64,000 bases of DNA from NCBI GenBank assembly GCA_964019335.1, contig OZ025667.1, forward strand, positions 664,273-728,272, written 5' to 3'. Numbering within the stretch: the stretch's first letter is position 1; each line of letters starts with the position of its first letter. Source of the stretch: Diplonema japonicum (taxonomy: Eukaryota; Protista; Euglenozoa: Diplonemea). The position numbers were made by a program, and so were the translations under genes. The notes beneath the pieces were generated by a model. That model was not told the DNA's origin and ran no database searches. It worked only from the letters and a program-made list of their open reading frames with translations. Below, piece by piece: positions 1 through 64,000 of the stretch.

Positions 1-216
1 CCCCATTCAACCCTCGTTTATTTTTACTTTTTTTTACTCCTCCTGTTTTCTTCTTTCTCTCTCTTTAAGTATTGGGACCCCCGGTTCCAATGTACCCCAC
101 ACTTGTTCTTTTTTTTTTTCTTTTTTTTTCTTTTTTTCCCTTTTTGTTTTTCCCCATTCGTTTCATTCACGAGTACTAAACTCATTTAGTTTTCCAGGTT
201 CAAAAAAAAAGAACAA

Positions 217-987
217 ATGTACAGGTTGGTTTCGAAAAGGTGGTGCCACGTGTTTGATGGGTTTAACGCAATGAACGCAGCAGATGTGGGTAAGCAAATG
301 CTGGCGATGAAACGAAAACGGGAACAAACCCGCGCAAAAATAGTAAAATCGGTTGATCTTGAACCGAAAATGCTGCCGGAGGAGGAGTCAGTGAACTGGG
401 GTCGTAACCGACCGGACCAAATCGAGGAAATGGCCAAGCACGTAAGAGTGATAAACGAATTCATCACAAAAGAACAAGAACAGGAAATCGATCTCATCAT
501 CACCTCCAGTCTCTCAGACCAACCATGGGAGAGCGCCCACTCTGACCAACTCATCAGAGCCTACCGAGAAATATATGTCCCCAAAGATGGGATTGAACCG
601 CTAGCTTGTTTAAACACCCTTTACACAGACCATCCCCTCACGGACTACTACCACTTCTTAGAATACAAACCCGAAGGGTATGTCAAGCCTCACCTTGACA
701 ACCGATCGGAGTCGAACCATGTTGTCATAGGGTTGTCTTTGCTGGACACAAGGATTATGACTTTGGAGCCCCCTGCAAGGTCAGAGTTCTCACCGGTTGA
801 GATTGTTCTAAGACCAAGGTCGGTGTATATCCTCACGGGGCCTGCAAGGCACACATGGTTGCATGGAATCGACTACAAAGAAGGAACAGAGGCTTATCTT
901 GACAGCAAACTGTGGTACAACGGAGGTGTGGTGGTGGGGTCAGAAAGAAAGGTGAGAAAATGCGTCGTGGTTCGGGCGGCTCCGTAG
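217..987 (+). CDS. ALKBH7: AlkB-family 2OG-Fe(II) dioxygenase, ALKBH7-like (probably mitochondrial)
   Basis: HFLEYKPEGYVKPHLD (HxD), VIGLSLL, LRPRSVYILTGPARHTWLHGI and C-terminal RxxxxxR; basic N-terminus resembling a presequence. Confidence 0.8.
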   Translation: MYRLVSKRWCHVFDGFNAMNAADVGKQMLAMKRKREQTRAKIVKSVDLEPKMLPEEESVNWGRNRPDQIEEMAKHVRVINEFITKEQEQEIDLIITSSLSDQPWESAHSDQLIRAYREIYVPKDGIEPLACLNTLYTDHPLTDYYHFLEYKPEGYVKPHLDNRSESNHVVIGLSLLDTRIMTLEPPARSEFSPVEIVLRPRSVYILTGPARHTWLHGIDYKEGTEAYLDSKLWYNGGVVVGSERKVRKCVVVRAAP

Positions 988-1049
988 ATTTTTTTTTTTT
1001 TTCTTTTGTTTTTCCCGTTTCCAAAAAAAAAAAAAAGAAGGAGAGAGAG

Positions 1050-1081
<32 letters not shown>

Positions 1082-1091
1082 AATAAAGAAA

Positions 1092-1781
1092 ATGACGTAC
1101 GTACCAGCGTACTGTTCGACGTTCTACGCTGTGGCTGTGACAGGGTACGGAAGCTCCTATGCATTGGGGGTTGGTTACGAAAGGAGCCCGAACTCTTTGA
1201 AGTATCAAAAGCCTGTTTTTTTTTCCGATAACGCGTTCGCGAGGTGGAACGACAACTACGTGCCTGTGCTGCTGGTCGGTTCCTTTGTGACTAGCAACAC
1301 GACAGACTTCGTGAGAAGCGTTGCAGAGCTGTCGTTGTTGCTGTTCCCTGCAGCGAGGGAGCTGGGCACGCTCTTCTCAGTGACAGCGTACATGGCGTGC
1401 GGGATTGCAGCGACGTTGAGCTGGCGGTTGCAAAGCAACATCAACCTTGAAAAAAACCAGACAATTTACGACAGAAACATAGGGACAGGCGGCGCAATCT
1501 GCGGCCTCGCAGGCGCCCTTCTCCTTCGACCGAACGCCTCACTCTTGAAAAACACAAAAATTCCCGCCCTCCCCTTCGCCCTAGCTGTCATTGGTGAACG
1601 AGCCTACAGCGAATATGCCCCCAAGCACGAAGCTGACAATGACGCCACTCCCGTCATCAGACAATGGGGCGGGTTAGGTGGTGCGATTTTTGGCGGTATT
1701 CTGGCGTTCACCACCCTTCGCCGCCGCTCCGGCGCGGCCATGAAACAAACCTTCCAGAAAAATTTTAAAATGAAGCCTTGA
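1092..1781 (+). CDS. Rhomboid-like membrane protein, probably catalytically inactive
   Basis: ATG at 1092 follows an A-tract. Several TM segments; NIGTGGAICG replaces the GxSG catalytic motif and QWGGLGGAIFGG replaces HxxGxxxG. Confidence 0.6.
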   Translation: MTYVPAYCSTFYAVAVTGYGSSYALGVGYERSPNSLKYQKPVFFSDNAFARWNDNYVPVLLVGSFVTSNTTDFVRSVAELSLLLFPAARELGTLFSVTAYMACGIAATLSWRLQSNINLEKNQTIYDRNIGTGGAICGLAGALLLRPNASLLKNTKIPALPFALAVIGERAYSEYAPKHEADNDATPVIRQWGGLGGAIFGGILAFTTLRRRSGAAMKQTFQKNFKMKP

Positions 1782-1884
1782 AAAGATCATTCGATTTGCT
1801 TTTTTATTTTCCCCTTTTCCATTTTTTTATTTTTATTTATATTATTATTGCTCTCCAGATCACCTTTCACAAGGGGGCAGGTTC

Positions 1885-2211
1885 ATGGAATTTTCTGACC
1901 TGTCTGACCTCACTTGCCGAGTCTTCACACAACTCATAAATGAGTTGAAGGCCGCCTCTCCCTCCCTTGCCGCTTCTGTGAAGTTGGCCCCTTCCAGAAC
2001 ATATGACGTGCTGCTCTTGTCCGAAGACGATGCTCGAAAAAGACTAAAGTTCACCGAACTTGTATGGAAAGGTATAAAGGAACTGCACGCCACCGAGGGT
2101 GACATTGGCGAAGTTCTTGCCTGGCTCGCGCCCCTCAGAGCGAGGTTTTCCCATTCTGTTCCCAACCCTGCCCTTCCGGCACCTTCAGTTCCGCTGTGGC
2201 GGGGAAATTAG
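1885..2211 (+). CDS. Hypothetical protein (108 aa)
   Basis: Non-homopolymeric ATG ORF downstream of a pyrimidine tract and AG (possible trans-splice acceptor); no recognised motif. Confidence 0.35.
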   Translation: MEFSDLSDLTCRVFTQLINELKAASPSLAASVKLAPSRTYDVLLLSEDDARKRLKFTELVWKGIKELHATEGDIGEVLAWLAPLRARFSHSVPNPALPAPSVPLWRGN

Positions 2212-2337
2212 AGTCACAAAGGGCTTTTGTATTTGTATTTTTGAGTTGATATTGCCAGGGCACTGAAACCACCACAAAGAAAGGAGGGGCACAATACACT
2301 GGCATAACTTCGTTTCTTTGCACGGAGGGAATTGAAA

Positions 2338-2460
2338 ATGTCAACTCTAGAAGCCATCCAGCAGAACAACACCTTAATTGTAGTGAAAGCGGGTGGCTTT
2401 GAGCTCCGTTTTCTCATCCTCACAGCTCCATCACCATCAAACCTTTCACTTTACATAAAA
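2338..2460 (+). CDS. PTP4A: PRL/PTP4A protein tyrosine phosphatase, exon 1
   Basis: Manual translation MSTLEAIQQNNTLIVVKAGGFELRFLILTAPSPSNLSLYIK matches the PRL N-terminus (RFLI..P); GTATGT donor at 2461. Confidence 0.85.
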
Positions 2461-2488
2461 GTATGTAGGGAATAAAAATTAAAAAGAT

Positions 2489-2570
2489 CGCGGACGGCAG
2501 GATTTGAACCTGCGCGGGCAGAGCCCAATGCATTTCGAGTGCACCTCCGTAACCACTTGGATACGTCCGC
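2489..2570 (-). tRNA. tRNA-Ser(CGA)
   Basis: Reverse complement folds as an 82-nt cloverleaf: GCGGACG/CGTCCGC acceptor stem, CT-CGA-AA loop, long variable arm, GGTTCAAATCC; followed by a T-run on the minus strand. Confidence 0.95.
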
Positions 2571-2667
2571 TCGTGGATTTTTGCGCTTCAAAAGACCAGT
2601 ACCTCATAGATGAAACCTGCAGCTGGTTGTAATTTATTTATTTTGAGGCGCGGAATTGGGCGTGGGA

Positions 2668-5600
2668 CATGGCGTGACAAGGCGAAGGTCAAGGAGGTAA
2701 ACCAACTCATGACCGAGTCGAAGCGCGCGGCCTGGGGTGAGATGGCGGCTGACCTCAGTCGGAGCAAGGACCTCGGGTCTGCGTTTAGGGCGGTGAAGAA
2801 GCTGGACGACACCGCAGACCGCACCTTCCCATTCTCGAGGGGAGGTTCGTGACGGACAAGGCGAAAGCCGACCGCCTGGGGGCTCACTTCGGCAAGCTCT
2901 ACGGCCAGGGTGGTGATGGGGACGCGGCGGACGTAGCTCCTTCGACGAACGTGCTTGGGTGCCACGCCTTTACGGTGTATGATCTCACCCGCGGTCTGGG
3001 AAGGATGAAGACACGCAGTGCAGCGGGTGATGATGGCATCTTCGCGGAGATGCTTCTCCACCTCGACTAGCCCTCGCTCGGGGTTCTACTTCTGCTCCTC
3101 AATCGCTCATGGCAGGCGGGGATTGTGCCGGGTGCCTGGAAGAAGGGGGTGATTGTTCCAGTGGCGAAGGCAGGGAAGGACGCCACGTTGCTTGCATCGT
3201 ACCGTCCCATATGTCTCACTAGCTGTCTTTGTAAGCTGCTTGAGAGGATGATAGAGGAGAGGCTTACCTTTCTCCTAGACTCTAGCGCGTCGGGCGTTGA
3301 GAGTCTCCACGACAGCCAGGCTGGCTTCAGGAGGGGCCGCTCCACGGAGGAGCAGGTGGCGTCCCTGACCGGGTGCCTGTCGAGGAACAAAGACAGTCGG
3401 CGTCTGTCGGCTGCCCTGCTGTTTGACTTCTCATCTGCGTTTGACCTGGTTCAGCACGAAGCTCTCTTGGGCATGATGCGGAGGAAAGGGATCCCTGAGC
3501 CCTTCGTCGAATGGACGCGCTCCTTCCTCTGCGGTCGTACGGCGGCGGTCACGGTGGGTCGTTCGCGAGGGTCGACGACGAAGGTGAGGAGAGGGGTGCC
3601 CCAAGGGTCTGTGCTGGGACCCGTCCTTTACACCATCTACGTCGACGAGCTAGCCAGGTTGCTGGTTGGGATGGCGGACCTGTCGGTTCTTTATGCCGAC
3701 GATGTTGCGGTGGTGGTCTCAGCCGGGCAGGGCGACCTGGCTGGTCTTGAGCGAGGGGCCCAGGCTGTGATGGACGCGGTTGAGGGCTGGTGTGGGAGAC
3801 GGGGCATGCTGCTGAGCTCCAGCAAGTCGCAGGCAGTGTGCGTTCCCTATCAGAAGCGGCTTAATGTCTACTTCTCTTCGTCGCGTGTCCCGCTTTGCCC
3901 GGGGGCCTTCCAGGACCCTGTCCTTAATCTTGGGGTTGGGGTCTGTGGGACCTTGTCTGGCGTCCGTGAGCTGTCTGGCTTTCGGGTCGTGGAGGCGGGT
4001 GGCAAACGGTCCTTCGACATTCCCGCCGCCATCCGGAGGTCCGACATTGGTTACATGGCGGCTCGCCCCTTGCCTCTATGTGGGTCGGCGAAGTATCTTG
4101 GGGTCACTGTAGACTCTGGGCTCACGTTTGACGAGCATGCGGGGGATGTCCTGAGGAGCGCTGACAAGAGGCTGAGGGTACTAAGGCTCCTGTCGGGCAC
4201 GACCTGGGGGTGCAAGAAGGCCACGCTCCGATCTCTGTACCTCACGTACGTTCTCCCGCTACTCCGGTACTGCATGGGTGTTTACTTTGCCAGGCTCAGG
4301 GACAGCAGGGTGGAGGAGCTTGTTGGGCTCCACCAGAGAGCGGCGGTGCTGATCTCGGGTTGTTGGCACGGCTCGGGCACGGCGAAGGTTGTTGCTGAGG
4401 CAGGTCTGCTACCCCTCCGACAGATGGCTGAGGGAGCTGCGGCGGTGTTGACGGCGAAGTCGTTCTGCTGGAGGACCTCCCCGGTTCACCGCGAGGTCCT
4501 TGAGCAGAAGCGGATGACCGGTATGGGCAATGGGTGGCTGCGTGCGGGTATCCTTGCGCTACGACGCTGCGGACTGCAGGGGTGGACGACGCAGGAAGGC
4601 TTCAGGAAGTACGACACCTTCGAGCTACTGACTGCCTCGCCCAAAGTAGCACCGTGGCATGCGATCCTGGTGGAGTTCAGAACTGCCCTTCCCGGCAGGG
4701 TCACGCGTTCGTCGCCGGACGTGGATAAGCGGAAGGCGGCCGTGGAGGCTCTGGCTGCCCTTCCACCGGGTATCCATGCCTATACGGATGGTTCTGTCGT
4801 ACGGGACCGCCAGAGGTGGAGGGGCGGCGCCGGGGTCTACTTGCAGCTCCCCCGCCCCCACGAACCCGTGTCCGAGAGCTTCGGCGTCAGCAATTTCTGC
4901 TCTTCCTTTCGGGCGGAGGGTCTGGCTGTCAAGGTGGCTCTGGACATGGTGGCCGCGCTCCGGAGCGAGCACCCCACGTTGGCAGACAGCCGGCTGTCGA
5001 TCTGTACCGACTCGCTCTCTCTCCTTGATCAGCTGAGGGCAGGTCCTTCGCGGCAGAGGGAGAGGCTCGACCACGAGACCTGGGAACTGCTGGTGGCCGC
5101 GGCACGTGCACAAGGTGCACCAGTCATTCTCCAGTTTGTGCCGTCCCACTGCGGGGTTCCTGGCAACGAGGCGGCAGACAGGCTGGCCGGGGAGGGCACG
5201 AAGCGCGAGCTGACTCGCCCCTCTCTCGACTACAGGTCGGTCAGGGCCCTGGTCCGTCGCCAGATTCAGCAGAGGTCTGCGGTCATTGTCGGGGAGGTGG
5301 CCCCGAGATACGCGAGGGCCACGGGGCTCCGAGCGGCGTGCTTCCCCCAGTCCCTCCCCAGGCTAGCGGAGACGGTCATCTCGCGGCTGAGGGTAGGGCA
5401 CTCCGCTCTCTTCTTCGGCTTCCTGCAGGCGGCTGGACCGAACAGGAAGAAGGCTGAGCTCAGCTGTCCAGCGTGTGGAGCACAGATGTCCAGGGAGCAC
5501 GTTGTTGGGGGGTGCGCTGTGGTTGGACGGGGTTCGCTCGACGCTCCCAATGGACGCCCCTCGCTGGTGGAGTGCCTGTCAAAACGCGTGACGCAGGTAT

Positions 5601-6478
5601 TCACCCTCATCGCCGACTCTGGCTTGCTTGACTGGGCCAGATCCGGGGTCTTCACGTCGCCGTCTGCGGCAACGGCAGGTACCGCTGCCCCTTCGTTCAT
5701 CCCGCCGGCTGTCTCCCTTGACGCCGGCCCTGCGGCCCCCGTGTTGCGCTGAAGTGAGTAGGGTGAGATCAACATTTCAATTCTTTTAGTGCTTACGTTC
5801 CCTTCCCCTCTCTTCCACTCCCTCTCATCCTTTTCTTTATCATCATCCGGCGTCTGGCCTTTCTCTTACCAGTATGCCCGTCCCCTTTTAAACTTTTAAA
5901 TTTTTAAAATTAACATCCTCTTGTTATCGTGTGCCCTGACATTGTAGTCAAAAACGGATGGCCCGGCCTACTCTGAAGTTGCCCAGATGAGTCCTCTCAT
6001 CTTCGCACGAACGAGTGTGGTACGGCCATCCCCTCCCCCCGCCTGCCGGAGTGCAGCGGGGAGAGCAAATACTTCCCCTATCATCCCCATGCGCACACGC
6101 ACACTCGCTTCCCCTTTTGATTTTGAGAGATTTTACTCTCACCCTTTCATGTTTCGCTCAATGGAGCAAATCCCTCTCGAGGGGGCGACCGGGGCCAGTT
6201 CCGGTCACCAGAGGTCCCAGTTGAGAAAAACGACGAACTGGGGTCAAGGTCCCCGTCCGAGTCACGTAGGTCTACGCGGCTTGGAATTAAAGTAATTCAG
6301 CCCTCTTCGGCTGTTCCAAACAGGTGCACGGGTTGGCGGAGTCCACAGCTCCATCTGATTGCAGAAGAACTGGTCTTCGCCCTCCCTGTAATATTTCCAT
6401 GCTTCCCTTCACCTTTCCCCTTCCCAGGTGTTGCTCCCCCATGGTGGCACCTATTGGTATTTTGAAGAAAAAAAAAAA
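2668..6478 (+). mobile_element. Non-LTR retrotransposon family A copy 1 (ingi/I-group; 5'-truncated, defective)
   Basis: RT (YRPICLTS, QAGFR, GVPQGSVLGP, YADD, KYLG), RNase H (YTDGS, TDS, VPSHCGVPGNE.AD), CxxC..H...C; ~720-nt 3' UTR and poly(A); target copies at 2654-2667 and 6477-6485; frameshift near 2850 and TAG at 3068-3070. Confidence 0.93.
3125..5752 (+). pseudogene. RT-RNase H reading frame of family A copy 1 (no APE domain, upstream stop)
   Basis: 875-aa ORF with RT and RNase H motifs, cut off from upstream sequence by an in-frame TAG. Confidence 0.85.
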
Positions 6479-6485
6479 TTGGGCG

Positions 6486-6522
6486 CCAACGATTCTAAAG
6501 CTACAGTTTCTGTACTTTATTG
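6486..6522 (+). other. Retro-integrated spliced-leader (mini-exon) sequence
   Basis: CCAACGATTCTAAAGCTACAGTTTCTGTACTTTATTG has the conserved euglenozoan SL 3' end CAGTTTCTGTACTTTATTG and a diplonemid-type 5' part. It is followed by GGAAGG, not by a GT donor, so it is not an SL RNA gene. Confidence 0.92.
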
Positions 6523-6556
6523 GGAAGGCTTAAAAAAAAAAAAAAAAAAAAAAAAA

Positions 6557-7777
6557 ATGTCAAGTGACAAAATGACGAAGCCGAGCAAGGCGGGCGCCTC
6601 CAAGGGGCCCCTACCGGACGGGAGCGAGCCCGACCAAGACCCGCCGCAGCTAGTGCTGCAAACCACCGAGGTGGTGATCAGAAAGACCCCCCCCGAGACG
6701 ACCCCCAAGACGAAGCCCACCCGGAAGCACTACGACGCAGTCGTAGCCCCGCTTGCCCCCAAGCCCACGTGGGCGGCCTTCATTGCGCAGGCTGGACTGG
6801 GGAAGTCGATGAGGTTCGACGGTGTCCTAGGCACCATCGTAACCACAGGGACTCCCCCTCTTCAGTCCTACTCAGTGAGGGACGGAGACACTACCCATAA
6901 GGTGGTGTTCGAGGAGCAGAAGGGATCCTTTAAAAGGAAACTACCGGGTGGGTCTCGTAGAGGGACCAAAATAGACTTCCGCAGGGAGTTCGGGGGGGCG
7001 AGCTGGTCGCAGGTGTGGGAGCTGGCCGACGAGAAGGAGGGGAGGAAGAAGAAGGCGAGAGAGGAGAAGGGGGCCAAAGCCGCAAAAAGGAAGGCCGAGG
7101 CCAGGGAAAGAGAGGAGAAGCTGGAGGCGAGGATCCAGGCGCTGGAGAGCGCCGAGAAGGAAGAGGGAGGCGGGATGGAGGACGACTGGGGCTGGAGGGA
7201 AGCCATGGACAGGCGGATTGCCGAGTTGGAGCAGGCGAGGGAACAGGCCGGGCTGTGGGAGAAGGCGTGCGAGAGGAAGGTGGAAGAGGTGGAGATGAGA
7301 AGGGTGCGTACGGACGAGAGGACTGAGGAGCTGAACAGGAGGGTGGGCCTGGTGGAGGGCGAGCTTGGTGGCCTGAGGGGGGAGATTTCTTCCTTGAAGG
7401 CGTCATCGGAGAGGACGGAGCGGTCGGTGGAGGAGCTGAAGCAAGGGATGAACAGATTACTCATCCACTTGACTACAGGAGCCCCCCCACCAGGAACCTC
7501 CGAGGAGGCAGACGGGTCCCCAGAACAGAGGGGACACGTGCCGTCCACCGATGGCGCTGACGAGGGGACTGACACCCCAGACTGCCCCAGGCACGCTGCG
7601 ACACCGGAGAGAAAGGGTACCGTAGCACCTTTATGCTACGACACCCCCCCACCAGCCGAAAGGCTCGTAGGAGTTGCCACAACAAGGCAGACAACCCTAC
7701 ACACCACCCCCTCGCAGACAACGCCCCTGCACAAGGTGAACCCTCCCGTAAAAAGGAAGGTTGAAGGCCAGTACTAA
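6557..7777 (+). CDS. Retrotransposon B ORF1 (coiled-coil protein)
   Basis: ATG at 6557 after a 34-nt post-SL, A-rich UTR; long E/K/R heptad coiled coil; lies upstream of ORF2. Confidence 0.8.
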   Translation: MSSDKMTKPSKAGASKGPLPDGSEPDQDPPQLVLQTTEVVIRKTPPETTPKTKPTRKHYDAVVAPLAPKPTWAAFIAQAGLGKSMRFDGVLGTIVTTGTPPLQSYSVRDGDTTHKVVFEEQKGSFKRKLPGGSRRGTKIDFRREFGGASWSQVWELADEKEGRKKKAREEKGAKAAKRKAEAREREEKLEARIQALESAEKEEGGGMEDDWGWREAMDRRIAELEQAREQAGLWEKACERKVEEVEMRRVRTDERTEELNRRVGLVEGELGGLRGEISSLKASSERTERSVEELKQGMNRLLIHLTTGAPPPGTSEEADGSPEQRGHVPSTDGADEGTDTPDCPRHAATPERKGTVAPLCYDTPPPAERLVGVATTRQTTLHTTPSQTTPLHKVNPPVKRKVEGQY

Positions 7778-10700
7778 GGGCCGTGCAATCTCATTCAACA
7801 CCCCTTTCACCCCCTTTCCCACACCGTCTCTCACTCCCTGTCCCTACTCCCAAACCCCCAACACTACACCCCATCTAAACGAAGATGAAGTACTACCCAG
7901 CCTCTCAAGCCCTGGAAGCTGGGGTGACCGCAAAGGCAGCACATCATCACCACATCACCATCCCTCATCTTTCCCTCTCTCCACGCACAATTCCTCCCCA
8001 AACAAGCACTCACAAACTCCCGTCACCGGTGACGAAGTATTACCCAGTATCCAAAGGCCTGGACCTAGGGGTGACCACACAGGCAATCTTCACATTCGCA
8101 GAAATCCCGCAGCCAGCGGTCCGCACGGAAAACACTTACTGAGCTGCGGGGACATAGAAGCGAACCCCGGTCCAACCACCGAAAAGACAACAAGAGTTGA
8201 ACACTCTCTCCCTCCCGTCCCCTCTACTTCCTCTCTCTCACAGGCACACTCCAACACAGCACCACCACCCAACAACATCAACGTACTGTCTCTCAATGTC
8301 AGATCCCTAACGGTGAGCACCACAGCGCAGCTGCTGAAGGGCATTGAGACACACAACATCGACGTGCTCCTACTCCAAGAGACTTTCCTGAGGCCGTCGA
8401 AAGATATAACCGGAGTCTTCACTGGGTTCAAGGCATACCGCCGAGACCGAACACGACCGGTGAAAAGAGGAAAGCAAATCAGCGGAGGGGGTCTCGTCAC
8501 ACTGGTCAGAGAATCGATACCGTCGAAACAGATCGAAGTTCTTCAGAAACCCAGCGACGTGACGGAAAGACTCGACGTAGAGATCTCGCTGCCCAACCGG
8601 AAGCCGTACAGACTCGTCAACCTGTACCTGCCTCCGACAACGGGTAGAGACGGCGACGACAGACCACCCCCCGAGAAATATTTCCGCCCGGCAGAGCTGC
8701 CTCATGACAGTTACACCATCATCGCCGGTGACATGAACGCCCACCACACGATGTGGGACAAAAGGGGCACTCCGAATAAGCTGGGAGAAATACTGCACAG
8801 CTGGATGCTGCGATGGGGCTACAGCACATGGAACAAGAGCAGCGAAGCCACGATCCTGAACCCGTCAGGAAACCCAACCTCTCCGGACATGGTAATGAGC
8901 GGCGCAGAGTTCGACAAATCTTCTTGGAGGACGTTGCCAGCAATGGGCTCAGACCACGTTCCGATGTTCTTCAGTCTGAGAGGGGGAGTCAGCCAACCGA
9001 CCAGAAGAGTACTCTACTCTTGGGGGAAGGAGGCAAGGAGCGCGTACAGGGAGACGATGGAAGAAAAGTGCAGCAGGCTGCTCAGGGCCAGAGACCCGAT
9101 AAGGCTAAACGCTGAGTTTCGCACACTTCTTCTATCGGCAACCGAATCGTGCGTCCCCAGGAAAGGACAGAAGAAAGGGAAGGTTTGGTGGAACGACGAG
9201 ATTGACGCACTCGCAAGGCGACGAAGCACACTGAAGGCGAAGCTGTTGTCCGAGGATCACGACGGGAACGACGAAGACCTGGCACGTCTAGCGGCGATGG
9301 AGGCTGAGCTGGACAGGGCGATAACGAGCGGGAAGCAGGCTGCCTGGGGCGACTACACCAAGAAGTTGTCCAAGGACGGAAACCTGACGCAAGCCTTCTC
9401 GGTCATCCGCAGATTCGACGGTCGCAGCGAGAAGCCACCAATAGCCCCGCTCCGACGAGGAAACGGTATCGCCACCACCGACAGGGAGAAGGCCAGTGTA
9501 CTCGTCGAACACTACGCGAGGGCCTGCTCCCCAAGGACGACTGCCAAGTCGGAGGAAGTGATCACCACCATCAAGAAGGACGCGAAGCCCGGGACAGACA
9601 ACGACTTCCCCCTGGTAACGAAGGACGAGCTGGACTCGGTGCTGCGAAGGCTGAAGAAGGGCAAGGCTCCGGGCCCAGACGGCATCTACAACGAAATGCT
9701 GAAGTACCTGGGACCGGTGGCCAGGGAAGTTCAACTCCTCCTCTACAACTCATCCCTCCAGACCGGTGTCGTCCCTGCCGAATGGAGGCGGTCTTCCATC
9801 ATCCCCCTCATGAAAAAGGGCAAAGACCAATCCGAACCCGCCTCGTACAGGCCGATCGCGCTGACGTCAAACATCGTGAAGACGTTGGAGCGAATAGTCA
9901 AGGACAGGATGTGCTTCCTGCAGGACACAGGACGGGTAAGGCAATTGCACACATCGCAGGCGGGTTTCCGGAAAGGGAGGTCCACGGAGGAAAACGTGCT
10001 GTACGCCGCCTCAAAGCTCAAAAGTGTCAGACTGAGCCAAGGTCTGGGGGGTCTCCTGCTGTTCGACTTCAAAGGAGCCTTCGACACAGTCTGGCACAAG
10101 GGAGTGATCGCAAAGCTGATAGGCGACGGATACCCTCCCAAGCTCGTGAAATGGATCACCTCTTTCCTCGACCAACGTAAAGCCTCCGTCTGTGTGAACG
10201 GGGAACACGGCTGCGTGAAGACAATGACAGGGGGCGTACCCCAAGGCACCATCCTGGCCCCGCAGCTCTTTTCCATCTACGTCAACGACCTGGCCAGGTT
10301 GTACAGGAAGGCTGGAATCGACGCGGTAGTGTACGCAGACGACATAGCGATAGTGCTGGAGGCGGGGAGTCCTGCCGAGCTGAACAAGAAGGTGCAACGC
10401 GCGGTGAGCCTCACGGAGCGATGGTGCGAGACGTTCTCGATGAAACTGTCCCAGGAAAAGACAGAGTTCATGCCGGTGGAGGGACAGTTCTGGAACTCGC
10501 ACGACAGTCTCGCAAACCTCATCAACGCCCGCTTCCCCTCGAGTGGGGCGAAAGTCAAGGTGGTACGCGAGGCTAAATATCTTGGCGTCACCTTCGACGA
10601 AAGCATGAACTTCCACGAGCATGTGCAGAAGGTGAAGGGAAAGATCAACAGCCGTCTTCGCCTGCTGCGCAAACTCGCCGGAACAAGGTGGGGCTGCCGC

Positions 10701-12086
10701 AAGCACACCCTAAGGACGCTGTACCTGACGTACGTCCAACCGGTTCTGCGCTACTGTCTCGGTGCTTACGGCAACTTCGTGGGACATGCTGCTCTGGCCG
10801 AGTTCGACTCGCTACAATACACAGCAGCGAGGTTGATAACGGGATGCTTCGACAAGACTTCCGCGACGGTGACCAGGTCAGAGGCGGGCATCTGGGAGAT
10901 TGAATCCTTGCTGGAACACGACACCCTGGTGCTCTACGAGAAGGCACAGCGTCAACCGGGGACGACAGCGGAGAAGGCAACAAAGATATCCGGGGGTCAG
11001 ATGTGGTACGGGAAAAGCTGGCGAAACACCGCGCTCGACTTGGCGAAGAGTCACGGGATGCCGGAACGCGAAGACCTACCACACCACTCAGTCACTCAGA
11101 GCGCAGACCTGCAGCTCCCTCCATGGGTCCAACCCAAAGTCCTGTTCCACCCCGACCTAGTCCGCAAGGTACACAAGAAGGACGAAAAAAGTCTCAAACT
11201 CCGAGCGGCCTTCGAATCGATCAGGAGGCACGGCATCCCAGATGTGATCGTCTACACCGACGGGTCAGTCACCGGACACAGGAACGGCGGTTCGGCAGCT
11301 GTGATAAGGATCGGGTCTGACACACCGAAGCAGGCTCGCAAGAGCGGAGGAGCAGTGACTTCGGCCTACCGATGCGAACTGAAAGCGCTGAACCTGGGGC
11401 TGCAATGGACACTGTACCATACCCGGAGACAAGGTGTGACGACCGGAGTAGTGCTGCTGTGCTCGGACTCCCAGTCGGTGATCAGAAGACTGATGCAGGG
11501 CCACAGAGAGATGAGGCAGAAGGAGGAACTGCTGGCTTGGAAATGGCTGGACGCGCTTGACCGCCAAGGCCTCTCCACCATCATCCAGTACGTTCCCGGA
11601 CACTGCGGCCTACCAGGTAACGAGCAAGCCGACCGACACGCCAAACGCGCCGCAAAGGAGTCGACACCGGACGGACCGACGGACCTGATGACCACAAAGA
11701 GCCTCATCAAGAGGTCGGTGAACCGCGACTGGGCAGCCTCGTGGGAGAAGACGGGTCGGGACAAGAAGTACCGAGAGGAGATCGGCGCGAGGTACCTCCC
11801 CTTGAAGGAACTGTCCTGCAGACACGATGAGGTACAGATAACGAGACTGCGAACGGGCAGGAGCCACCTGACTTGCGGTTTCCTGTCGAAACCCGTCCAG
11901 AATGACTTACGTTGCCTCTCGTGCCATTCGATCCAGGACAGACACCATCTGCTGATCGGGTGCCCAGCTGGAGACAAGGTCCGCGAAGAGATCTTCGGGG
12001 ATGACATCCCCACGACCACGAAGGAGATGCTCACAATGAGGGTGAGTGAAACCGCCTCCTACCTGAAGAGGATGGACCTCATCTGA
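7761..12086 (+). CDS. Retrotransposon B ORF2: 2A-like peptide, APE endonuclease, RT, RNase H, C-terminal Cys/His motif
   Basis: GDIEANPGP; LNVRSL/LLQET/GDMNAH/SDH (APE); YADD RT; YTDGS/SDS/VPGHCGLPGNE.AD RNase H; CLSC..H...C. Uninterrupted 1441 codons; true start unclear because the first ATG is at 8733. Confidence 0.92.
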   Translation: MKASTKGRAISFNTPFTPFPTPSLTPCPYSQTPNTTPHLNEDEVLPSLSSPGSWGDRKGSTSSPHHHPSSFPLSTHNSSPNKHSQTPVTGDEVLPSIQRPGPRGDHTGNLHIRRNPAASGPHGKHLLSCGDIEANPGPTTEKTTRVEHSLPPVPSTSSLSQAHSNTAPPPNNINVLSLNVRSLTVSTTAQLLKGIETHNIDVLLLQETFLRPSKDITGVFTGFKAYRRDRTRPVKRGKQISGGGLVTLVRESIPSKQIEVLQKPSDVTERLDVEISLPNRKPYRLVNLYLPPTTGRDGDDRPPPEKYFRPAELPHDSYTIIAGDMNAHHTMWDKRGTPNKLGEILHSWMLRWGYSTWNKSSEATILNPSGNPTSPDMVMSGAEFDKSSWRTLPAMGSDHVPMFFSLRGGVSQPTRRVLYSWGKEARSAYRETMEEKCSRLLRARDPIRLNAEFRTLLLSATESCVPRKGQKKGKVWWNDEIDALARRRSTLKAKLLSEDHDGNDEDLARLAAMEAELDRAITSGKQAAWGDYTKKLSKDGNLTQAFSVIRRFDGRSEKPPIAPLRRGNGIATTDREKASVLVEHYARACSPRTTAKSEEVITTIKKDAKPGTDNDFPLVTKDELDSVLRRLKKGKAPGPDGIYNEMLKYLGPVAREVQLLLYNSSLQTGVVPAEWRRSSIIPLMKKGKDQSEPASYRPIALTSNIVKTLERIVKDRMCFLQDTGRVRQLHTSQAGFRKGRSTEENVLYAASKLKSVRLSQGLGGLLLFDFKGAFDTVWHKGVIAKLIGDGYPPKLVKWITSFLDQRKASVCVNGEHGCVKTMTGGVPQGTILAPQLFSIYVNDLARLYRKAGIDAVVYADDIAIVLEAGSPAELNKKVQRAVSLTERWCETFSMKLSQEKTEFMPVEGQFWNSHDSLANLINARFPSSGAKVKVVREAKYLGVTFDESMNFHEHVQKVKGKINSRLRLLRKLAGTRWGCRKHTLRTLYLTYVQPVLRYCLGAYGNFVGHAALAEFDSLQYTAARLITGCFDKTSATVTRSEAGIWEIESLLEHDTLVLYEKAQRQPGTTAEKATKISGGQMWYGKSWRNTALDLAKSHGMPEREDLPHHSVTQSADLQLPPWVQPKVLFHPDLVRKVHKKDEKSLKLRAAFESIRRHGIPDVIVYTDGSVTGHRNGGSAAVIRIGSDTPKQARKSGGAVTSAYRCELKALNLGLQWTLYHTRRQGVTTGVVLLCSDSQSVIRRLMQGHREMRQKEELLAWKWLDALDRQGLSTIIQYVPGHCGLPGNEQADRHAKRAAKESTPDGPTDLMTTKSLIKRSVNRDWAASWEKTGRDKKYREEIGARYLPLKELSCRHDEVQITRLRTGRSHLTCGFLSKPVQNDLRCLSCHSIQDRHHLLIGCPAGDKVREEIFGDDIPTTTKEMLTMRVSETASYLKRMDLI

Positions 12087-12131
12087 GACTCTCACGACCG
12101 CCGAGCCGCTGACCGCAATCGCAGGACGTAG

Positions 12132-12170
<39 letters not shown>

Positions 12171-12717
12171 AACAGAAAAAAGTGAACCAAAAAGTACTAG
12201 TGAACCCTCTCCCCCTCCCCCTGTGTTTCCCATTATTACCCTGTCGTGCACCCCAACTTCTGTCTTCACCTTTCCCCGCCCCTTCACACATCCCCCCGTA
12301 TCATTTCCCTTTGTTTTGAATTTTCTAAGGCTCCGCCGCCCAACAAAGCTGGCTGAAGGGGATGCCTCCGTGCCAGTGTGCCGCTCGTGAGGGCGAGCAC
12401 GGACGAGGTACCCCACTCCTCAAAAACCCGGAGGTTCGCCCGAAGGGTGCTGGCTTGGGAAGCGGGCTGGAGAGCTGCCGGGGTCACGGAGGTGGGCGAA
12501 GTCGCGAACACTGGAGCCCACGAACCGGCCCCACCTCCGTCCTCGGTACGTATGGATAGTTTAGCGGAAGTTTCAAGGTTATCACATTCCTTTCCTTTCC
12601 CCCTTTCGTTAGATACAGGGAGACCCTTGGTCCACCTGTTCTGTCCCCCCCCCCAGCCTTTGCTTCGCACGTCAGTGGTTCATTTATTATTATTTATTAT
12701 TATTAAAATTGGGCGTG

Positions 12718-12902
12718 GGATCGATCGTGGTCTAGTTGGTTAGCGCATGGGGAAGCCTTCTAGTAGCGTCGGTTCAATTCTCCCAGCAGCCCGTTAGGCT
12801 AAGGCCGTCTCTGGAACAACTACCATGTCGGCGTGGGGCTGAACAACGCAGGCCGGACCTGAAGCGAAGTCGATATGGAAGCTGCTGGAAAAAAAAAAAA
12901 AA
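12718..12902 (+). mobile_element. tRNA-headed SINE-like element
   Basis: A box TGGTCTAGTTGG 12728-12739, B box GGTTCAATTC 12771-12780, no acceptor stem; 3' stem CCAGCAGC/GCTGCTGG; poly(A) tail; TSD AATTGGGCGTG at 12707-12717 and 12901-12911. Confidence 0.75.
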
Positions 12903-12913
12903 TTGGGCGTGTA

Positions 12914-12995
12914 GCGGACGTATCCAAGCGGTTAAGGAGGTGCACTCGAAATGCATTGGGCTCTGCCCGCGCAGGTTCAAATCCTGCCGTCCGCG
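12914..12995 (+). tRNA. tRNA-Ser(CGA)
   Basis: Near-identical to the 2489-2570 gene (D-loop differences); followed by an oligo-T terminator. Confidence 0.95.
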
Positions 12996-13036
12996 GTTTT
13001 TTTTTCTTCTGTTTTTTCTTTCTTCCACTTCTGCAG

Positions 13037-13129
13037 GATTTGAAACGACATGGTGTTCAATCGCTTGTTCGCGTCTGTGCTCCGACATACAAGGAAGAAG
13101 TCGTGCGGAATCATGGCATTGAGGTTTAT
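13037..13129 (+). CDS. PTP4A: PRL/PTP4A phosphatase, exon 2
   Basis: CTGCAG acceptor ends at 13036; DLKRHGVQSLVRVCAPTYKEEVVRNHGIEVY contains the PRL VRVC..TY motif; GTATGT donor at 13130; phase 0 on both sides. Confidence 0.9.
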
Positions 13130-13210
13130 GTATGTACCGAGTTGTTTAGCTTTGTTTCCATTTATTATTTTGTGCATGGATTTTAAAGAAAGGCTCGATT
13201 GAAATAATGT

Positions 13211-16200
13211 GAAATAATACGCACACACGCGCCAAGCAATTGTAAAGGACAACGCCGCCGCCAGGGCGAAGCGCACGCGCGAGGAGGTGGAGAGGAAGCG
13301 CGCAGAGGGGGTCACGCCGGTGGTGACACCCTCCCCCGGGCAGGGGAAGAAGGCGGCCAGAAGGGCCAGACAGAAGGCAGCAGCTGCTGACGCTGCCACC
13401 GCCGCCGCTTCGGGCTCCGACGACTCTGTCGTCTTAATTAGCGAGTCGCCGGGCGTTGCCACCTCGTTCACGGTCGACACGCCAGAGGTCAGGAGGGCGA
13501 GGATGAGGACTGCTGCCGCCGACACCACTGCTCCTGCACCTGCTGCTGCCAACACCACTGCTCCTGCACCTGCTGCTGCCGACACCACTGCTCCTGCACC
13601 TGCTGCTGCCGACTCCCCTGCTCCTGCGCCTGCTCCAGCCTCTACTGCAGCCGTGTGGTCTACTGCCGTCCTCACTGCCGCTGCCTGCGACACCGCCCTC
13701 CCCATGTCGGACTCTGACACCGACGAGAAGAACACGGCCCCCGCTCCCGCACCGGCCCCGGAGCCTCACTGGGATCTGGTCCCCGACACGTGGGACGCCC
13801 CCATCTACACCAACACTGCTCCCCCTGAGGAGGTGCCCCGCGCCGTCGTCGCTCTCGACGACCTCCAGCAGGTGGACGCGATTCGCACTGCGAGGCCCAC
13901 GGCCTCCCTGACCTTCGTCCTCTTGACGGAGGTTGCCGGTTCGACCACCCCATGCACCGTCATCGTACTCGCCGGCCAGCGTGCCGTGCACAAGGCCGTG
14001 CACACCTTCTCGGTCGGGTCGAACCCCCCCTCCTACACCCCACTCGCTTCTTTTGATGGCGGCTCTGAGGTAGTGTACGTCAGCGTGAAAGCTGACAGCG
14101 TGAACGCGGCGAAGGCCAGGGTTCGGGACCTCGTCGCGACCCAGGGCGTGGCGGTGGAGGAGCAGGCGATCTTCCGCCCGAAGAAGATCGACGGGAACGA
14201 GCCGCGGGCGCGGCACTGGAGCCACGAGGTGGGCCTCGGGCGACGGCTGCATGGTCAGGACGACCGAGCGGCGCGGGGGGTACACCTACGTGCCCATCGT
14301 AGCGGAGGGGAGGGCGGAGGCCTTCCAGCTGGCGAAGGCACTGGGCGGGTTGTCCCTGGGGGTGGCCCATCGCAAGGGTTGGACCGTGAGGTGCCTGCCG
14401 GAGACGGAGCAGCGTCTGAGGGAGGCCCTCGCCAAGCAGAGGACAAAGCGTCGGTACCTGCTCACCGGAGCCCCGCTATCTGTTACCAGGGCAGCCTTCG
14501 ACGGGATGATGGACCACATCGGTTGGAAGCCGTCGTCCATCAATCCGTGGTCATCTCCACCGAGCTCGGTTGCCCCTCCGCCACTTGGCACCGTGACTCC
14601 GGTCTCCTCTGCGGCTTCCCCGACCACGACACCTCCCCGTGACTCCCAGAAGAAGAATCCCGCACCGGAACCTGAGGTCCCGGCGCTCCTCGCGCTGATC
14701 CAGTCGATGCAGGCGACCATCGACGGTCTGCAGGCGACGGTCCGCGACCTCCAGGAGAAGATGGCAGCGTCACTTGGCGCGCCGGCGCCATCTGCAGACG
14801 GTGCTGGGCGGACGGCAGTTGCTGGGAAGGGCAAAGGCGGCAAGGCAGGGTCCAAGGCAGGGACGAAGGGGCACCAGGCGCAGGGCGTAAGCACGCCAGG
14901 CCCCTACCCGACATCGACGGAGCAAGGGGGCGGAAGGGGACGCGCCCAGTCGCTGGCTGGCGACTCTGCTACCCCCAACGGGGTCGGCCGTGGACGGGCA
15001 GCCTCTGTGGGTCCGGCCCCCGCCCCTGCCAATTGAAGGGGACCCGCTGAGCAGGGGGGGCGGCAGATCGACGACCACGCCCCCTCTCCTGGTCTCCCGC
15101 GCATACAGCCGAGGAGACACCTTCCACATCACTTGTACGACGTCCTCCCTTCCTTGATCCCTTCCTTACTTGAACGGATGTCGGCCAGGGACCTGCTGGG
15201 GCTGCTTGGGCTGGTTGAGACGAACCCCGGTCCACCTAAGAAGCTCCCACCCCCGAAGCCGAAGGGACTCAGGGTCCTGTCCTGGAACTGCAACGGTCTT
15301 GCCGCCAAGTGGTCAACCGTGTCCTACCACGCTGTCCTACTGACGCTGGATATCATTATGATCCAGGAGACACACCTTAGGGAGGGGCATGAGACACCAT
15401 ACCTGCCTGGATACACGTCCTACAGGAGGGACCGCACAACACCGGTGACGGACGGCTCTGCGACGAGAGGCGGTGGTGTCATCACGTATGTCCGTGACTG
15501 CCTTGCCTCGGAGGAAGCTCCTTTCGTACTCCCTGAAGGTGACAGTGTCACTGAGCGATTAGACGTGAGGATCTCCTGTGTGAAGCGCGTCCCGGTCACC
15601 CTCTCCAACGTGTACCTCACGCCTGTGAGTATAAGCAGAGGAACAAGGGACCCCGAGTACCTACGGCCGGGCAGCCTACCTGTGGGGAAGAACACGATCG
15701 TTGCTGGCGACTTCAACGCACACCACAGCTCTTGGGATGCCAACCGACGAGCCGACGCGGGACTCACCGCCACGCGTTCTGGACCTGGTGGTGGGACGTT
15801 GTGCGGAACTGGAGCCGAGGACGTTGGGGACGTGGGGCTCTGATCACAGCCCGGTTTCCTTCCACTTGCCGCTTGAGGACGCCTACTGCTCGGAGCGCCC
15901 CTGCCCTACCTGGAACTTCAAAAAGGCCAGGTGGGACGACTTCTCCGCGGCCGCTGCCGCCCTTCTGACCAAGATCGACACGAAGGGTCACATTGACTCC
16001 TTCACGAAGGAGGTAACAGAGGCTCTTCTGCATGCAGCTGACGACCACATTCCGCTTTGCGGAGTGCGACGAGGCCCGACCCCCTGGTGGACGGCCGAAC
16101 TCGAAGACGCTTTCGAAGAACGGAACGCCCTGCGGGATCGCTTCCTCAAGTCGGCTGAGACAGAGGATGACAGCGTAGCGGCGGTGTACAAGGCGAAGGT

Positions 16201-19200
16201 CAAAGAGGTGAATCAACTCTTGACCGAGTCGAAGCGCGCGGCCTGGGGTGAGATGGCGGCTGACCTCAGTCGGAGCAAGGACCTCGGGTCTGCGTTTAGG
16301 GCGGTGAAGAAGCTGGACGACACCGCAGACCGCACCTTCCCATTCTCGAGGGGAGGTTCGTGACGGACAAGGCGAAAGCCGACCGCCTGGGGGCTCACTT
16401 CGGCAAGCTCTACGGCCAGGGTGGTGATGGGGACGCGGCGGACGTAGCTCCTTCGACGAACGTGCTTGGGTGCCACGCCTTTACGGTGTATGATCTCACC
16501 CGCGGTCTGGGAAGGATGAAGACACGCAGTGCAGCGGGTGATGATGGCATCTTCGCGGAGATGCTTCTCCACCTCGACTAGCCCTCGCTCGGGGTTCTAC
16601 TTCTGCTCCTCAATCGCTCATGGCAGGCGGGGATTGTGCCGGGTGCCTGGAAGAAGGGGGTGATTGTTCCAGTGGCGAAGGCAGGGAAGGACGCCACGTT
16701 GCTTGCATCGTACCGTCCCATATGTCTCACTAGCTGTCTTTGTAAGCTGCTTGAGAGGATGATAGAGGAGAGGCTTACCTTTCTCCTAGACTCTAGCGCG
16801 TCGGGCGTTGAGGGTCTCCACGATAGCCAGGCTGGCTTCAGGAGGGGCCGCTCCACGGAGGAGCAGGTGGCGTCCCTGACCGGGTGTCTGTCGAGGAACA
16901 AAGACAGTCGGCGTCTGTCGGCTGCCCTGCTGTTTGACTTCTCATCTGCGTTTGACCTGGTTCAGCACGAAGCTCTCCTGGGCATGATGCGGAGGAAGGG
17001 GATCCCTGAGCCCTTCGTCGAATGGACGCGCTCCTTCCTCTGCGGTCGTACGGCGGCGGTCACGGTGGGTCGTTCGCGAGGGTCGACGACGAAGGTGAGG
17101 AGAGGGGTGCCCCAAGGGTCTGTGCTGGGACCCGTCCTTTACACCATCTACGTCGACGAGCTAGCCAGGTTGCTGGTTGGGATGGCGGACCTGTCGGTTC
17201 TTTATGCCGACGATGTTGCGGTGGTGGTCTCAGCCGGGCAGGGCGACCTGGCTGGTCTTGAGCGAGGGGCCCAGGCTGTGATGGACGCGGTTGAGGGCTG
17301 GTGTGGGAGACGGGGCATGCTGCTGAGCTCCAGCAAGTCGCAGGCAGTGTGCGTTCCCTATCAAAAGCGGCTTAAAGTCTACTTCTCTTCGTCGCGTGTC
17401 CCGCTTTGCCCGGGGGCCTTCCAGGACCCTGTCCTTAACCTTGGGGTTGGGGCCTGTGGGACCTTGTCTGGCGTCCGTGAGCTGTCTGGCTTTCGGGTCG
17501 TGGAGGCGGGTGGCAAACGGTCCTTCGACATTCCCGCTGCCATCCGGAGGTCCGACATTGGTTACATGGCGGCTCGCCCCCTACCTCTGTGTGGGTCGGC
17601 GAAGTATCTTGGGGTCACTGTAGACTCTGGGCTCACGTTTGACGAGCATGCGGGGGATGTCCTGAAGCGCGCTGACAAGAGGCTGAGGGTTCTAAGGCTC
17701 CTGTCGGGCACGGCCTGGGGGTGCAAGAAGGCCACGCTCCGATCTCTGTACCTCCGTACGTTCTCCCGCTACTCCGGTACTGCATGGGTGTTTACTTTGC
17801 CAGGCTCAGGGACAGCAGGGTGGAGGAGCTTGTCGGGCTCCACCAGAGAGCGGCGGTGCTGATCTCGGGTTGTTGGCACGGCTCGGGCACGGCGAAGGTT
17901 GTTGCTGAGGCAGGACTGCTACCCCTCCGACAGATGGCTGAGGGAGCTGCGGCGGTGTTGACGGCGAAGTCGTTCTGCTGGAGGACCTCCCCGGTTCACC
18001 GCGAGGTCCTTGAGCAGAAGCGGATGACCGGTATGGGCAATGGGTGGCTGCGTGCGGGTATCCTTGCGCTACGGCGCTGCGGACTGCAGGGATGGACGAC
18101 GCAGGAAGGCTTCAGGAAGTACGACACCTTCGAGCTACTCACTGCCTCGCCCAAAGTAGCACCGTGGCATGCGATCCTGGTGGAGTTCAGAACTGCCCTT
18201 CCCGGCAGGGTCACGCGTTCGTCGCCGGACGTGGATAAGCGGAAGGCGGCCGTGGAGGCTCTGGCTGCCCTTCCACCGGGTATCCATGCCTATACGGATG
18301 GTTCTGTCGTACGGGACCGCCAGAGGTGGAGGGGCGGTGCCGGGGTCTACTTGCAGCTCCCCCGCCCCCACGAACCCGTGTCCGAGAGCTTCGGCGTCAG
18401 CAATTTCTGCTCTTCCTTTCGGGCGGAGGGTCTGGCTGTCAAGGTGGCTCTGGACATGGTGGCTGCGCTCCGGAGCGAGCACCCCACGTTGGCAGACAGC
18501 CGGCTGTCGATCTGTACCGACTCGCTCTCTCTCCTTGATCAGCTGAGGGCAGGTCCTTCGCGGCAGAGGGAGAAGCTCGACCACGAGACCTGGGAACTGC
18601 TGCTGGCCGCGGCACGTGCGCAAGGTGCACCAGTCATTCTCCAGTTTGTGCCGTCCCACTGCGGGGTTCCTGGCAACGAGGCGGCAGACAGGCTGGCCGG
18701 GGGAGGCACGAAGCGCGAGCTGACTCGCCCCTCTCTCGACTACAGGTCGGTCAGGGCCCTGGTCCGTCGCCAGATTCAGCAGAGGTCTGCGGTCATTGTC
18801 GGGGAGGTGGCCCCGAGGTACGCGAGGGCCACGGGGCTCCGAGCGGCGTGCTTCCCCCAGTCCCTCCCCAGGCTAGCGGAGACGGTCATCTCGCGGCTGA
18901 GGGTAGGGCACTCGGCTCTCTTCTTTGGCTTCCTGCAGGCGGCTGGACCGAACAGGAAGAAGGCTGAGCTCAGCTGTCCAGCGTGTGGAGCACAGATGTC
19001 CAGGGAGCACGTTGTTGGGGGGTGCGCTGTGGTTGGACGGGGTTCGCTCGACGCTCCCAATGGACGCCCCTCGCTGGTGGAGTGCCTGTCAAAACGCGTG
19101 ACGCAGGTATTCACCCTTATCGCCGACTCTGGCTTGCTTGACTGGGCCAGATCCGGGGTCTTCACGTCGCCGTCTGCGGCAACAGCAGGTACCGCTGCCC

Positions 19201-20009
19201 CTTCGTTCATCCCGCCCCCGCCGGCTGTCTCCCTTGACGCCGGCCCTGCGGCCCCCGTGTTGCGCTGAAGTGAGTAGGGTGAGATCAACTTTTCAATTCT
19301 TTTAGTGCTTACGTTCCCTTCCCTTCTCTTTTCTTATGTTATCATCATCATCCGGCGTCTGGCCTTTCTCTTACCAGTATGCCCGTCCCCACTTTTAAAT
19401 TTTTAAATTTTTAAAATTAACATCCTCTTGTTGCCGTGTGCCCTGACATTGTAGTCAAAAACGGATGGCCCGACCTACTCTGAAGTTGCCCTGATGAGTC
19501 CTCTCATCTTCGCACGAACGAGTGTGGTACGGCCATCCCCTCCCCCCGCCTGCCGGAGTGCAGCGGGGAGAGCAAATACTTCCCCTATCATCCCCATGCG
19601 CACACGCACGCTCGCTTCCCCTTTTGATTTTGAGAGATTTTACTCTCACCCTTTCATGTTTCGCTCAATGGAGCAAATCCCTCTCGAGGGGGCGACCGGG
19701 GCCAGTTCCGGTCACCAGAGGTCCCAGTTGAGAAAAACTACGAACTGGGGTCAAGGTCCCCGTCCGAGTCACGTAGGTCTACGCGGCTTGGAATTAAAGT
19801 AATTCAGCCCTCTTCGGCTGTTCCAAACAGGTGCACGGGTTGGCGGAGTCCACAGCTCCATCTGATTGCAGAAGAACTGGTCTTCGCCCTCCCTGTAATA
19901 TTTCCATGCTTCCCTTCACCTTTCCCCTTCCCAGGTGTTGCTCCCCCATGGTGGCACCTATTGGTATTTTGAAAAAAAAAATTAATATTAAAAAAATATT
20001 AAAAAAAAA
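13211..20009 (+). mobile_element. Non-LTR retrotransposon family A copy 2 (near full length, defective)
   Basis: Frameshifted ORF1 (13218-15036), VETNPGP, APE (WNCNGL, IQET, GDFNAH), RT, RNase H. Nearly identical to 2677-6478 over the shared region; several frameshifts; A-rich tail followed by the target AATGTAAGCCTCTC. Confidence 0.92.
13521..13630 (+). repeat. 30-nt tandem repeat in family A ORF1 (DTTAPAPAAA)n
   Basis: GACACCACTGCTCCTGCACCTGCTGCTGCC repeated about 3.5 times. Confidence 0.85.
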
Positions 20010-20021
20010 TGTAAGCCTCTC

Positions 20022-20384
20022 CTCTCACTGTTTCCCATTTCCCCTTTTTATTTTCACACTCACCAATGATTCGCTCAATAGGAGCAATACCTCCCTGGGG
20101 GGCTTTCCGCCGGAGGTTCCAGCCAAAGAAGGACATCCAGCTGGAAGGTAGGCCCCCGTTTTTCTCTCACTTGACTGAGGGAATAATGTAATTCAGCCCT
20201 CTTCGGCTGTCCCAAAGCAGAGCACGGGTTGGTGGGGGACCAGGGCTCCTCCTGCTTGCAGAAGCCTGGTCCATTGCCCTCCCTATTTCCCCATGGTTTC
20301 CCTTCACCTTCTTTTCCCTTTTCTCAGGTGTTGCTCTCCATGGCGGCCCTGCATTGGTATTTTGAAAAAAAAAAAAAAAAAAAA
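20022..20384 (+). mobile_element. 5'-truncated 3'-UTR-only copy of a family A-related retroelement
   Basis: Shares GTAATTCAGCCCTCTTCGGCTGT...CAGGTGTTGCTC...ATTGGTATTTTG-poly(A) with the family A 3' end but is clearly diverged. Confidence 0.8.
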
Positions 20385-20386
20385 TG

Positions 20387-21844
20387 CTGTCTCTGCAGAC
20401 GAGTACAAACTGTGGCACGAGGTAGCGGAACTTGTAAAGAGAGGCCACAAAGTGGTCATACAGTACGTACCAAGTCACTGCGGATTCAAATGGAACGAGA
20501 TGGCGGACAAGAAGGCGAAGGAGACCTGCCGGGCAGTTGCCCACGAACAGAAGACCAGCATAGACATCGTGAAGTCACTGGTGAGAAAAAAGGTACTGGC
20601 GAACCACCTCCTCTTCTGGAAAAAAACGGGTGTCAAGGAGACATACCGAGAGCTTTTCGCAGGGAATTTCGAGAAGTTTGAAGAGCTAAACAGGGAACAA
20701 GAAGTTGCGATCATGAGGCTGAGAGTGGGGAAGAGCCCCCTCATGAGCGGGTATCTACTCAATCCCCCAGTCGGTGTGGTCACATGCCACCTTTCTTCGA
20801 TGCCTCAGACGCTGAGCCACCTCCTGAAAGAATGCCAGGACGATGGTAGAGCTGACCAGAGAAGTCAGATCTTCGGTTCCTCCCTTCCTTCGCTCAAGGC
20901 CCTACTGTCAACTGACGCCGGGAAAACCGTACAATTCCCGGAACAGCAGGGCCTGTTGTGACCGACCGTGGGATATAATCCCCTTTATGAATTATATTAT
21001 ATACTTTACTTATATACTTTTCTTTCAAATTATCCTGAGTTTGAAGCTGTACTGTTGTTATACGACTTCAGACAGCAATTGTTTCTAACTCAATCTCTCG
21101 ACTCTGGCTTCACTCCTATCCTTTCTTTTCACCTCCCTCCCCAGTGTCTTCCCTTATTTTCCATTACCAGGCCCCTGTCCCCCGCCCCCAGTGTTATTCA
21201 AATTTTTCACTCACCTTTCATATAGAAAGAAAAAAGAAAAGAAAAAAGAAAAAAAGAAGGACAGATGATTCAAGCTTCGGTGTACACGATCGAGCTTGAT
21301 TTGAATTCCTTTATTTTGAGAAAAAAAAAAAAAAGAAAGAAAAAAAAAAAAAAAAAAAAAAAAAGAAGAATAATAAAAAAAAAAAAAAAAAAAAAAACTG
21401 AAGAACGAAACTTAATTGAATTGAATTTATTGGCTCCCGAAAGCCCAACAAGTCCAGCAGACGGTGGAGTTTCACAGTCAGCTGGTTAATTTTTCACAAT
21501 TGAAACTCCTCCAAAGTTCTTAAAATCTGGGAGGTCGTCTCTTGTTACTAGAGGCGGCTAATGCCTCGAGACCCAGGTGCTGCCTGGTGGGTGGGATCGG
21601 TTTTATTTTATTACGAAAAGAGCGTGGTGAGGGGGTCCAAGTAATTTACAACAGGGAGCAGCGGACCAGGACCCCTCGACCAATGGCTCAGTAACAGAGA
21701 CTGCTTTTCACGAATCACTTTCAAACACCTCTCTTGGTTTGAAGTGATGTCCCTTTCCCTTTCCCTTTCCCTTGAATGGTTTTCTCTACTCCCCTTCGAT
21801 CCTCCCGCCTGGTAGTGGAATAATTATTATTATTTTTAAAAAAA
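20387..21844 (+). mobile_element. 5'-truncated retroelement family C (related to B): RNase H end, Cys/His motif, 3' UTR
   Basis: VIQYVPSHCGFKWNEMAD and IMRLRVG..LSHLLKEC; ends in (TAT)n-A immediately before tRNA-Tyr. Confidence 0.75.
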
Positions 21845-21850
21845 TGTAAG

Positions 21851-21933
21851 CCTCTCGTAGCTCAATTGGTAGAGCGCGCGACTGTAGAATATTAGCCATC
21901 GCGCGGCCGCTGGTTCGATTCCGGCCGAGAGGA
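21851..21933 (+). tRNA. tRNA-Tyr(GTA) with 10-nt intron
   Basis: CCTCTCG/CGAGAGG acceptor stem, CGCGA/TCGCG anticodon stem, CT-GTA-G then intron AATATTAGCC at 37/38, GGTTCGATTCC, T-run terminator. Confidence 0.93.
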
Positions 21934-22399
21934 TTTTTTAAAAAGGGAAAAACAACCCGATCGTCGGAATCTGCTGCAGAGGCACACATTGGAAATAATT
22001 TCTGCCCCATAGGCAACGTCGCTTTCAAATGACTATGCCATTTGGACTGTAGGCACGTTGCCCTGTGATGGACGGCGTAGAAACGCATCTGTCTTAGCGG
22101 TCTTCGGCTCCTGCACAAACTCCCCTACCCTCTTCGGAGACCACAACCTTCTTTCCCTTCTGCCCCTTCACCTCCACCTGTTTGTACTTCGTGATGACGG
22201 TGTCGGTCCCCATGATTGACGAGTCAACTGTTCAACAGCGTAATCTGCGAGGCTCTGTTCACGGATATGCGCCTTTTTTGTTTCGCTTCTTCCTCCCTGC
22301 GGCTGTATTTTTCTGTTCTTTCGTGTTGTAGTGACAGGGCAGAGATGGTCACCTTCTGAACCTTCCCCTCCCTGAGGTGTGTCGCTTGACGCCGGATAC

Positions 22400-22950
22400 A
22401 TACCCCCAGTCGAGGAGGCCCCGTGTCATCTATGTTCGCAACCCCAGACTCTAAGCCACCTCCTGAATGCCAAGACGAAAAGAAAGGAGTCAGATCTTCG
22501 GTAGCTCCCTTCCTTCCCTCAAAGTCCTCCTGTCGACCGACGCCTGTAAGACTGCTCTTGGAGCGGCAGGGATCATTGTGAAAAAACTTATAAATTATGT
22601 AGTGGAATATTTATTATTATTATTGCCAAGTAACTGTCTGGTGGGTGGGATCGGTTTGCCAAGTAACTGCCTGGTGGGTGGGATCGGTTTTATTTTATTA
22701 AGAAAAGAGCGTGGTGAGGGGGTCCAAGTAATTTACTACAGGGAGCAGCGGACCAGGACCCCTCGACCAATGGCTCAGTAACAGAGACTGCTTTTCACGA
22801 ATCACTTTCAAACACCTCTCTTGGTTTGAAGTGATGTCCCTTTCCCTTTCCCTTGAATGGTTTTCTCTACTCCCCTTCGATCCTCCCGCCTGGTAGTGGA
22901 ATATTTATTATTTGCCAAGTAATTGTGAGTAATTATTATTTTTAAAAAAA
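22400..22950 (+). mobile_element. Degenerate second family C 3' fragment
   Basis: 22400-22580 is a decayed match to 20763-20960, and ~22665-22950 matches ~21580-21844; it also ends at tRNA-Tyr. Confidence 0.7.
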
Positions 22951-22956
22951 TGTAAG

Positions 22957-23039
22957 CCTCTCGTAGCTCAATTGGTAGAGCGCGCGACTGTAGAATATTA
23001 GCCATCGCGCGGCCGCTGGTTCGATTCCGGCCGAGAGGA
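22957..23039 (+). tRNA. tRNA-Tyr(GTA) with 10-nt intron, second copy
   Basis: Identical to 21851-21933; lies 28 nt upstream of PRL exon 3. Confidence 0.93.
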
Positions 23040-23067
23040 TTTTTTGATTTTATTTCTCATTTTGCAG

Positions 23068-23388
23068 GACAGCAATGGATGGTTCTTTGAAGACGGTGCA
23101 CCTCCCCCAAAGGAAGTGCTCTCGAACTGGATAAACCTGCTAGAAAAGGAGTTTGGAATCAATAACCAAGTTATAGAGGTCGATGCAGCGGCGGACGGCC
23201 CTGTCCCCAGCCCTGATCCGGATGACACAAAACGGTGTGTTGGGGTGCACTGTATTGCAGGTCTTGGGAGGGCCCCGGTGCTGGTTGCTGTTGCACTGAT
23301 CGAGCTTGCAGGTCTTCCCGCGTCTGATGCGGTCTCGCACATTCGAGAGGCACGCAACCAAGGCTGCTTCAATCAAGAGCAGTTAAAG
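23068..23388 (+). CDS. PTP4A: PRL/PTP4A phosphatase, exon 3 (catalytic)
   Basis: TTGCAG acceptor ends at 23067; WFFEDGAPPP (WPD-like loop) and VHCIAGLGRAP P-loop; GT donor at 23389. Confidence 0.92.
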
Positions 23389-23432
23389 GTATAAGGAAGT
23401 GTAAGAAATAAAAAAGTAGAAAAAAACCACAG

Positions 23433-23504
23433 TGGCTACTAAAATACAAAAGGATGAGGAAGCCTAAGAAATCCGGCAAATCTGAGTGCTGCTGTGTACA
23501 GTAG
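23433..23504 (+). CDS. PTP4A: PRL/PTP4A phosphatase, exon 4 (polybasic tail + CaaX)
   Basis: After the 44-nt intron 23389-23432 (GT...CCACAG): WLLKYKRMRKPKKSGKSECCCVQ*, ending in the PRL-type CCVQ prenylation motif. Confidence 0.88.
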   Translation, partial: WLLKYKRMRKPKKSGKSECCCVQ

Positions 23505-23888
23505 GAAAGGATGCGAGATGTGTGCAATAATGACGGCAGTGCACCACAGATTCGTGCTGTGCACGCCGATCCAACTACAAAAAAAGAGAGCAAGAGGGAG
23601 ATAGGTAGGTGAAAAAATAATGAAAAAAGGGTAAAATCAAAAGAGTCTTCTTCTTGTGCGGATCGTTCTTTCTTCATTTCCTCTAACCATGTTCCCCTTC
23701 GTTTTTTCTCTTTTTTTTTCCATCTTCCCACTAGTGTGAAGGTCAAGGAGAAGGGTGCGTTTTTTTCTTTTCTTTTTCCCTTATTTCTTCAAGTTCGTTC
23801 TAATAAGAATTAGAAAATATTGGTGCCTATAAAAAAAGAGCAATGAGGGTATCCTCCGTATCTCTACTTTCCTCGGATTGGCGACCTA

Positions 23889-23890
<2 letters not shown>

Positions 23891-23919
<29 letters not shown>
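23891..23919. repeat. (AT)n microsatellite
   Basis: Perfect AT run. Confidence 0.9.
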
Positions 23920-23921
<2 letters not shown>

Positions 23922-24599
23922 TATGGGTTCTCCACCGTGTTCCCCCTGCATAAAAAGTTGTTGAGAGTTGTTGAGTTCCTTTAGGAAAGCGTTCTAAACT
24001 TTCTGTCGGAAGATTCCCTCCCCTTTTGGTTTCTAAAAGTAAATTCCAAAGGTACCACCGCAGGCTTGCCGTGAGGTTTTTGTGGTTTTACACAGATAAA
24101 CTATTTCACAACGAGTGCTTAACTTTCCTTTGGGTACCAGGAAAAAGAGAAATAATTTCCGACGGAAAGTTTATGACGGCCTTCCCCTTCTTCCCTCTTT
24201 TTCTTTTTTTTCTTTCTCTTTACGCTTTCCCTACCCTCCCAACCCGAATGATTCTGTTTTCCTTTCTTTCTTTCTTTTATCTCTTTCTTTCTTATCCCGT
24301 TCTTTCCCGGTCCTGAGGATGGTCTTAACCTTTTTGTTTCACGATGTCTTACCAGAGGAAAGACGGGCAAAGCGTTAAGGCCTCTCAATTGCGATGTTTG
24401 TAATGCTGCGAAGGTAGCACCTATAGAAGTTACAAACGTCAGCCAGGCACAACGGACAACGACCCCAAAGGGGGAGCATCATAAGGTACCGCGGTGAGCC
24501 GTTGCAAACCACTTCGTTTCCTATCATAGTGATTTTTTTTTTCTCTTTTTCCTCTCAGGGGGGTGTTGGTACTAAAGAAAAGAACCAAGTAGAGAAAAG

Positions 24600-27463
24600 A
24601 TGGGAAAGGGTGAAGGTTGCTGCGGGAAGTCGTTCAACCCCGAGATCGGTGGCAAAAACGCGCAAGTTTTGGAGGGTGACACCGGGAAATGGTTGCCATG
24701 CGAAGTGAAAGATATACAGGGCGGGGGTTGCTGCGGTGGGGCGAAAGAGTACGTTGTTGATTACACACCGTCTACGGGAGGTTTGAACCTGGAAACGATC
24801 ACTGTACCGATCGCAAAGCTAAGGGAAAGAGAAGCGGCCATTAAGTTGGGTCCGGACGGGCTTCCCGACCTCGACGCTGGAAGAGGTTGCACAGATTGCC
24901 TTTGCTTGATCTTTTTCGCTGCATTCGCAGCAGGCTGGGTCTTGCTCGCCACCATCGCCATCGACAAAGGAAGCCCTATCAGACTACTCATGCCGAACGA
25001 TTTCCGTGATGAGATTTGCGGCGAGTTCCAACCCCGCACCGACTACCCTGAATGGTTCGTCCCAAAACCCGAATATAAATTAACCTACGGCATCTGCGTC
25101 GCGAAATGCCCCACACCAGGCGACATTGTCTGCAACAATGACTGGTCCAACATGGCAGCCTTCGAATCATCTGGTTTAAAGTGGAACACGGATCCTGTCC
25201 CTTCCGACTGGGGTGTAAACAACAAAGTCTACGAAATGAACGCAACCGAGGTCGAAGAGGCCAACGCCGTCTTTCCATTATCGTCGTACAGCCCGGACTT
25301 CGGAAACGGTACCACCGGCACCATAGCAAAGGTGCTGTCAATGTGGCCGAACATTCCTTTGGATGTGTTGGACCCCGTTGGGACAATTAGAAACTGTGAT
25401 TGGAGGGAGTCGAAATTCGGACCTACAGCGACGATAGCTGACAGGTTAGTCGGCGAGGCTGGGTACCCTGGTGGAAAGGTGTGCACGGAACGTGAGAAAT
25501 ACCTTCTGAAGAAGATGGTCGATGTCACCCCGCTGGTTGACAGCTTCAACTGTTTCTCGGCGACGTACCGTACGGACGATCTCGTGCACCGTTGCGTTCC
25601 GCTTTCGAACGACCGTGAGCAGAATTCCTCGAAGGCTTCGCAGCTTAAAGCCCTTGCACAGTCGTCCGCTGCAGGGAGATACTTCAGTGATGGGTTTGGC
25701 GAGCTCAAAGCATGCTGGCGAGTTCTCCTCATCTCCGCCTTCACAGCCATCATCATCTCCTTCATCTGGCTTCTGTTACTGCGCATTATGCTACGCCCTA
25801 TTGTCTACACAATCTTGCTTTTAATCCTCGCGGTCTTGATCATTGCCGGGTACGCATGCCATGTTTACGCCAATAACTTGGAAGATGTGACCTTACCTGG
25901 CGACACGTCGCATGACGAACAAGTCAAAACATGGAGAGCCTTCTCGTACGTGTTCTGGGGAGTATCCTGCGTCTACTTCGTTGTCATGCTGTGGTTGATC
26001 TCGCGCATCAGAATCGCCATCTGCGTGCTGGAGCAGGCGTCGATGGCACTGTTTTCCGCCCCGTCGGTATTGGTCATCCCTCCGTTAATGTTCATAGCCA
26101 TTGTAGGCTGGCTAGCTTGGTTCTTAGTGCTAGCAGCGTATATTCAGACGGTTCAGGACGTAACGACGGATACATTTTTAAAAGCTGCAGCGCCTGCAAC
26201 GGACACAATCACGGATACACTGGGGGATCTGTTGAACAAAACGGATTCGGTTCTGTCGCTGTCTCCTGAACTTCTTGACATCGCGACAAATCTTTCCGAC
26301 ACGGTGACCAGCGCCACAAATGTAAGCGATGCTCGGAACGGTTCCCTAGACGTCGACTCTACCACGGTGATACGATACATGCACGCATACAATTTCTTCG
26401 GGTTTTTGTGGATGGTTCAATTCTTTATCGCGATGGCTTTCTTCGTGATATCGGGCGTTGTCATCATGTGGTTCTGGTCGGCTTCTACAGCGGAGATCCT
26501 CTCTGGAGAAAAATCGAAGTCCACGGTCCCCTTTGCTATGAAGAACGCCTTCTACCGCATGATACGGTACCATCTAGGAACGCTTCTGTTTGGAAGCCTT
26601 CTTATCGCGATTATCCAGTTTGTTCGCGCGTTGCTTCTGTACATTGAGCACCAGCTGCCGGAGGAGCTCAAGGAATCAGCCTCGTTCAAAATCGTGAAAT
26701 GTCTTGTTCACTGCTTCTTGGCGTATCTGGAGCGAATCGTTAAAATTATCAACAAGAACGCCTTTATCATCACAGGCATCTTTGGGACATCCTTCTGCTC
26801 GTCCGCTCGTCGTGCGTTATGCTTCCTTTTGGCGAACATCGCCAGAACAGCTGTACTGACCGCAATGGCTGAAGTGGTAATGTTCCTCCTTAAGATTTTC
26901 ATCTGCGGTGCGAACGTGTACCTTGCCATGTTGATGATCAAGGAGGAGTCTTTGACAGATGATGAGAAGATCGAGTCGGTATGATCGATACAAGAAAAGT
27001 TTCAAAACTAAAAAAAAATCCAGGGTCTGTTCCCGCTCTTCTTCGTTCTTTTGATCTCTTTCGTCATAGCTGTGATTGTGATGAATTGTTACGACACATG
27101 CATAACAACGGTGTTTATGTATGGAAGCGGGCGGCAAAAAAAAAAAAAAAAAAACGGGATATAAAAAAAAAGGTGCTCCCTTGTGGACGAAGACAGAGCT
27201 GGAGATGGAGGCGATGCATATGTCTCTTACGTTCCACCTGAACTTGCAACTTTGATGGATAATGTATGGGGGAAAAAAAGGAGAGAAAAAAGAAGAAGAA
27301 AAAACCACAGTTCAAAAACCTCGGCGACATCGAGGCTGAGTACAAGGCTAAGTTGCGTCATGCTACAGCCAGCGATAATAAGAAGGGTGACGCGAAAAAA
27401 CCGGCCAAGAAAACCCAAGTCCATCCAAAATCGGAAAAAGCCCCTGACCAAGGGGAGTCATAA
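24600..27463 (+). CDS. Choline transporter-like protein (CTL/SLC44 family), 4 exons
   Basis: RGCTDCLCL, Cys-rich ectodomain, RYHLGTLLFGSLLIA, INKNAFI..G.SFC. Exons 24600-26978, 27024-27118, 27173-27263 and 27311-27463 join in frame. Confidence 0.9.
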
Positions 27464-28710
27464 TGAGAGAGAGAAAAAAAAAAGAAAAAAAAAGAGGTGA
27501 AGGAATAAGAGGGAAACAAGTCACCTTTTTTCCTTTTTTTCTTTTTTACTTTTTTAATTTTTTTTTTTTTATACTTTTTCACTTCTAGTAGCAGACTCTT
27601 CTTTTTTTTCCTTTTTTTTTTTCCATGCGAAGAGACGGAATGCAGGGGTTGAAAAAAGGGGAGAGCCTCAAATGATGAAATTATATTTACTTGGTCGACG
27701 TGAGTCTCTGTGCCATCCCCCCCCCCCCCCCCCCCCACCTGCCTCCTGCGCTACTGCCGTGGGTAGGAGATAGAAAGGCACTTGTATAAAGGTTTTCCAG
27801 AATCGTTTCTCTTTTTCTTTTACCTTGCATTACGTTATTCTCAATCGCCCACGCCACGTGTGTGATCCATACTTTCTTTTACAGTTTTTTTTGGGAAATG
27901 TATGCATGGATCTAAGAAAAAAAAACACAATAGAATGATGCCGGGAAGAAAGGGGGGGGAAAAAAGAAAAAAGAATCATCCAATGCGAGCATCCCTTTCC
28001 CCTTCCTTACAGTACTCTTTTTCTACGAATTACTCATATCCTTCCCCTCCCCCCCATCCCCCTTTCTTTATTTCCCTTTACCTCGAAAGAAAAGAATTTG
28101 AACACATCTGTTATTTCTTCAGTACTTTTTTTTTTTCTCTTTCTTTCTTTCTTTCTTTTGTTTTGTTTTTTAAGTCTTAAAAAAGAGGGTGTTGAAAAAT
28201 GTAAACCGGAAAAAAAAAAAAAAAAAGAGTCCCAGACAAAGAGGTTTACAATAGTTTTATTTTTTTTAAAAAGCTCTCTTTTTTTTTGCATTGCCACCAT
28301 TGTTTTATTCTGTTTTTACAAAGAGGTTAAGGGGAAGGGTTTGTGCTGAGAAGGAGGAGACGGAAGAGGAAGAGCGAGGCAAGTGACGACATTTTTTTTC
28401 TCTCTCTCTCCTTTCTTTTTCTTTCTCCCCCCTTTTTTTTACAGATCCTGTACCCTCCCAGAGATGATGGGGAAAGGAATTCTTTACATTTTTCTCCCCC
28501 CTCCCCTTCCTATTATGCCAGAAGAAAACGAAGGGAGAAGAAAAAGAAAAATCGAAAAGAAGAGAGGGGGAGTGAAAGAAAATGACCCCCTTTCACATTT
28601 TTTTCGTCCCTTCTAACAAAACCAACTTCTTTCTTCTCTGCATTTTTTTTTATTTTTTTATTTTTATTTCCTTTTCCTACAAAACACTACAGGGAAAAAG
28701 CAGAAAAAAA

Positions 28711-29637
28711 ATGAGTGTTGCGAACCCTGTTCGACAGATAAGCTTCAGCCAAGATGGCAAAATATGCTGCGACGAAGGGGTCTTGTTTTCGGTGGAGAAT
28801 GGCAGGGTCTTGGACGAAATCCCTGAAAAATGCACGCATGTAGGGATGTTTGGAAGCAGCAACGCAGTGGCCGTGGTTAAAAGCAGCACCCCGCATGAGC
28901 TGTGCATTACGGACTTAACCACAGGGGAGACCACAACGAGGATAGGGTGCACCGGAGAAGTGAAACTACTGCGGGTACACAACAAGTTGATCGGCATTTC
29001 TTGCAAGGTCGACGACCTCAACAACCAGTTATACGTTTTCAAATTGCAGGAACCGGGCAACCCTTTTGGCGGCGTAGAATTGCTTTTCGAAACAGCTATC
29101 CTTGGGTTCGATTTTGCGCTGGCGGATGATTTTGTTGTTTGCACCATAAACGAGAAAGTGGCGTTGGTGAGGATTGAACTGTCAACTGCAACGGAAACCA
29201 TCCTCGTTCCGGATTATACATCAGAAGCACCGTCGTGTGTGTCTTTCAATGGTAAACAGGTGTTTGCGGTGTTTGCGGCGGCTTCGCGGAAATCGTTGCA
29301 GCTGTTTGAGAACTTTTGCGACGGGGAGCCCCCGACCCCCACAACGGTCATCAACTCTGTTTTCGAGCATCTCGCCATCCCCACGAACCCTGACTGCCAT
29401 CTCGTGTTCGTGGGCAGCTCGACCACTTATCTGTATACGTTGGACAAGCAGAATAGGAGCAAGTACTTAAACATTGGCTTCAAACCCTGTGCCCTCACCG
29501 TGACCTCTTCCCACGCAGTTGCGGCGCAAGTCAAGAGCGGCGTCACCACACTGCATTTATTCAAGTTGTCTCCTTTGGAGGCCGACGGTGTCAGCACGCT
29601 TCACCGAGAGTATGAACACTACTCACAGGCGGAGTGA
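28711..29637 (+). CDS. Divergent beta-propeller protein, ATG18/WIPI-like N-terminus
   Basis: ISFSQD, VGMFGSSNAVAVV, EVKLLRV and LYVFKL resemble PROPPIN blades 1-3; no F/LRRG motif. Confidence 0.55.
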   Translation: MSVANPVRQISFSQDGKICCDEGVLFSVENGRVLDEIPEKCTHVGMFGSSNAVAVVKSSTPHELCITDLTTGETTTRIGCTGEVKLLRVHNKLIGISCKVDDLNNQLYVFKLQEPGNPFGGVELLFETAILGFDFALADDFVVCTINEKVALVRIELSTATETILVPDYTSEAPSCVSFNGKQVFAVFAAASRKSLQLFENFCDGEPPTPTTVINSVFEHLAIPTNPDCHLVFVGSSTTYLYTLDKQNRSKYLNIGFKPCALTVTSSHAVAAQVKSGVTTLHLFKLSPLEADGVSTLHREYEHYSQAE

Positions 29638-31029
29638 CGGCTCACATGAGATTGTACACATAAGATTTTTTTTAAAGGTGGTTTGTAACGCGGAATCTTG
29701 GTTACCCTGGGAGCTCCGACTAGGGTTGAGCTGCACACCACACGACATGACGCAGAACGCAGCAGAAGCTACAGCTCGGCCGAGGTGCGCCCCTTAGTAG
29801 ACAGTTCATGCTGCGTTTGAACGCTGCTTAGTGTTGCAATCAAAGCCCCCCCCTTTTTTTTCTTTTTTTTTTCAGTGCCCTCAAGAGAGGGTGTCCCAAG
29901 TGTTTTTTTTTTCTTTCCAGAAACTACCATGGTATGGTGAGGTGGGGATATGTTTTGTTATCAATGTGAACGGTGTTCCCCCTTTCTTTCTTTTCCCCCC
30001 ATTTGAAAGTAGCCTGCTATCCTCCTGGGGGTTAGGACCTCGCACAAGCACAGGGTGGTGCACCTGCCCTTCACAACGAACTAAAAATCCTAGCACATAT
30101 GTCTCATTATTATTTATTTTTACCCTCATATCTTTGAAAAATGAATGGGTTCCAACACAGAACAAACGGAATAATAATATAAACAATGTAAGAGTCCTAG
30201 CACAGGTACCAAATACTGCTTCCTCTCCCTCTCCTTCAGCCAAATACAACAAGAACAACGTGTGGAGGAGAATCATTGCCCGGAATTGGGCAATTTCTTC
30301 TTCTGCCAAGTTCTTGTTATGTTTGTACTGCATAAGCTGTGCTGCACGGAAAGAGTTGATATGAGGGAGCTTCTTCTAGTAGTTCAGAAAAGGTGCCATG
30401 AATTACAAAGATCATCCGTCTCTAGCACTGCCTCACTCTCCATCTTCACAGATGTCGTTTTTCTCTACCTTTCTTAGGAGATCCGTCGATTCTTTGTCCA
30501 CAGCTGTGTCGCCTCCGCGAGGATAGAAACGACGGGCTTCTTCGTCCGCATCTGGGATAGAGAAGATACCTTTTCACGGAACTCAGGTTCGCCTCACTTT
30601 CGCCTCGCTTCAGGGTGTACACCAAAACAAAAATACTGAGATGACGGTATCGACACAGAGCAATGGTGTAGAATCCGAAAGCAAAACCAGAGAATCAGAA
30701 TGAATTGCCTTCTACTGCACAGAGGCAGCGTATCGATCACAATACCGAATAGGATATTGACATCGTGGACAATGGCAGAAAGGAAATACTGGATAAGTTG
30801 TCAACACATGAATACGATGCCACATGCCCTCTCTGGCAACGCAGAAGCACCCGGGTCACCTACAAAGCGGATTCCTATCATAGTGAATTATTATTGCTGC
30901 GTTATTGCTGTATTATTGCTGTATTATTATTATTATTAGAGAAAAGCAACGTACCCGGCAACCAAATAACTTTCTTCCACCGCCCACGGTTACCTCTGAC
31001 ATAAATAAAATCAGAAAAACTCAATCAAC

Positions 31030-32545
31030 ATGACTAGTGAACTGGTGACTTTATTAAGAACTCGAAGAATGTTGGTGCAGAGGTGGATCGACGCCTTGAC
31101 CAAAGAGATCGAGACACAGGAGAAGGAGATCAAGGATCTGCAGAAGGTAGCTGATGCTGCAGAGACTGCCTGCAGAAAGAACCCGGATGATGATAATGAA
31201 GAGAAGCAGAAGCGTGCTAATCGCGACCTGCAAGATGCCAATACCGAGATGGGCAAGCTGAAGGATGAGAAGAAGGACTACAGCGAGATGCTGGACGCTG
31301 CGGTCAGAGGAGGACAACTCGAGGTATGTTGCTTGAACAATGTATAACCACTCACCACAGGCAGACTTGGAGACCTTCATGGATGGACTGAAGGGGATAG
31401 AAGTTGTGGCACCAGATGTGGATACGGAGAGGCGTGTTGGGCGTGAAGGCTTTGATCGAAAACTGCTTAAAATTGCAGTCCAGCAGCTCGAGGAAAAAGT
31501 GAGATACAAGTTCCTCCTTACACACGAGGAGAAAAAAGCAATCAGAAGCGATACCTTTGGCGTGGAGGAAGTGATGGGGAGGCGCCTGCTGGCTGTTGTG
31601 ACAGCTCTGTTGAACACAGCCAAAGGGGACCTGTCGAACTTGGATGGAGCGGATGGTGTGCAGAAGTGTGCTCTTACAAGATCAGCGTGGGACGACTTCT
31701 GCAAGAAGAAGCTTCACAGGATCTCAACCGTGATGTCAAAAAGGGGCTGAGTCGCCAGCTGCAAAAGCTGAAAGAGCTATCAAACGGAAGACAACTGGTT
31801 CTGCTGGTTGCTGTTGATGAGGCACAACAGCTTGATAAGATACTCAAACCGGACAAAGGGAGAAACAGCGGTGGTGGTGCACGTCTTGCACTTCGCTACC
31901 TCCGCGAGTTGTCTTTTCATTCGCTCGAAAATGAAACCCTGATCCTCCCGATAGCAACGGGGATCAACCCAGAAGTGTGCCTGTCTACGGGCAACCGTGG
32001 TACGAACACCTGTCTAGGAGAAGGAGAAGGCGAGGCGATGATGACACCTGAGGAGTTCGAAGAGTTTGCGTTGCTTGAACTTAAAAAGGTAAATGCCCAA
32101 GCCCCCGGTTTCTATAGCTACTATCAATCTCTTTTCTACCCCCGCGTGGGTGACTTCGTTCCCCGCTTACAGAGAAACCATCCCCTTGACCATCCCTTGC
32201 CGTTATAAGAAAAATGGTGTGGATGCACGTCTCGTCCTTGACTAGCTATGTGCAGTTGAGGGAACGTTTACAGATTGACAAAAAATCCATTCCGGCGGCG
32301 ATCACAAACATCCCACTGGCCAGCCTGGGTGATTCTGCTTTCTGTTTCGAAGAGTCAGCGTAAGGATGCTTGCCGACTTCATCGCAATCTTTGGTAACAA
32401 CTTTGAGAATCTACTGCTACGTCCGATGTCAAAAGACAAAGATCTCACAAAGGTACTCCGAGAGTGGATTGGGATGGAATCCATTAATTTGAAACATGCT
32501 GCGACGCTCACTGGGAGAAACCGCCACCCGTTCGCAGGGTCTGGG
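31030..32545 (+). pseudogene. Degenerate coiled-coil + P-loop/AAA-like (Walker B) gene
   Basis: Exon 31030-31323, 37-nt GT-AG intron, in-frame exon from 31361; frameshift near 31740; LVLLVAVDEAQ Walker-B-like motif; stops from 32208 on. Confidence 0.45.
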
Positions 32546-32547
32546 GG

Positions 32548-32567
32548 ACTACTACTACTACTACTAG

Positions 32568-32608
<41 letters not shown>

Positions 32609-32609
32609 G

Positions 32610-32690
<81 letters not shown>
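32548..32690. repeat. (CTA)n microsatellite
   Basis: About 47 near-perfect trinucleotide units. Confidence 0.95.
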
Positions 32691-32741
32691 GACGAGCATT
32701 ATAAGCTTCGTTTCCTATCACAGTTAATTATTATTACTGTA

Positions 32742-32772
<31 letters not shown>

Positions 32773-33426
32773 CATCCGGACAGTATGCACACAGGTTGGC
32801 AATGTTGCCAACTTGTTTTCCTCCCTCCCTTCTCCAAGCAGCTCTTTTTATTCATATTTATATTTCTGACCTTAGTCCCTCCTCCTACTTATCATTGTTG
32901 TAATACACCTGAGGACGATGGCAGCGATGGAAGGGTTGCCCAAGACGGATAAGGCGGGAAGGGCATGATCCCTTGATCCTTAGTGTTTATTATTTTCCTC
33001 TCTTGATAACCTTAGGCCTCGCGTTGCTTTTGTAGTATCAGCTTCGCGGACGTGTGTCCCCCTTCTTCCCCTGTCCCCCCCCCCCCCCCCCCCCCCCACC
33101 TTTTTATTCTTCCCTTGCAATATCATTTCAGCCGGCTGGCAGCGTAGCAGGGGGGGGGGGGGGGGGGGGAGGGGGGTGCACTGATCATGGTGTTCAAGCT
33201 AATCTTGTTCCTACATGTTTCTCTTCTGCTTCTTCATTCTTCTTTTCCCCCTTGTCACTCATACTTATTGCTATGACTGCTTGAGTGTCAAGCCCAAGTC
33301 GTCGTACCTTGTCTTTCCTCGTCAGTCATGACATCTTCTTATGGTTGCTGCCCCCCTTTTTTTATTTGCTCAGATAATCAAAAGCAAAAAAAAAGTGTGT
33401 TTAACCCGGACGAGCTCATATACCCC

Positions 33427-33548
33427 CACGGAAACGGAAACGTTTCCTTATGTTTCCTTAAGAAGGAAGCCGTTTCCATAAGAATTTTGAAAAGTTCGGA
33501 AACGGGAACGGAAACGGGAACGGGAACGGAAACGTTTCCACGTTTCCT
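33427..33548. repeat. GGAAAC/GGGAAC hexamer cluster with GGAAACGTTTCC palindromes
   Basis: Repeated ACGG(G/A)AAC units and two GGAAACGTTTCC palindromes. Confidence 0.7.
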
Positions 33549-33563
33549 GCCAGCATAGCCCTA

Positions 33564-33891
33564 GGGGGGGGGGGGGGGGGGGGGGGTCATAAGGGGGTCG
33601 TTATTTGCCCTTTTTCAGGCTCTTCGCCAAGGGCATTTTGGGCCCTTAAAAAAACTGAAACATAAAATAGGGGCCCCTAGGATTACATAGGGAAAGTACC
33701 AAACGGGGGCCCCAAAATTAGAACATGATTCTGGGCACTTTTGGGGCCAGAAACCATCGGCAAACGGGGGTTTGGGTGATTTGTGGGCACTTTTGGGGTG
33801 GTTACAGTTTTTTTAAGGGCCCAAAATGCCCTTGGCGAAGAGCCTGAAAAAGGGCAAAAAGTGGCCCTTTTTAAGGACCATATGACCCCCC
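33564..33891. mobile_element. MITE-like element with terminal inverted repeats and TA flanks
   Basis: Perfect 54-bp inverted repeat 33604-33657 / 33805-33858; outer ends GGGGTCATA / TATGACCCC; TA on both sides; no ORF. Confidence 0.75.
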
Positions 33892-34098
33892 TACCCCACT
33901 CCCGCTTTTCATTCACAGTATCGAAACACGTACATAAGAGAGAAAAACTCAGGACAGGTGACTGAAAGGGAGCTTTTTTTTTTTAAATTCCTCTTTTCTT
34001 CCCCCCCCCCCCCTCCATTTTTTCTTTTGTTCTCAGAAAAAAAAACAAAAAAAAAACACAAAAGGGGGAGGGGGGAAAGAAGAAGAAAAAAAAAAGAT

Positions 34099-35153
34099 AT
34101 GACTTTGAACTTAGCACAGCGCAAGATCAGCAGCAAAGATGAAGTACTGTACATGTCGTTCAACCAAGACCACGGGTGCTTCTCTATAGGCACCGATGCG
34201 GGGTTTAGAATATACAACTGCGATCCGTTCAGGGAGACCTTCAGGCGGAAGTTCCCAAACGGCGGGATCGGGATAGTGGAGATGCTTTTCAGGTGTAATA
34301 TATTAGCGTTGGTGGGCGGGGGCAAACTACCCTGCTTTCCTGTGAATAAGGTAAAATTGTGGGACGACCACACGATGCAGGTGATCGGCGACATGACGTT
34401 CAACGATGAGGTGAAAGCGGTGAAGCTTCGAAGGGACAAGGTTGTGGTGGCGACGGAGTCCGCTGTATTCGTGTATTCGTTCGACAAGTTAGAACTGCAG
34501 CAAAAGCACAACACCTTCCACAACCCCTTGGGTGTGTTCGCACTATCGCCATCATCAGGGAGATGCGTCCTAGCATGCCTCTCACGAGACAAAGGTTACG
34601 TCTGCGTCGAAGATTCAACAGACGACAAAGGCGGATACACACAAGCTCACGAATCAGCGATAGCAATGCTTGCATTGAACGCAGATGGGACCCTCATGGC
34701 TACTGCATCAGAGAAAGGGACTCTTATACGGGTATATGACACATCTGGGACAGATAAGCTGCTTAAAGAGGTGAGACGAGGCACTGAGAAGGTCTTGATC
34801 TACTCCCTCTGCTTCTCCGCTGACTCAAAATTCCTTGCCTGTTCTTCATCCCACGGCACCATCCACGTTTTCGCCCTGGGCGACCTCTCCTCCGGTGACA
34901 ATAGCCAAGCGGCCAATAGAAAGTCTCTCTTATCTGTGCTGCAGCCTATTTCTGTTTGGTTCGCTTCGGAGTGGTCGTTTGCGTGGTACAACGGACCTGA
35001 GTGTGCTACTGTGTGTGTCTTTGGGGCGCATTCTGATACGCTTCATGTGCTCGGGGCGGACGGAACGTTTTTGAAGCTCACTTTCGACCCTGTGAAGGGA
35101 GGGGAATGCGTGCGGAAAAACACATTCAAGGTATACACGAAAAAAAAAAAAAG

Positions 35154-35194
<41 letters not shown>

Positions 35195-35224
35195 AATAAT
35201 CTGCAACAGTTCCCGTCCCAATAA
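34099..35224 (+). CDS. ATG18: ATG18/WIPI (PROPPIN) WD40 protein, 2 exons
   Basis: SFNQD, IVEMLFRCNILALVGG, ATASEKGTLIRV, EVRRG, GTIHVF, SEWSFA. Intron 35131-35209; last exon FPSQ*. Confidence 0.92.
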
Positions 35225-36919
35225 GAGAAAAAGATAGGAGGAATCAGAAAGAAAAAAAAAGGGGGGAAAATTTTTTTTTAATAAAAAGAGAAGAAGTAAG
35301 AAGAAAGAATTTTTAATTATGGGTGGAGTGCTAACCTGACCCATGCTTTTCAGGGGCCTTTGGGTATTTCTCAACCTGGGAGTTGGTTTTGAGTATGACC
35401 CCGAATTTTTGGGGGTTAAGTTAGCAGTTTTTCTTTAATTATTTATCCCCATCCCCCCTTATCCCTTCGTTAATATAGTGTTCTTGGGGAGGGGGAAAGA
35501 AAAGATTTTCTTCTTTTTTTTTTCTCGGGGGGGGTTTTTTTTTCTGTCCCGTGTTACAATTCCCCCCTCTCTCTCTTTACCACCCCTTATCTCTATACGT
35601 GCGGTTTTATTTTTTTTTTCTCTTGACATTCAAAGCAAAGGAAGTAACAACGTTGGGGTAAGAATGTCCAGGGACAGGAGGAAGGGAATAAAAAAAAAGG
35701 AAAGAGGCCGGGAAAAAAAAAGGGGGGGAAAAAAAAGAAGAAGAATGAGAAAAGTGTGCGTTATTTTTTGGTTTCATGTTTCTTTTTTTTTTTTCCTTCT
35801 TTTTCTTTTCTGTGTCCTGTGCCATATAACCGGGGGGAGAGAAATGGGAGGAGAGGATGGGATTTTTTTTTTCTTTTCTACTTTCAGTCCCCGTCTTCAC
35901 TTCTTCTTTTTTTCTTTCTTTCTTTCTTTTCTTCTCTCAGCTTTTTCCCTTCCTCACAGAAAAGTATGACTTTCTTATTTTTTTACCCCTCTTTTCTTCC
36001 TCTTTCGTCCTTTCTGACCTTGGTGTGAAGGGGATAGAAGTAGCTAAAAGATGATGAATGGGCCTACTTCCATTTGTCTCTTTATGTCAAGAGGGTGCTA
36101 GCCACACACCCCTCCCCCTTTTTTTTGTGGAGAACTGAGAGGAAATAAAAAATAGGGGGCAGAAAAAAAAAAGAGAAATAAGGATTCCTTCCTTCACCTT
36201 TTTTTTTTTCTCCCGGTCTTTAATCTCCGTAAAAGGCTCTTTTCAGGTAGACCTCCCTTTCTGAACAGGACTGAGCCTATTTGAGCCCACCCCTATGTGC
36301 CGGGTGTTACCACTTTTACCTAGCCTAACTCTAGCTAATGTATTATAATTTGTTCGCACTACTCGCCCCTTTTCACATCTTTCCCCCTTTTTTTTTTGTC
36401 ACCCTCTCTTGCGTTTCTTTTTCTTTTTTTTTTATCCTTTTTTTTTCTTTTTTGTTCTCTTTTTCTATTTGCCGTATTTGGTCTGTCGAGAAAGAGACAA
36501 CAGGAGAAGGGGGAAAAAGAATTTCCTAAAAGCATATCGCATACACGCGGAGAGGGGGAAAACGGGAAAAAAGAAAAAGAAAAAAAGAAACAATAAAGTA
36601 AGGAGGAGAGGGTTCACAACCAAATTTTAAAAAAAAAAAGAACAGCTTCTCTTCTTCATGATATCCCCTCTCTCCTTTCTCCTTTTTTCCCCCCCTCTTT
36701 TTTTTTTTTCTCCACCCCCTTTTTTTCTCTTTCTTTATGTTCCCTCGTCACCTTCCCGTTTCCCCCACCATTATTCAAAAAAAAAATTTTTTTTTTCCCC
36801 CATCCTTCCTGCAAAAAAAAAAAAAAAAAAAAAAAAAAAATAGCTATTTACTGCCAACAAGTAATGACTTTACCGTTACCTCGAGGTCGGTAAAGCATTA
36901 CTTGGCGGTAGGTAAGTGG

Positions 36920-37522
36920 TTTTATTTCACGACGCTCAGAAATTACTTCACCACGAGGGGCACAACGGGGTGACAAGGGGTACAACAAGAGAGGGGTTAC
37001 AAAGGTTACAATACAAGTTGTTTTCCCTCCTTTTGTTGACTAAGAGCTGCCGCTGTCGCTGGCATTGCCACTGTCACCATCTCTAATCAGGCCTTCCCAT
37101 ACCTAGCGCGGCCGCTGGCTCCTTTTTTTCTGCTGCTTCGGTATTTTGAAGTCATTTGGGGAGCTTGGGTAAGCTGACTAAGTTACCCTTACCCACAGAA
37201 GAGTTACCCCCAGAAACTGGGAACAAGGCCTAGCCAAAAGTGGGCAAATTGGGAGGAAAAAGTAGTCCAACTTGGAACCGAGCCGAGGCAAAAGTTGGCC
37301 AATTGAGCTGAACCTGGGGGGAAATAGCAAACTGAGAGGAAAAAGTAGCCCCACTGGGAACCGAACCGAGGCAAAAATTGGCCTACCGAGGCATATTATT
37401 TAACGGAAACCCCCTATTACTTCACGGAAAACAGGCCATTATTTCACCGTGAAGTAATGAGATTTAGCGTGAAGTAATGGCCCCCCAGTGCGTGAAGTAA
37501 TTTCTGAAGAGTGGAATAAAAA
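36920..37522. mobile_element. Putative non-autonomous DNA element with imperfect TIRs and internal repeats
   Basis: TCAGAAATTACTTCAC near 36935-36950 is inverted at GTGAAGTAATTTCTGA near 37492-37507; internal ~48-nt direct repeat near 37253 and 37336. Confidence 0.45.
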
Positions 37523-37525
37523 AAA

Positions 37526-37568
<43 letters not shown>

Positions 37569-37578
37569 AAAAAAAGAA

Positions 37579-38717
37579 ATGTTTAGAAGAAGCGTAGCGA
37601 GATGGTGCACAGGCCCTGCGAAGAAAAGAGGTGGTGTGAAGATGAACGAAGGTGTTCTTGGAGGGGTGAGCGATGTTGAGATCCCAAGGAGCAGCCAAGA
37701 GGGATCGAAGACAAAATTCACAATGGATGAACTGGAAGAGAGACTGCAGGAAACAGCGAAAAAGATGGAAGAGGGCGGCTTGAACCCGGAAGCACCAGAC
37801 GCATCAGAGGTCCTCCAGAACAGCTACAGAAAGTTCAAACAGACAGAAACACAACAGCAAAGAATTTCTGAACAAGACGGATTATTCAACATGACGCCCG
37901 CGGGGATAAAAGCTGAACCAAACCGGGCTGTGAGAAAGTTTTACAAAAACGTGGATGTGGAGAAGGTGTCGGACCAGTGGTGGGCGGTGAAGCTCGACAA
38001 ACGGTCAGCAAAATTTTTCGAATCGGAGGAAAATCTAATCCTCCCAACAGAAGAGTTCGCTCTCGCTGTGGCGAAAGAATGGGATGAACAAGACCAAAAC
38101 ATTCAAAAATTCAGTATGCCGCTATGTGATGTTGCCTCGGGTTCCCACCAAGTCCAGCCTGATGGTGTCGCGAACCGTCTTGAGTACTCACTGGAATTTT
38201 TTAAACACGATCATCTTTTCTATCGCGCTGAGCTCATCAGAGATACTCAAGATGAGCTTATTGAGCCAATTCTTGAATGGGCGGACCGAGTCTTCGATAT
38301 CCAAACACCCCGTATCGAGGGGATCCGCCGAGCGGTCATAGATCCTGAGGACCTGAGCAAGCTTCGAAATGCTCTCGTAGCGATGGATCTGAACAAGTAC
38401 CAGCTTGTTGCCATGACGGTTATGTGCCAGTACATGTCGTCTCTCATCCTGCCCCTTGCCGTTGTTCACGGGGCGTGCTCTGTTCAAAGAGCCATCGATA
38501 TCACCAGGATCGAGGAAATGCACAACATTCGCTCGACAACAGAGATTGAGGTATGACAAAAGAAAAAAAAAAAAAAAAAAAAAAGGGTTACCACGACGTT
38601 CGCCATGCCGACAGTATCGTGAAGATCGCGGCCTGTCACACGGCTTGGTGCTTCACCAAGAATGTTTCGCCTGCTGATTGCTACGCAGACCCCGCTTTGC
38701 TTTCCAAGCAGAAGTAA
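37579..38717 (+). CDS. ATP12: ATP12 / ATPAF2 F1-ATPase assembly chaperone, 2 exons
   Basis: RKFYKNVDV, VKLDKR, LALAVAKEWDEQ, SMPL, ITRIEE. The 35-nt intron 38551-38585 restores EIEGYHDV. Confidence 0.88.
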
Positions 38718-39004
38718 GAGTTCTTTCTTTTTTTCTTAGTGTGTTTCTTTCTTTCTTTCTTTCTGCCCCTTTATATGAGTTTGTCGAGGGGAGAAAAAAA
38801 AGGGGGGGGGTAAGTAGCGTATGATTAGAAGAAGAAGAAGAAGAAAGCCCATTCTGAAAGGAAGGTTTTCTCTTCCCCGCCCCCTCTTTTCCCCGTTGTC
38901 TTTTCCAGACCGGTTCATATTTTCGTTCATTTTTTTCTTTTCGTTCATTTCTCTAGTTTTTTTTTTTTTGTTTCCCCCCTTTGCATACCTTTTGTCTGCT
39001 GACT

Positions 39005-39045
<41 letters not shown>

Positions 39046-39230
39046 TTTTTTCTGTTTTAACCCCGTTCCCCTCTTCTTTTCACTTTCCCCTCATTTTTTT
39101 TTTGTCTTTTGTTTTTACAACATCACTCTTTCTTTGTTTCTCTTTCTTTTTTTTTTTTTTTCTTCTTCCTCCTAGGAAACATATTACCCAAAAGGAAAAA
39201 AGAAAAAAAAAAAAGAAAAGAAAAAAAATA

Positions 39231-40997
39231 ATGAATGAGGCAGAGTTTAACAAGGAGCTCGACGAGATTGAGGAGGTGGCCCAGAAGGAACCCCCGAACA
39301 ATAATATCTTCCTGTACAAGCATGAATCTCGTTCAATGATGACAGCTTTACGCACCAAGATTGTTGACCTGTGCAAAACGAACCCTGAAGACAACGAGCT
39401 GCTCCTCAAGGCCGCGAGGGTGAACCTGCTCATCGGTTCCAACTTATTTGAAGTGGAGTCCTTCCAAGAAGGCTACGAGTACATCGAGCGAGCAGAACTA
39501 ATGGTACAAGTTGTGAGAAACGGTCAGCAATACGACTGGGACCGGGCCTTCATAAAGGGAATCTGCGAACAAACCCGAACAAAGTTCGACGATGGTGCCA
39601 ACCGAAACACCACAGGATTGCTCATGGACATCTTTAACATGGCCGGTTACCACTGGTGCAGCAGGGGTGTCACGGAAAAAGCCGTCAGAGTATTGAAGCA
39701 TTGTGAAGCCATCTACAAGGATTTCGACAAATGGGCGACCGAGCAAGGCGACAAAGGTCTGGCAGCTCTTCACATCGATGATGATGGCGAACACACCGAC
39801 GAATCATCCAGCCCCATTACTAAACTTCGTGCAAAGATTGAAGGATCATACACATCCACATTGTTCTACCTTGCACAGGTTCACGGGAGCGACGCGAACT
39901 CAACAGAAGCTTCTAAGTACTGCCATCTAACTCTTCAACGACAGCTGGCTTCCAAGAAGGAATTTGACAGGCAGGAATGGGCTGTGAACGCACTTGGCCT
40001 CTGCTCCTTCTACTTGTCTGCAAACGATTATGGCGCGTCGCGTCATTGCATCGAAGCAGCAGAGCGTGTTTTCGATAAGTTATCCGATGCCGAGAAGCAG
40101 ACGGAACAAGCAGGGCAAACGTTAGCTAACATCCATCAAGCTTACGCAAAGTGGGCTTATTACCTTGTTAAGTACTATCGAGACGAGCAAATCGGGTTGC
40201 AGGATGATGAGGAACCGAAGATTCCTGAAGCGCTTCCGATCGAGTGGTGGACGAACTTCACATGCGAAGGGATCTCCGAACCATCGCAACCAGAACCGAT
40301 CGCAAGGGGGAGCCAGGGCTGGCCGGGTGTGCTGAAATACTTCAAAGACTCCGTGAGGCACTGGAAGGAATCCCTGAAATGGTACGTTTTTGACGGTTTC
40401 GTCACCGACTACATCCAGATCATGCAGGACATGTCACAATTCTACAAGATCATCCTTCAATGGGATGTACATGACGACAAGTACGGGAAAATGGTCGACA
40501 GACATGCAACAATTCTGTTGGAAAGAGTGAAGTTGCTCTCAGACATCCCATCACAGCTGAACGACAAGCATTACCTAAACTACATGAGGCAGGTTTGGTT
40601 CGAGCTCGGGGAGATTTACAACGATACCGCAGAACTCCGAATCACGCAGAGACGGCACAAAAAAGAAATCGCAGACGGGAGCCAGCCCCTCAACAAGGAC
40701 GCCATCAACAAGATCATGAAGAAGTCGGTCAAATGCTTTGAAGACTTCTCCGGTTCGTTCATTCTCGAGGACGGGAAGCCTCCCTCCGACATGGATCCTG
40801 ACGTCTGCCACGCGTTCATTTCCTCTAGAATGCACGCCATTAGGATCCGATCCAAGTTCTTCGCAAAATCTGCAAAAGAAGAATACAAGCAGCTTGAGCT
40901 CGCGGTAGCCGAGTACAATGAGCTTGTCACGTGGGCCGAGGCTCACCCCCACTACCAAGAGAAGCTCTGCAAGGAAGAGACCACAAAGGTATTTTTG

Positions 40998-41046
<49 letters not shown>

Positions 41047-41126
41047 AGCTTCAAATCGACCTTGCCAAGGAAATGATCCGCTTGCTTCCCTCCAAGATGA
41101 GGGACATCCAGAAGGCGTTTATGTAG
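39231..41126 (+). CDS. KIFBP: KIF-binding protein (KBP/KIFBP), 2 exons
   Basis: TSTLFYLAQV, YCHLTLQRQL, EWAVNA, DGFVTDYIQIMQD, LAKEMIRLLP. In-frame 60-nt poly(A) intron 40989-41048. Confidence 0.88.
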
Positions 41127-41443
41127 TTTTCGCGGGGGGCTCTTTTTTTTTTTTTTCTCTTTTTTTTTTTTTTGAAAGTGTGTTTTCACGGTTTTCCAAA
41201 TATATTTTTTTCAGTTTTTTTCAAAAGATCGGATTTGGAGGATTTTTCAAAAATCCGTGTGAAAAAAAAAAAAAAAAATAGCGAAGCAACTGAGCAGTGC
41301 TTGTTGAAATATATTTTTGGGAAACCGTGGTGGTTCTTTTCCTTTCCCCTTTATTATTATTTTTTTTTTTTATTATTTTTTTTTTTTACTGATCTAGATT
41401 TTTTTTTCTTTCTTTTTTTCTTACCCACAAAAAAGTGCGGCTC

Positions 41444-41475
<32 letters not shown>

Positions 41476-41564
41476 CCCTTTTCCTCGTTTTTTTTTTCTC
41501 TCTCTTTTCTCCCTTTCTCAACTGCTTTTCTTATAGAACAAAAAAAAAAAAAAAAAAAAAAAGC

Positions 41565-42797
41565 ATGCCATCCGCTACCCCTGGGAACGTGGAACAGATA
41601 AAAGTAGAGTTTTACGTTCAGGTCCTCACTGCGGAGGCGATGCTCAGCAGCGGGAAACTGAGCTCAGTAGATACGGTGTTCACAGGCCGTTCTCTGAAAA
41701 GGTACTGGAACGAGGTTGTGTGTGGGACAAGAGATCTATTTCTAAACAGGCTCATGCTACGGGGGGTTGCATGCTGCACCGCAGCCGGGCAGTGGGAGGA
41801 CCCCGACCTACGCGGGGTGATCGCAACAGTGTTGGGGGGACTTCTGTTCGGCGCGCACACCTACCCGCTTCTCTCTGAAGTCTTACACGCTGTACTGAAC
41901 CTAGGAAAAGATCTCAAAACCATGTTTGACATTATTTTGAATTTGTTCCAAAACAGCACTCCAAGTGAAGCCAAATCCATGGACCTCACCCATCCTGTCA
42001 CGCCGCACATTCTGGCCAGACTGCTTCTGATTTACGAATCTATCATCTTAAGGACAACGTTCCGCGCAGAAGGGGTAAAGTTCATCACCCTGCAAAAGAT
42101 AAACGAGCAGGGAGTTAACCTCCACGGGCTTCTCGAGAAGTCTTTGAGTTCAGGACACGACCTTCTGACCTCGTGCTGCCTGCGCGTGGTCGCAGCGATG
42201 TGCATTGCAGACCCTGTTCTGTGCAAGGATTTATTTGATATTTTATCTGTCGCAGCGTACTTCGAGACAACTGAAGTCAGCGATCTTAGCCTGTCTTTGG
42301 CATGGGACGTGACATTTTTACACAGACAGCTTGGGATCGGTCTTGGTACAGATGAAGATTCAGGCTTGGGACACCTGATCGGTTTCCTTTATGAACCTTC
42401 CATTACGAAACAGAGGATATCTGCATTTGGGGTCGCTCGCTTGCTTCTGCACGAGCCCCTCCCAAACCCAGAGTACCTGCTTTCCTTGCTTGCATCGAAA
42501 CAATCTTCACCCGTTTCAGATCCTCTGCTTAAATCCCACCTCACAAGCTTTTTCACAGCCTACGCTCCCAACCGGCAGGAAGCGCTTGCCAATGCCGTAG
42601 TGTACCTTGCTGTCGAGGCACATGAAAAACAGCCCATCCCGTCGACTCCTAAACCACATTCGATTGATTTGTTGCTTTCCTTCACGGGGGCAGGGTACCT
42701 CCCGAGGCTTGCCGCGGCCGTGTGTCAGAATTTAACCGATTTCTTCGGATCGTCCCCTACCATCGAGGTTGTTGAGGGGTGGCTGGGTGATCTTTGA
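41565..42797 (+). CDS. HEAT-repeat protein resembling the condensin CAP-G (Cnd3) C-terminal domain
   Basis: QRISAFGVARLLL...LLSLL...LKSHLTSFFTAYA..RQ resembles the Cnd3 consensus; much shorter than CAP-G. Confidence 0.55.
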   Translation: MPSATPGNVEQIKVEFYVQVLTAEAMLSSGKLSSVDTVFTGRSLKRYWNEVVCGTRDLFLNRLMLRGVACCTAAGQWEDPDLRGVIATVLGGLLFGAHTYPLLSEVLHAVLNLGKDLKTMFDIILNLFQNSTPSEAKSMDLTHPVTPHILARLLLIYESIILRTTFRAEGVKFITLQKINEQGVNLHGLLEKSLSSGHDLLTSCCLRVVAAMCIADPVLCKDLFDILSVAAYFETTEVSDLSLSLAWDVTFLHRQLGIGLGTDEDSGLGHLIGFLYEPSITKQRISAFGVARLLLHEPLPNPEYLLSLLASKQSSPVSDPLLKSHLTSFFTAYAPNRQEALANAVVYLAVEAHEKQPIPSTPKPHSIDLLLSFTGAGYLPRLAAAVCQNLTDFFGSSPTIEVVEGWLGDL

Positions 42798-42893
42798 AGA
42801 AGAAGCGGAAAACCATCTCTCATTTTTTTTTTCCCCCTCCCTCTCTTATTCCCCCCCTTTGCCCCCACTCCCGAACTCCTTACCCTCACCAGG

Positions 42894-43664
42894 ATGGCAG
42901 CCCGGTCCATCGACCGCAACCAGCTGCAGCAACATGGCTACATCATCGTAAAGAGCCTTTTCAACGCTGACGAGGTGGCGTCGCTCCGCTCACTCTGCGA
43001 CGGGGTACACGGTTTGGAACACGATTTAAAAGAAGGTCCTATTCAGTGCTATGCAAAGGGAAGGGAGAGGAAGGGGACCCCTGATAGGACGGAGTACTTC
43101 GCACACAAAGGAATAACCGGATTCACCGAAGCCGAGACAGTCACAAAACAAGCAGCAGAGACAGCACGTGGTGAGAGGCTGACTTTATTCAAGGAAAGAG
43201 TAGGGACAAAAGTGGGTGGTGGCGAGGGGTATGAGGAACATCAAGATCTTTACACGACTCATGATGGTGAACAGAGTAAACTGTACAAAGATGCCGAGGC
43301 TACGGTGGTGATGGTGGCTGTGGATGAGTTGACTGAGGAAAACGGGTGCTTGGAGGTGGTGCACGATGCCCACCACCACCCCATCGTGTTCCCGCACTAT
43401 GCAGATGCCACACAAGATTTCTTAAAAAAGAACAACGGTGTGCCCCCACCTGCCACTGGGTTCAGTTGGCACCCCGTCCCCCTCTCCCCGGGTGACGCAC
43501 TTATCTACGGCAACTTCACCCCGCACCGCTCTGCGACGAATGTTACATCGTCGCCTGCCCGCCGCTTCTTCACTGTCTTCACACCCCATGCAGAAGGCTC
43601 CACCCGTGAGCAGTATTACACGGTCTTCAAGTATCAAGAGCTTGTCACAAGCATAGAGTTTTGA
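42894..43664 (+). CDS. Phytanoyl-CoA dioxygenase (PhyH) family protein
   Basis: GYIIVKSLF, HQD, ENGCLEV, PGDALIY...PHRS..N....RR. Confidence 0.88.
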   Translation: MAARSIDRNQLQQHGYIIVKSLFNADEVASLRSLCDGVHGLEHDLKEGPIQCYAKGRERKGTPDRTEYFAHKGITGFTEAETVTKQAAETARGERLTLFKERVGTKVGGGEGYEEHQDLYTTHDGEQSKLYKDAEATVVMVAVDELTEENGCLEVVHDAHHHPIVFPHYADATQDFLKKNNGVPPPATGFSWHPVPLSPGDALIYGNFTPHRSATNVTSSPARRFFTVFTPHAEGSTREQYYTVFKYQELVTSIEF

Positions 43665-43778
43665 TATGTGGTGTTATAATTTCAAAATTTCAGGGGAAAC
43701 AAAAAAAAAAAAAAAAAAAAAACTTGAAAATAAACTGTTCTCACTCAAAAAGGGGGAAGGGGGAAAAAATAAAATAAA

Positions 43779-46499
43779 ATGAATCTCTTCCCAAGAAAAT
43801 ATAAAGATCGGGTGATGTTCCCCGAGAACCGGTTGGAGGTGCTCGACGAAGGGACCAAAGTGCCGAGTCCTGGCAGCCAAGGTACGAGGACACACAAAAC
43901 AGGTCACGAGGCGCAACGGAAGGAAAGCGCCGTAGCAAGCCCAAAAGGCGAAATACTGGATAACAGGGACCCAGAACACCACGAGGACCATGGAAAGGGA
44001 GGAAGCAAGAGAAAGGTGTATCTGACAACAGTGAAAAAAGACCAGCCCTTGAAAAGGCACACGAGGGATCTGACGAAGTCCCGACAGGGCGACAAACGGG
44101 ACCGAGAAAAAAGAGTGAAAGAAGAGCGCGACCCTGTAGAAGAATGCGCGCACACCACAGCCAGCTACAACACACTACTGGGGAACTCCGTGAAGAAACC
44201 GAAAGAAGAACGGCGGCACATCGCGATAAGGGTCGTGTCTCGTATGAGTGCGAACTGTGTACCAATGGACAACGCTACCTACAACAAGCTCCTGTATCTA
44301 CTCATGGACTCCGCAGACGATGAATGCCTTCAGATATACAGGCAGATGAAGGAAAGCGCTTCGCGTGAGGATTCTACCGTCCGCCCCGACCTCCAGACAT
44401 TTAAGTGTTTAATGCGTCATTGTGAACGGTCAGAATGTCTGCCGAAAGCGTTCCAATTGTTCCAGGAGATGAAGGTGCTGTATGGGATCCAGCCCGATGT
44501 GAATATGTATAATATCATGTTGGGGTTTTGTGTACTGAAGCGGGACGAGCAGCAAGCGTCGCAGTTGTTTGATGAGATGAAGGAACAGAAGGTGCAGCCG
44601 AACGTCCACACGTACAATTGTCTGATGAACGTGTTCTCGGAGTCGCCCGCCGAGCTCCTGCAGCAAATGTTCGAAGACATGTTGAAGCAGCGGATCCAAC
44701 CAAACCTCAGAACCTACAACACACTGATGCGGTCATGCCAACGTGTGGACGACTACGACAAGGCCTTCAAACTCTTCGAGGAACTGAAAGGCGAAGCACT
44801 TCAACCGGACGTCGTCACCTACAACATCCTCATCGACATGTGCCGTGAAAGGCTGGACTACGTCCAAGGCGACAGACAATCCGCGGTCAACAGGCGCAGC
44901 AAAGAACAACAAGAATCCGGGATGCGTGCCATCGCCGTTCTATCCCTGTCGCTTTTTAACGAGATGGACGAGAAGGAAATCCGACCGAACAGCTTCACGT
45001 ACAACGCTCTGATGGGTGTTCTAGCACGCTGTGCAGACCTTCGCATATTCACAGTGTTCCGAGCGATGAAAGAAGACGCTAGAGAAGAAGAAGAAGACCG
45101 TGCAAAACTGCAAGGTTTGTTAAACGACGGTGATCTCCAAGACCCCGAAGGTGCACTGGTTCTCGCCGGCCTGGGGAATCTCGACAGCAACGTTCTAATC
45201 GATGACAAATCGGGCACCGCGCTGCGTGGACACTACCAACGCCTCCTCACGGGTGATGAGCATCTGTCGAGACAATCGGCATTTGGCGTGAAGCCCGACA
45301 TGATGACCTACCAGACGCTCATTGTCGCAGCGGACCGCATGGGGAAGGCAGACACCGCCTTCGAGATCTTCGACGAAATGAAGGAAGCCGGGATCCAACC
45401 CGACCTAGCAACGTACATTAAACTGTTGAACGTGTGCGTGCTGAACCACGACACGCAGAAGGCGATCCATCTGTTCGACGAGGCGATCGAGAACAAGATC
45501 ATCCCTGACGTGTCCCTGTACAACGCCTTCATCAACGTCCTAGCAGAGGCGGGCGACGAGCTTATATTCGAAATCTTCAGCCAGTTATCGACATTGTTAC
45601 AGCATTTGAACATCAAACCGAATCAACAGACGTACAACGTGCTGATCAAGGCCTGTACACAGCTTCGGAGGCCGGGGGACCCATCGCCTGATGATGATCT
45701 ACCGACGAATAAGAGCGACATGCAGATTAGGGAGGATTTGATCCGTGAGAGAAACACAGAACGGACCAGGAAAGCGTTTGAAATCTACGAACAAATGTGC
45801 AAACCGACGTCACCCGTGAAGCTAGACGTTGTGACCTACACCACGCTGATGGACGTCTGCGCCATCACAGGCGACACGGAAAAGGCAAGAGAGCTGCTGG
45901 AGGACATGAAACAGCGAGACGTTTCACCAACAATCCTCACGTACAACAAAATGATGAACGTTTTCGTGTCAGCCGACGACGAGTCAATTGTCGAGATCTT
46001 CGACGTTCTCCGTAATGGGTATAAGAAGAAAAAAAAAATTCAACAAAAAAAAAAAAAAAAAAGTGACGAACCAACATTGAACCTGGAGTCCTATACAATC
46101 CTTTTGAACTTCTACGCGAGGAGGCGTGACCCCGCCGTCCTTTCTCTGTTCGACGATATGAAGAAATCCGGAATTGATCCTGATGCTCGGGTCTACAATG
46201 TGATGCTCTCTTATTGTGCCGAGCTGCAGGACAAACGGAAGTCTCTGAAGTTCTTCGAGGAGCTGAAGCTCCGGGAGCTCGCAGCAGATATACACACTTA
46301 CAACGCGCTGATGGCCGTTTTTAGTGAATCTGGCGATGAGCTGATCTTCAAGGTGTTTGAGGAGATGATCGAGAACAACATTACACCCGACAAGACGACC
46401 TTCTCTACTCTGATCAAACAAAAGAAAGGCTTGGACTGCCTTCGCAAAGCAGGGGAGAAGGGCCTCCTCGATCCACACAAGGACGAAAAAGAGGCTTGA
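43779..46499 (+). CDS. Pentatricopeptide repeat (PPR) protein, 2 exons
   Basis: Many PD/PN..TYN.L..A..LFEEMK 35-aa repeats; in-frame 45-nt A-rich intron 46019-46063; start codon uncertain. Confidence 0.9.
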   Translation: MNLFPRKYKDRVMFPENRLEVLDEGTKVPSPGSQGTRTHKTGHEAQRKESAVASPKGEILDNRDPEHHEDHGKGGSKRKVYLTTVKKDQPLKRHTRDLTKSRQGDKRDREKRVKEERDPVEECAHTTASYNTLLGNSVKKPKEERRHIAIRVVSRMSANCVPMDNATYNKLLYLLMDSADDECLQIYRQMKESASREDSTVRPDLQTFKCLMRHCERSECLPKAFQLFQEMKVLYGIQPDVNMYNIMLGFCVLKRDEQQASQLFDEMKEQKVQPNVHTYNCLMNVFSESPAELLQQMFEDMLKQRIQPNLRTYNTLMRSCQRVDDYDKAFKLFEELKGEALQPDVVTYNILIDMCRERLDYVQGDRQSAVNRRSKEQQESGMRAIAVLSLSLFNEMDEKEIRPNSFTYNALMGVLARCADLRIFTVFRAMKEDAREEEEDRAKLQGLLNDGDLQDPEGALVLAGLGNLDSNVLIDDKSGTALRGHYQRLLTGDEHLSRQSAFGVKPDMMTYQTLIVAADRMGKADTAFEIFDEMKEAGIQPDLATYIKLLNVCVLNHDTQKAIHLFDEAIENKIIPDVSLYNAFINVLAEAGDELIFEIFSQLSTLLQHLNIKPNQQTYNVLIKACTQLRRPGDPSPDDDLPTNKSDMQIREDLIRERNTERTRKAFEIYEQMCKPTSPVKLDVVTYTTLMDVCAITGDTEKARELLEDMKQRDVSPTILTYNKMMNVFVSADDESIVEIFDVLRNGYKKKKKIQQKKKKKSDEPTLNLESYTILLNFYARRRDPAVLSLFDDMKKSGIDPDARVYNVMLSYCAELQDKRKSLKFFEELKLRELAADIHTYNALMAVFSESGDELIFKVFEEMIENNITPDKTTFSTLIKQKKGLDCLRKAGEKGLLDPHKDEKEA

Positions 46500-46637
46500 A
46501 GAGGGGGAAAGAAAAACACCCCTTTCGGGGTGCACCAAAATGTGCGAGGAAAGAAAAAGAGAAAAAAAAAGATCAATTTTCTCCATCCCCCTCCCCTTCG
46601 TTGTCTATATTCTAAAGTGCGATTTTTCTTTTCTTTT

Positions 46638-46678
<41 letters not shown>

Positions 46679-46763
46679 TTTGGTTTCTCCCATTTTTTCT
46701 GATGTTCCACGAGGGGGGGAAAAAAAAAGAAAGAAACTCAACAACCTCAACAGATAGGATTAA

Positions 46764-47237
<474 letters not shown>

Positions 47238-47929
47238 AAAGGGGGCGGTAGAAAAAAAAAGATTTTTTTTCTGTTCTGTTTTTTTTTTTCATTTAGCAGT
47301 GTTTTTTAGGGGTCAAAAGAGAAGAGGGGGGGGGGGGGGTGGACTGGCAACGCCTTTTTCCCTTTTTCATCATCAGGCTTTTCTTTTCTTCCCCCCCCCT
47401 TTTATTTTCCTATCCTTTATATTTTTATCTCATTCAACTAAAAGAGTCAGCGGGAATAAAAAAGAAAAAAAATAACTGAATAGGGACAGAGACCTTCGAT
47501 TCTGTGTGTGGGGATGACAGCTCTCCTTCGATAGCCCACCTGCGTCCGGACTCCTAGCGTCGCACTATTCCTCTTCTGTATTTTTTGTTTAGAATTCTTT
47601 CTTCTTTCCATCCTCATTTTTTTTTTCCCTTTCTTTTCTCTCTTTTTCTCTTCTTCAAATTTCTCCCATGGAAAAAAGGGGGGAAGGAAAGTACTTAAAA
47701 AAAAAAAAGTAGAGAAGAAAGTTGAAAGGATTTTACTCAAAGAAAAGAAAGAATAGAAAAACTCCCCGCGTGGTTCCTTCTTTTTCCTTTGCTTGGCTTC
47801 TCCCTCACACCGTCGATTCTCTCCCTTTCCCCCCCCCCTTTTTTTTCTCCCTAGGGCGCCTTCAAATATGCGGACTGACCGACTTACCGACCGACCGACT
47901 GACTGCCATTTACACACTTTAGAAACTAG

Positions 47930-48505
<576 letters not shown>

Positions 48506-48583
48506 AAAAGGAGTAGGTGAATTTTCTGTCATTTATTTTTATTTTTATTTTCCCCCTTTTACTTAAAGCAAAACACATCTTAG

Positions 48584-48937
48584 ATGCTCAGGCTTACACG
48601 GCCTCTAGCAAATATGGCTTCCTGTGCAGTGTGCTATGTGACAGCACCCAGTAAAGAGGTGGGAGAGAAGTTAGCTGAAGGCCTCGTCTCTGAAGGCCTT
48701 GCAGCCTGTGTGAACATCGTGCCGCAAGTGACGAGCGTGTACAAGTGGGAGGGGAAGATCCAAAAAGATGAAGAGACCCTCTTAATGATAAAAACAAAGA
48801 AGCCAGTTGTGAAGGAGTTGATCGAGTGGGTGACCAAAGAGCACCCTTACGACTGCCCGGAGGTCATCTCTACTGACATCGTGGAAGGAGCACCTGGGTA
48901 TCTAGAATTTGTGAGGAGCAACACTAAAGGGGAATGA
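48584..48937 (+). CDS. CUTA: CutA divalent-cation tolerance protein
   Basis: LAACVNIVP..TSVYKWEG, E.LLMIKT, HPYDCPEVI. Confidence 0.93.
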   Translation: MLRLTRPLANMASCAVCYVTAPSKEVGEKLAEGLVSEGLAACVNIVPQVTSVYKWEGKIQKDEETLLMIKTKKPVVKELIEWVTKEHPYDCPEVISTDIVEGAPGYLEFVRSNTKGE

Positions 48938-49067
48938 ATATGTGCAGTGTTTTTTCTCTCTGGACGGGACACCCGAGTATCTTGAGCAACATGTTTTTTA
49001 TTTCTCCCTCTTTTCCCCCACTCCCCTTAAACCACACATAGTGAAAACAAACAGAACAAAACAAAAA

Positions 49068-49444
49068 ATGGGAAAGGGTGGTGGCAAGAAGGGTGGAAAG
49101 GGAGGCAAGAAGGGCGGGAAGGGTGGCAGGGCGATGGAGCCCGATCCGCCTGAAGAGATCGAGGTCGCCGGAACTTTCATGCACTCCGCCGAGGATCAGA
49201 TGATAGCGAAGAGCAGCCACGTGGAGAGGGTATAATCCCCCCCCTTTTTTTTCTTTGATTCTAAAAAAAAATTTTTTTTTTTGTAAGGTACCAATGTTCA
49301 ACACCTATGTGTATAAGCAAAATAAGCAAAAGCTGGGGAAAATCGATGAAATTTTGGGCCAGACAAGAGATGTTCACTTTTCCATTGTCCCCATTTCTGG
49401 TGTTGAGGCTGGCTCGTTCTCCGAGGTGTGTGTGATCTGCAAGA

Positions 49445-49484
<40 letters not shown>

Positions 49485-49664
49485 GACTCGTTTTACATCA
49501 GCACCCAAAAGTTCACCCCTCTTTATAAGTTTGCTGATAACAAGCCTAAGGGAGGCAAGAAGGGTGGTAAGGGTAAGGGTAAGGGTGGCAAGCCCAGCGG
49601 GAAGGGTGGTAAGGGTAAGGGCAAGGGTGGCAAGGGCAAGGGTGGTGGCAAGCCCAGATGGTGA
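49068..49664 (+). CDS. GAR1: H/ACA snoRNP protein GAR1, 3 exons
   Basis: PPEEI..AGTFMH, VPMFN..VY..NK..LGKIDEILG, FYI...K..PL..F. Exons 49068-49229, 49288-49425, 49482-49664. Confidence 0.9.
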
Positions 49665-50123
49665 TCAGAGGGGGGAAAAAAAAAGCAAACCCCTTTCCTT
49701 TCTTTTTGAGTGTGAACCAAGAATGAAAAAAAAAAAAAGCACCCCCTTTCCACCTTCCTCCATGTTTTCTTTTCGGCCTTTCCCCCCCCCTCTTTTTTTT
49801 TAAGTGTTGTTCCTTCCCCTCCCACACAAACCCTCATTCTTGTTCAAAGAACAGGAGAGTAAAAAAGAAAATACATCAATTGAATGGGCGGGAGGCTTTA
49901 TTTTATCAGAAAGGAAGGGAAAAAAAAAACAAAAAAAAAAAAAAAAAAAAAGGAGAAAACCTTAGGACTTGTTGCTTTTAAGATATAAAAAAAAACCATC
50001 AAATACATGAAAAGAAGGAAGAATTTTCTTTTTTTGTTGTTATTCCTCTTCTCTTCTTTCACCCTTTTATTTCACTTCCCCCCTCCATTTTTTTTTTTTT
50101 TTTTGCCCAACCCATAAGCATGT

Positions 50124-50154
<31 letters not shown>

Positions 50155-50336
50155 ACACAACACACACACACGCGCTTCTCTTTTCTGTTTTTTACCCCCC
50201 TTTTTTTCCCATAGTTCATTTTTTATTCAAATTTCTTTTTTTTTTTTTACCTGATATATATATAAAGCACACAGGGGGCCCCATATCCACTAGTCGTTTA
50301 TGGAATTAAAATAAATTTTAAAAAAGAAAAAGAAAA

Positions 50337-51380
50337 ATGTCATATGTCCTCCGCTTACTCGAATCGGCTGTGATTGTAAAGAATAGTGCGGATTACGGAA
50401 CCGCAATAGAAGAGGAGACAGCAAAGGTTCACGGTGGATGTGGGTCGTTGAACCAGGCGGAGAGGTGGCTGACAATGGCCGCCAAGGCGGAACGTGGGAA
50501 GGACTTCGTCGAAAAAAGAGAAGAGGCCGCGAACGCAAAATACAGAAAAATCATCGACGACCTCAAGGCAGAACTCGAAGAGCACAAAAAAACAGCCGCC
50601 AGGCACGAAAGCAAGGTGGCGAAACTTATCGAAGAAAACACATTTGTCAAACACTCAGAACGAGCCATGCTAGCAAAATACAAAACACTGCTAAAAGAGA
50701 CCAAAGGCGCAGACCTTACACCTCTATACACTGAATTTCAAACCCCCGGAGACTGCCAAAAAATCCTAGACGAAAAACTTGCAAAAATTAAAATACTACT
50801 GCGAGGTGTGAAGCAAGACGTAACCGCCGCCGGGTGCCTCGGCCAAACACTATCCATGACCGACATGATAGAGCGGGTCACGCCCCGTCCTGAGACGGTT
50901 TCTGACGAAATGCGAAACACCATCAATAAAATTGCAGTGTGTTTGCATAGCGAAAAAAAGAAGACGATCCCAGAAACATTGCTGTGTGCACTGAAGAAGC
51001 TTCAAGAACAGGAAGTGGCTTCGGTCAAATCGGTGATACGGGAAAGGAAGAAGTCATCTGTCGCCTTCGGCCGGTCCCTCAGCCCCCGCCCTGACACCTC
51101 TGACTTGGAGGTTGTCCTTTCCCGGTATTCGGTAGACTCGCCTCTCGGGTTGCATCTCCGACCTCACGACCTCTTCCTTGAAGCGGTAGACGGCCCTGCC
51201 CTGGACAGCGGGGCCGCACGTTTCCTTAATTTCTACGTGACGCACATCAATGGTGAACCTGTGTCGTCGCTTTCCGATGTCTCGGGGTGTCTCAACGTCT
51301 CGGCTGAGGTCACAGTGCGGTTTTCAAAAATCAGGAAGAGAAAACAAAGCGTCGTTAGCAAAACCCTCCCTAAGATATAA
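50337..51380 (+). CDS. Coiled-coil protein with C-terminal PDZ-like domain
   Basis: N-terminal coiled coil; SPLGLHL...GPA...VTHINGEPV is a PDZ-like signature. Confidence 0.7.
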   Translation: MSYVLRLLESAVIVKNSADYGTAIEEETAKVHGGCGSLNQAERWLTMAAKAERGKDFVEKREEAANAKYRKIIDDLKAELEEHKKTAARHESKVAKLIEENTFVKHSERAMLAKYKTLLKETKGADLTPLYTEFQTPGDCQKILDEKLAKIKILLRGVKQDVTAAGCLGQTLSMTDMIERVTPRPETVSDEMRNTINKIAVCLHSEKKKTIPETLLCALKKLQEQEVASVKSVIRERKKSSVAFGRSLSPRPDTSDLEVVLSRYSVDSPLGLHLRPHDLFLEAVDGPALDSGAARFLNFYVTHINGEPVSSLSDVSGCLNVSAEVTVRFSKIRKRKQSVVSKTLPKI

Positions 51381-51713
51381 GGGGAGGGGATGGGGAGGGA
51401 GGGGGAGGGGAGGGGAAAGCGCATCTCTTGATTGAGGGGCGTTTACGACGTTTTCTTTCCCCCTTCTTTTTTTTTTTTTTTTTTAATAGAGGCAGCTTGT
51501 CCGTTGACCCCTCCCCCCGGTGAAAACGGGCTTGTCTCAAACAATCAGACTTTTCTTTTTTTTTTTTTCTTTTTCCGATGGATGGGCAAACAAAATATCC
51601 ACAAAAAAAAATATTTCCATATTTTTTCCCCCCATTTCATTTTTCTTTTTAAATTCTTTTATCAATAAGTTTGCCTCGTCAGGGTAAAAAAAAAGGAAAA
51701 AAAAAGAGGGAAT

Positions 51714-52082
51714 ATGTTGCGAAACACAATGTGCCTACGAATATTTGGGAATGCGAAGACAGCCCTTGATCTCCGTGTGCAGGAGGCGGAAATACTCAAA
51801 ACCAGTGGAAGGCCTAGGGTGAACGAGTCACCGCAGTCGATCGCCTACCTGCGGAAGAAGGTGGACTACGTGAAAGCAGACTCCTTGGCCCTGAAAAGGC
51901 AGCGCATTATGCTATACAACGAATGGCGAACGTTGCCCGTGTTGAGAAATATTGTGGAAGAAGGGTACCCTTTATATGCTACGAAAATGGTGGATGAAAG
52001 ATTGGCGCAACAGTGCAGAGACAGGGTGGTCGCAAGACGGCGGGTGAAACAACTGAGAGCCGAGAGAGAAATCAGAGAATGA
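51714..52082 (+). CDS. Hypothetical basic protein, possibly mitochondrial
   Basis: ATG after an A-tract, MLR-type presequence, coding-like composition; no recognised domain. Confidence 0.6.
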   Translation: MLRNTMCLRIFGNAKTALDLRVQEAEILKTSGRPRVNESPQSIAYLRKKVDYVKADSLALKRQRIMLYNEWRTLPVLRNIVEEGYPLYATKMVDERLAQQCRDRVVARRRVKQLRAEREIRE

Positions 52083-52199
52083 AAAAAAAAAAAAAAAAAA
52101 AAAGTGTGCTTATATTTTTAAGTGTCTCCCCACCCCCATTTTTTTTTCTTTACCCAACACAACCTGCTCAAAGTATTTAAAAAAAAAAAATTAAAAAAA

Positions 52200-52904
52200 A
52201 TGAAACGAGTAGTGCAAAATACACTGCAATCAACCCCTGTGGGGCAGAAGAGGTACGTGTGGTGGGATCGGTTTGTGAGGAATAACGCAGAAGGGAAATG
52301 GCTGTCGTACGTAGGGCCTACCAATAAGGCAAAATTTATGCCGTACAGCAATGTAGGTAGACATGATCACTTTGGTTACATCCCGAACACCTACGAAATG
52401 GAGGACAGGGCCATGTTCGATAGGAAGACGCTGGAACCTGACAGGATCAGGCCCCCTTGCGCAGAGATACCTGATGTGCAAACATTCCTTGAGCGTGCAG
52501 ATGTGAAGACTGATCTGACGGAGTACTCCGATTCCTTTGAAGATTGGAACGAATTGATGACAATGTCATACATGGAAATGGTCTACAAGAAGGAGATATC
52601 GGCAAAGGCGGCAAAAACAATATTCACCGCCAGAGAGCTCTACAACAACGGCCACGTGTTTCACAAGCGAGACGCGTCGGGGTGGAAAGAATGGGGAAAG
52701 CAACGAGGCAGCACACCACCCTTCCCCGAGAACTACTATCCTCACATGCGGTATGGAATTACACCATTTAATTTTGAAAAAAAATTTTTTTTTTTTCTTT
52801 CTATTCTCAGAATTGCAAAATACCGATCCGTTGTCCAGGAGACACAGAGCACCGGCCACAAGCTGCGCGACTGGGAGAAGCTCAGACAGCAATATTCGAA
52901 ATAA
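52200..52904 (+). CDS. IGR-domain protein, mitoribosomal mS41/Fyv4-like, 2 exons
   Basis: RPPCAEIPDVQTFL...FEDWNELMT resembles the Fyv4/IGR domain; in-frame 60-nt intron 52751-52810. Confidence 0.65.
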   Translation: MKRVVQNTLQSTPVGQKRYVWWDRFVRNNAEGKWLSYVGPTNKAKFMPYSNVGRHDHFGYIPNTYEMEDRAMFDRKTLEPDRIRPPCAEIPDVQTFLERADVKTDLTEYSDSFEDWNELMTMSYMEMVYKKEISAKAAKTIFTARELYNNGHVFHKRDASGWKEWGKQRGSTPPFPENYYPHMRYGITPFNFEKKFFFFLSILRIAKYRSVVQETQSTGHKLRDWEKLRQQYSK

Positions 52905-53029
52905 GGCGAAAGAAAAAGATAAGAACAAAAGAAGTGTCCGTTTTTTTTTTTTTTTTTTTTTTTTACCCCAGGAAAAAAAAAAAAAAAAAAAAAAAGGCTA
53001 CACACAAAAAAAAATAAAATAAGAAAAAA

Positions 53030-53725
53030 ATGTCCCAGGTAGTACGAGGAGGGTTGTGGAATGGGTTCAAGCGAACGCAGAGCATGGCGGGTGTGAGGTG
53101 CTGGCTGCAGGCGCATGATGCTTCGCATGTGAGATACGAGGAGTTCGACAGGAAATGCGAGGAGCTCGGCGTGGAGAAGGAGGCGAGGGAGGGGTTTTTA
53201 CGGGCTCTTGAGCAAAGCGGGTCTGTAGTGTATGCCGATGGGCTGGTGGGGCTACAGGCGGAGCAGGTTTTCGACGATCTGAAAGCACGGGTAGGGGTGA
53301 GGGATGACCACTTCCACGACCAAGAAATCGACCTGCTCGAGAAGGAGCTCGCAGTACTCGATGCAGAAAAAGAAAAAATCGACAAAAAAATAGAAGTCTG
53401 GAGACGCAAGGTCTGGTCACGCACGGCCGCATACTGCGGTGCCCAGATGTGGCTCTTCTCTCGCCTCACCTTCGTCGACTTCGACTGGGACATCATGGAA
53501 CCCATCTCATGGTTTTTCGTGCAGGGTAATGCTGTTCTCTTCTTCGCCTTCCTATGGAAGTACCACAAAGAGCACTCCCTCACAGTGTACGACGAGACAG
53601 TTCTCTCAAAGGTGGCTGTCCATATGTACAAATCCCACTGCTTCGATGTAAGCAGATGGTCGGAGGTCAAAGCTAGACTCGAGGTTATTAAAGCAGAACG
53701 GGCACAGCCTTTAAAAATCTTATAA
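53030..53725 (+). CDS. MCU: Mitochondrial calcium uniporter
   Basis: Coiled coil, TM, WDIMEP selectivity filter, TM. Confidence 0.92.
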   Translation: MSQVVRGGLWNGFKRTQSMAGVRCWLQAHDASHVRYEEFDRKCEELGVEKEAREGFLRALEQSGSVVYADGLVGLQAEQVFDDLKARVGVRDDHFHDQEIDLLEKELAVLDAEKEKIDKKIEVWRRKVWSRTAAYCGAQMWLFSRLTFVDFDWDIMEPISWFFVQGNAVLFFAFLWKYHKEHSLTVYDETVLSKVAVHMYKSHCFDVSRWSEVKARLEVIKAERAQPLKIL

Positions 53726-53920
53726 GGGAGGAAAAAAAAAAAAAAAAAAAAGTGTACCTTTTTCAAAGTGTTTTCCCATACCCCCATTTTCTTTTTGTAT
53801 TATTATGTCTTGTTTCCCGTTTCTCTCCCTCTCCCCCTTTTTTTTTATAATGGTGCGTCCTTTTCTTCTTTTACAATTGAAACAAAAAAGATCGGGGGGG
53901 GGGGGGGGTAGAAACGGAGG

Positions 53921-56239
53921 ATGGCATCAAAATGCTTCCAGCGATTTCTCCGAACTGCGACGTGCCACCCAGATAGAGTCTTCATTGAGACCACTAGAGA
54001 AGCATGGACATATGCGAAGGTAGCTGAGGAGGTTCTGAACAAAAAGATTGAAGACGGCATCATCATATGCTGCAAGGGAGATGTAACGCCAGTAGACGTG
54101 GTGTGGATGCTGCGGGCGGTAGCGGGAGGCGGGTGGTACTACGTTCTCAACGAATCAGAGACACCAGAGGGAAATCTTGCGACGATCTTCAACCAACTCG
54201 GTGCAAAGAAGATCCTTAGAAACGGTACCATACAAGAAACCGACATCTGCCCCACCACACCAGGGTCCTTAGGGTCCTTCCTATACGTTGTTTCAACATC
54301 AGGTACAACAGGCAAACCCAAACTGGTCAAGACTTCGGCTGCATGCATAGACGCCTACGTACCATGCAGGATCTCAACAGAAGGGATTTCAGAGAATTCG
54401 AGGATTTTTGTGGCCTCATCATGCACGTTCGATCCTTCACAGGGCGATTTATACACTGCGATGCACGCGGGATGCACCTTGGTCCTCCCAAGGTTCTCCG
54501 ACATCCTCACAGATTTCACGGGGTTACTGCGTCAAACGAAGCCGACTCATGTTACAACTACCCCCGTCGTCTGGGCCGCGGTTCCGGGAGAACTCTCACA
54601 TGAGTTTTCGTCGTTCCTGCAATGCGTTTCTCTTGGCGGTGAACCAATCCCGCAAAGCATGATCGAGGCTTGGACAAGGTCCGACAAGACAGCTTGTCTG
54701 GGCCTCTACGGTGTCACAGAATGCACGGTGTACCAAGCTTATGTGAGGTACCCACGAGGCCGCCCTGTTAAGAGGAACCTCATCGGGCAGCCGTACGAAG
54801 GTGTCACGTTTTCCGTCGACGAGGAAACCTCGGAGCTGAGCATCCACGGGGAGGTCGTTGCGAACGAAGCAAAAACGTGGAAAACAGGCGATGTTGTGGA
54901 GAAGGACTCTTCCGGCGGTGGTTACGTGTTTGTAGGCAGAATAGAAGGAGACAGACAAATCAAAATACGGGGAAGAAGGGTCGATCTAAGAGAGCTAGAG
55001 AACACAGTGCTTGACAAGTTCAAAGGTGTGAACATGTGCAGAGCGGTGTGGGATGCGACGAATAGCAAACTGGCGCTCCACTGCACACCGGAGTGTCCTC
55101 TGGTCGGGAGGATCGCAAAGACGGTTGCCGAGACGAACCTTCCGGGGTACCTCCACCCACACAGTGTTGCCACCCATGACACCTTTCCGTCCACAAGGAA
55201 CGGAAAGATCGATGACAGCCGGCTTTTAACAACACCATCACCGCAGACTACAGACGAATCCTCATGCAAAGCAACACCACTACAAACCATCATCATCGCA
55301 GCATGGAAGAAGGAACTCGGCTCAAACTCACCAATCACACCTAATTCTGACTGGTACGCATCCGGCGGTGACTCCTTCAAAGGCCTGCGCCTCACGAAGC
55401 ACCTCCGCGACACCCTTCATCTCTATCAACCCGACGGCAACAATCATGGTGAAGTCTCTGGCGCCTTCGATGTATGGGAAATGCTGAAAAGACCCCTTCT
55501 CAGCGACTATGCCGCTTTCTTAGCATCTAAGGAAGTCGGCACAGCTCTTGGATTTGAAACTGAAACAGATATACCGTCATCGCCAATGACATCGCCGTGT
55601 CAGGATCTTCTGGTGGAGTCTGTTCAAGCAGGGTTCCTTGACGGTGTGGAGGCATTGATTGTGTCCTGCGGTGCTGGTGTCTGCGGAGGGTATGGCCGTG
55701 ACATAAAAGGGCTCAGCCCGTTGCATTACGCAGCACGGAACGGGGATTTGAACATGGTGAAAAAACTGGTGGAGCTTGGAGGGAAGGTGTTCGGGACGAC
55801 CGAGCTTGGCGTGACCCCAGTACACGAAGCAGCTGCCGCAGGGCACACCCACATCGTTGAACACTTCATCCATAACGAAAGATTCCCGTTGCAAGCCAAG
55901 GACGGAAACAGGCAGACAATCTTCCACCATGCCGCACGCTCAGGGCACACAGACACAATACTCTCCCTTTCTAAAACAGGGAAGCCCACACCACTCAACC
56001 ACTACGACCGGTGGGGCCGTTCACCCCTCCACTGGGCAGTCTTGAACAACCACATTACCACCGTCGAAGCTCTACTGCAACTAGGACTGCCAGTTAACGA
56101 AACACGGACCTTGGCAAGAAGGACAAGGCTGGACATGGAGTACCCTCTGGACATAGCATTTCGGAAGCACCCCGAGGCGACCGCCCTGCACGATCTGCTG
56201 AGGAATCACAACGCCGTCAGATATGTTGAGAAACGGTAG
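53921..56239 (+). CDS. NRPS-like adenylation + carrier (T) domain + ankyrin repeats
   Basis: STSGTTGKPK, FDPS, YGVTE, KTGD, QIKIRGRRVDL.ELE, NGKID; GGDS phosphopantetheine site; about 4 ankyrin repeats (SPLHYAA, TPVHEAA, SPLHWAV). Confidence 0.88.
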   Translation: MASKCFQRFLRTATCHPDRVFIETTREAWTYAKVAEEVLNKKIEDGIIICCKGDVTPVDVVWMLRAVAGGGWYYVLNESETPEGNLATIFNQLGAKKILRNGTIQETDICPTTPGSLGSFLYVVSTSGTTGKPKLVKTSAACIDAYVPCRISTEGISENSRIFVASSCTFDPSQGDLYTAMHAGCTLVLPRFSDILTDFTGLLRQTKPTHVTTTPVVWAAVPGELSHEFSSFLQCVSLGGEPIPQSMIEAWTRSDKTACLGLYGVTECTVYQAYVRYPRGRPVKRNLIGQPYEGVTFSVDEETSELSIHGEVVANEAKTWKTGDVVEKDSSGGGYVFVGRIEGDRQIKIRGRRVDLRELENTVLDKFKGVNMCRAVWDATNSKLALHCTPECPLVGRIAKTVAETNLPGYLHPHSVATHDTFPSTRNGKIDDSRLLTTPSPQTTDESSCKATPLQTIIIAAWKKELGSNSPITPNSDWYASGGDSFKGLRLTKHLRDTLHLYQPDGNNHGEVSGAFDVWEMLKRPLLSDYAAFLASKEVGTALGFETETDIPSSPMTSPCQDLLVESVQAGFLDGVEALIVSCGAGVCGGYGRDIKGLSPLHYAARNGDLNMVKKLVELGGKVFGTTELGVTPVHEAAAAGHTHIVEHFIHNERFPLQAKDGNRQTIFHHAARSGHTDTILSLSKTGKPTPLNHYDRWGRSPLHWAVLNNHITTVEALLQLGLPVNETRTLARRTRLDMEYPLDIAFRKHPEATALHDLLRNHNAVRYVEKR

Positions 56240-56344
56240 GGGGTTTTTCCAAAACCCCTCACCCCTCTTTTTTTTTATCCCACCCGTATTCAAAAAAAAA
56301 AAAAAGAAATACCGCACACAGCCAGAGGAGGGCAGAATCACTTT

Positions 56345-57269
56345 ATGAGCGTTGCGGACGAAGAGACATGGGATTTCCTGTACGGGTTCAATGGTGACGC
56401 GTTGTGGCAGACAGCGCTGCAGTCCGACATGGATAGAGTGCGTGTGCTGTACAATGCATTGATTAAGAAGAAAGGGAGCAGCGCGTACTTGGATCAGATA
56501 TTTGGAGACACCGTAGGGGTGCAGTTCTCAAAGGTACAATGGGATGTGCAGGCGGGGGCAATGCAGCCCGCGCCTGTTACCGTCCCTGTCGAACTGGCTG
56601 GGTTCAGGGCGCCCACCAAAACGCTGCCTTTGCTGAAGAGCGAGAAGCGGGTGAACCGAAACAAAAGAGTCACGCTGCACAACGAGAACATCAAAAGGGT
56701 CAGGCAGCTGCGGTTGAAAAGATACGGGAACCCTCTCATCCTCAAGGAAGTCGTAAGACCCTGCCTCCTCTCCCGTGAAATCCAGCTTATCTGCGATTCC
56801 TTCTCCTCCGACACAGGCATCACAATTGCAAACCAGAAAATCCCCCTCACCTGCCCTTACACTTCAGCACGTATAGGCATCCCAATGAGGGGCGGTAACT
56901 GTCTGCATCTGGAAACCTTTGATCTCAATAGTTGGGCTGCACAGGTTATCAAGCCCAACTGCCCTCCCCATTACTGGAAGTGCCCTATTTGCGACGAAAC
57001 TGTGTACTTGGGAACAGCCTATATCAGCCCCTATGTCATGCATATTTTGCAGGTTTTTTTTTTTTTTTTTTTTTTTGATTCATATTTATATATATATAAC
57101 ACAGACCCTTCCGCCTACTGCAGTTGCTGCTGAAATCGATAAAGAGGCCCGGTTTACAGAGGCCGAAGCGACACAGAGGGTGGCATCGAGAAAACAAAAC
57201 AAAAGCAGGGGGAAGGAGGACGCAGCTAAGCAGCAAGAGGAGCCAGAGGTCATAGAATTATCTGATTAA
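56345..57269 (+). CDS. SP-RING (zf-MIZ) protein, putative SUMO E3 ligase, 2 exons
   Basis: IPLTCPYT..RI.IPMRG..C.HLETFD...WKCPIC; intron 57053-57104; C-terminal VIELSD SIM-like motif. Confidence 0.85.
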
Positions 57270-57877
57270 CAAAAGTGTTCTATATCTTTTCTTGTCATAC
57301 GGGCAAAAAAATTCCCCCCCCCTTTTTTTTTTCCAGGTGGTAAGCAATACAAGAACTATGCCAGTTTCCCCACGAAAAATTCCATCCGAAGCAGGTCAGC
57401 CTCCACACGATCACGACACCCACTTTATCTGATGGAACAGGAACACTGCCCGCCATAATGCAGTGACTTGCGATGTAAAGGATCTACGAGATTAATGCTA
57501 CTTCGTATACTTTTTTTTTTTTCTTATAAGTTTATTATTTATCTTAAGTTTTTTTTTTCTCTCTCCCCCTTTAACTAGTGTGACGCTCCTTTTTTTAGAA
57601 TCAATGGATACCGTATAATTAAAAAAAAGGTTGCCGAAAAGGGAAAAAAAAGGGGGGGGAGAGAAAAAAAAATATACATATAACATTATATATTATATGA
57701 GAATCGGTAAAAAGATTTAAAAGTTTTTAAAAAAAAAAAAAGCACCCCTTCCCAGAAGTGCTTTTTTTTTTCATTTACACCTTTTTAAATAATTTCTTTT
57801 TCTTTTTTTTTAAATCTTTATAAATAAAAAAAAATAAAAAAATCCCAAGGTGAAACAAAAAAAAAAAAAAAAAAAAA

Positions 57878-58641
57878 ATGATGTCGGTTCTGGACATTCC
57901 GTCATGCGGCCTGGAGGCCGGTGCGTTGATTTTCAACGATTTCAACACCCCAAGGACGCCGTGCAGGGGGGAGACTGTGATGCAAGTACCCGAGACTCCC
58001 TGTGGACGGTCGTACGAAAGTATAATTTCCTCGAGCGAGTTTGCAGACACTTTTAAAACTGCAAGGAGCACCAGGGTTGAGGACGATGTGGAAAGGATAA
58101 ACCCGTTTTACCCATTGGAAAGCAATGAGCAGGAAAAAGTGAATCTCACCCACGAAGTGGCTAAGGGCTTATCTAGAAGGTTTCACATACATAACAACAA
58201 GGCACCGATTCTTCGATTTGCTGCCGATGGTAGCCCAGTGTACAAGCTCCGCCATTCTTTAGATGGTATGTTCTACGCCGTGAAGGTAACAGAGGCATCA
58301 AGTGCAAATCCCCTTGAGGTCAAGGCTTCTTCCCTGCTTCGGAGTTCCACGTCAATTGCAGAGTATCATGATGCTTGGGAGACTCCCTCCTACGTTTTCA
58401 CCCAGTTTGAGTTGACAGAGGAAATCAACACACCTCTCGCCCCCGGGCTACGTGAGCCTTTGTGTGCTGCAATTTTGAGGCTTCACAAGTTGGGTTTCAC
58501 CCACAATGCTGTTTCAAAGAAAGCGGTGCGTTGCTCTTGCAGTGTGATGGAGGTGAAAATTTCAGACTTCTCAAAGGTCTCGAAATATAGTGTTGCCGGT
58601 GCCCTTAAGGATCTGGAAGCACTTGAGCAGCTTTTTTTTTG

Positions 58642-58642
<1 letters not shown>
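57878..58642 (+). CDS. Wee1/eIF2K-like degenerate protein kinase (pseudokinase)
   Basis: VYKLRHSLDGMFYAVK, YHDAWE....FTQFEL; HNA replaces HxD, DFS replaces DFG; C-lobe truncated. Confidence 0.65.
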
Positions 58643-58674
<32 letters not shown>

Positions 58675-60608
58675 AAATGAATAAACAAAAGAAGGGAAAA
58701 AAAAAAAAAAAAAGAAATGAATGGTTTTTTTTTTTTTTTTCTTTTTTTTTTTTTTTTTGGTTTCCGTCCAACTTTTGGTTTCCGTCCACACCCATTCTTT
58801 CATTTTATCGGTCAGAAGTTGTCCGTATGAAATTTTTTTTTTGCATCCCTCTCCCTCCCTATATTAGTTTTTTTGTTTTTGTTTCAGCTCACCGACTGAA
58901 CTCAAGGAGAACGAAAAAAAGAGAAGAAAAAAAAAAGAAGAAGCAACCTTCGGAAAATCCTTTTTTTTCGTTTTTTTGTGTAAAGCAAGTACTGCTCAAT
59001 TTCTTGTAAGAGCGGGAAAAAAAAAAAAAAAAAAAAAGAGGGAAAAAAAAAGTAGCATGTACTAATCTCAGGACTTGTACAATGTGCACAATGCACCATT
59101 CTTGCTTATTTTATCCGAAGCGCGGCTTCTTCCTTTTTTACAAGATCAAAAAGAATTTGAAGAAAAAAAAATAAAATAAAAAAAAGCCCATGTTCACCTG
59201 CTTACTTTATTGTGGGTTTCTCTATTTTTTCTGGGTATTCACCCGGAAACTATGAGGAGGGGGAAAATAAAAAAAAAAAAAAAAAAAAAAAAAAGCGAGG
59301 GGCGAGTGAAGTAACCTGCTCTAGTCATGAGTATAAATTCAATAGACTCCCCCTCTCTTTGAAACTTTTTTTTTTAAAAGATTTTTTTTCTTACATACAG
59401 ACGGTACTATTTCCCCCCCCCCCCCCCCCTACCCCGTAGCATATGTTCCTTTCCCATTCACCAACCTAGTTTTTTTAAAAAAAAAAAATACCCGCCCACA
59501 CTTATCTTTCTATCCTTCATTGTACCAGTTTTTTTTCAGCAAAAAAAATAAAACAAAAAAAAAAATCCAACTGACAAAGAATATGCACAAAAAGAACCTA
59601 TGAACCTGAAACCCTCCACCCAAGGAATCCAGGCTTTCGCCTGTCTTCTCTTCCCATTGTCCCTCCCCACCCTTTTTTTTTTTGCCCAAGTCCCCTTTTT
59701 TATTTTCGTTTTAATAAGAGAAAATGACCCGAGTAGGCCCAAAAAGAAAAAAAAAAAAAAAAAGAAAAAAAAAAAAAAAAAAAAAAAAAAAGCCAGGAGT
59801 AAGTAGTCCAACACGGCCTTGCAAATTTGCTTTGCCATGAAGGACCCTTTTCTCCTTCCCCCCTTCCCTCCTCCCCCCTAGCCAAAGATTTAAAACAAAA
59901 CATATGAGCATAATTCAAAACTTCCCCCCCTTTTTTTTTCACAAATATTGTTCTTTGCTAAAAAAGAGTTGGCTCTTCACAGGTCGAGCGGTTTGTGAAC
60001 AAGTAACAAGTACCAACTCTTTTTTTTACACCCGCACCCGTAATAGCCAACACACCCCTGCTGTAGTGTTCTAGCAGGTTTTTTTTCTTCTTTTTTTTTT
60101 TTCTTTTTGTTGAACGACACGCTGTAAGCCTGTCGAAACAAAAAGAGAGAACATTGGGCAAAATGTTTCGTGCAAGCAAACAGCCAAGTTTCTCGTTTTT
60201 TTTAAAGACAAGAAGAATATCAGGAAAAGGCCTCCTGAATCCGAGGCATAAAATGTACCGTGTTTTTTTTGTAGTCTTCTTTATCTCCCTTTCCCCCCGC
60301 TCTTAACACACAACACCATCACACTTTTGGCTTTTAAAGCCAAGATACCTATGCACCCAAACAATGATGAAAAGCCGCAACGATGCACTGTCAATCTACT
60401 ACTACTAAAGCAGGCACGCGAGATAACGAGCTTTCTAAGAGAAAAATAATTTTTTTTTTTTTTATATTCACTACATCTTTCACCTTTATTTCCCCTTCTT
60501 TTCTTTTTCAAGGGTGGTCCTCGAGTGGGATTTGCCCTTAAACATCGCCTCTTTTTTTCTTTTCACACTGAAACTTTATATGAGCTCGTCCGGATTCAAA
60601 TATCCACA

Positions 60609-60639
<31 letters not shown>

Positions 60640-61423
60640 GACAGCATGCAACCATAGGAAGATGACATATATGGTGTGTTGGGCTTTGCAACCGGCTGCT
60701 CCCGGGAAGCAAAAAAAAAAAAAAAAAAAAAAAAAAGAGGTCAGGAAAACGGCGTCCATTCCTCCTGTCGCTTTTCACGGGAAAACGAAAATAAAAAATG
60801 GAGTCTGAGTTGAGGCATTTTTTTCCCGGACGAGCTCATATCGAGTTTTTTTTTTTTTTTTTTTGCTTCGTTGCCTCCTATTCCCTGTATTTGGTGTGTT
60901 TTGAATACACACTAAACAGTGGTTTTTTTTTTTTTTTTTTTTTTTTTCTTCTTTTTATTTTTTCCTTGCTCCAAGACTGACATAATACCTGGGAAAATGA
61001 ACTAATAAAAAAAAAAAGAAAAGGAAAAAAAGTTCCTTCTTTCGTTAAACTATAGGGGGGGGAAAAAAAGGAAGAAAAAAAAAAAGAAAAAGAAAACTAC
61101 ATTTTCTTTTTCTTTTTTTTTTTTGACCCCAAAACCAAATAGCCCATTCGTGGTCCGATGGTTTAAAAAGAAAGGAAAAATAAATCCGCGCGAATATGGG
61201 GAAGGAAGAAGAAGAAGAAGAAGAAACAGCAGCTGGTCTCGTGAGGTAGTTTGAAGAGGGAAAGAAGTGTTAAAAGAGTAACACGCTTTGATGATTACGT
61301 CTTCGAGGAAAAAAAAAAAAAAAAAAAAGGGTATTCTTCTTCTCTCTTTCTTCCTGTAAGGCGCCGATGACCAATATGGATTTTTTTAAAAACAAAAATT
61401 GTAGGCAAAAAAGAAAAAGAAAC

Positions 61424-61454
<31 letters not shown>

Positions 61455-62007
61455 GTATGGCGAAGTTTCCGAATGCCCCCCTCTCACTGGGAGGTGGACA
61501 AACGGGAAAAATAAAAAAAGACAGAAAAAGATTGCCATGTCTCGCTTTTCTACCCTTTGCTCTGGGAAAAAAGGGCACAAGGAACTGGTACACCTACCCA
61601 GCTGCAAAGGAAAGAAGGGTGGTCAAAAAAAAAAAAAAAAAAAAAAAAAGAAATGCTGTTCACCATCACAAAAAAAAACAAAAAGTTCAAGCAAAAAAAA
61701 AAAAAAAAGAAGAAGAAAATAAATTTTTTGTTGAGACAACTACCCTCTTTTAGCTCCGAAGTGATTTGAATACCCCGGTTCCTTTCTATTTCATTTTTTT
61801 AAATTTATTTTTTCCAAATTTGAGCTCCATTTTGTAAGTACACCACAAGGGAGGGGTCCCTTCAACATTTCTCAAAAAGAAAAAAAAATGGAAGAAAAAG
61901 AAAATCATATATCCCTCGATAACTGGTCCCCCACTTCTTCCCTAGCCCCCCCCCCTTTTTTTGAATTTCATCTTAGCTTTCAACAGCAAGTGACTCTTGG
62001 GAGGTTT

Positions 62008-62040
<33 letters not shown>

Positions 62041-62337
62041 ACAGAAGGGGGGAAGCGTGCACGGAGCAAGTTTGCACTTCCCCCGTCCCTCCTTATTTAT
62101 TGATGCAAGTACCCTTCAAAGACGACTGCAACTTGAGTAGGGGAAAAAATAAAATAATAATCCCAAGAACTTTGCAGTCCACTTTAATAGGTTTTTGCCT
62201 CTGCCCCCCCCCCTTTTTTTTTCTTTTTACCTCCATGCGCTTTCCTTGCTCGCGAAAGATCTAAAAGAAAAAAAGGAAGAAGGAAAAAAAAAAAAAAAAA
62301 AAAGGGCAAGTTGCCGCGAAGATGTGAGCGTGTTTTG

Positions 62338-62371
<34 letters not shown>

Positions 62372-63048
62372 TTTTTTTTGGGCCACCTTCGGGGGGTTTT
62401 CTTTCCCCCCCTTTTTTTTTATTTTCTCCTACAAGCAGGAGGAAGGCCACAGAAAAACCTTGCTAACAAGAGTAATGGAAAAACACTTTTTTCTACCTTC
62501 CTCCAGTCCCCCTTCTCCCTGGGCATCCCTCCCCCCTCTTCCCCTTCAAAATGGAAAACCCACAACCACCGGTAATGTCCCTGGCTGACCCTTTCTGCCG
62601 GTGTGTGGACCACCCGTCGTTCTCCTTTTCTTTTTTTTTTTTTTTTTTTTTTTTGAATAAATCAGGTGAGGCTTAGTAAGAAAAAAAAAAAACTTTTTTG
62701 TATTCGGGAAAAAGAAGAAGAAGAAAAAAAGAAAAAAAAAAAATACTTGTAAACCTCTTTTTATTTTTTTTTGTGGGCCGTTGCTAACCACTTCGTTTCC
62801 TATCATAGTGAATTTTTTTTATTTTTAAAATAGTGCACAATAGCATACATACAGGGTTTCCTTTTTTTTTTTCCCCTTCTTTTTTTTTTCTTTTTTTTCC
62901 CCCCCTAAATCCGCAAGTGCGCATAAGCACCTGAAATCTTATCTTTCGTTACCAGCGAAGCGGTTCATGGTGTAAAGCGGACTGTGCCAAGTAACTGTGG
63001 TACAGTATGTCTTTAAGGAGTGGGGGGAAAAGAAATTGAGGAAATGGA

Positions 63049-63098
<50 letters not shown>

Positions 63099-63329
63099 AT
63101 TTACCAGCATGAAGGAAAAAAGAAAAAAAATAACCCCTGCACCCCCTCCCCCTCTAAGAGAACAGAAAAAAAAATCAGGCTGGCAAGATCCCCTTCCCCA
63201 TCTCGCGCTTGGTTTGCAAGGTAGAATTTTTTTTATATACCTCATACATCTTAAAATGTGTCTATTTCAAAAAGAATGCGGGGAGCAAAAATATCTGGGG
63301 GGGGTAGTTCTGATTCAAATGCAGTGTGG

Positions 63330-63374
<45 letters not shown>

Positions 63375-63465
63375 AACTTGTATTTCTTTGTGCCGGGTAG
63401 AATGAAAATATACTGCTACTAGGTCTTTTAGCCTTGCATATTTTTTTCTTTTTTATTCGAGCGAG

Positions 63466-63508
<43 letters not shown>

Positions 63509-64000
63509 AAGATGACAATGTTTACCATGAGCCCGTACGAGAAAGGGAGGAAAAACAATCCTCATGTGACTTTTTGTTTTTGCACGAGCGGGATTATACC
63601 TAATTAAATAGCTCATTACGCTGCCCAACAACTAGTTCTTAGTCTCGACAAATTGACATTTTTTTTCCTCCCTCTATCTAAGGTCACATTAGCGTTGAGG
63701 GGGGGGGGGTGGGGGGGGGGGGGATGCAATATTTATCAATCCCCTCCAGTCTACTGGAAAGCAGGCAGGCAATCAGAAAAGATATAGCAAAAGGGATGGT
63801 GAAAGCCAGTGTCACTATTTGTTCCCCCCCTCTGGTGAATACACACATTTCCTGCATTAAACAAGGGGTGGGGGTGAAGGGAGAGCGTGGCTCTGCCAAG
63901 TCAATTGCGATGTTTTATTCTTTATTATTATTAGTTATGAATTTTTAATTGGGGTTTTAGCGAGGGCAGTTTTAGAAGCACCACAGTACCCCCCCCCCCC

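Follow-up and report, generated by a model that had tools for sequence, protein, structure and literature searches.

LINEs of several related families in Diplonema japonicum lie tail first against the 5′ ends of tRNA genes, always on the same strand as the gene that they adjoin. We consider it likely that these APE-RT-RNase H LINEs, which form one clade (families A, A2, B, B-like, CD and G), use target-primed reverse transcription to insert at the 5′ boundary of Pol III genes, chiefly tRNA genes. Homing to tRNA genes is known from elements of yeast and slime moulds, and no report of it for Euglenozoa was found in the literature searched.

Stacked insertions in two introns of a host gene

The window, a 64-kb stretch of D. 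japonicum DNA, contains a phosphatase gene with tRNA genes in its introns (Table 1). The translation of exon 1 alone has no Pfam match, and its assignment to the phosphatase is made on account of exon 3. The two tRNA-Tyr genes were typed as Tyr(GTA) by ARAGORN in intron mode on the identical sequence in L041. All elements between the junctions described below lie on the + strand, their tails, A-rich or (TTA)n-A, facing the tRNA gene, and wherever these LINE families occur in the window, their DNA adjoins tRNA genes. An earlier note on this DNA, made from its letters, had described seven inserts oriented with the tRNA, tails toward it. The orientation stands and the number does not, since there are three inserts ahead of each target, plus a CD-related remnant ahead of the second tRNA-Tyr.

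Table 1. Annotated features of the 64-kb window.
Feature	Position	Strand	Evidence or remark
Host gene exon 1 (PRL-type phosphatase N-terminus)	2338..2460	+	read from sequence; GT donor follows
tRNA-Ser(CGA), divergent partner of targeted tRNA-Ser, inside intron 1	2489..2570	-	ARAGORN; Rfam RF00005, 58 bits
Leftmost target-site duplication copy AATTGGGCGTG	2654..2664	+	original -13..-3 flank of tRNA-Ser(+)
LINE family A, 5′-truncated, A tail; RT + RNase H ORF 3125-5752	2665..6476	+	Pfam RVT_1 1.6e-32, RNase_H 5.9e-9
Second duplication copy (AATTGGGCG)	6477..6485	+	
LINE family B, full length	6486..12706	+	Pfam RVT_1 1.2e-36, RNase_H 1.1e-14, Exo_endo_phos 1.2e-12
B: spliced-leader-like head	6486..6522	+	
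B: ORF1	6557..7777	+	
B: ORF2 (APE, RT, RNase H)	7761..12086	+	uninterrupted
B: internal A run	12132..12170	+	3′ module ending (TTA)n-A follows
Third duplication copy AATTGGGCGTG	12707..12717	+	
Chimeric polyadenylated retrocopy	12718..12900	+	~80-nt multicopy small-RNA-like head, unrelated ~73-nt piece, A tail
Fourth duplication copy	12901..12911	+	2 nt ahead of tRNA-Ser
Targeted tRNA-Ser(CGA), intact	12914..12995	+	ARAGORN, Rfam
Host gene exon 2	13037..13129	+	read from sequence; AG acceptor, GT donor
AATGT, left remnant of tRNA-Tyr upstream flank	13206..13210	+	sequence; by itself too short for significance
LINE family A, near full length, A/T-rich tail	13211..20007	+	Pfam on ORF pieces; tblastn vs B ORF2; APE, RT, RNase H frame split into several ORFs
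A: ORF1	13287..14642	+	
Duplication AATGTAAG(CCTCTC)	20008..20021	+	tRNA-Tyr flank -8..-1, possibly + first 6 tRNA nt
A2, 5′-truncated 3′ end of A-related family, A tail	20022..20382	+	79% identical to A 3′ UTR
AATG, duplication remnant	20383..20386	+	sequence; by itself too short for significance
LINE family CD, 5′-truncated	20387..21842	+	RNase_H 1.2e-6; 32% identical to B ORF2; RNase H C-terminus to 20961
CD: internal A-rich run of 3′ UTR	21316..21400	+	terminal module ending (TTA)n-A follows
Targeted tRNA-Tyr(GTA) copy 1, with intron	21851..21933	+	Rfam 58.1 bits; typed via L041
Older CD-related fragment + duplicated CD 3′ end, ahead of second tRNA-Tyr	22403..22948	+	
tRNA-Tyr(GTA) copy 2, identical to copy 1, with intron	22957..23039	+	Rfam
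Host gene exon 3, phosphatase active site (VHCIAGLGRAP)	23068..23391	+	translation; Pfam DSPc 1.6e-6, Y_phosphatase 0.0024

The junctions record repeated use of the same sites. AATTGGGCG occurs exactly four times in the window, at 2654, 6477, 12707 and 12901, always on the + strand and at element junctions only (0.76 occurrences expected; 0 of 100 shuffles reach four), which bears out the claim that the tRNA-Ser upstream sequence recurs at each junction of intron 1. The corresponding claim for tRNA-Tyr is upheld by AATGTAAGCC, found within the window only at 20008, 21843 and 22949 (the last two before each tRNA-Tyr gene; 0.05 expected), while the short remnants at 13206 and 20383 are visible and individually non-significant. 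The proposal that the repeat at 20008 takes in the first six bases of the tRNA is plausible yet ambiguous, because the A2 start there has a similar sequence (compare L080); in L025 a duplication clearly takes in 5 nt from the start of a tRNA.

Family A occupies both targets, as had been claimed: its copies at 2665-6476 and 13211-20007 are 98% identical over 3.8 kb (the matching part of the second being 16188-19981) and sit in unrelated flanks. The first 31 nt of the near-full-length A copy are non-family sequence, with loose ends at 13242, and the true 5′ end of the family is visible in L050, L055 and L088. Copies of family B, whose 3′ end has 58 genomic candidates, begin with the host's Diplonema-like spliced leader, as judged by comparing their head with the Diplonema SL. 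The C and D of the earlier reading are not separate families, C lying a constant ~227 nt upstream of D at no fewer than eight genomic loci. The stretch 22667-23045 repeats 21580-21939 at 99-100% identity and is therefore a segmental duplication.

The insert nearest tRNA-Ser had been taken for a SINE. We reject that reading; the insert is single-copy, with no other full copy in the genome, and is a one-off chimera, its bases 1-80 matching seven other loci (94-98% identical) and its bases 98-170 two different loci. It has no Rfam match, and its fold is not that of a canonical tRNA. Although it carries no LINE sequence, it occupies the same tRNA-Ser site as the LINEs. Its structure is consistent with a LINE reverse transcriptase having switched templates, by analogy with the human U6/L1-type chimeric retropseudogenes. 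Those known chimeras likewise carry a small-RNA head fused to the 3′ end of a polyadenylated transcript, and have a duplication. Unlike these, it sits at the tRNA site that the LINE itself prefers.

Genome-wide survey of elements and target genes

The genome was sampled through best-scoring BLAST and Infernal matches. Of 96 sampled 3′ ends from families A, B, B-like and CD, 37 have a tRNA gene on the same strand at a distance of 1-19 nt; these distances are lower bounds by a few nucleotides because A/T bases of the spacer merge with the tail. By family, these are 11/36 for A (median 12), 12/30 for B, 4/5 for B-like and 10/25 for CD. Positions within 20 nt upstream of a tRNA gene and on the right strand make up ~0.03% of the total if at most ~1600 tRNA candidates are assumed, compared with the 39% observed. 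All 37 tRNA-adjacent ends share the strand of the tRNA; the targets comprise 24 anticodon types, SeC included, with differing spacers on dozens of contigs. One further target, in L013, is a tRNA-like gene recognised by neither ARAGORN nor Rfam. As the spacers are not conserved, the data support targeting by position and orientation, not by sequence, as the earlier note had proposed.

Of the other 59 ends, 46 adjoin another repeat in a stack, and 13 have neither a tRNA gene nor a recognised repeat alongside. With two degenerate copies also located away from tRNA genes, the specificity is therefore not absolute; the distribution as a whole agrees with the earlier expectation that copies would cluster close to tRNA genes. 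Stacks elsewhere repeat the arrangement seen in the window: CGGCGGTTGTAA follows a B copy and recurs ahead of tRNA-Ile (C17), and recurring duplications are GGAAATCGA in C51 and GGAATTTCGTCTCC, taking in 5 nt of tRNA-Asp, in C74. Target-site duplications measure 9-14 nt and can overlap the start of the tRNA by 5-6 nt; the tRNA is left intact.

Viewed from the target side, 22-23 of the 60 best-scoring tRNA genes, picked by Rfam score alone, have a LINE tail 1-15 nt upstream, A2 tails being the commonest occupants. One of ten 5S rRNA genes is occupied, by an A2 tail 8 nt upstream (L165), and none of six U6 genes carries an insert. This scant use of other Pol III genes could also be accounted for if it is the tRNA internal promoter or TFIIIC that is recognised.

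A shared trait of related families

At least six 3′-end families were distinguished, with copy numbers between tens and over a hundred each. The ORF2 products of A and B are 32-37% identical (32% by BLASTP) and are sisters in a quick tree (aLRT 97), whereas comparison of their ORF1 products reveals nothing in common. Since A and B fall in one clade, tRNA-gene targeting is most simply explained as inherited rather than acquired three times, and was probably passed down within the LINE clade. The claim that at least three LINE families share the targeting thus stands for several families, with C and D merged into one element and the families related in a single clade. The label 'ingi/I-group' is owed solely to the APE-RT-RNase H architecture.

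Proposed mechanism and its alternatives

We propose that the first nick would be made some 5-15 nt ahead of the mature 5′ end, close to the expected Pol III start and in the strand that serves as template for the tRNA, with the second following 9-14 nt downstream. The site would be marked by where the Pol III initiation machinery (TFIIIB, TFIIIC or Pol III) sits and not by the DNA sequence; position, orientation and analogy suggest such a tether, and a role for TFIIIB in particular may be envisaged by analogy. Because the A and B ORF1 proteins are unrelated and a foreign RNA also ended up at this site, the targeting determinant may reside in ORF2p or in a shared host partner. As the duplication restores the target, later insertions fall between the older element and the tRNA, and this yields co-oriented stacks with the same duplication at every junction.

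Much of the pattern would also be expected if an element protein recognised conserved sequence or structure at the 5′ end of the tRNA gene (A box, D-arm DNA) and nicked a short distance upstream without the Pol III machinery: orientation is strict, and nearly all identified targets are tRNA or tRNA-like, one of the ten 5S and none of the six U6 genes surveyed being used. A spread of 1-19 nt within a single family is loose for a sequence-anchored nuclease, however, and tRNA-SeC, a 5S rRNA gene and the unrecognised tRNA-like gene of L013 are among the targets; we regard this explanation as unlikely. Less likely still is a structure-guided nick, with the endonuclease attacking the template strand in the melted Pol III initiation bubble or in the R-loop of an active tRNA gene. 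It would accommodate a first nick that appears always to lie on the template strand close to the expected start site, ORF1 proteins without common features, and insertion of foreign RNA at the same place. To our knowledge, such nicking has no retrotransposon precedent. The known cases, Ty3 and TRE5-A, instead use protein contacts with TFIIIB (PMC5911963).

Two further explanations are scarcely credible. Random or AT-biased insertion, with survival only beside tRNA genes through selection in a gene-dense genome, draws on the plausibility of tRNA flanks as safe sites and on the copies found elsewhere, but it cannot yield a 20-nt window, 37/37 ends on the same strand and repeated use of one site with identical duplications; moreover, the copies are 96-100% identical and therefore young. 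An assembly artefact, or segmental duplication of a few blocks of tRNA plus element, has in its favour that some sampled flanks are duplicates (L005/L006, L009/L010 and L091/L092) and the tRNA-Tyr and CD end of the window form a tandem duplication. It is contradicted by the 24 anticodon types, the different spacers and the dozens of contigs, and by a contig covering 12966-13271, the junction of exon 2 and family A, found with zero differences in two independent studies.

Comparison with known targeting systems

Like the LINEs described here, ingi and L1Tc are APE-RT-RNase H LINEs of Euglenozoa; they favour a short sequence motif and are not known to target tRNA genes. SLACS, CRE and CZAR, also from Euglenozoa, are site-specific in spliced-leader genes. 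The SLACS/CRE target is a multicopy small-RNA gene too, but the endonuclease of these elements is restriction-like and their target a fixed sequence within the SL genes.

The earlier note named Ty3 and TRE5 as analogues. Ty3 of Saccharomyces cerevisiae targets the whole Pol III transcriptome via TFIIIB (PMC5006619, PMC5911963). Ty3 and Dictyostelium DGLT-A are Ty3/gypsy LTR elements that employ an integrase, insert in either orientation with 5-bp duplications and share no ancestry with LINEs. D. discoideum TRE5-A is an APE-type LINE that finds tRNA genes by position rather than sequence and also hits a 5S rRNA gene, as here; it, too, uses target-primed reverse transcription. TFIIIB subunits are bound by its ORF1 protein, and the B box is needed for targeting (PMC5911963). 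TRE5 elements, however, insert 44-54 bp upstream in opposite transcriptional orientation and bear a zinc finger instead of RNase H, whereas the tails described here face the tRNA at 1-19 nt, and two of the targeting families have ORF1 proteins with no relationship to each other.

TRE5 is therefore not the closest counterpart. The closest known analogue, set beside these LINEs by description only, is NLTR-A of Dictyostelium purpureum, a non-LTR element with an APE-RT-RNase H ORF2 and an overlapping ORF1 ahead of it, which lies 2-6 bp ahead of the first mature tRNA base irrespective of tRNA type (PMC5006619, PMC5911963). Both systems thus place an APE-RT-RNase H LINE just upstream of tRNA genes independently of type. 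NLTR-A is a single family in an amoebozoan host, with 28 copies of which one is full length, whereas D. japonicum harbours at least six 3′-end families that use a wider window (1-19 nt), occupy about 37% of the sampled tRNA genes and build stacks of several kb.

Results

LINE stacks upstream of tRNA genes in the window

All four tRNA genes detected in the window by Rfam and ARAGORN are located in two predicted introns of a gene encoding a PRL-type phosphatase, whose exons were searched singly, unjoined, against protein profiles and whose predicted splice sites read as GT/AG. The sequence of the two identical intron-containing tRNA genes also occurs at another genomic locus (L041), where ARAGORN in intron mode calls it tRNA-Tyr(GTA), and this types both window copies. 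LINE DNA of families A, A2, B and CD is confined to positions 2665-22950, with none in the remaining 43 kb.

Features of the host gene, tRNA genes and inserts in the window
Feature	Position	Strand	Basis or context
PRL-type phosphatase exon 1	2338-2460		read from sequence
tRNA-Ser(CGA)	2489-2570	minus	Rfam and ARAGORN
LINE family A, 5'-truncated	2665-6476	plus	between AATTGGGCG junctions
LINE family B, full length	6486-12706	plus	between AATTGGGCG junctions
Polyadenylated insert, 183 nt	12718-12900	plus	between AATTGGGCG junctions
tRNA-Ser(CGA)	12914-12995	plus	Rfam and ARAGORN
PRL-type phosphatase exon 2	13037-13129		read from sequence
LINE family A, near full length	13211-20007	plus	upstream of first tRNA-Tyr
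LINE family A2 (A-related), 361-nt 3' fragment	20022-20382	plus	upstream of first tRNA-Tyr
LINE family CD, 5'-truncated	20387-21842	plus	upstream of first tRNA-Tyr
tRNA gene with intron, copy 1	21851-21933	plus	Rfam and ARAGORN
tRNA gene with intron, copy 2, identical to copy 1	22957-23039	plus	Rfam and ARAGORN
PRL-type phosphatase exon 3	start 23068		CX5R active site in translation; DSPc 1.6e-6

The upstream flank of the plus-strand tRNA-Ser, AATTGGGCG, occurs four times in the 64 kb (2654, 6477, 12707 and 12901), each time on the plus strand; 0.76 occurrences are expected per window, and none of 100 shuffles reaches four. An earlier note on this DNA had described this flank as recurring at the element junctions, and the four occurrences are exactly that, all of them junctions. 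The recurrence it described for the tRNA-Tyr flank likewise stands, with AATGTAAGCC present at 20008 and 21843 and also at 22949 (expected 0.05). All inserts are on the plus strand with their tails facing the tRNA, as had been proposed.

Two tRNA-Ser(CGA) genes pointing away from each other (2489-2664, 12914-12995), with about 95 bp between them, would have occupied intron 1 before insertion, when its length was roughly 300-400 nt; the stack has since enlarged it to 10.6 kb. In intron 2, the tRNA-Tyr gene together with the last ~270 nt of CD is tandemly duplicated (21580-21939 and 22667-23045, 99-100% identical, about 1.1 kb apart), and an older CD-related fragment lies between the duplicates. 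Two independent studies of this organism yielded Logan contigs in which the junction of exon 2 and family A is present without a difference. A search of Logan contigs from four runs for empty alleles or orthologous empty sites returned no joint that skips an insert. Two public sequencing runs labelled as two other organisms (X10 and X12) contain family B and A sequence nearly without differences; these samples may be the same species otherwise labelled, close relatives, or material containing it.

Comparable stacks are found elsewhere in the assembly. On contig C17, CGGCGGTTGTAA separates a B copy from a full-length A copy downstream of it, and recurs six kb later between an A copy and a tRNA-Ile gene. 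On contig C51, GGAAATCGA stands after each of two A copies that lie 15 kb from one another; a tRNA-Gln gene adjoins the second. On contig C74, GGAATTTCGTCTCC after an A copy comprises the upstream flank of a tRNA-Asp gene plus the first five bases of the tRNA. Duplications that reach into the tRNA, also claimed previously, are thus present at C74, while the instance at 20008 is ambiguous, A2 itself being similar there (L080).

LINE 3' ends adjoin tRNA genes across the genome

The mapping of LINE 3' ends to tRNA genes that had been set as a test was carried out on the 62.5-Mb assembly, in which the window is C20:664273-728272. The sample (n=96) consisted of the top-scoring matches in the genome to the terminal 270-390 nt of family A, family B together with a 74%-identical B-like family, and CD, and the downstream flanks of these 3' ends were scanned with ARAGORN. 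Thirty-seven of the 96 adjoin a tRNA gene on the same strand at a distance of 1-19 nt, where by chance roughly 0.03% of positions would qualify (up to about 1600 tRNA candidates in the genome). These comprise 11 of 36 family A ends (median 12 nt), 12 of 30 family B ends, 4 of 5 B-like ends and 10 of 25 CD ends, in keeping with the proposal that targeting is common to several LINE families. None of the sampled ends directly adjoins a tRNA gene on the opposite strand. The adjoining tRNAs represent 24 anticodon types, tRNA-SeC among them, and the spacers between LINE and tRNA share no motif, which upholds the claim of same-orientation targeting specific to position rather than sequence. Of the 59 ends without a tRNA, 46 abut another repeat, either a full or truncated copy of A, B, CD or A2 or a recurrent LINE head.

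At eight loci the non-tRNA sequences following the tails (L005, L009, L013, L032, L056, L063, L085 and L094) give no Rfam hit, either at gathering thresholds or at E <= 0.1. At L013 and L026, A tails abut a tRNA-like gene of ~90 nt (CCTGTGTGGTAGAGTGG...GGTTCGAATCCC...) with a T run at its end; neither ARAGORN nor Rfam recognizes it, and it could be a Pol III gene of an unusual kind. At L004 (C62:297085-298785, minus strand; ~1380-1510 of the locus), an A tail is followed by three copies of a 24-nt unit, CGGGCGGACGCCTCCACGAGCGCG, parted by runs of A16-A17 and positioned ahead of a truncated LINE ORF1; these repeats may represent repeated abortive tail-only insertions at one site.

The reciprocal view, from the tRNA genes, was obtained by reading 400 nt upstream of 60 of them, the first 60 of 63 listed by a Rfam genome search and ranked on tRNA score alone. 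A LINE 3' end lies 1-15 nt upstream in 22-23 of the 60, and seven kinds of tail are represented: A, A2, B, B-like, CD, a CD-like variant and a further family, G. The other tRNA genes have unique upstream sequence, apart from a few with distant, oppositely oriented degenerate copies. Among other Pol III genes, an A2 tail lies 8 nt upstream of one 5S rRNA gene (L165) out of ten, and none of six U6 genes has a LINE tail upstream. The narrow fixed-position window and the independence from tRNA identity and flanks, both features of the Pol III-targeting class to which Ty3, TRE5/TRE3, NLTR-A/B and DGLT-A belong, are found here.

The LINEs are APE-type elements with RNase H after the reverse transcriptase

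The ORF2 of the B copy encodes an uninterrupted protein of 1441 aa with matches to Exo_endo_phos (1.2e-12, residues 176-399), RVT_1 (1.2e-36, residues 687-945) and, C-terminal to the reverse transcriptase, RNase_H (1.1e-14, residues 1161-1298). Family A encodes the same three domains, and the element at 20387 (CD) carries the RNase H C-terminus. An endonuclease N-terminal to the reverse transcriptase, A-rich tails, duplications of 9-14 nt and variable 5' truncation (truncated window copies begin at 2665, 20022 and 20387) identify these as APE-type LINEs. RNase H downstream of the reverse transcriptase, together with a C-terminal Cys/His motif (C1385, C1388, H1396, C1401) invariant in an alignment of ORF2 proteins (A1), is a feature of the RNase H-bearing LINE groups (I/ingi/Tad1-like).

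Between the ORF2 proteins of A and B, BLASTP gives 32% identity over 800 residues, and the tree alignment gives 37% over its 577 aligned columns; CD is 32% identical to B over the last 189 residues; the ORF1 proteins of A and B have no detected similarity. A quick tree joins A and B as sisters (aLRT 97) within a group holding three metagenomic proteins (aLRT 98). Beyond this genome the closest ORF2 relatives are metagenomic proteins with 26-28% identity, and the nearest named one is a fungal protein with 23%. At 80 metagenomic loci encoding distant relatives (24-30% identity) no downstream tRNA was found, a weak negative given that only 11 have at least 1 kb of 3' flank; tRNA targeting looks confined to the host's own clade. 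Because copies within the genome are 96-100% identical, LINE activity looks recent.

Two families that the earlier note had kept apart, C and D, prove to be one element, CD. C-part matches lie a constant ~227 nt upstream of D-part matches at at least eight genomic loci, the genome searches for C and for G being read by coordinates. This places the A-rich run at 21316-21400 inside CD. An A run inside the B 3' UTR (12132-12170) parallels it. In both B and CD the 3' UTR consists of a long internal A run followed by a terminal module of 440-540 nt ending AGTGG...(TTA)n-A. This layout looks as if transcription of a LINE had run on past its own end and captured the 3' end of the element that came next in a stack. 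Stacks may be a source of the modular 3' UTRs in these LINEs. In the near full-length A copy the first 31 nt (13211-13241) are foreign to family A, other copies differing upstream of 13242; the true 5' end of the family is (GAAAA)n GAATCATGTCGACC...

Family B copies open with a spliced leader

Family B copies open with CCAACGATTCTAAAGCTACAGTTTCTGTACTTTATTG (6486-6522 in the window; also at locus L073), resembling a published spliced leader that we take to be Diplonema's, the text of the paper giving no name. It differs at two positions from this Diplonema-type leader (listed in PMC3795323). In full-length B copies, the host's spliced-leader exon lacks its first two bases and leads into a short variable linker, after which come an A run and the ATG of ORF1. 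The spliced-leader exon followed by GT has 143 exact occurrences in the genome, spliced-leader RNA genes and LINE heads counted together, and the control has none. These copies are spread over most contigs, often a few kb from contig ends, and some copies of the exon adjoin 5S rRNA genes (C15:779078, C15:779430, C59:512413 and C59:512759), an arrangement described for Diplonema (PMC10161547). The leader marks the host as a diplonemid-like euglenozoan. Since B copies are headed by it, B RNA seems to undergo trans-splicing prior to copying, which suggests that the template for retrotransposition is the trans-spliced LINE mRNA.

The 183-nt insert is a probable chimeric retrocopy present once

The insert at 12718-12900 had been taken for a SINE, a view that is not sustained: it is present once, its halves match different loci, and it has no 3' end in common with A, A2, B or CD. 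The first 80 nt match seven other loci at 94-98% identity, two pairs of which are spaced 134-135 nt apart; the last 73 nt match two loci, different from those of the head; and a genome search found no second full copy. The head matches no Rfam family, gives no ARAGORN hit and does not fold as a cloverleaf, and strings resembling a D arm and a T arm occur in the insert. Comparison with a library of A, A2, B and CD likewise reveals no similarity. In our reading, a LINE reverse transcriptase produced the insert as a chimeric retrocopy, which was placed at the target site of the LINE itself.

Discussion

The placement of LINE 3' ends directly upstream of tRNA genes is confirmed, and the central interpretation, that these LINEs target tRNA genes, is supported. 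The sequences depict tail-first, co-oriented insertion with duplications of 9-14 nt. Under target-primed reverse transcription, the complement of the element, here the template strand of the tRNA, would be nicked first, about 5-15 nt ahead of where the mature tRNA begins, and a second nick would fall 9-14 nt further downstream, at times within the tRNA. The duplication would then restore the flank. A flank rebuilt in this way leaves the tRNA intact and the site reusable, and stacks arise because the site can be used again after each insertion; the youngest element is expected nearest to the tRNA.

We infer that the cue is where the Pol III initiation machinery sits, by analogy with Ty3 and TRE5-A, which work in this way (PMC5911963). 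Three observations argue for this cue: flanking sequences are not alike, spacing to the tRNA ranges over some 15 nt, and a 5S gene, tRNA-SeC and the unrecognized tRNA-like gene at L013, with its T-run terminator, are also targeted. Recognition of the internal promoter of the tRNA gene, or of the melted start site, are live alternatives to recognition of the machinery. The tRNA might instead be part of the element, carried along by 3' transduction, an explanation we reject given the tail and duplication that lie in between and the many tRNA types that follow one family. ORF1 domains common to the families are likewise rejected as the cause of targeting, the A and B ORF1s being unrelated. Both the unrelated ORF1s and the presence of a foreign retrocopy at this site suggest ORF2p, or a common host partner, as the carrier of the targeting determinant.

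A more specific model, which we consider unlikely as a whole, dispenses with a TRE5-A-like tether between ORF1 and TFIIIB and has the ORF2p of a spliced-leader-capped LINE clade nick the template strand at the Pol III start. ORF2p would sense Pol III or the open initiation bubble, and the AT-rich (TTA)n-A tails would occupy the place of an upstream promoter element. The tRNA gene would stay active and the site would be re-armed, so that most insertions of these families, along with trans-mobilised cellular RNAs, would be funnelled to tRNA genes. We know of no element for which such transcription-coupled target-primed reverse transcription has been described.

The system has practical assets. 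Both reading frames of the B copy in the window are uninterrupted, and about a third of the tRNA genes sampled carry an insert that their paralogues lack, which opens the recognition step of target-primed reverse transcription to comparative and assay-based testing in this organism. For genome annotation, introns of 10 kb in this genome can be ordinary short introns that hold tRNA genes and have been swollen by stacks.

The Diplonema papillatum genome paper describes many intronic transposable elements and leaves tRNA genes as targets unmentioned, and a literature search on tRNA genes and non-LTR retrotransposons in Euglenozoa, kinetoplastids and diplonemids found no report of such targeting. 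In its table, a 2018 review documents tRNA-gene targeting by retrotransposons in budding and other yeasts and in dictyostelid amoebae, the non-LTR (LINE) cases listed there coming from dictyostelids only (PMC5911963). As the review outlines them, TRE5 elements insert 44-54 bp upstream of tRNA genes, opposite to the tRNA orientation, and encode a zinc finger after the reverse transcriptase (PMC5911963). The elements analyzed here, in contrast, lie 1-19 nt upstream, follow the tRNA orientation and encode RNase H after the reverse transcriptase, which sets them apart from TRE5. The category is a known one. Within it, these LINEs form a convergent, multi-family case of tRNA-gene targeting that is apparently recent and belongs to a new eukaryotic lineage. 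As a strong case in a diplonemid-like euglenozoan, it would add another independent origin of tRNA-gene targeting in a third eukaryotic supergroup and would strengthen the view of Pol III genes as general safe harbours.
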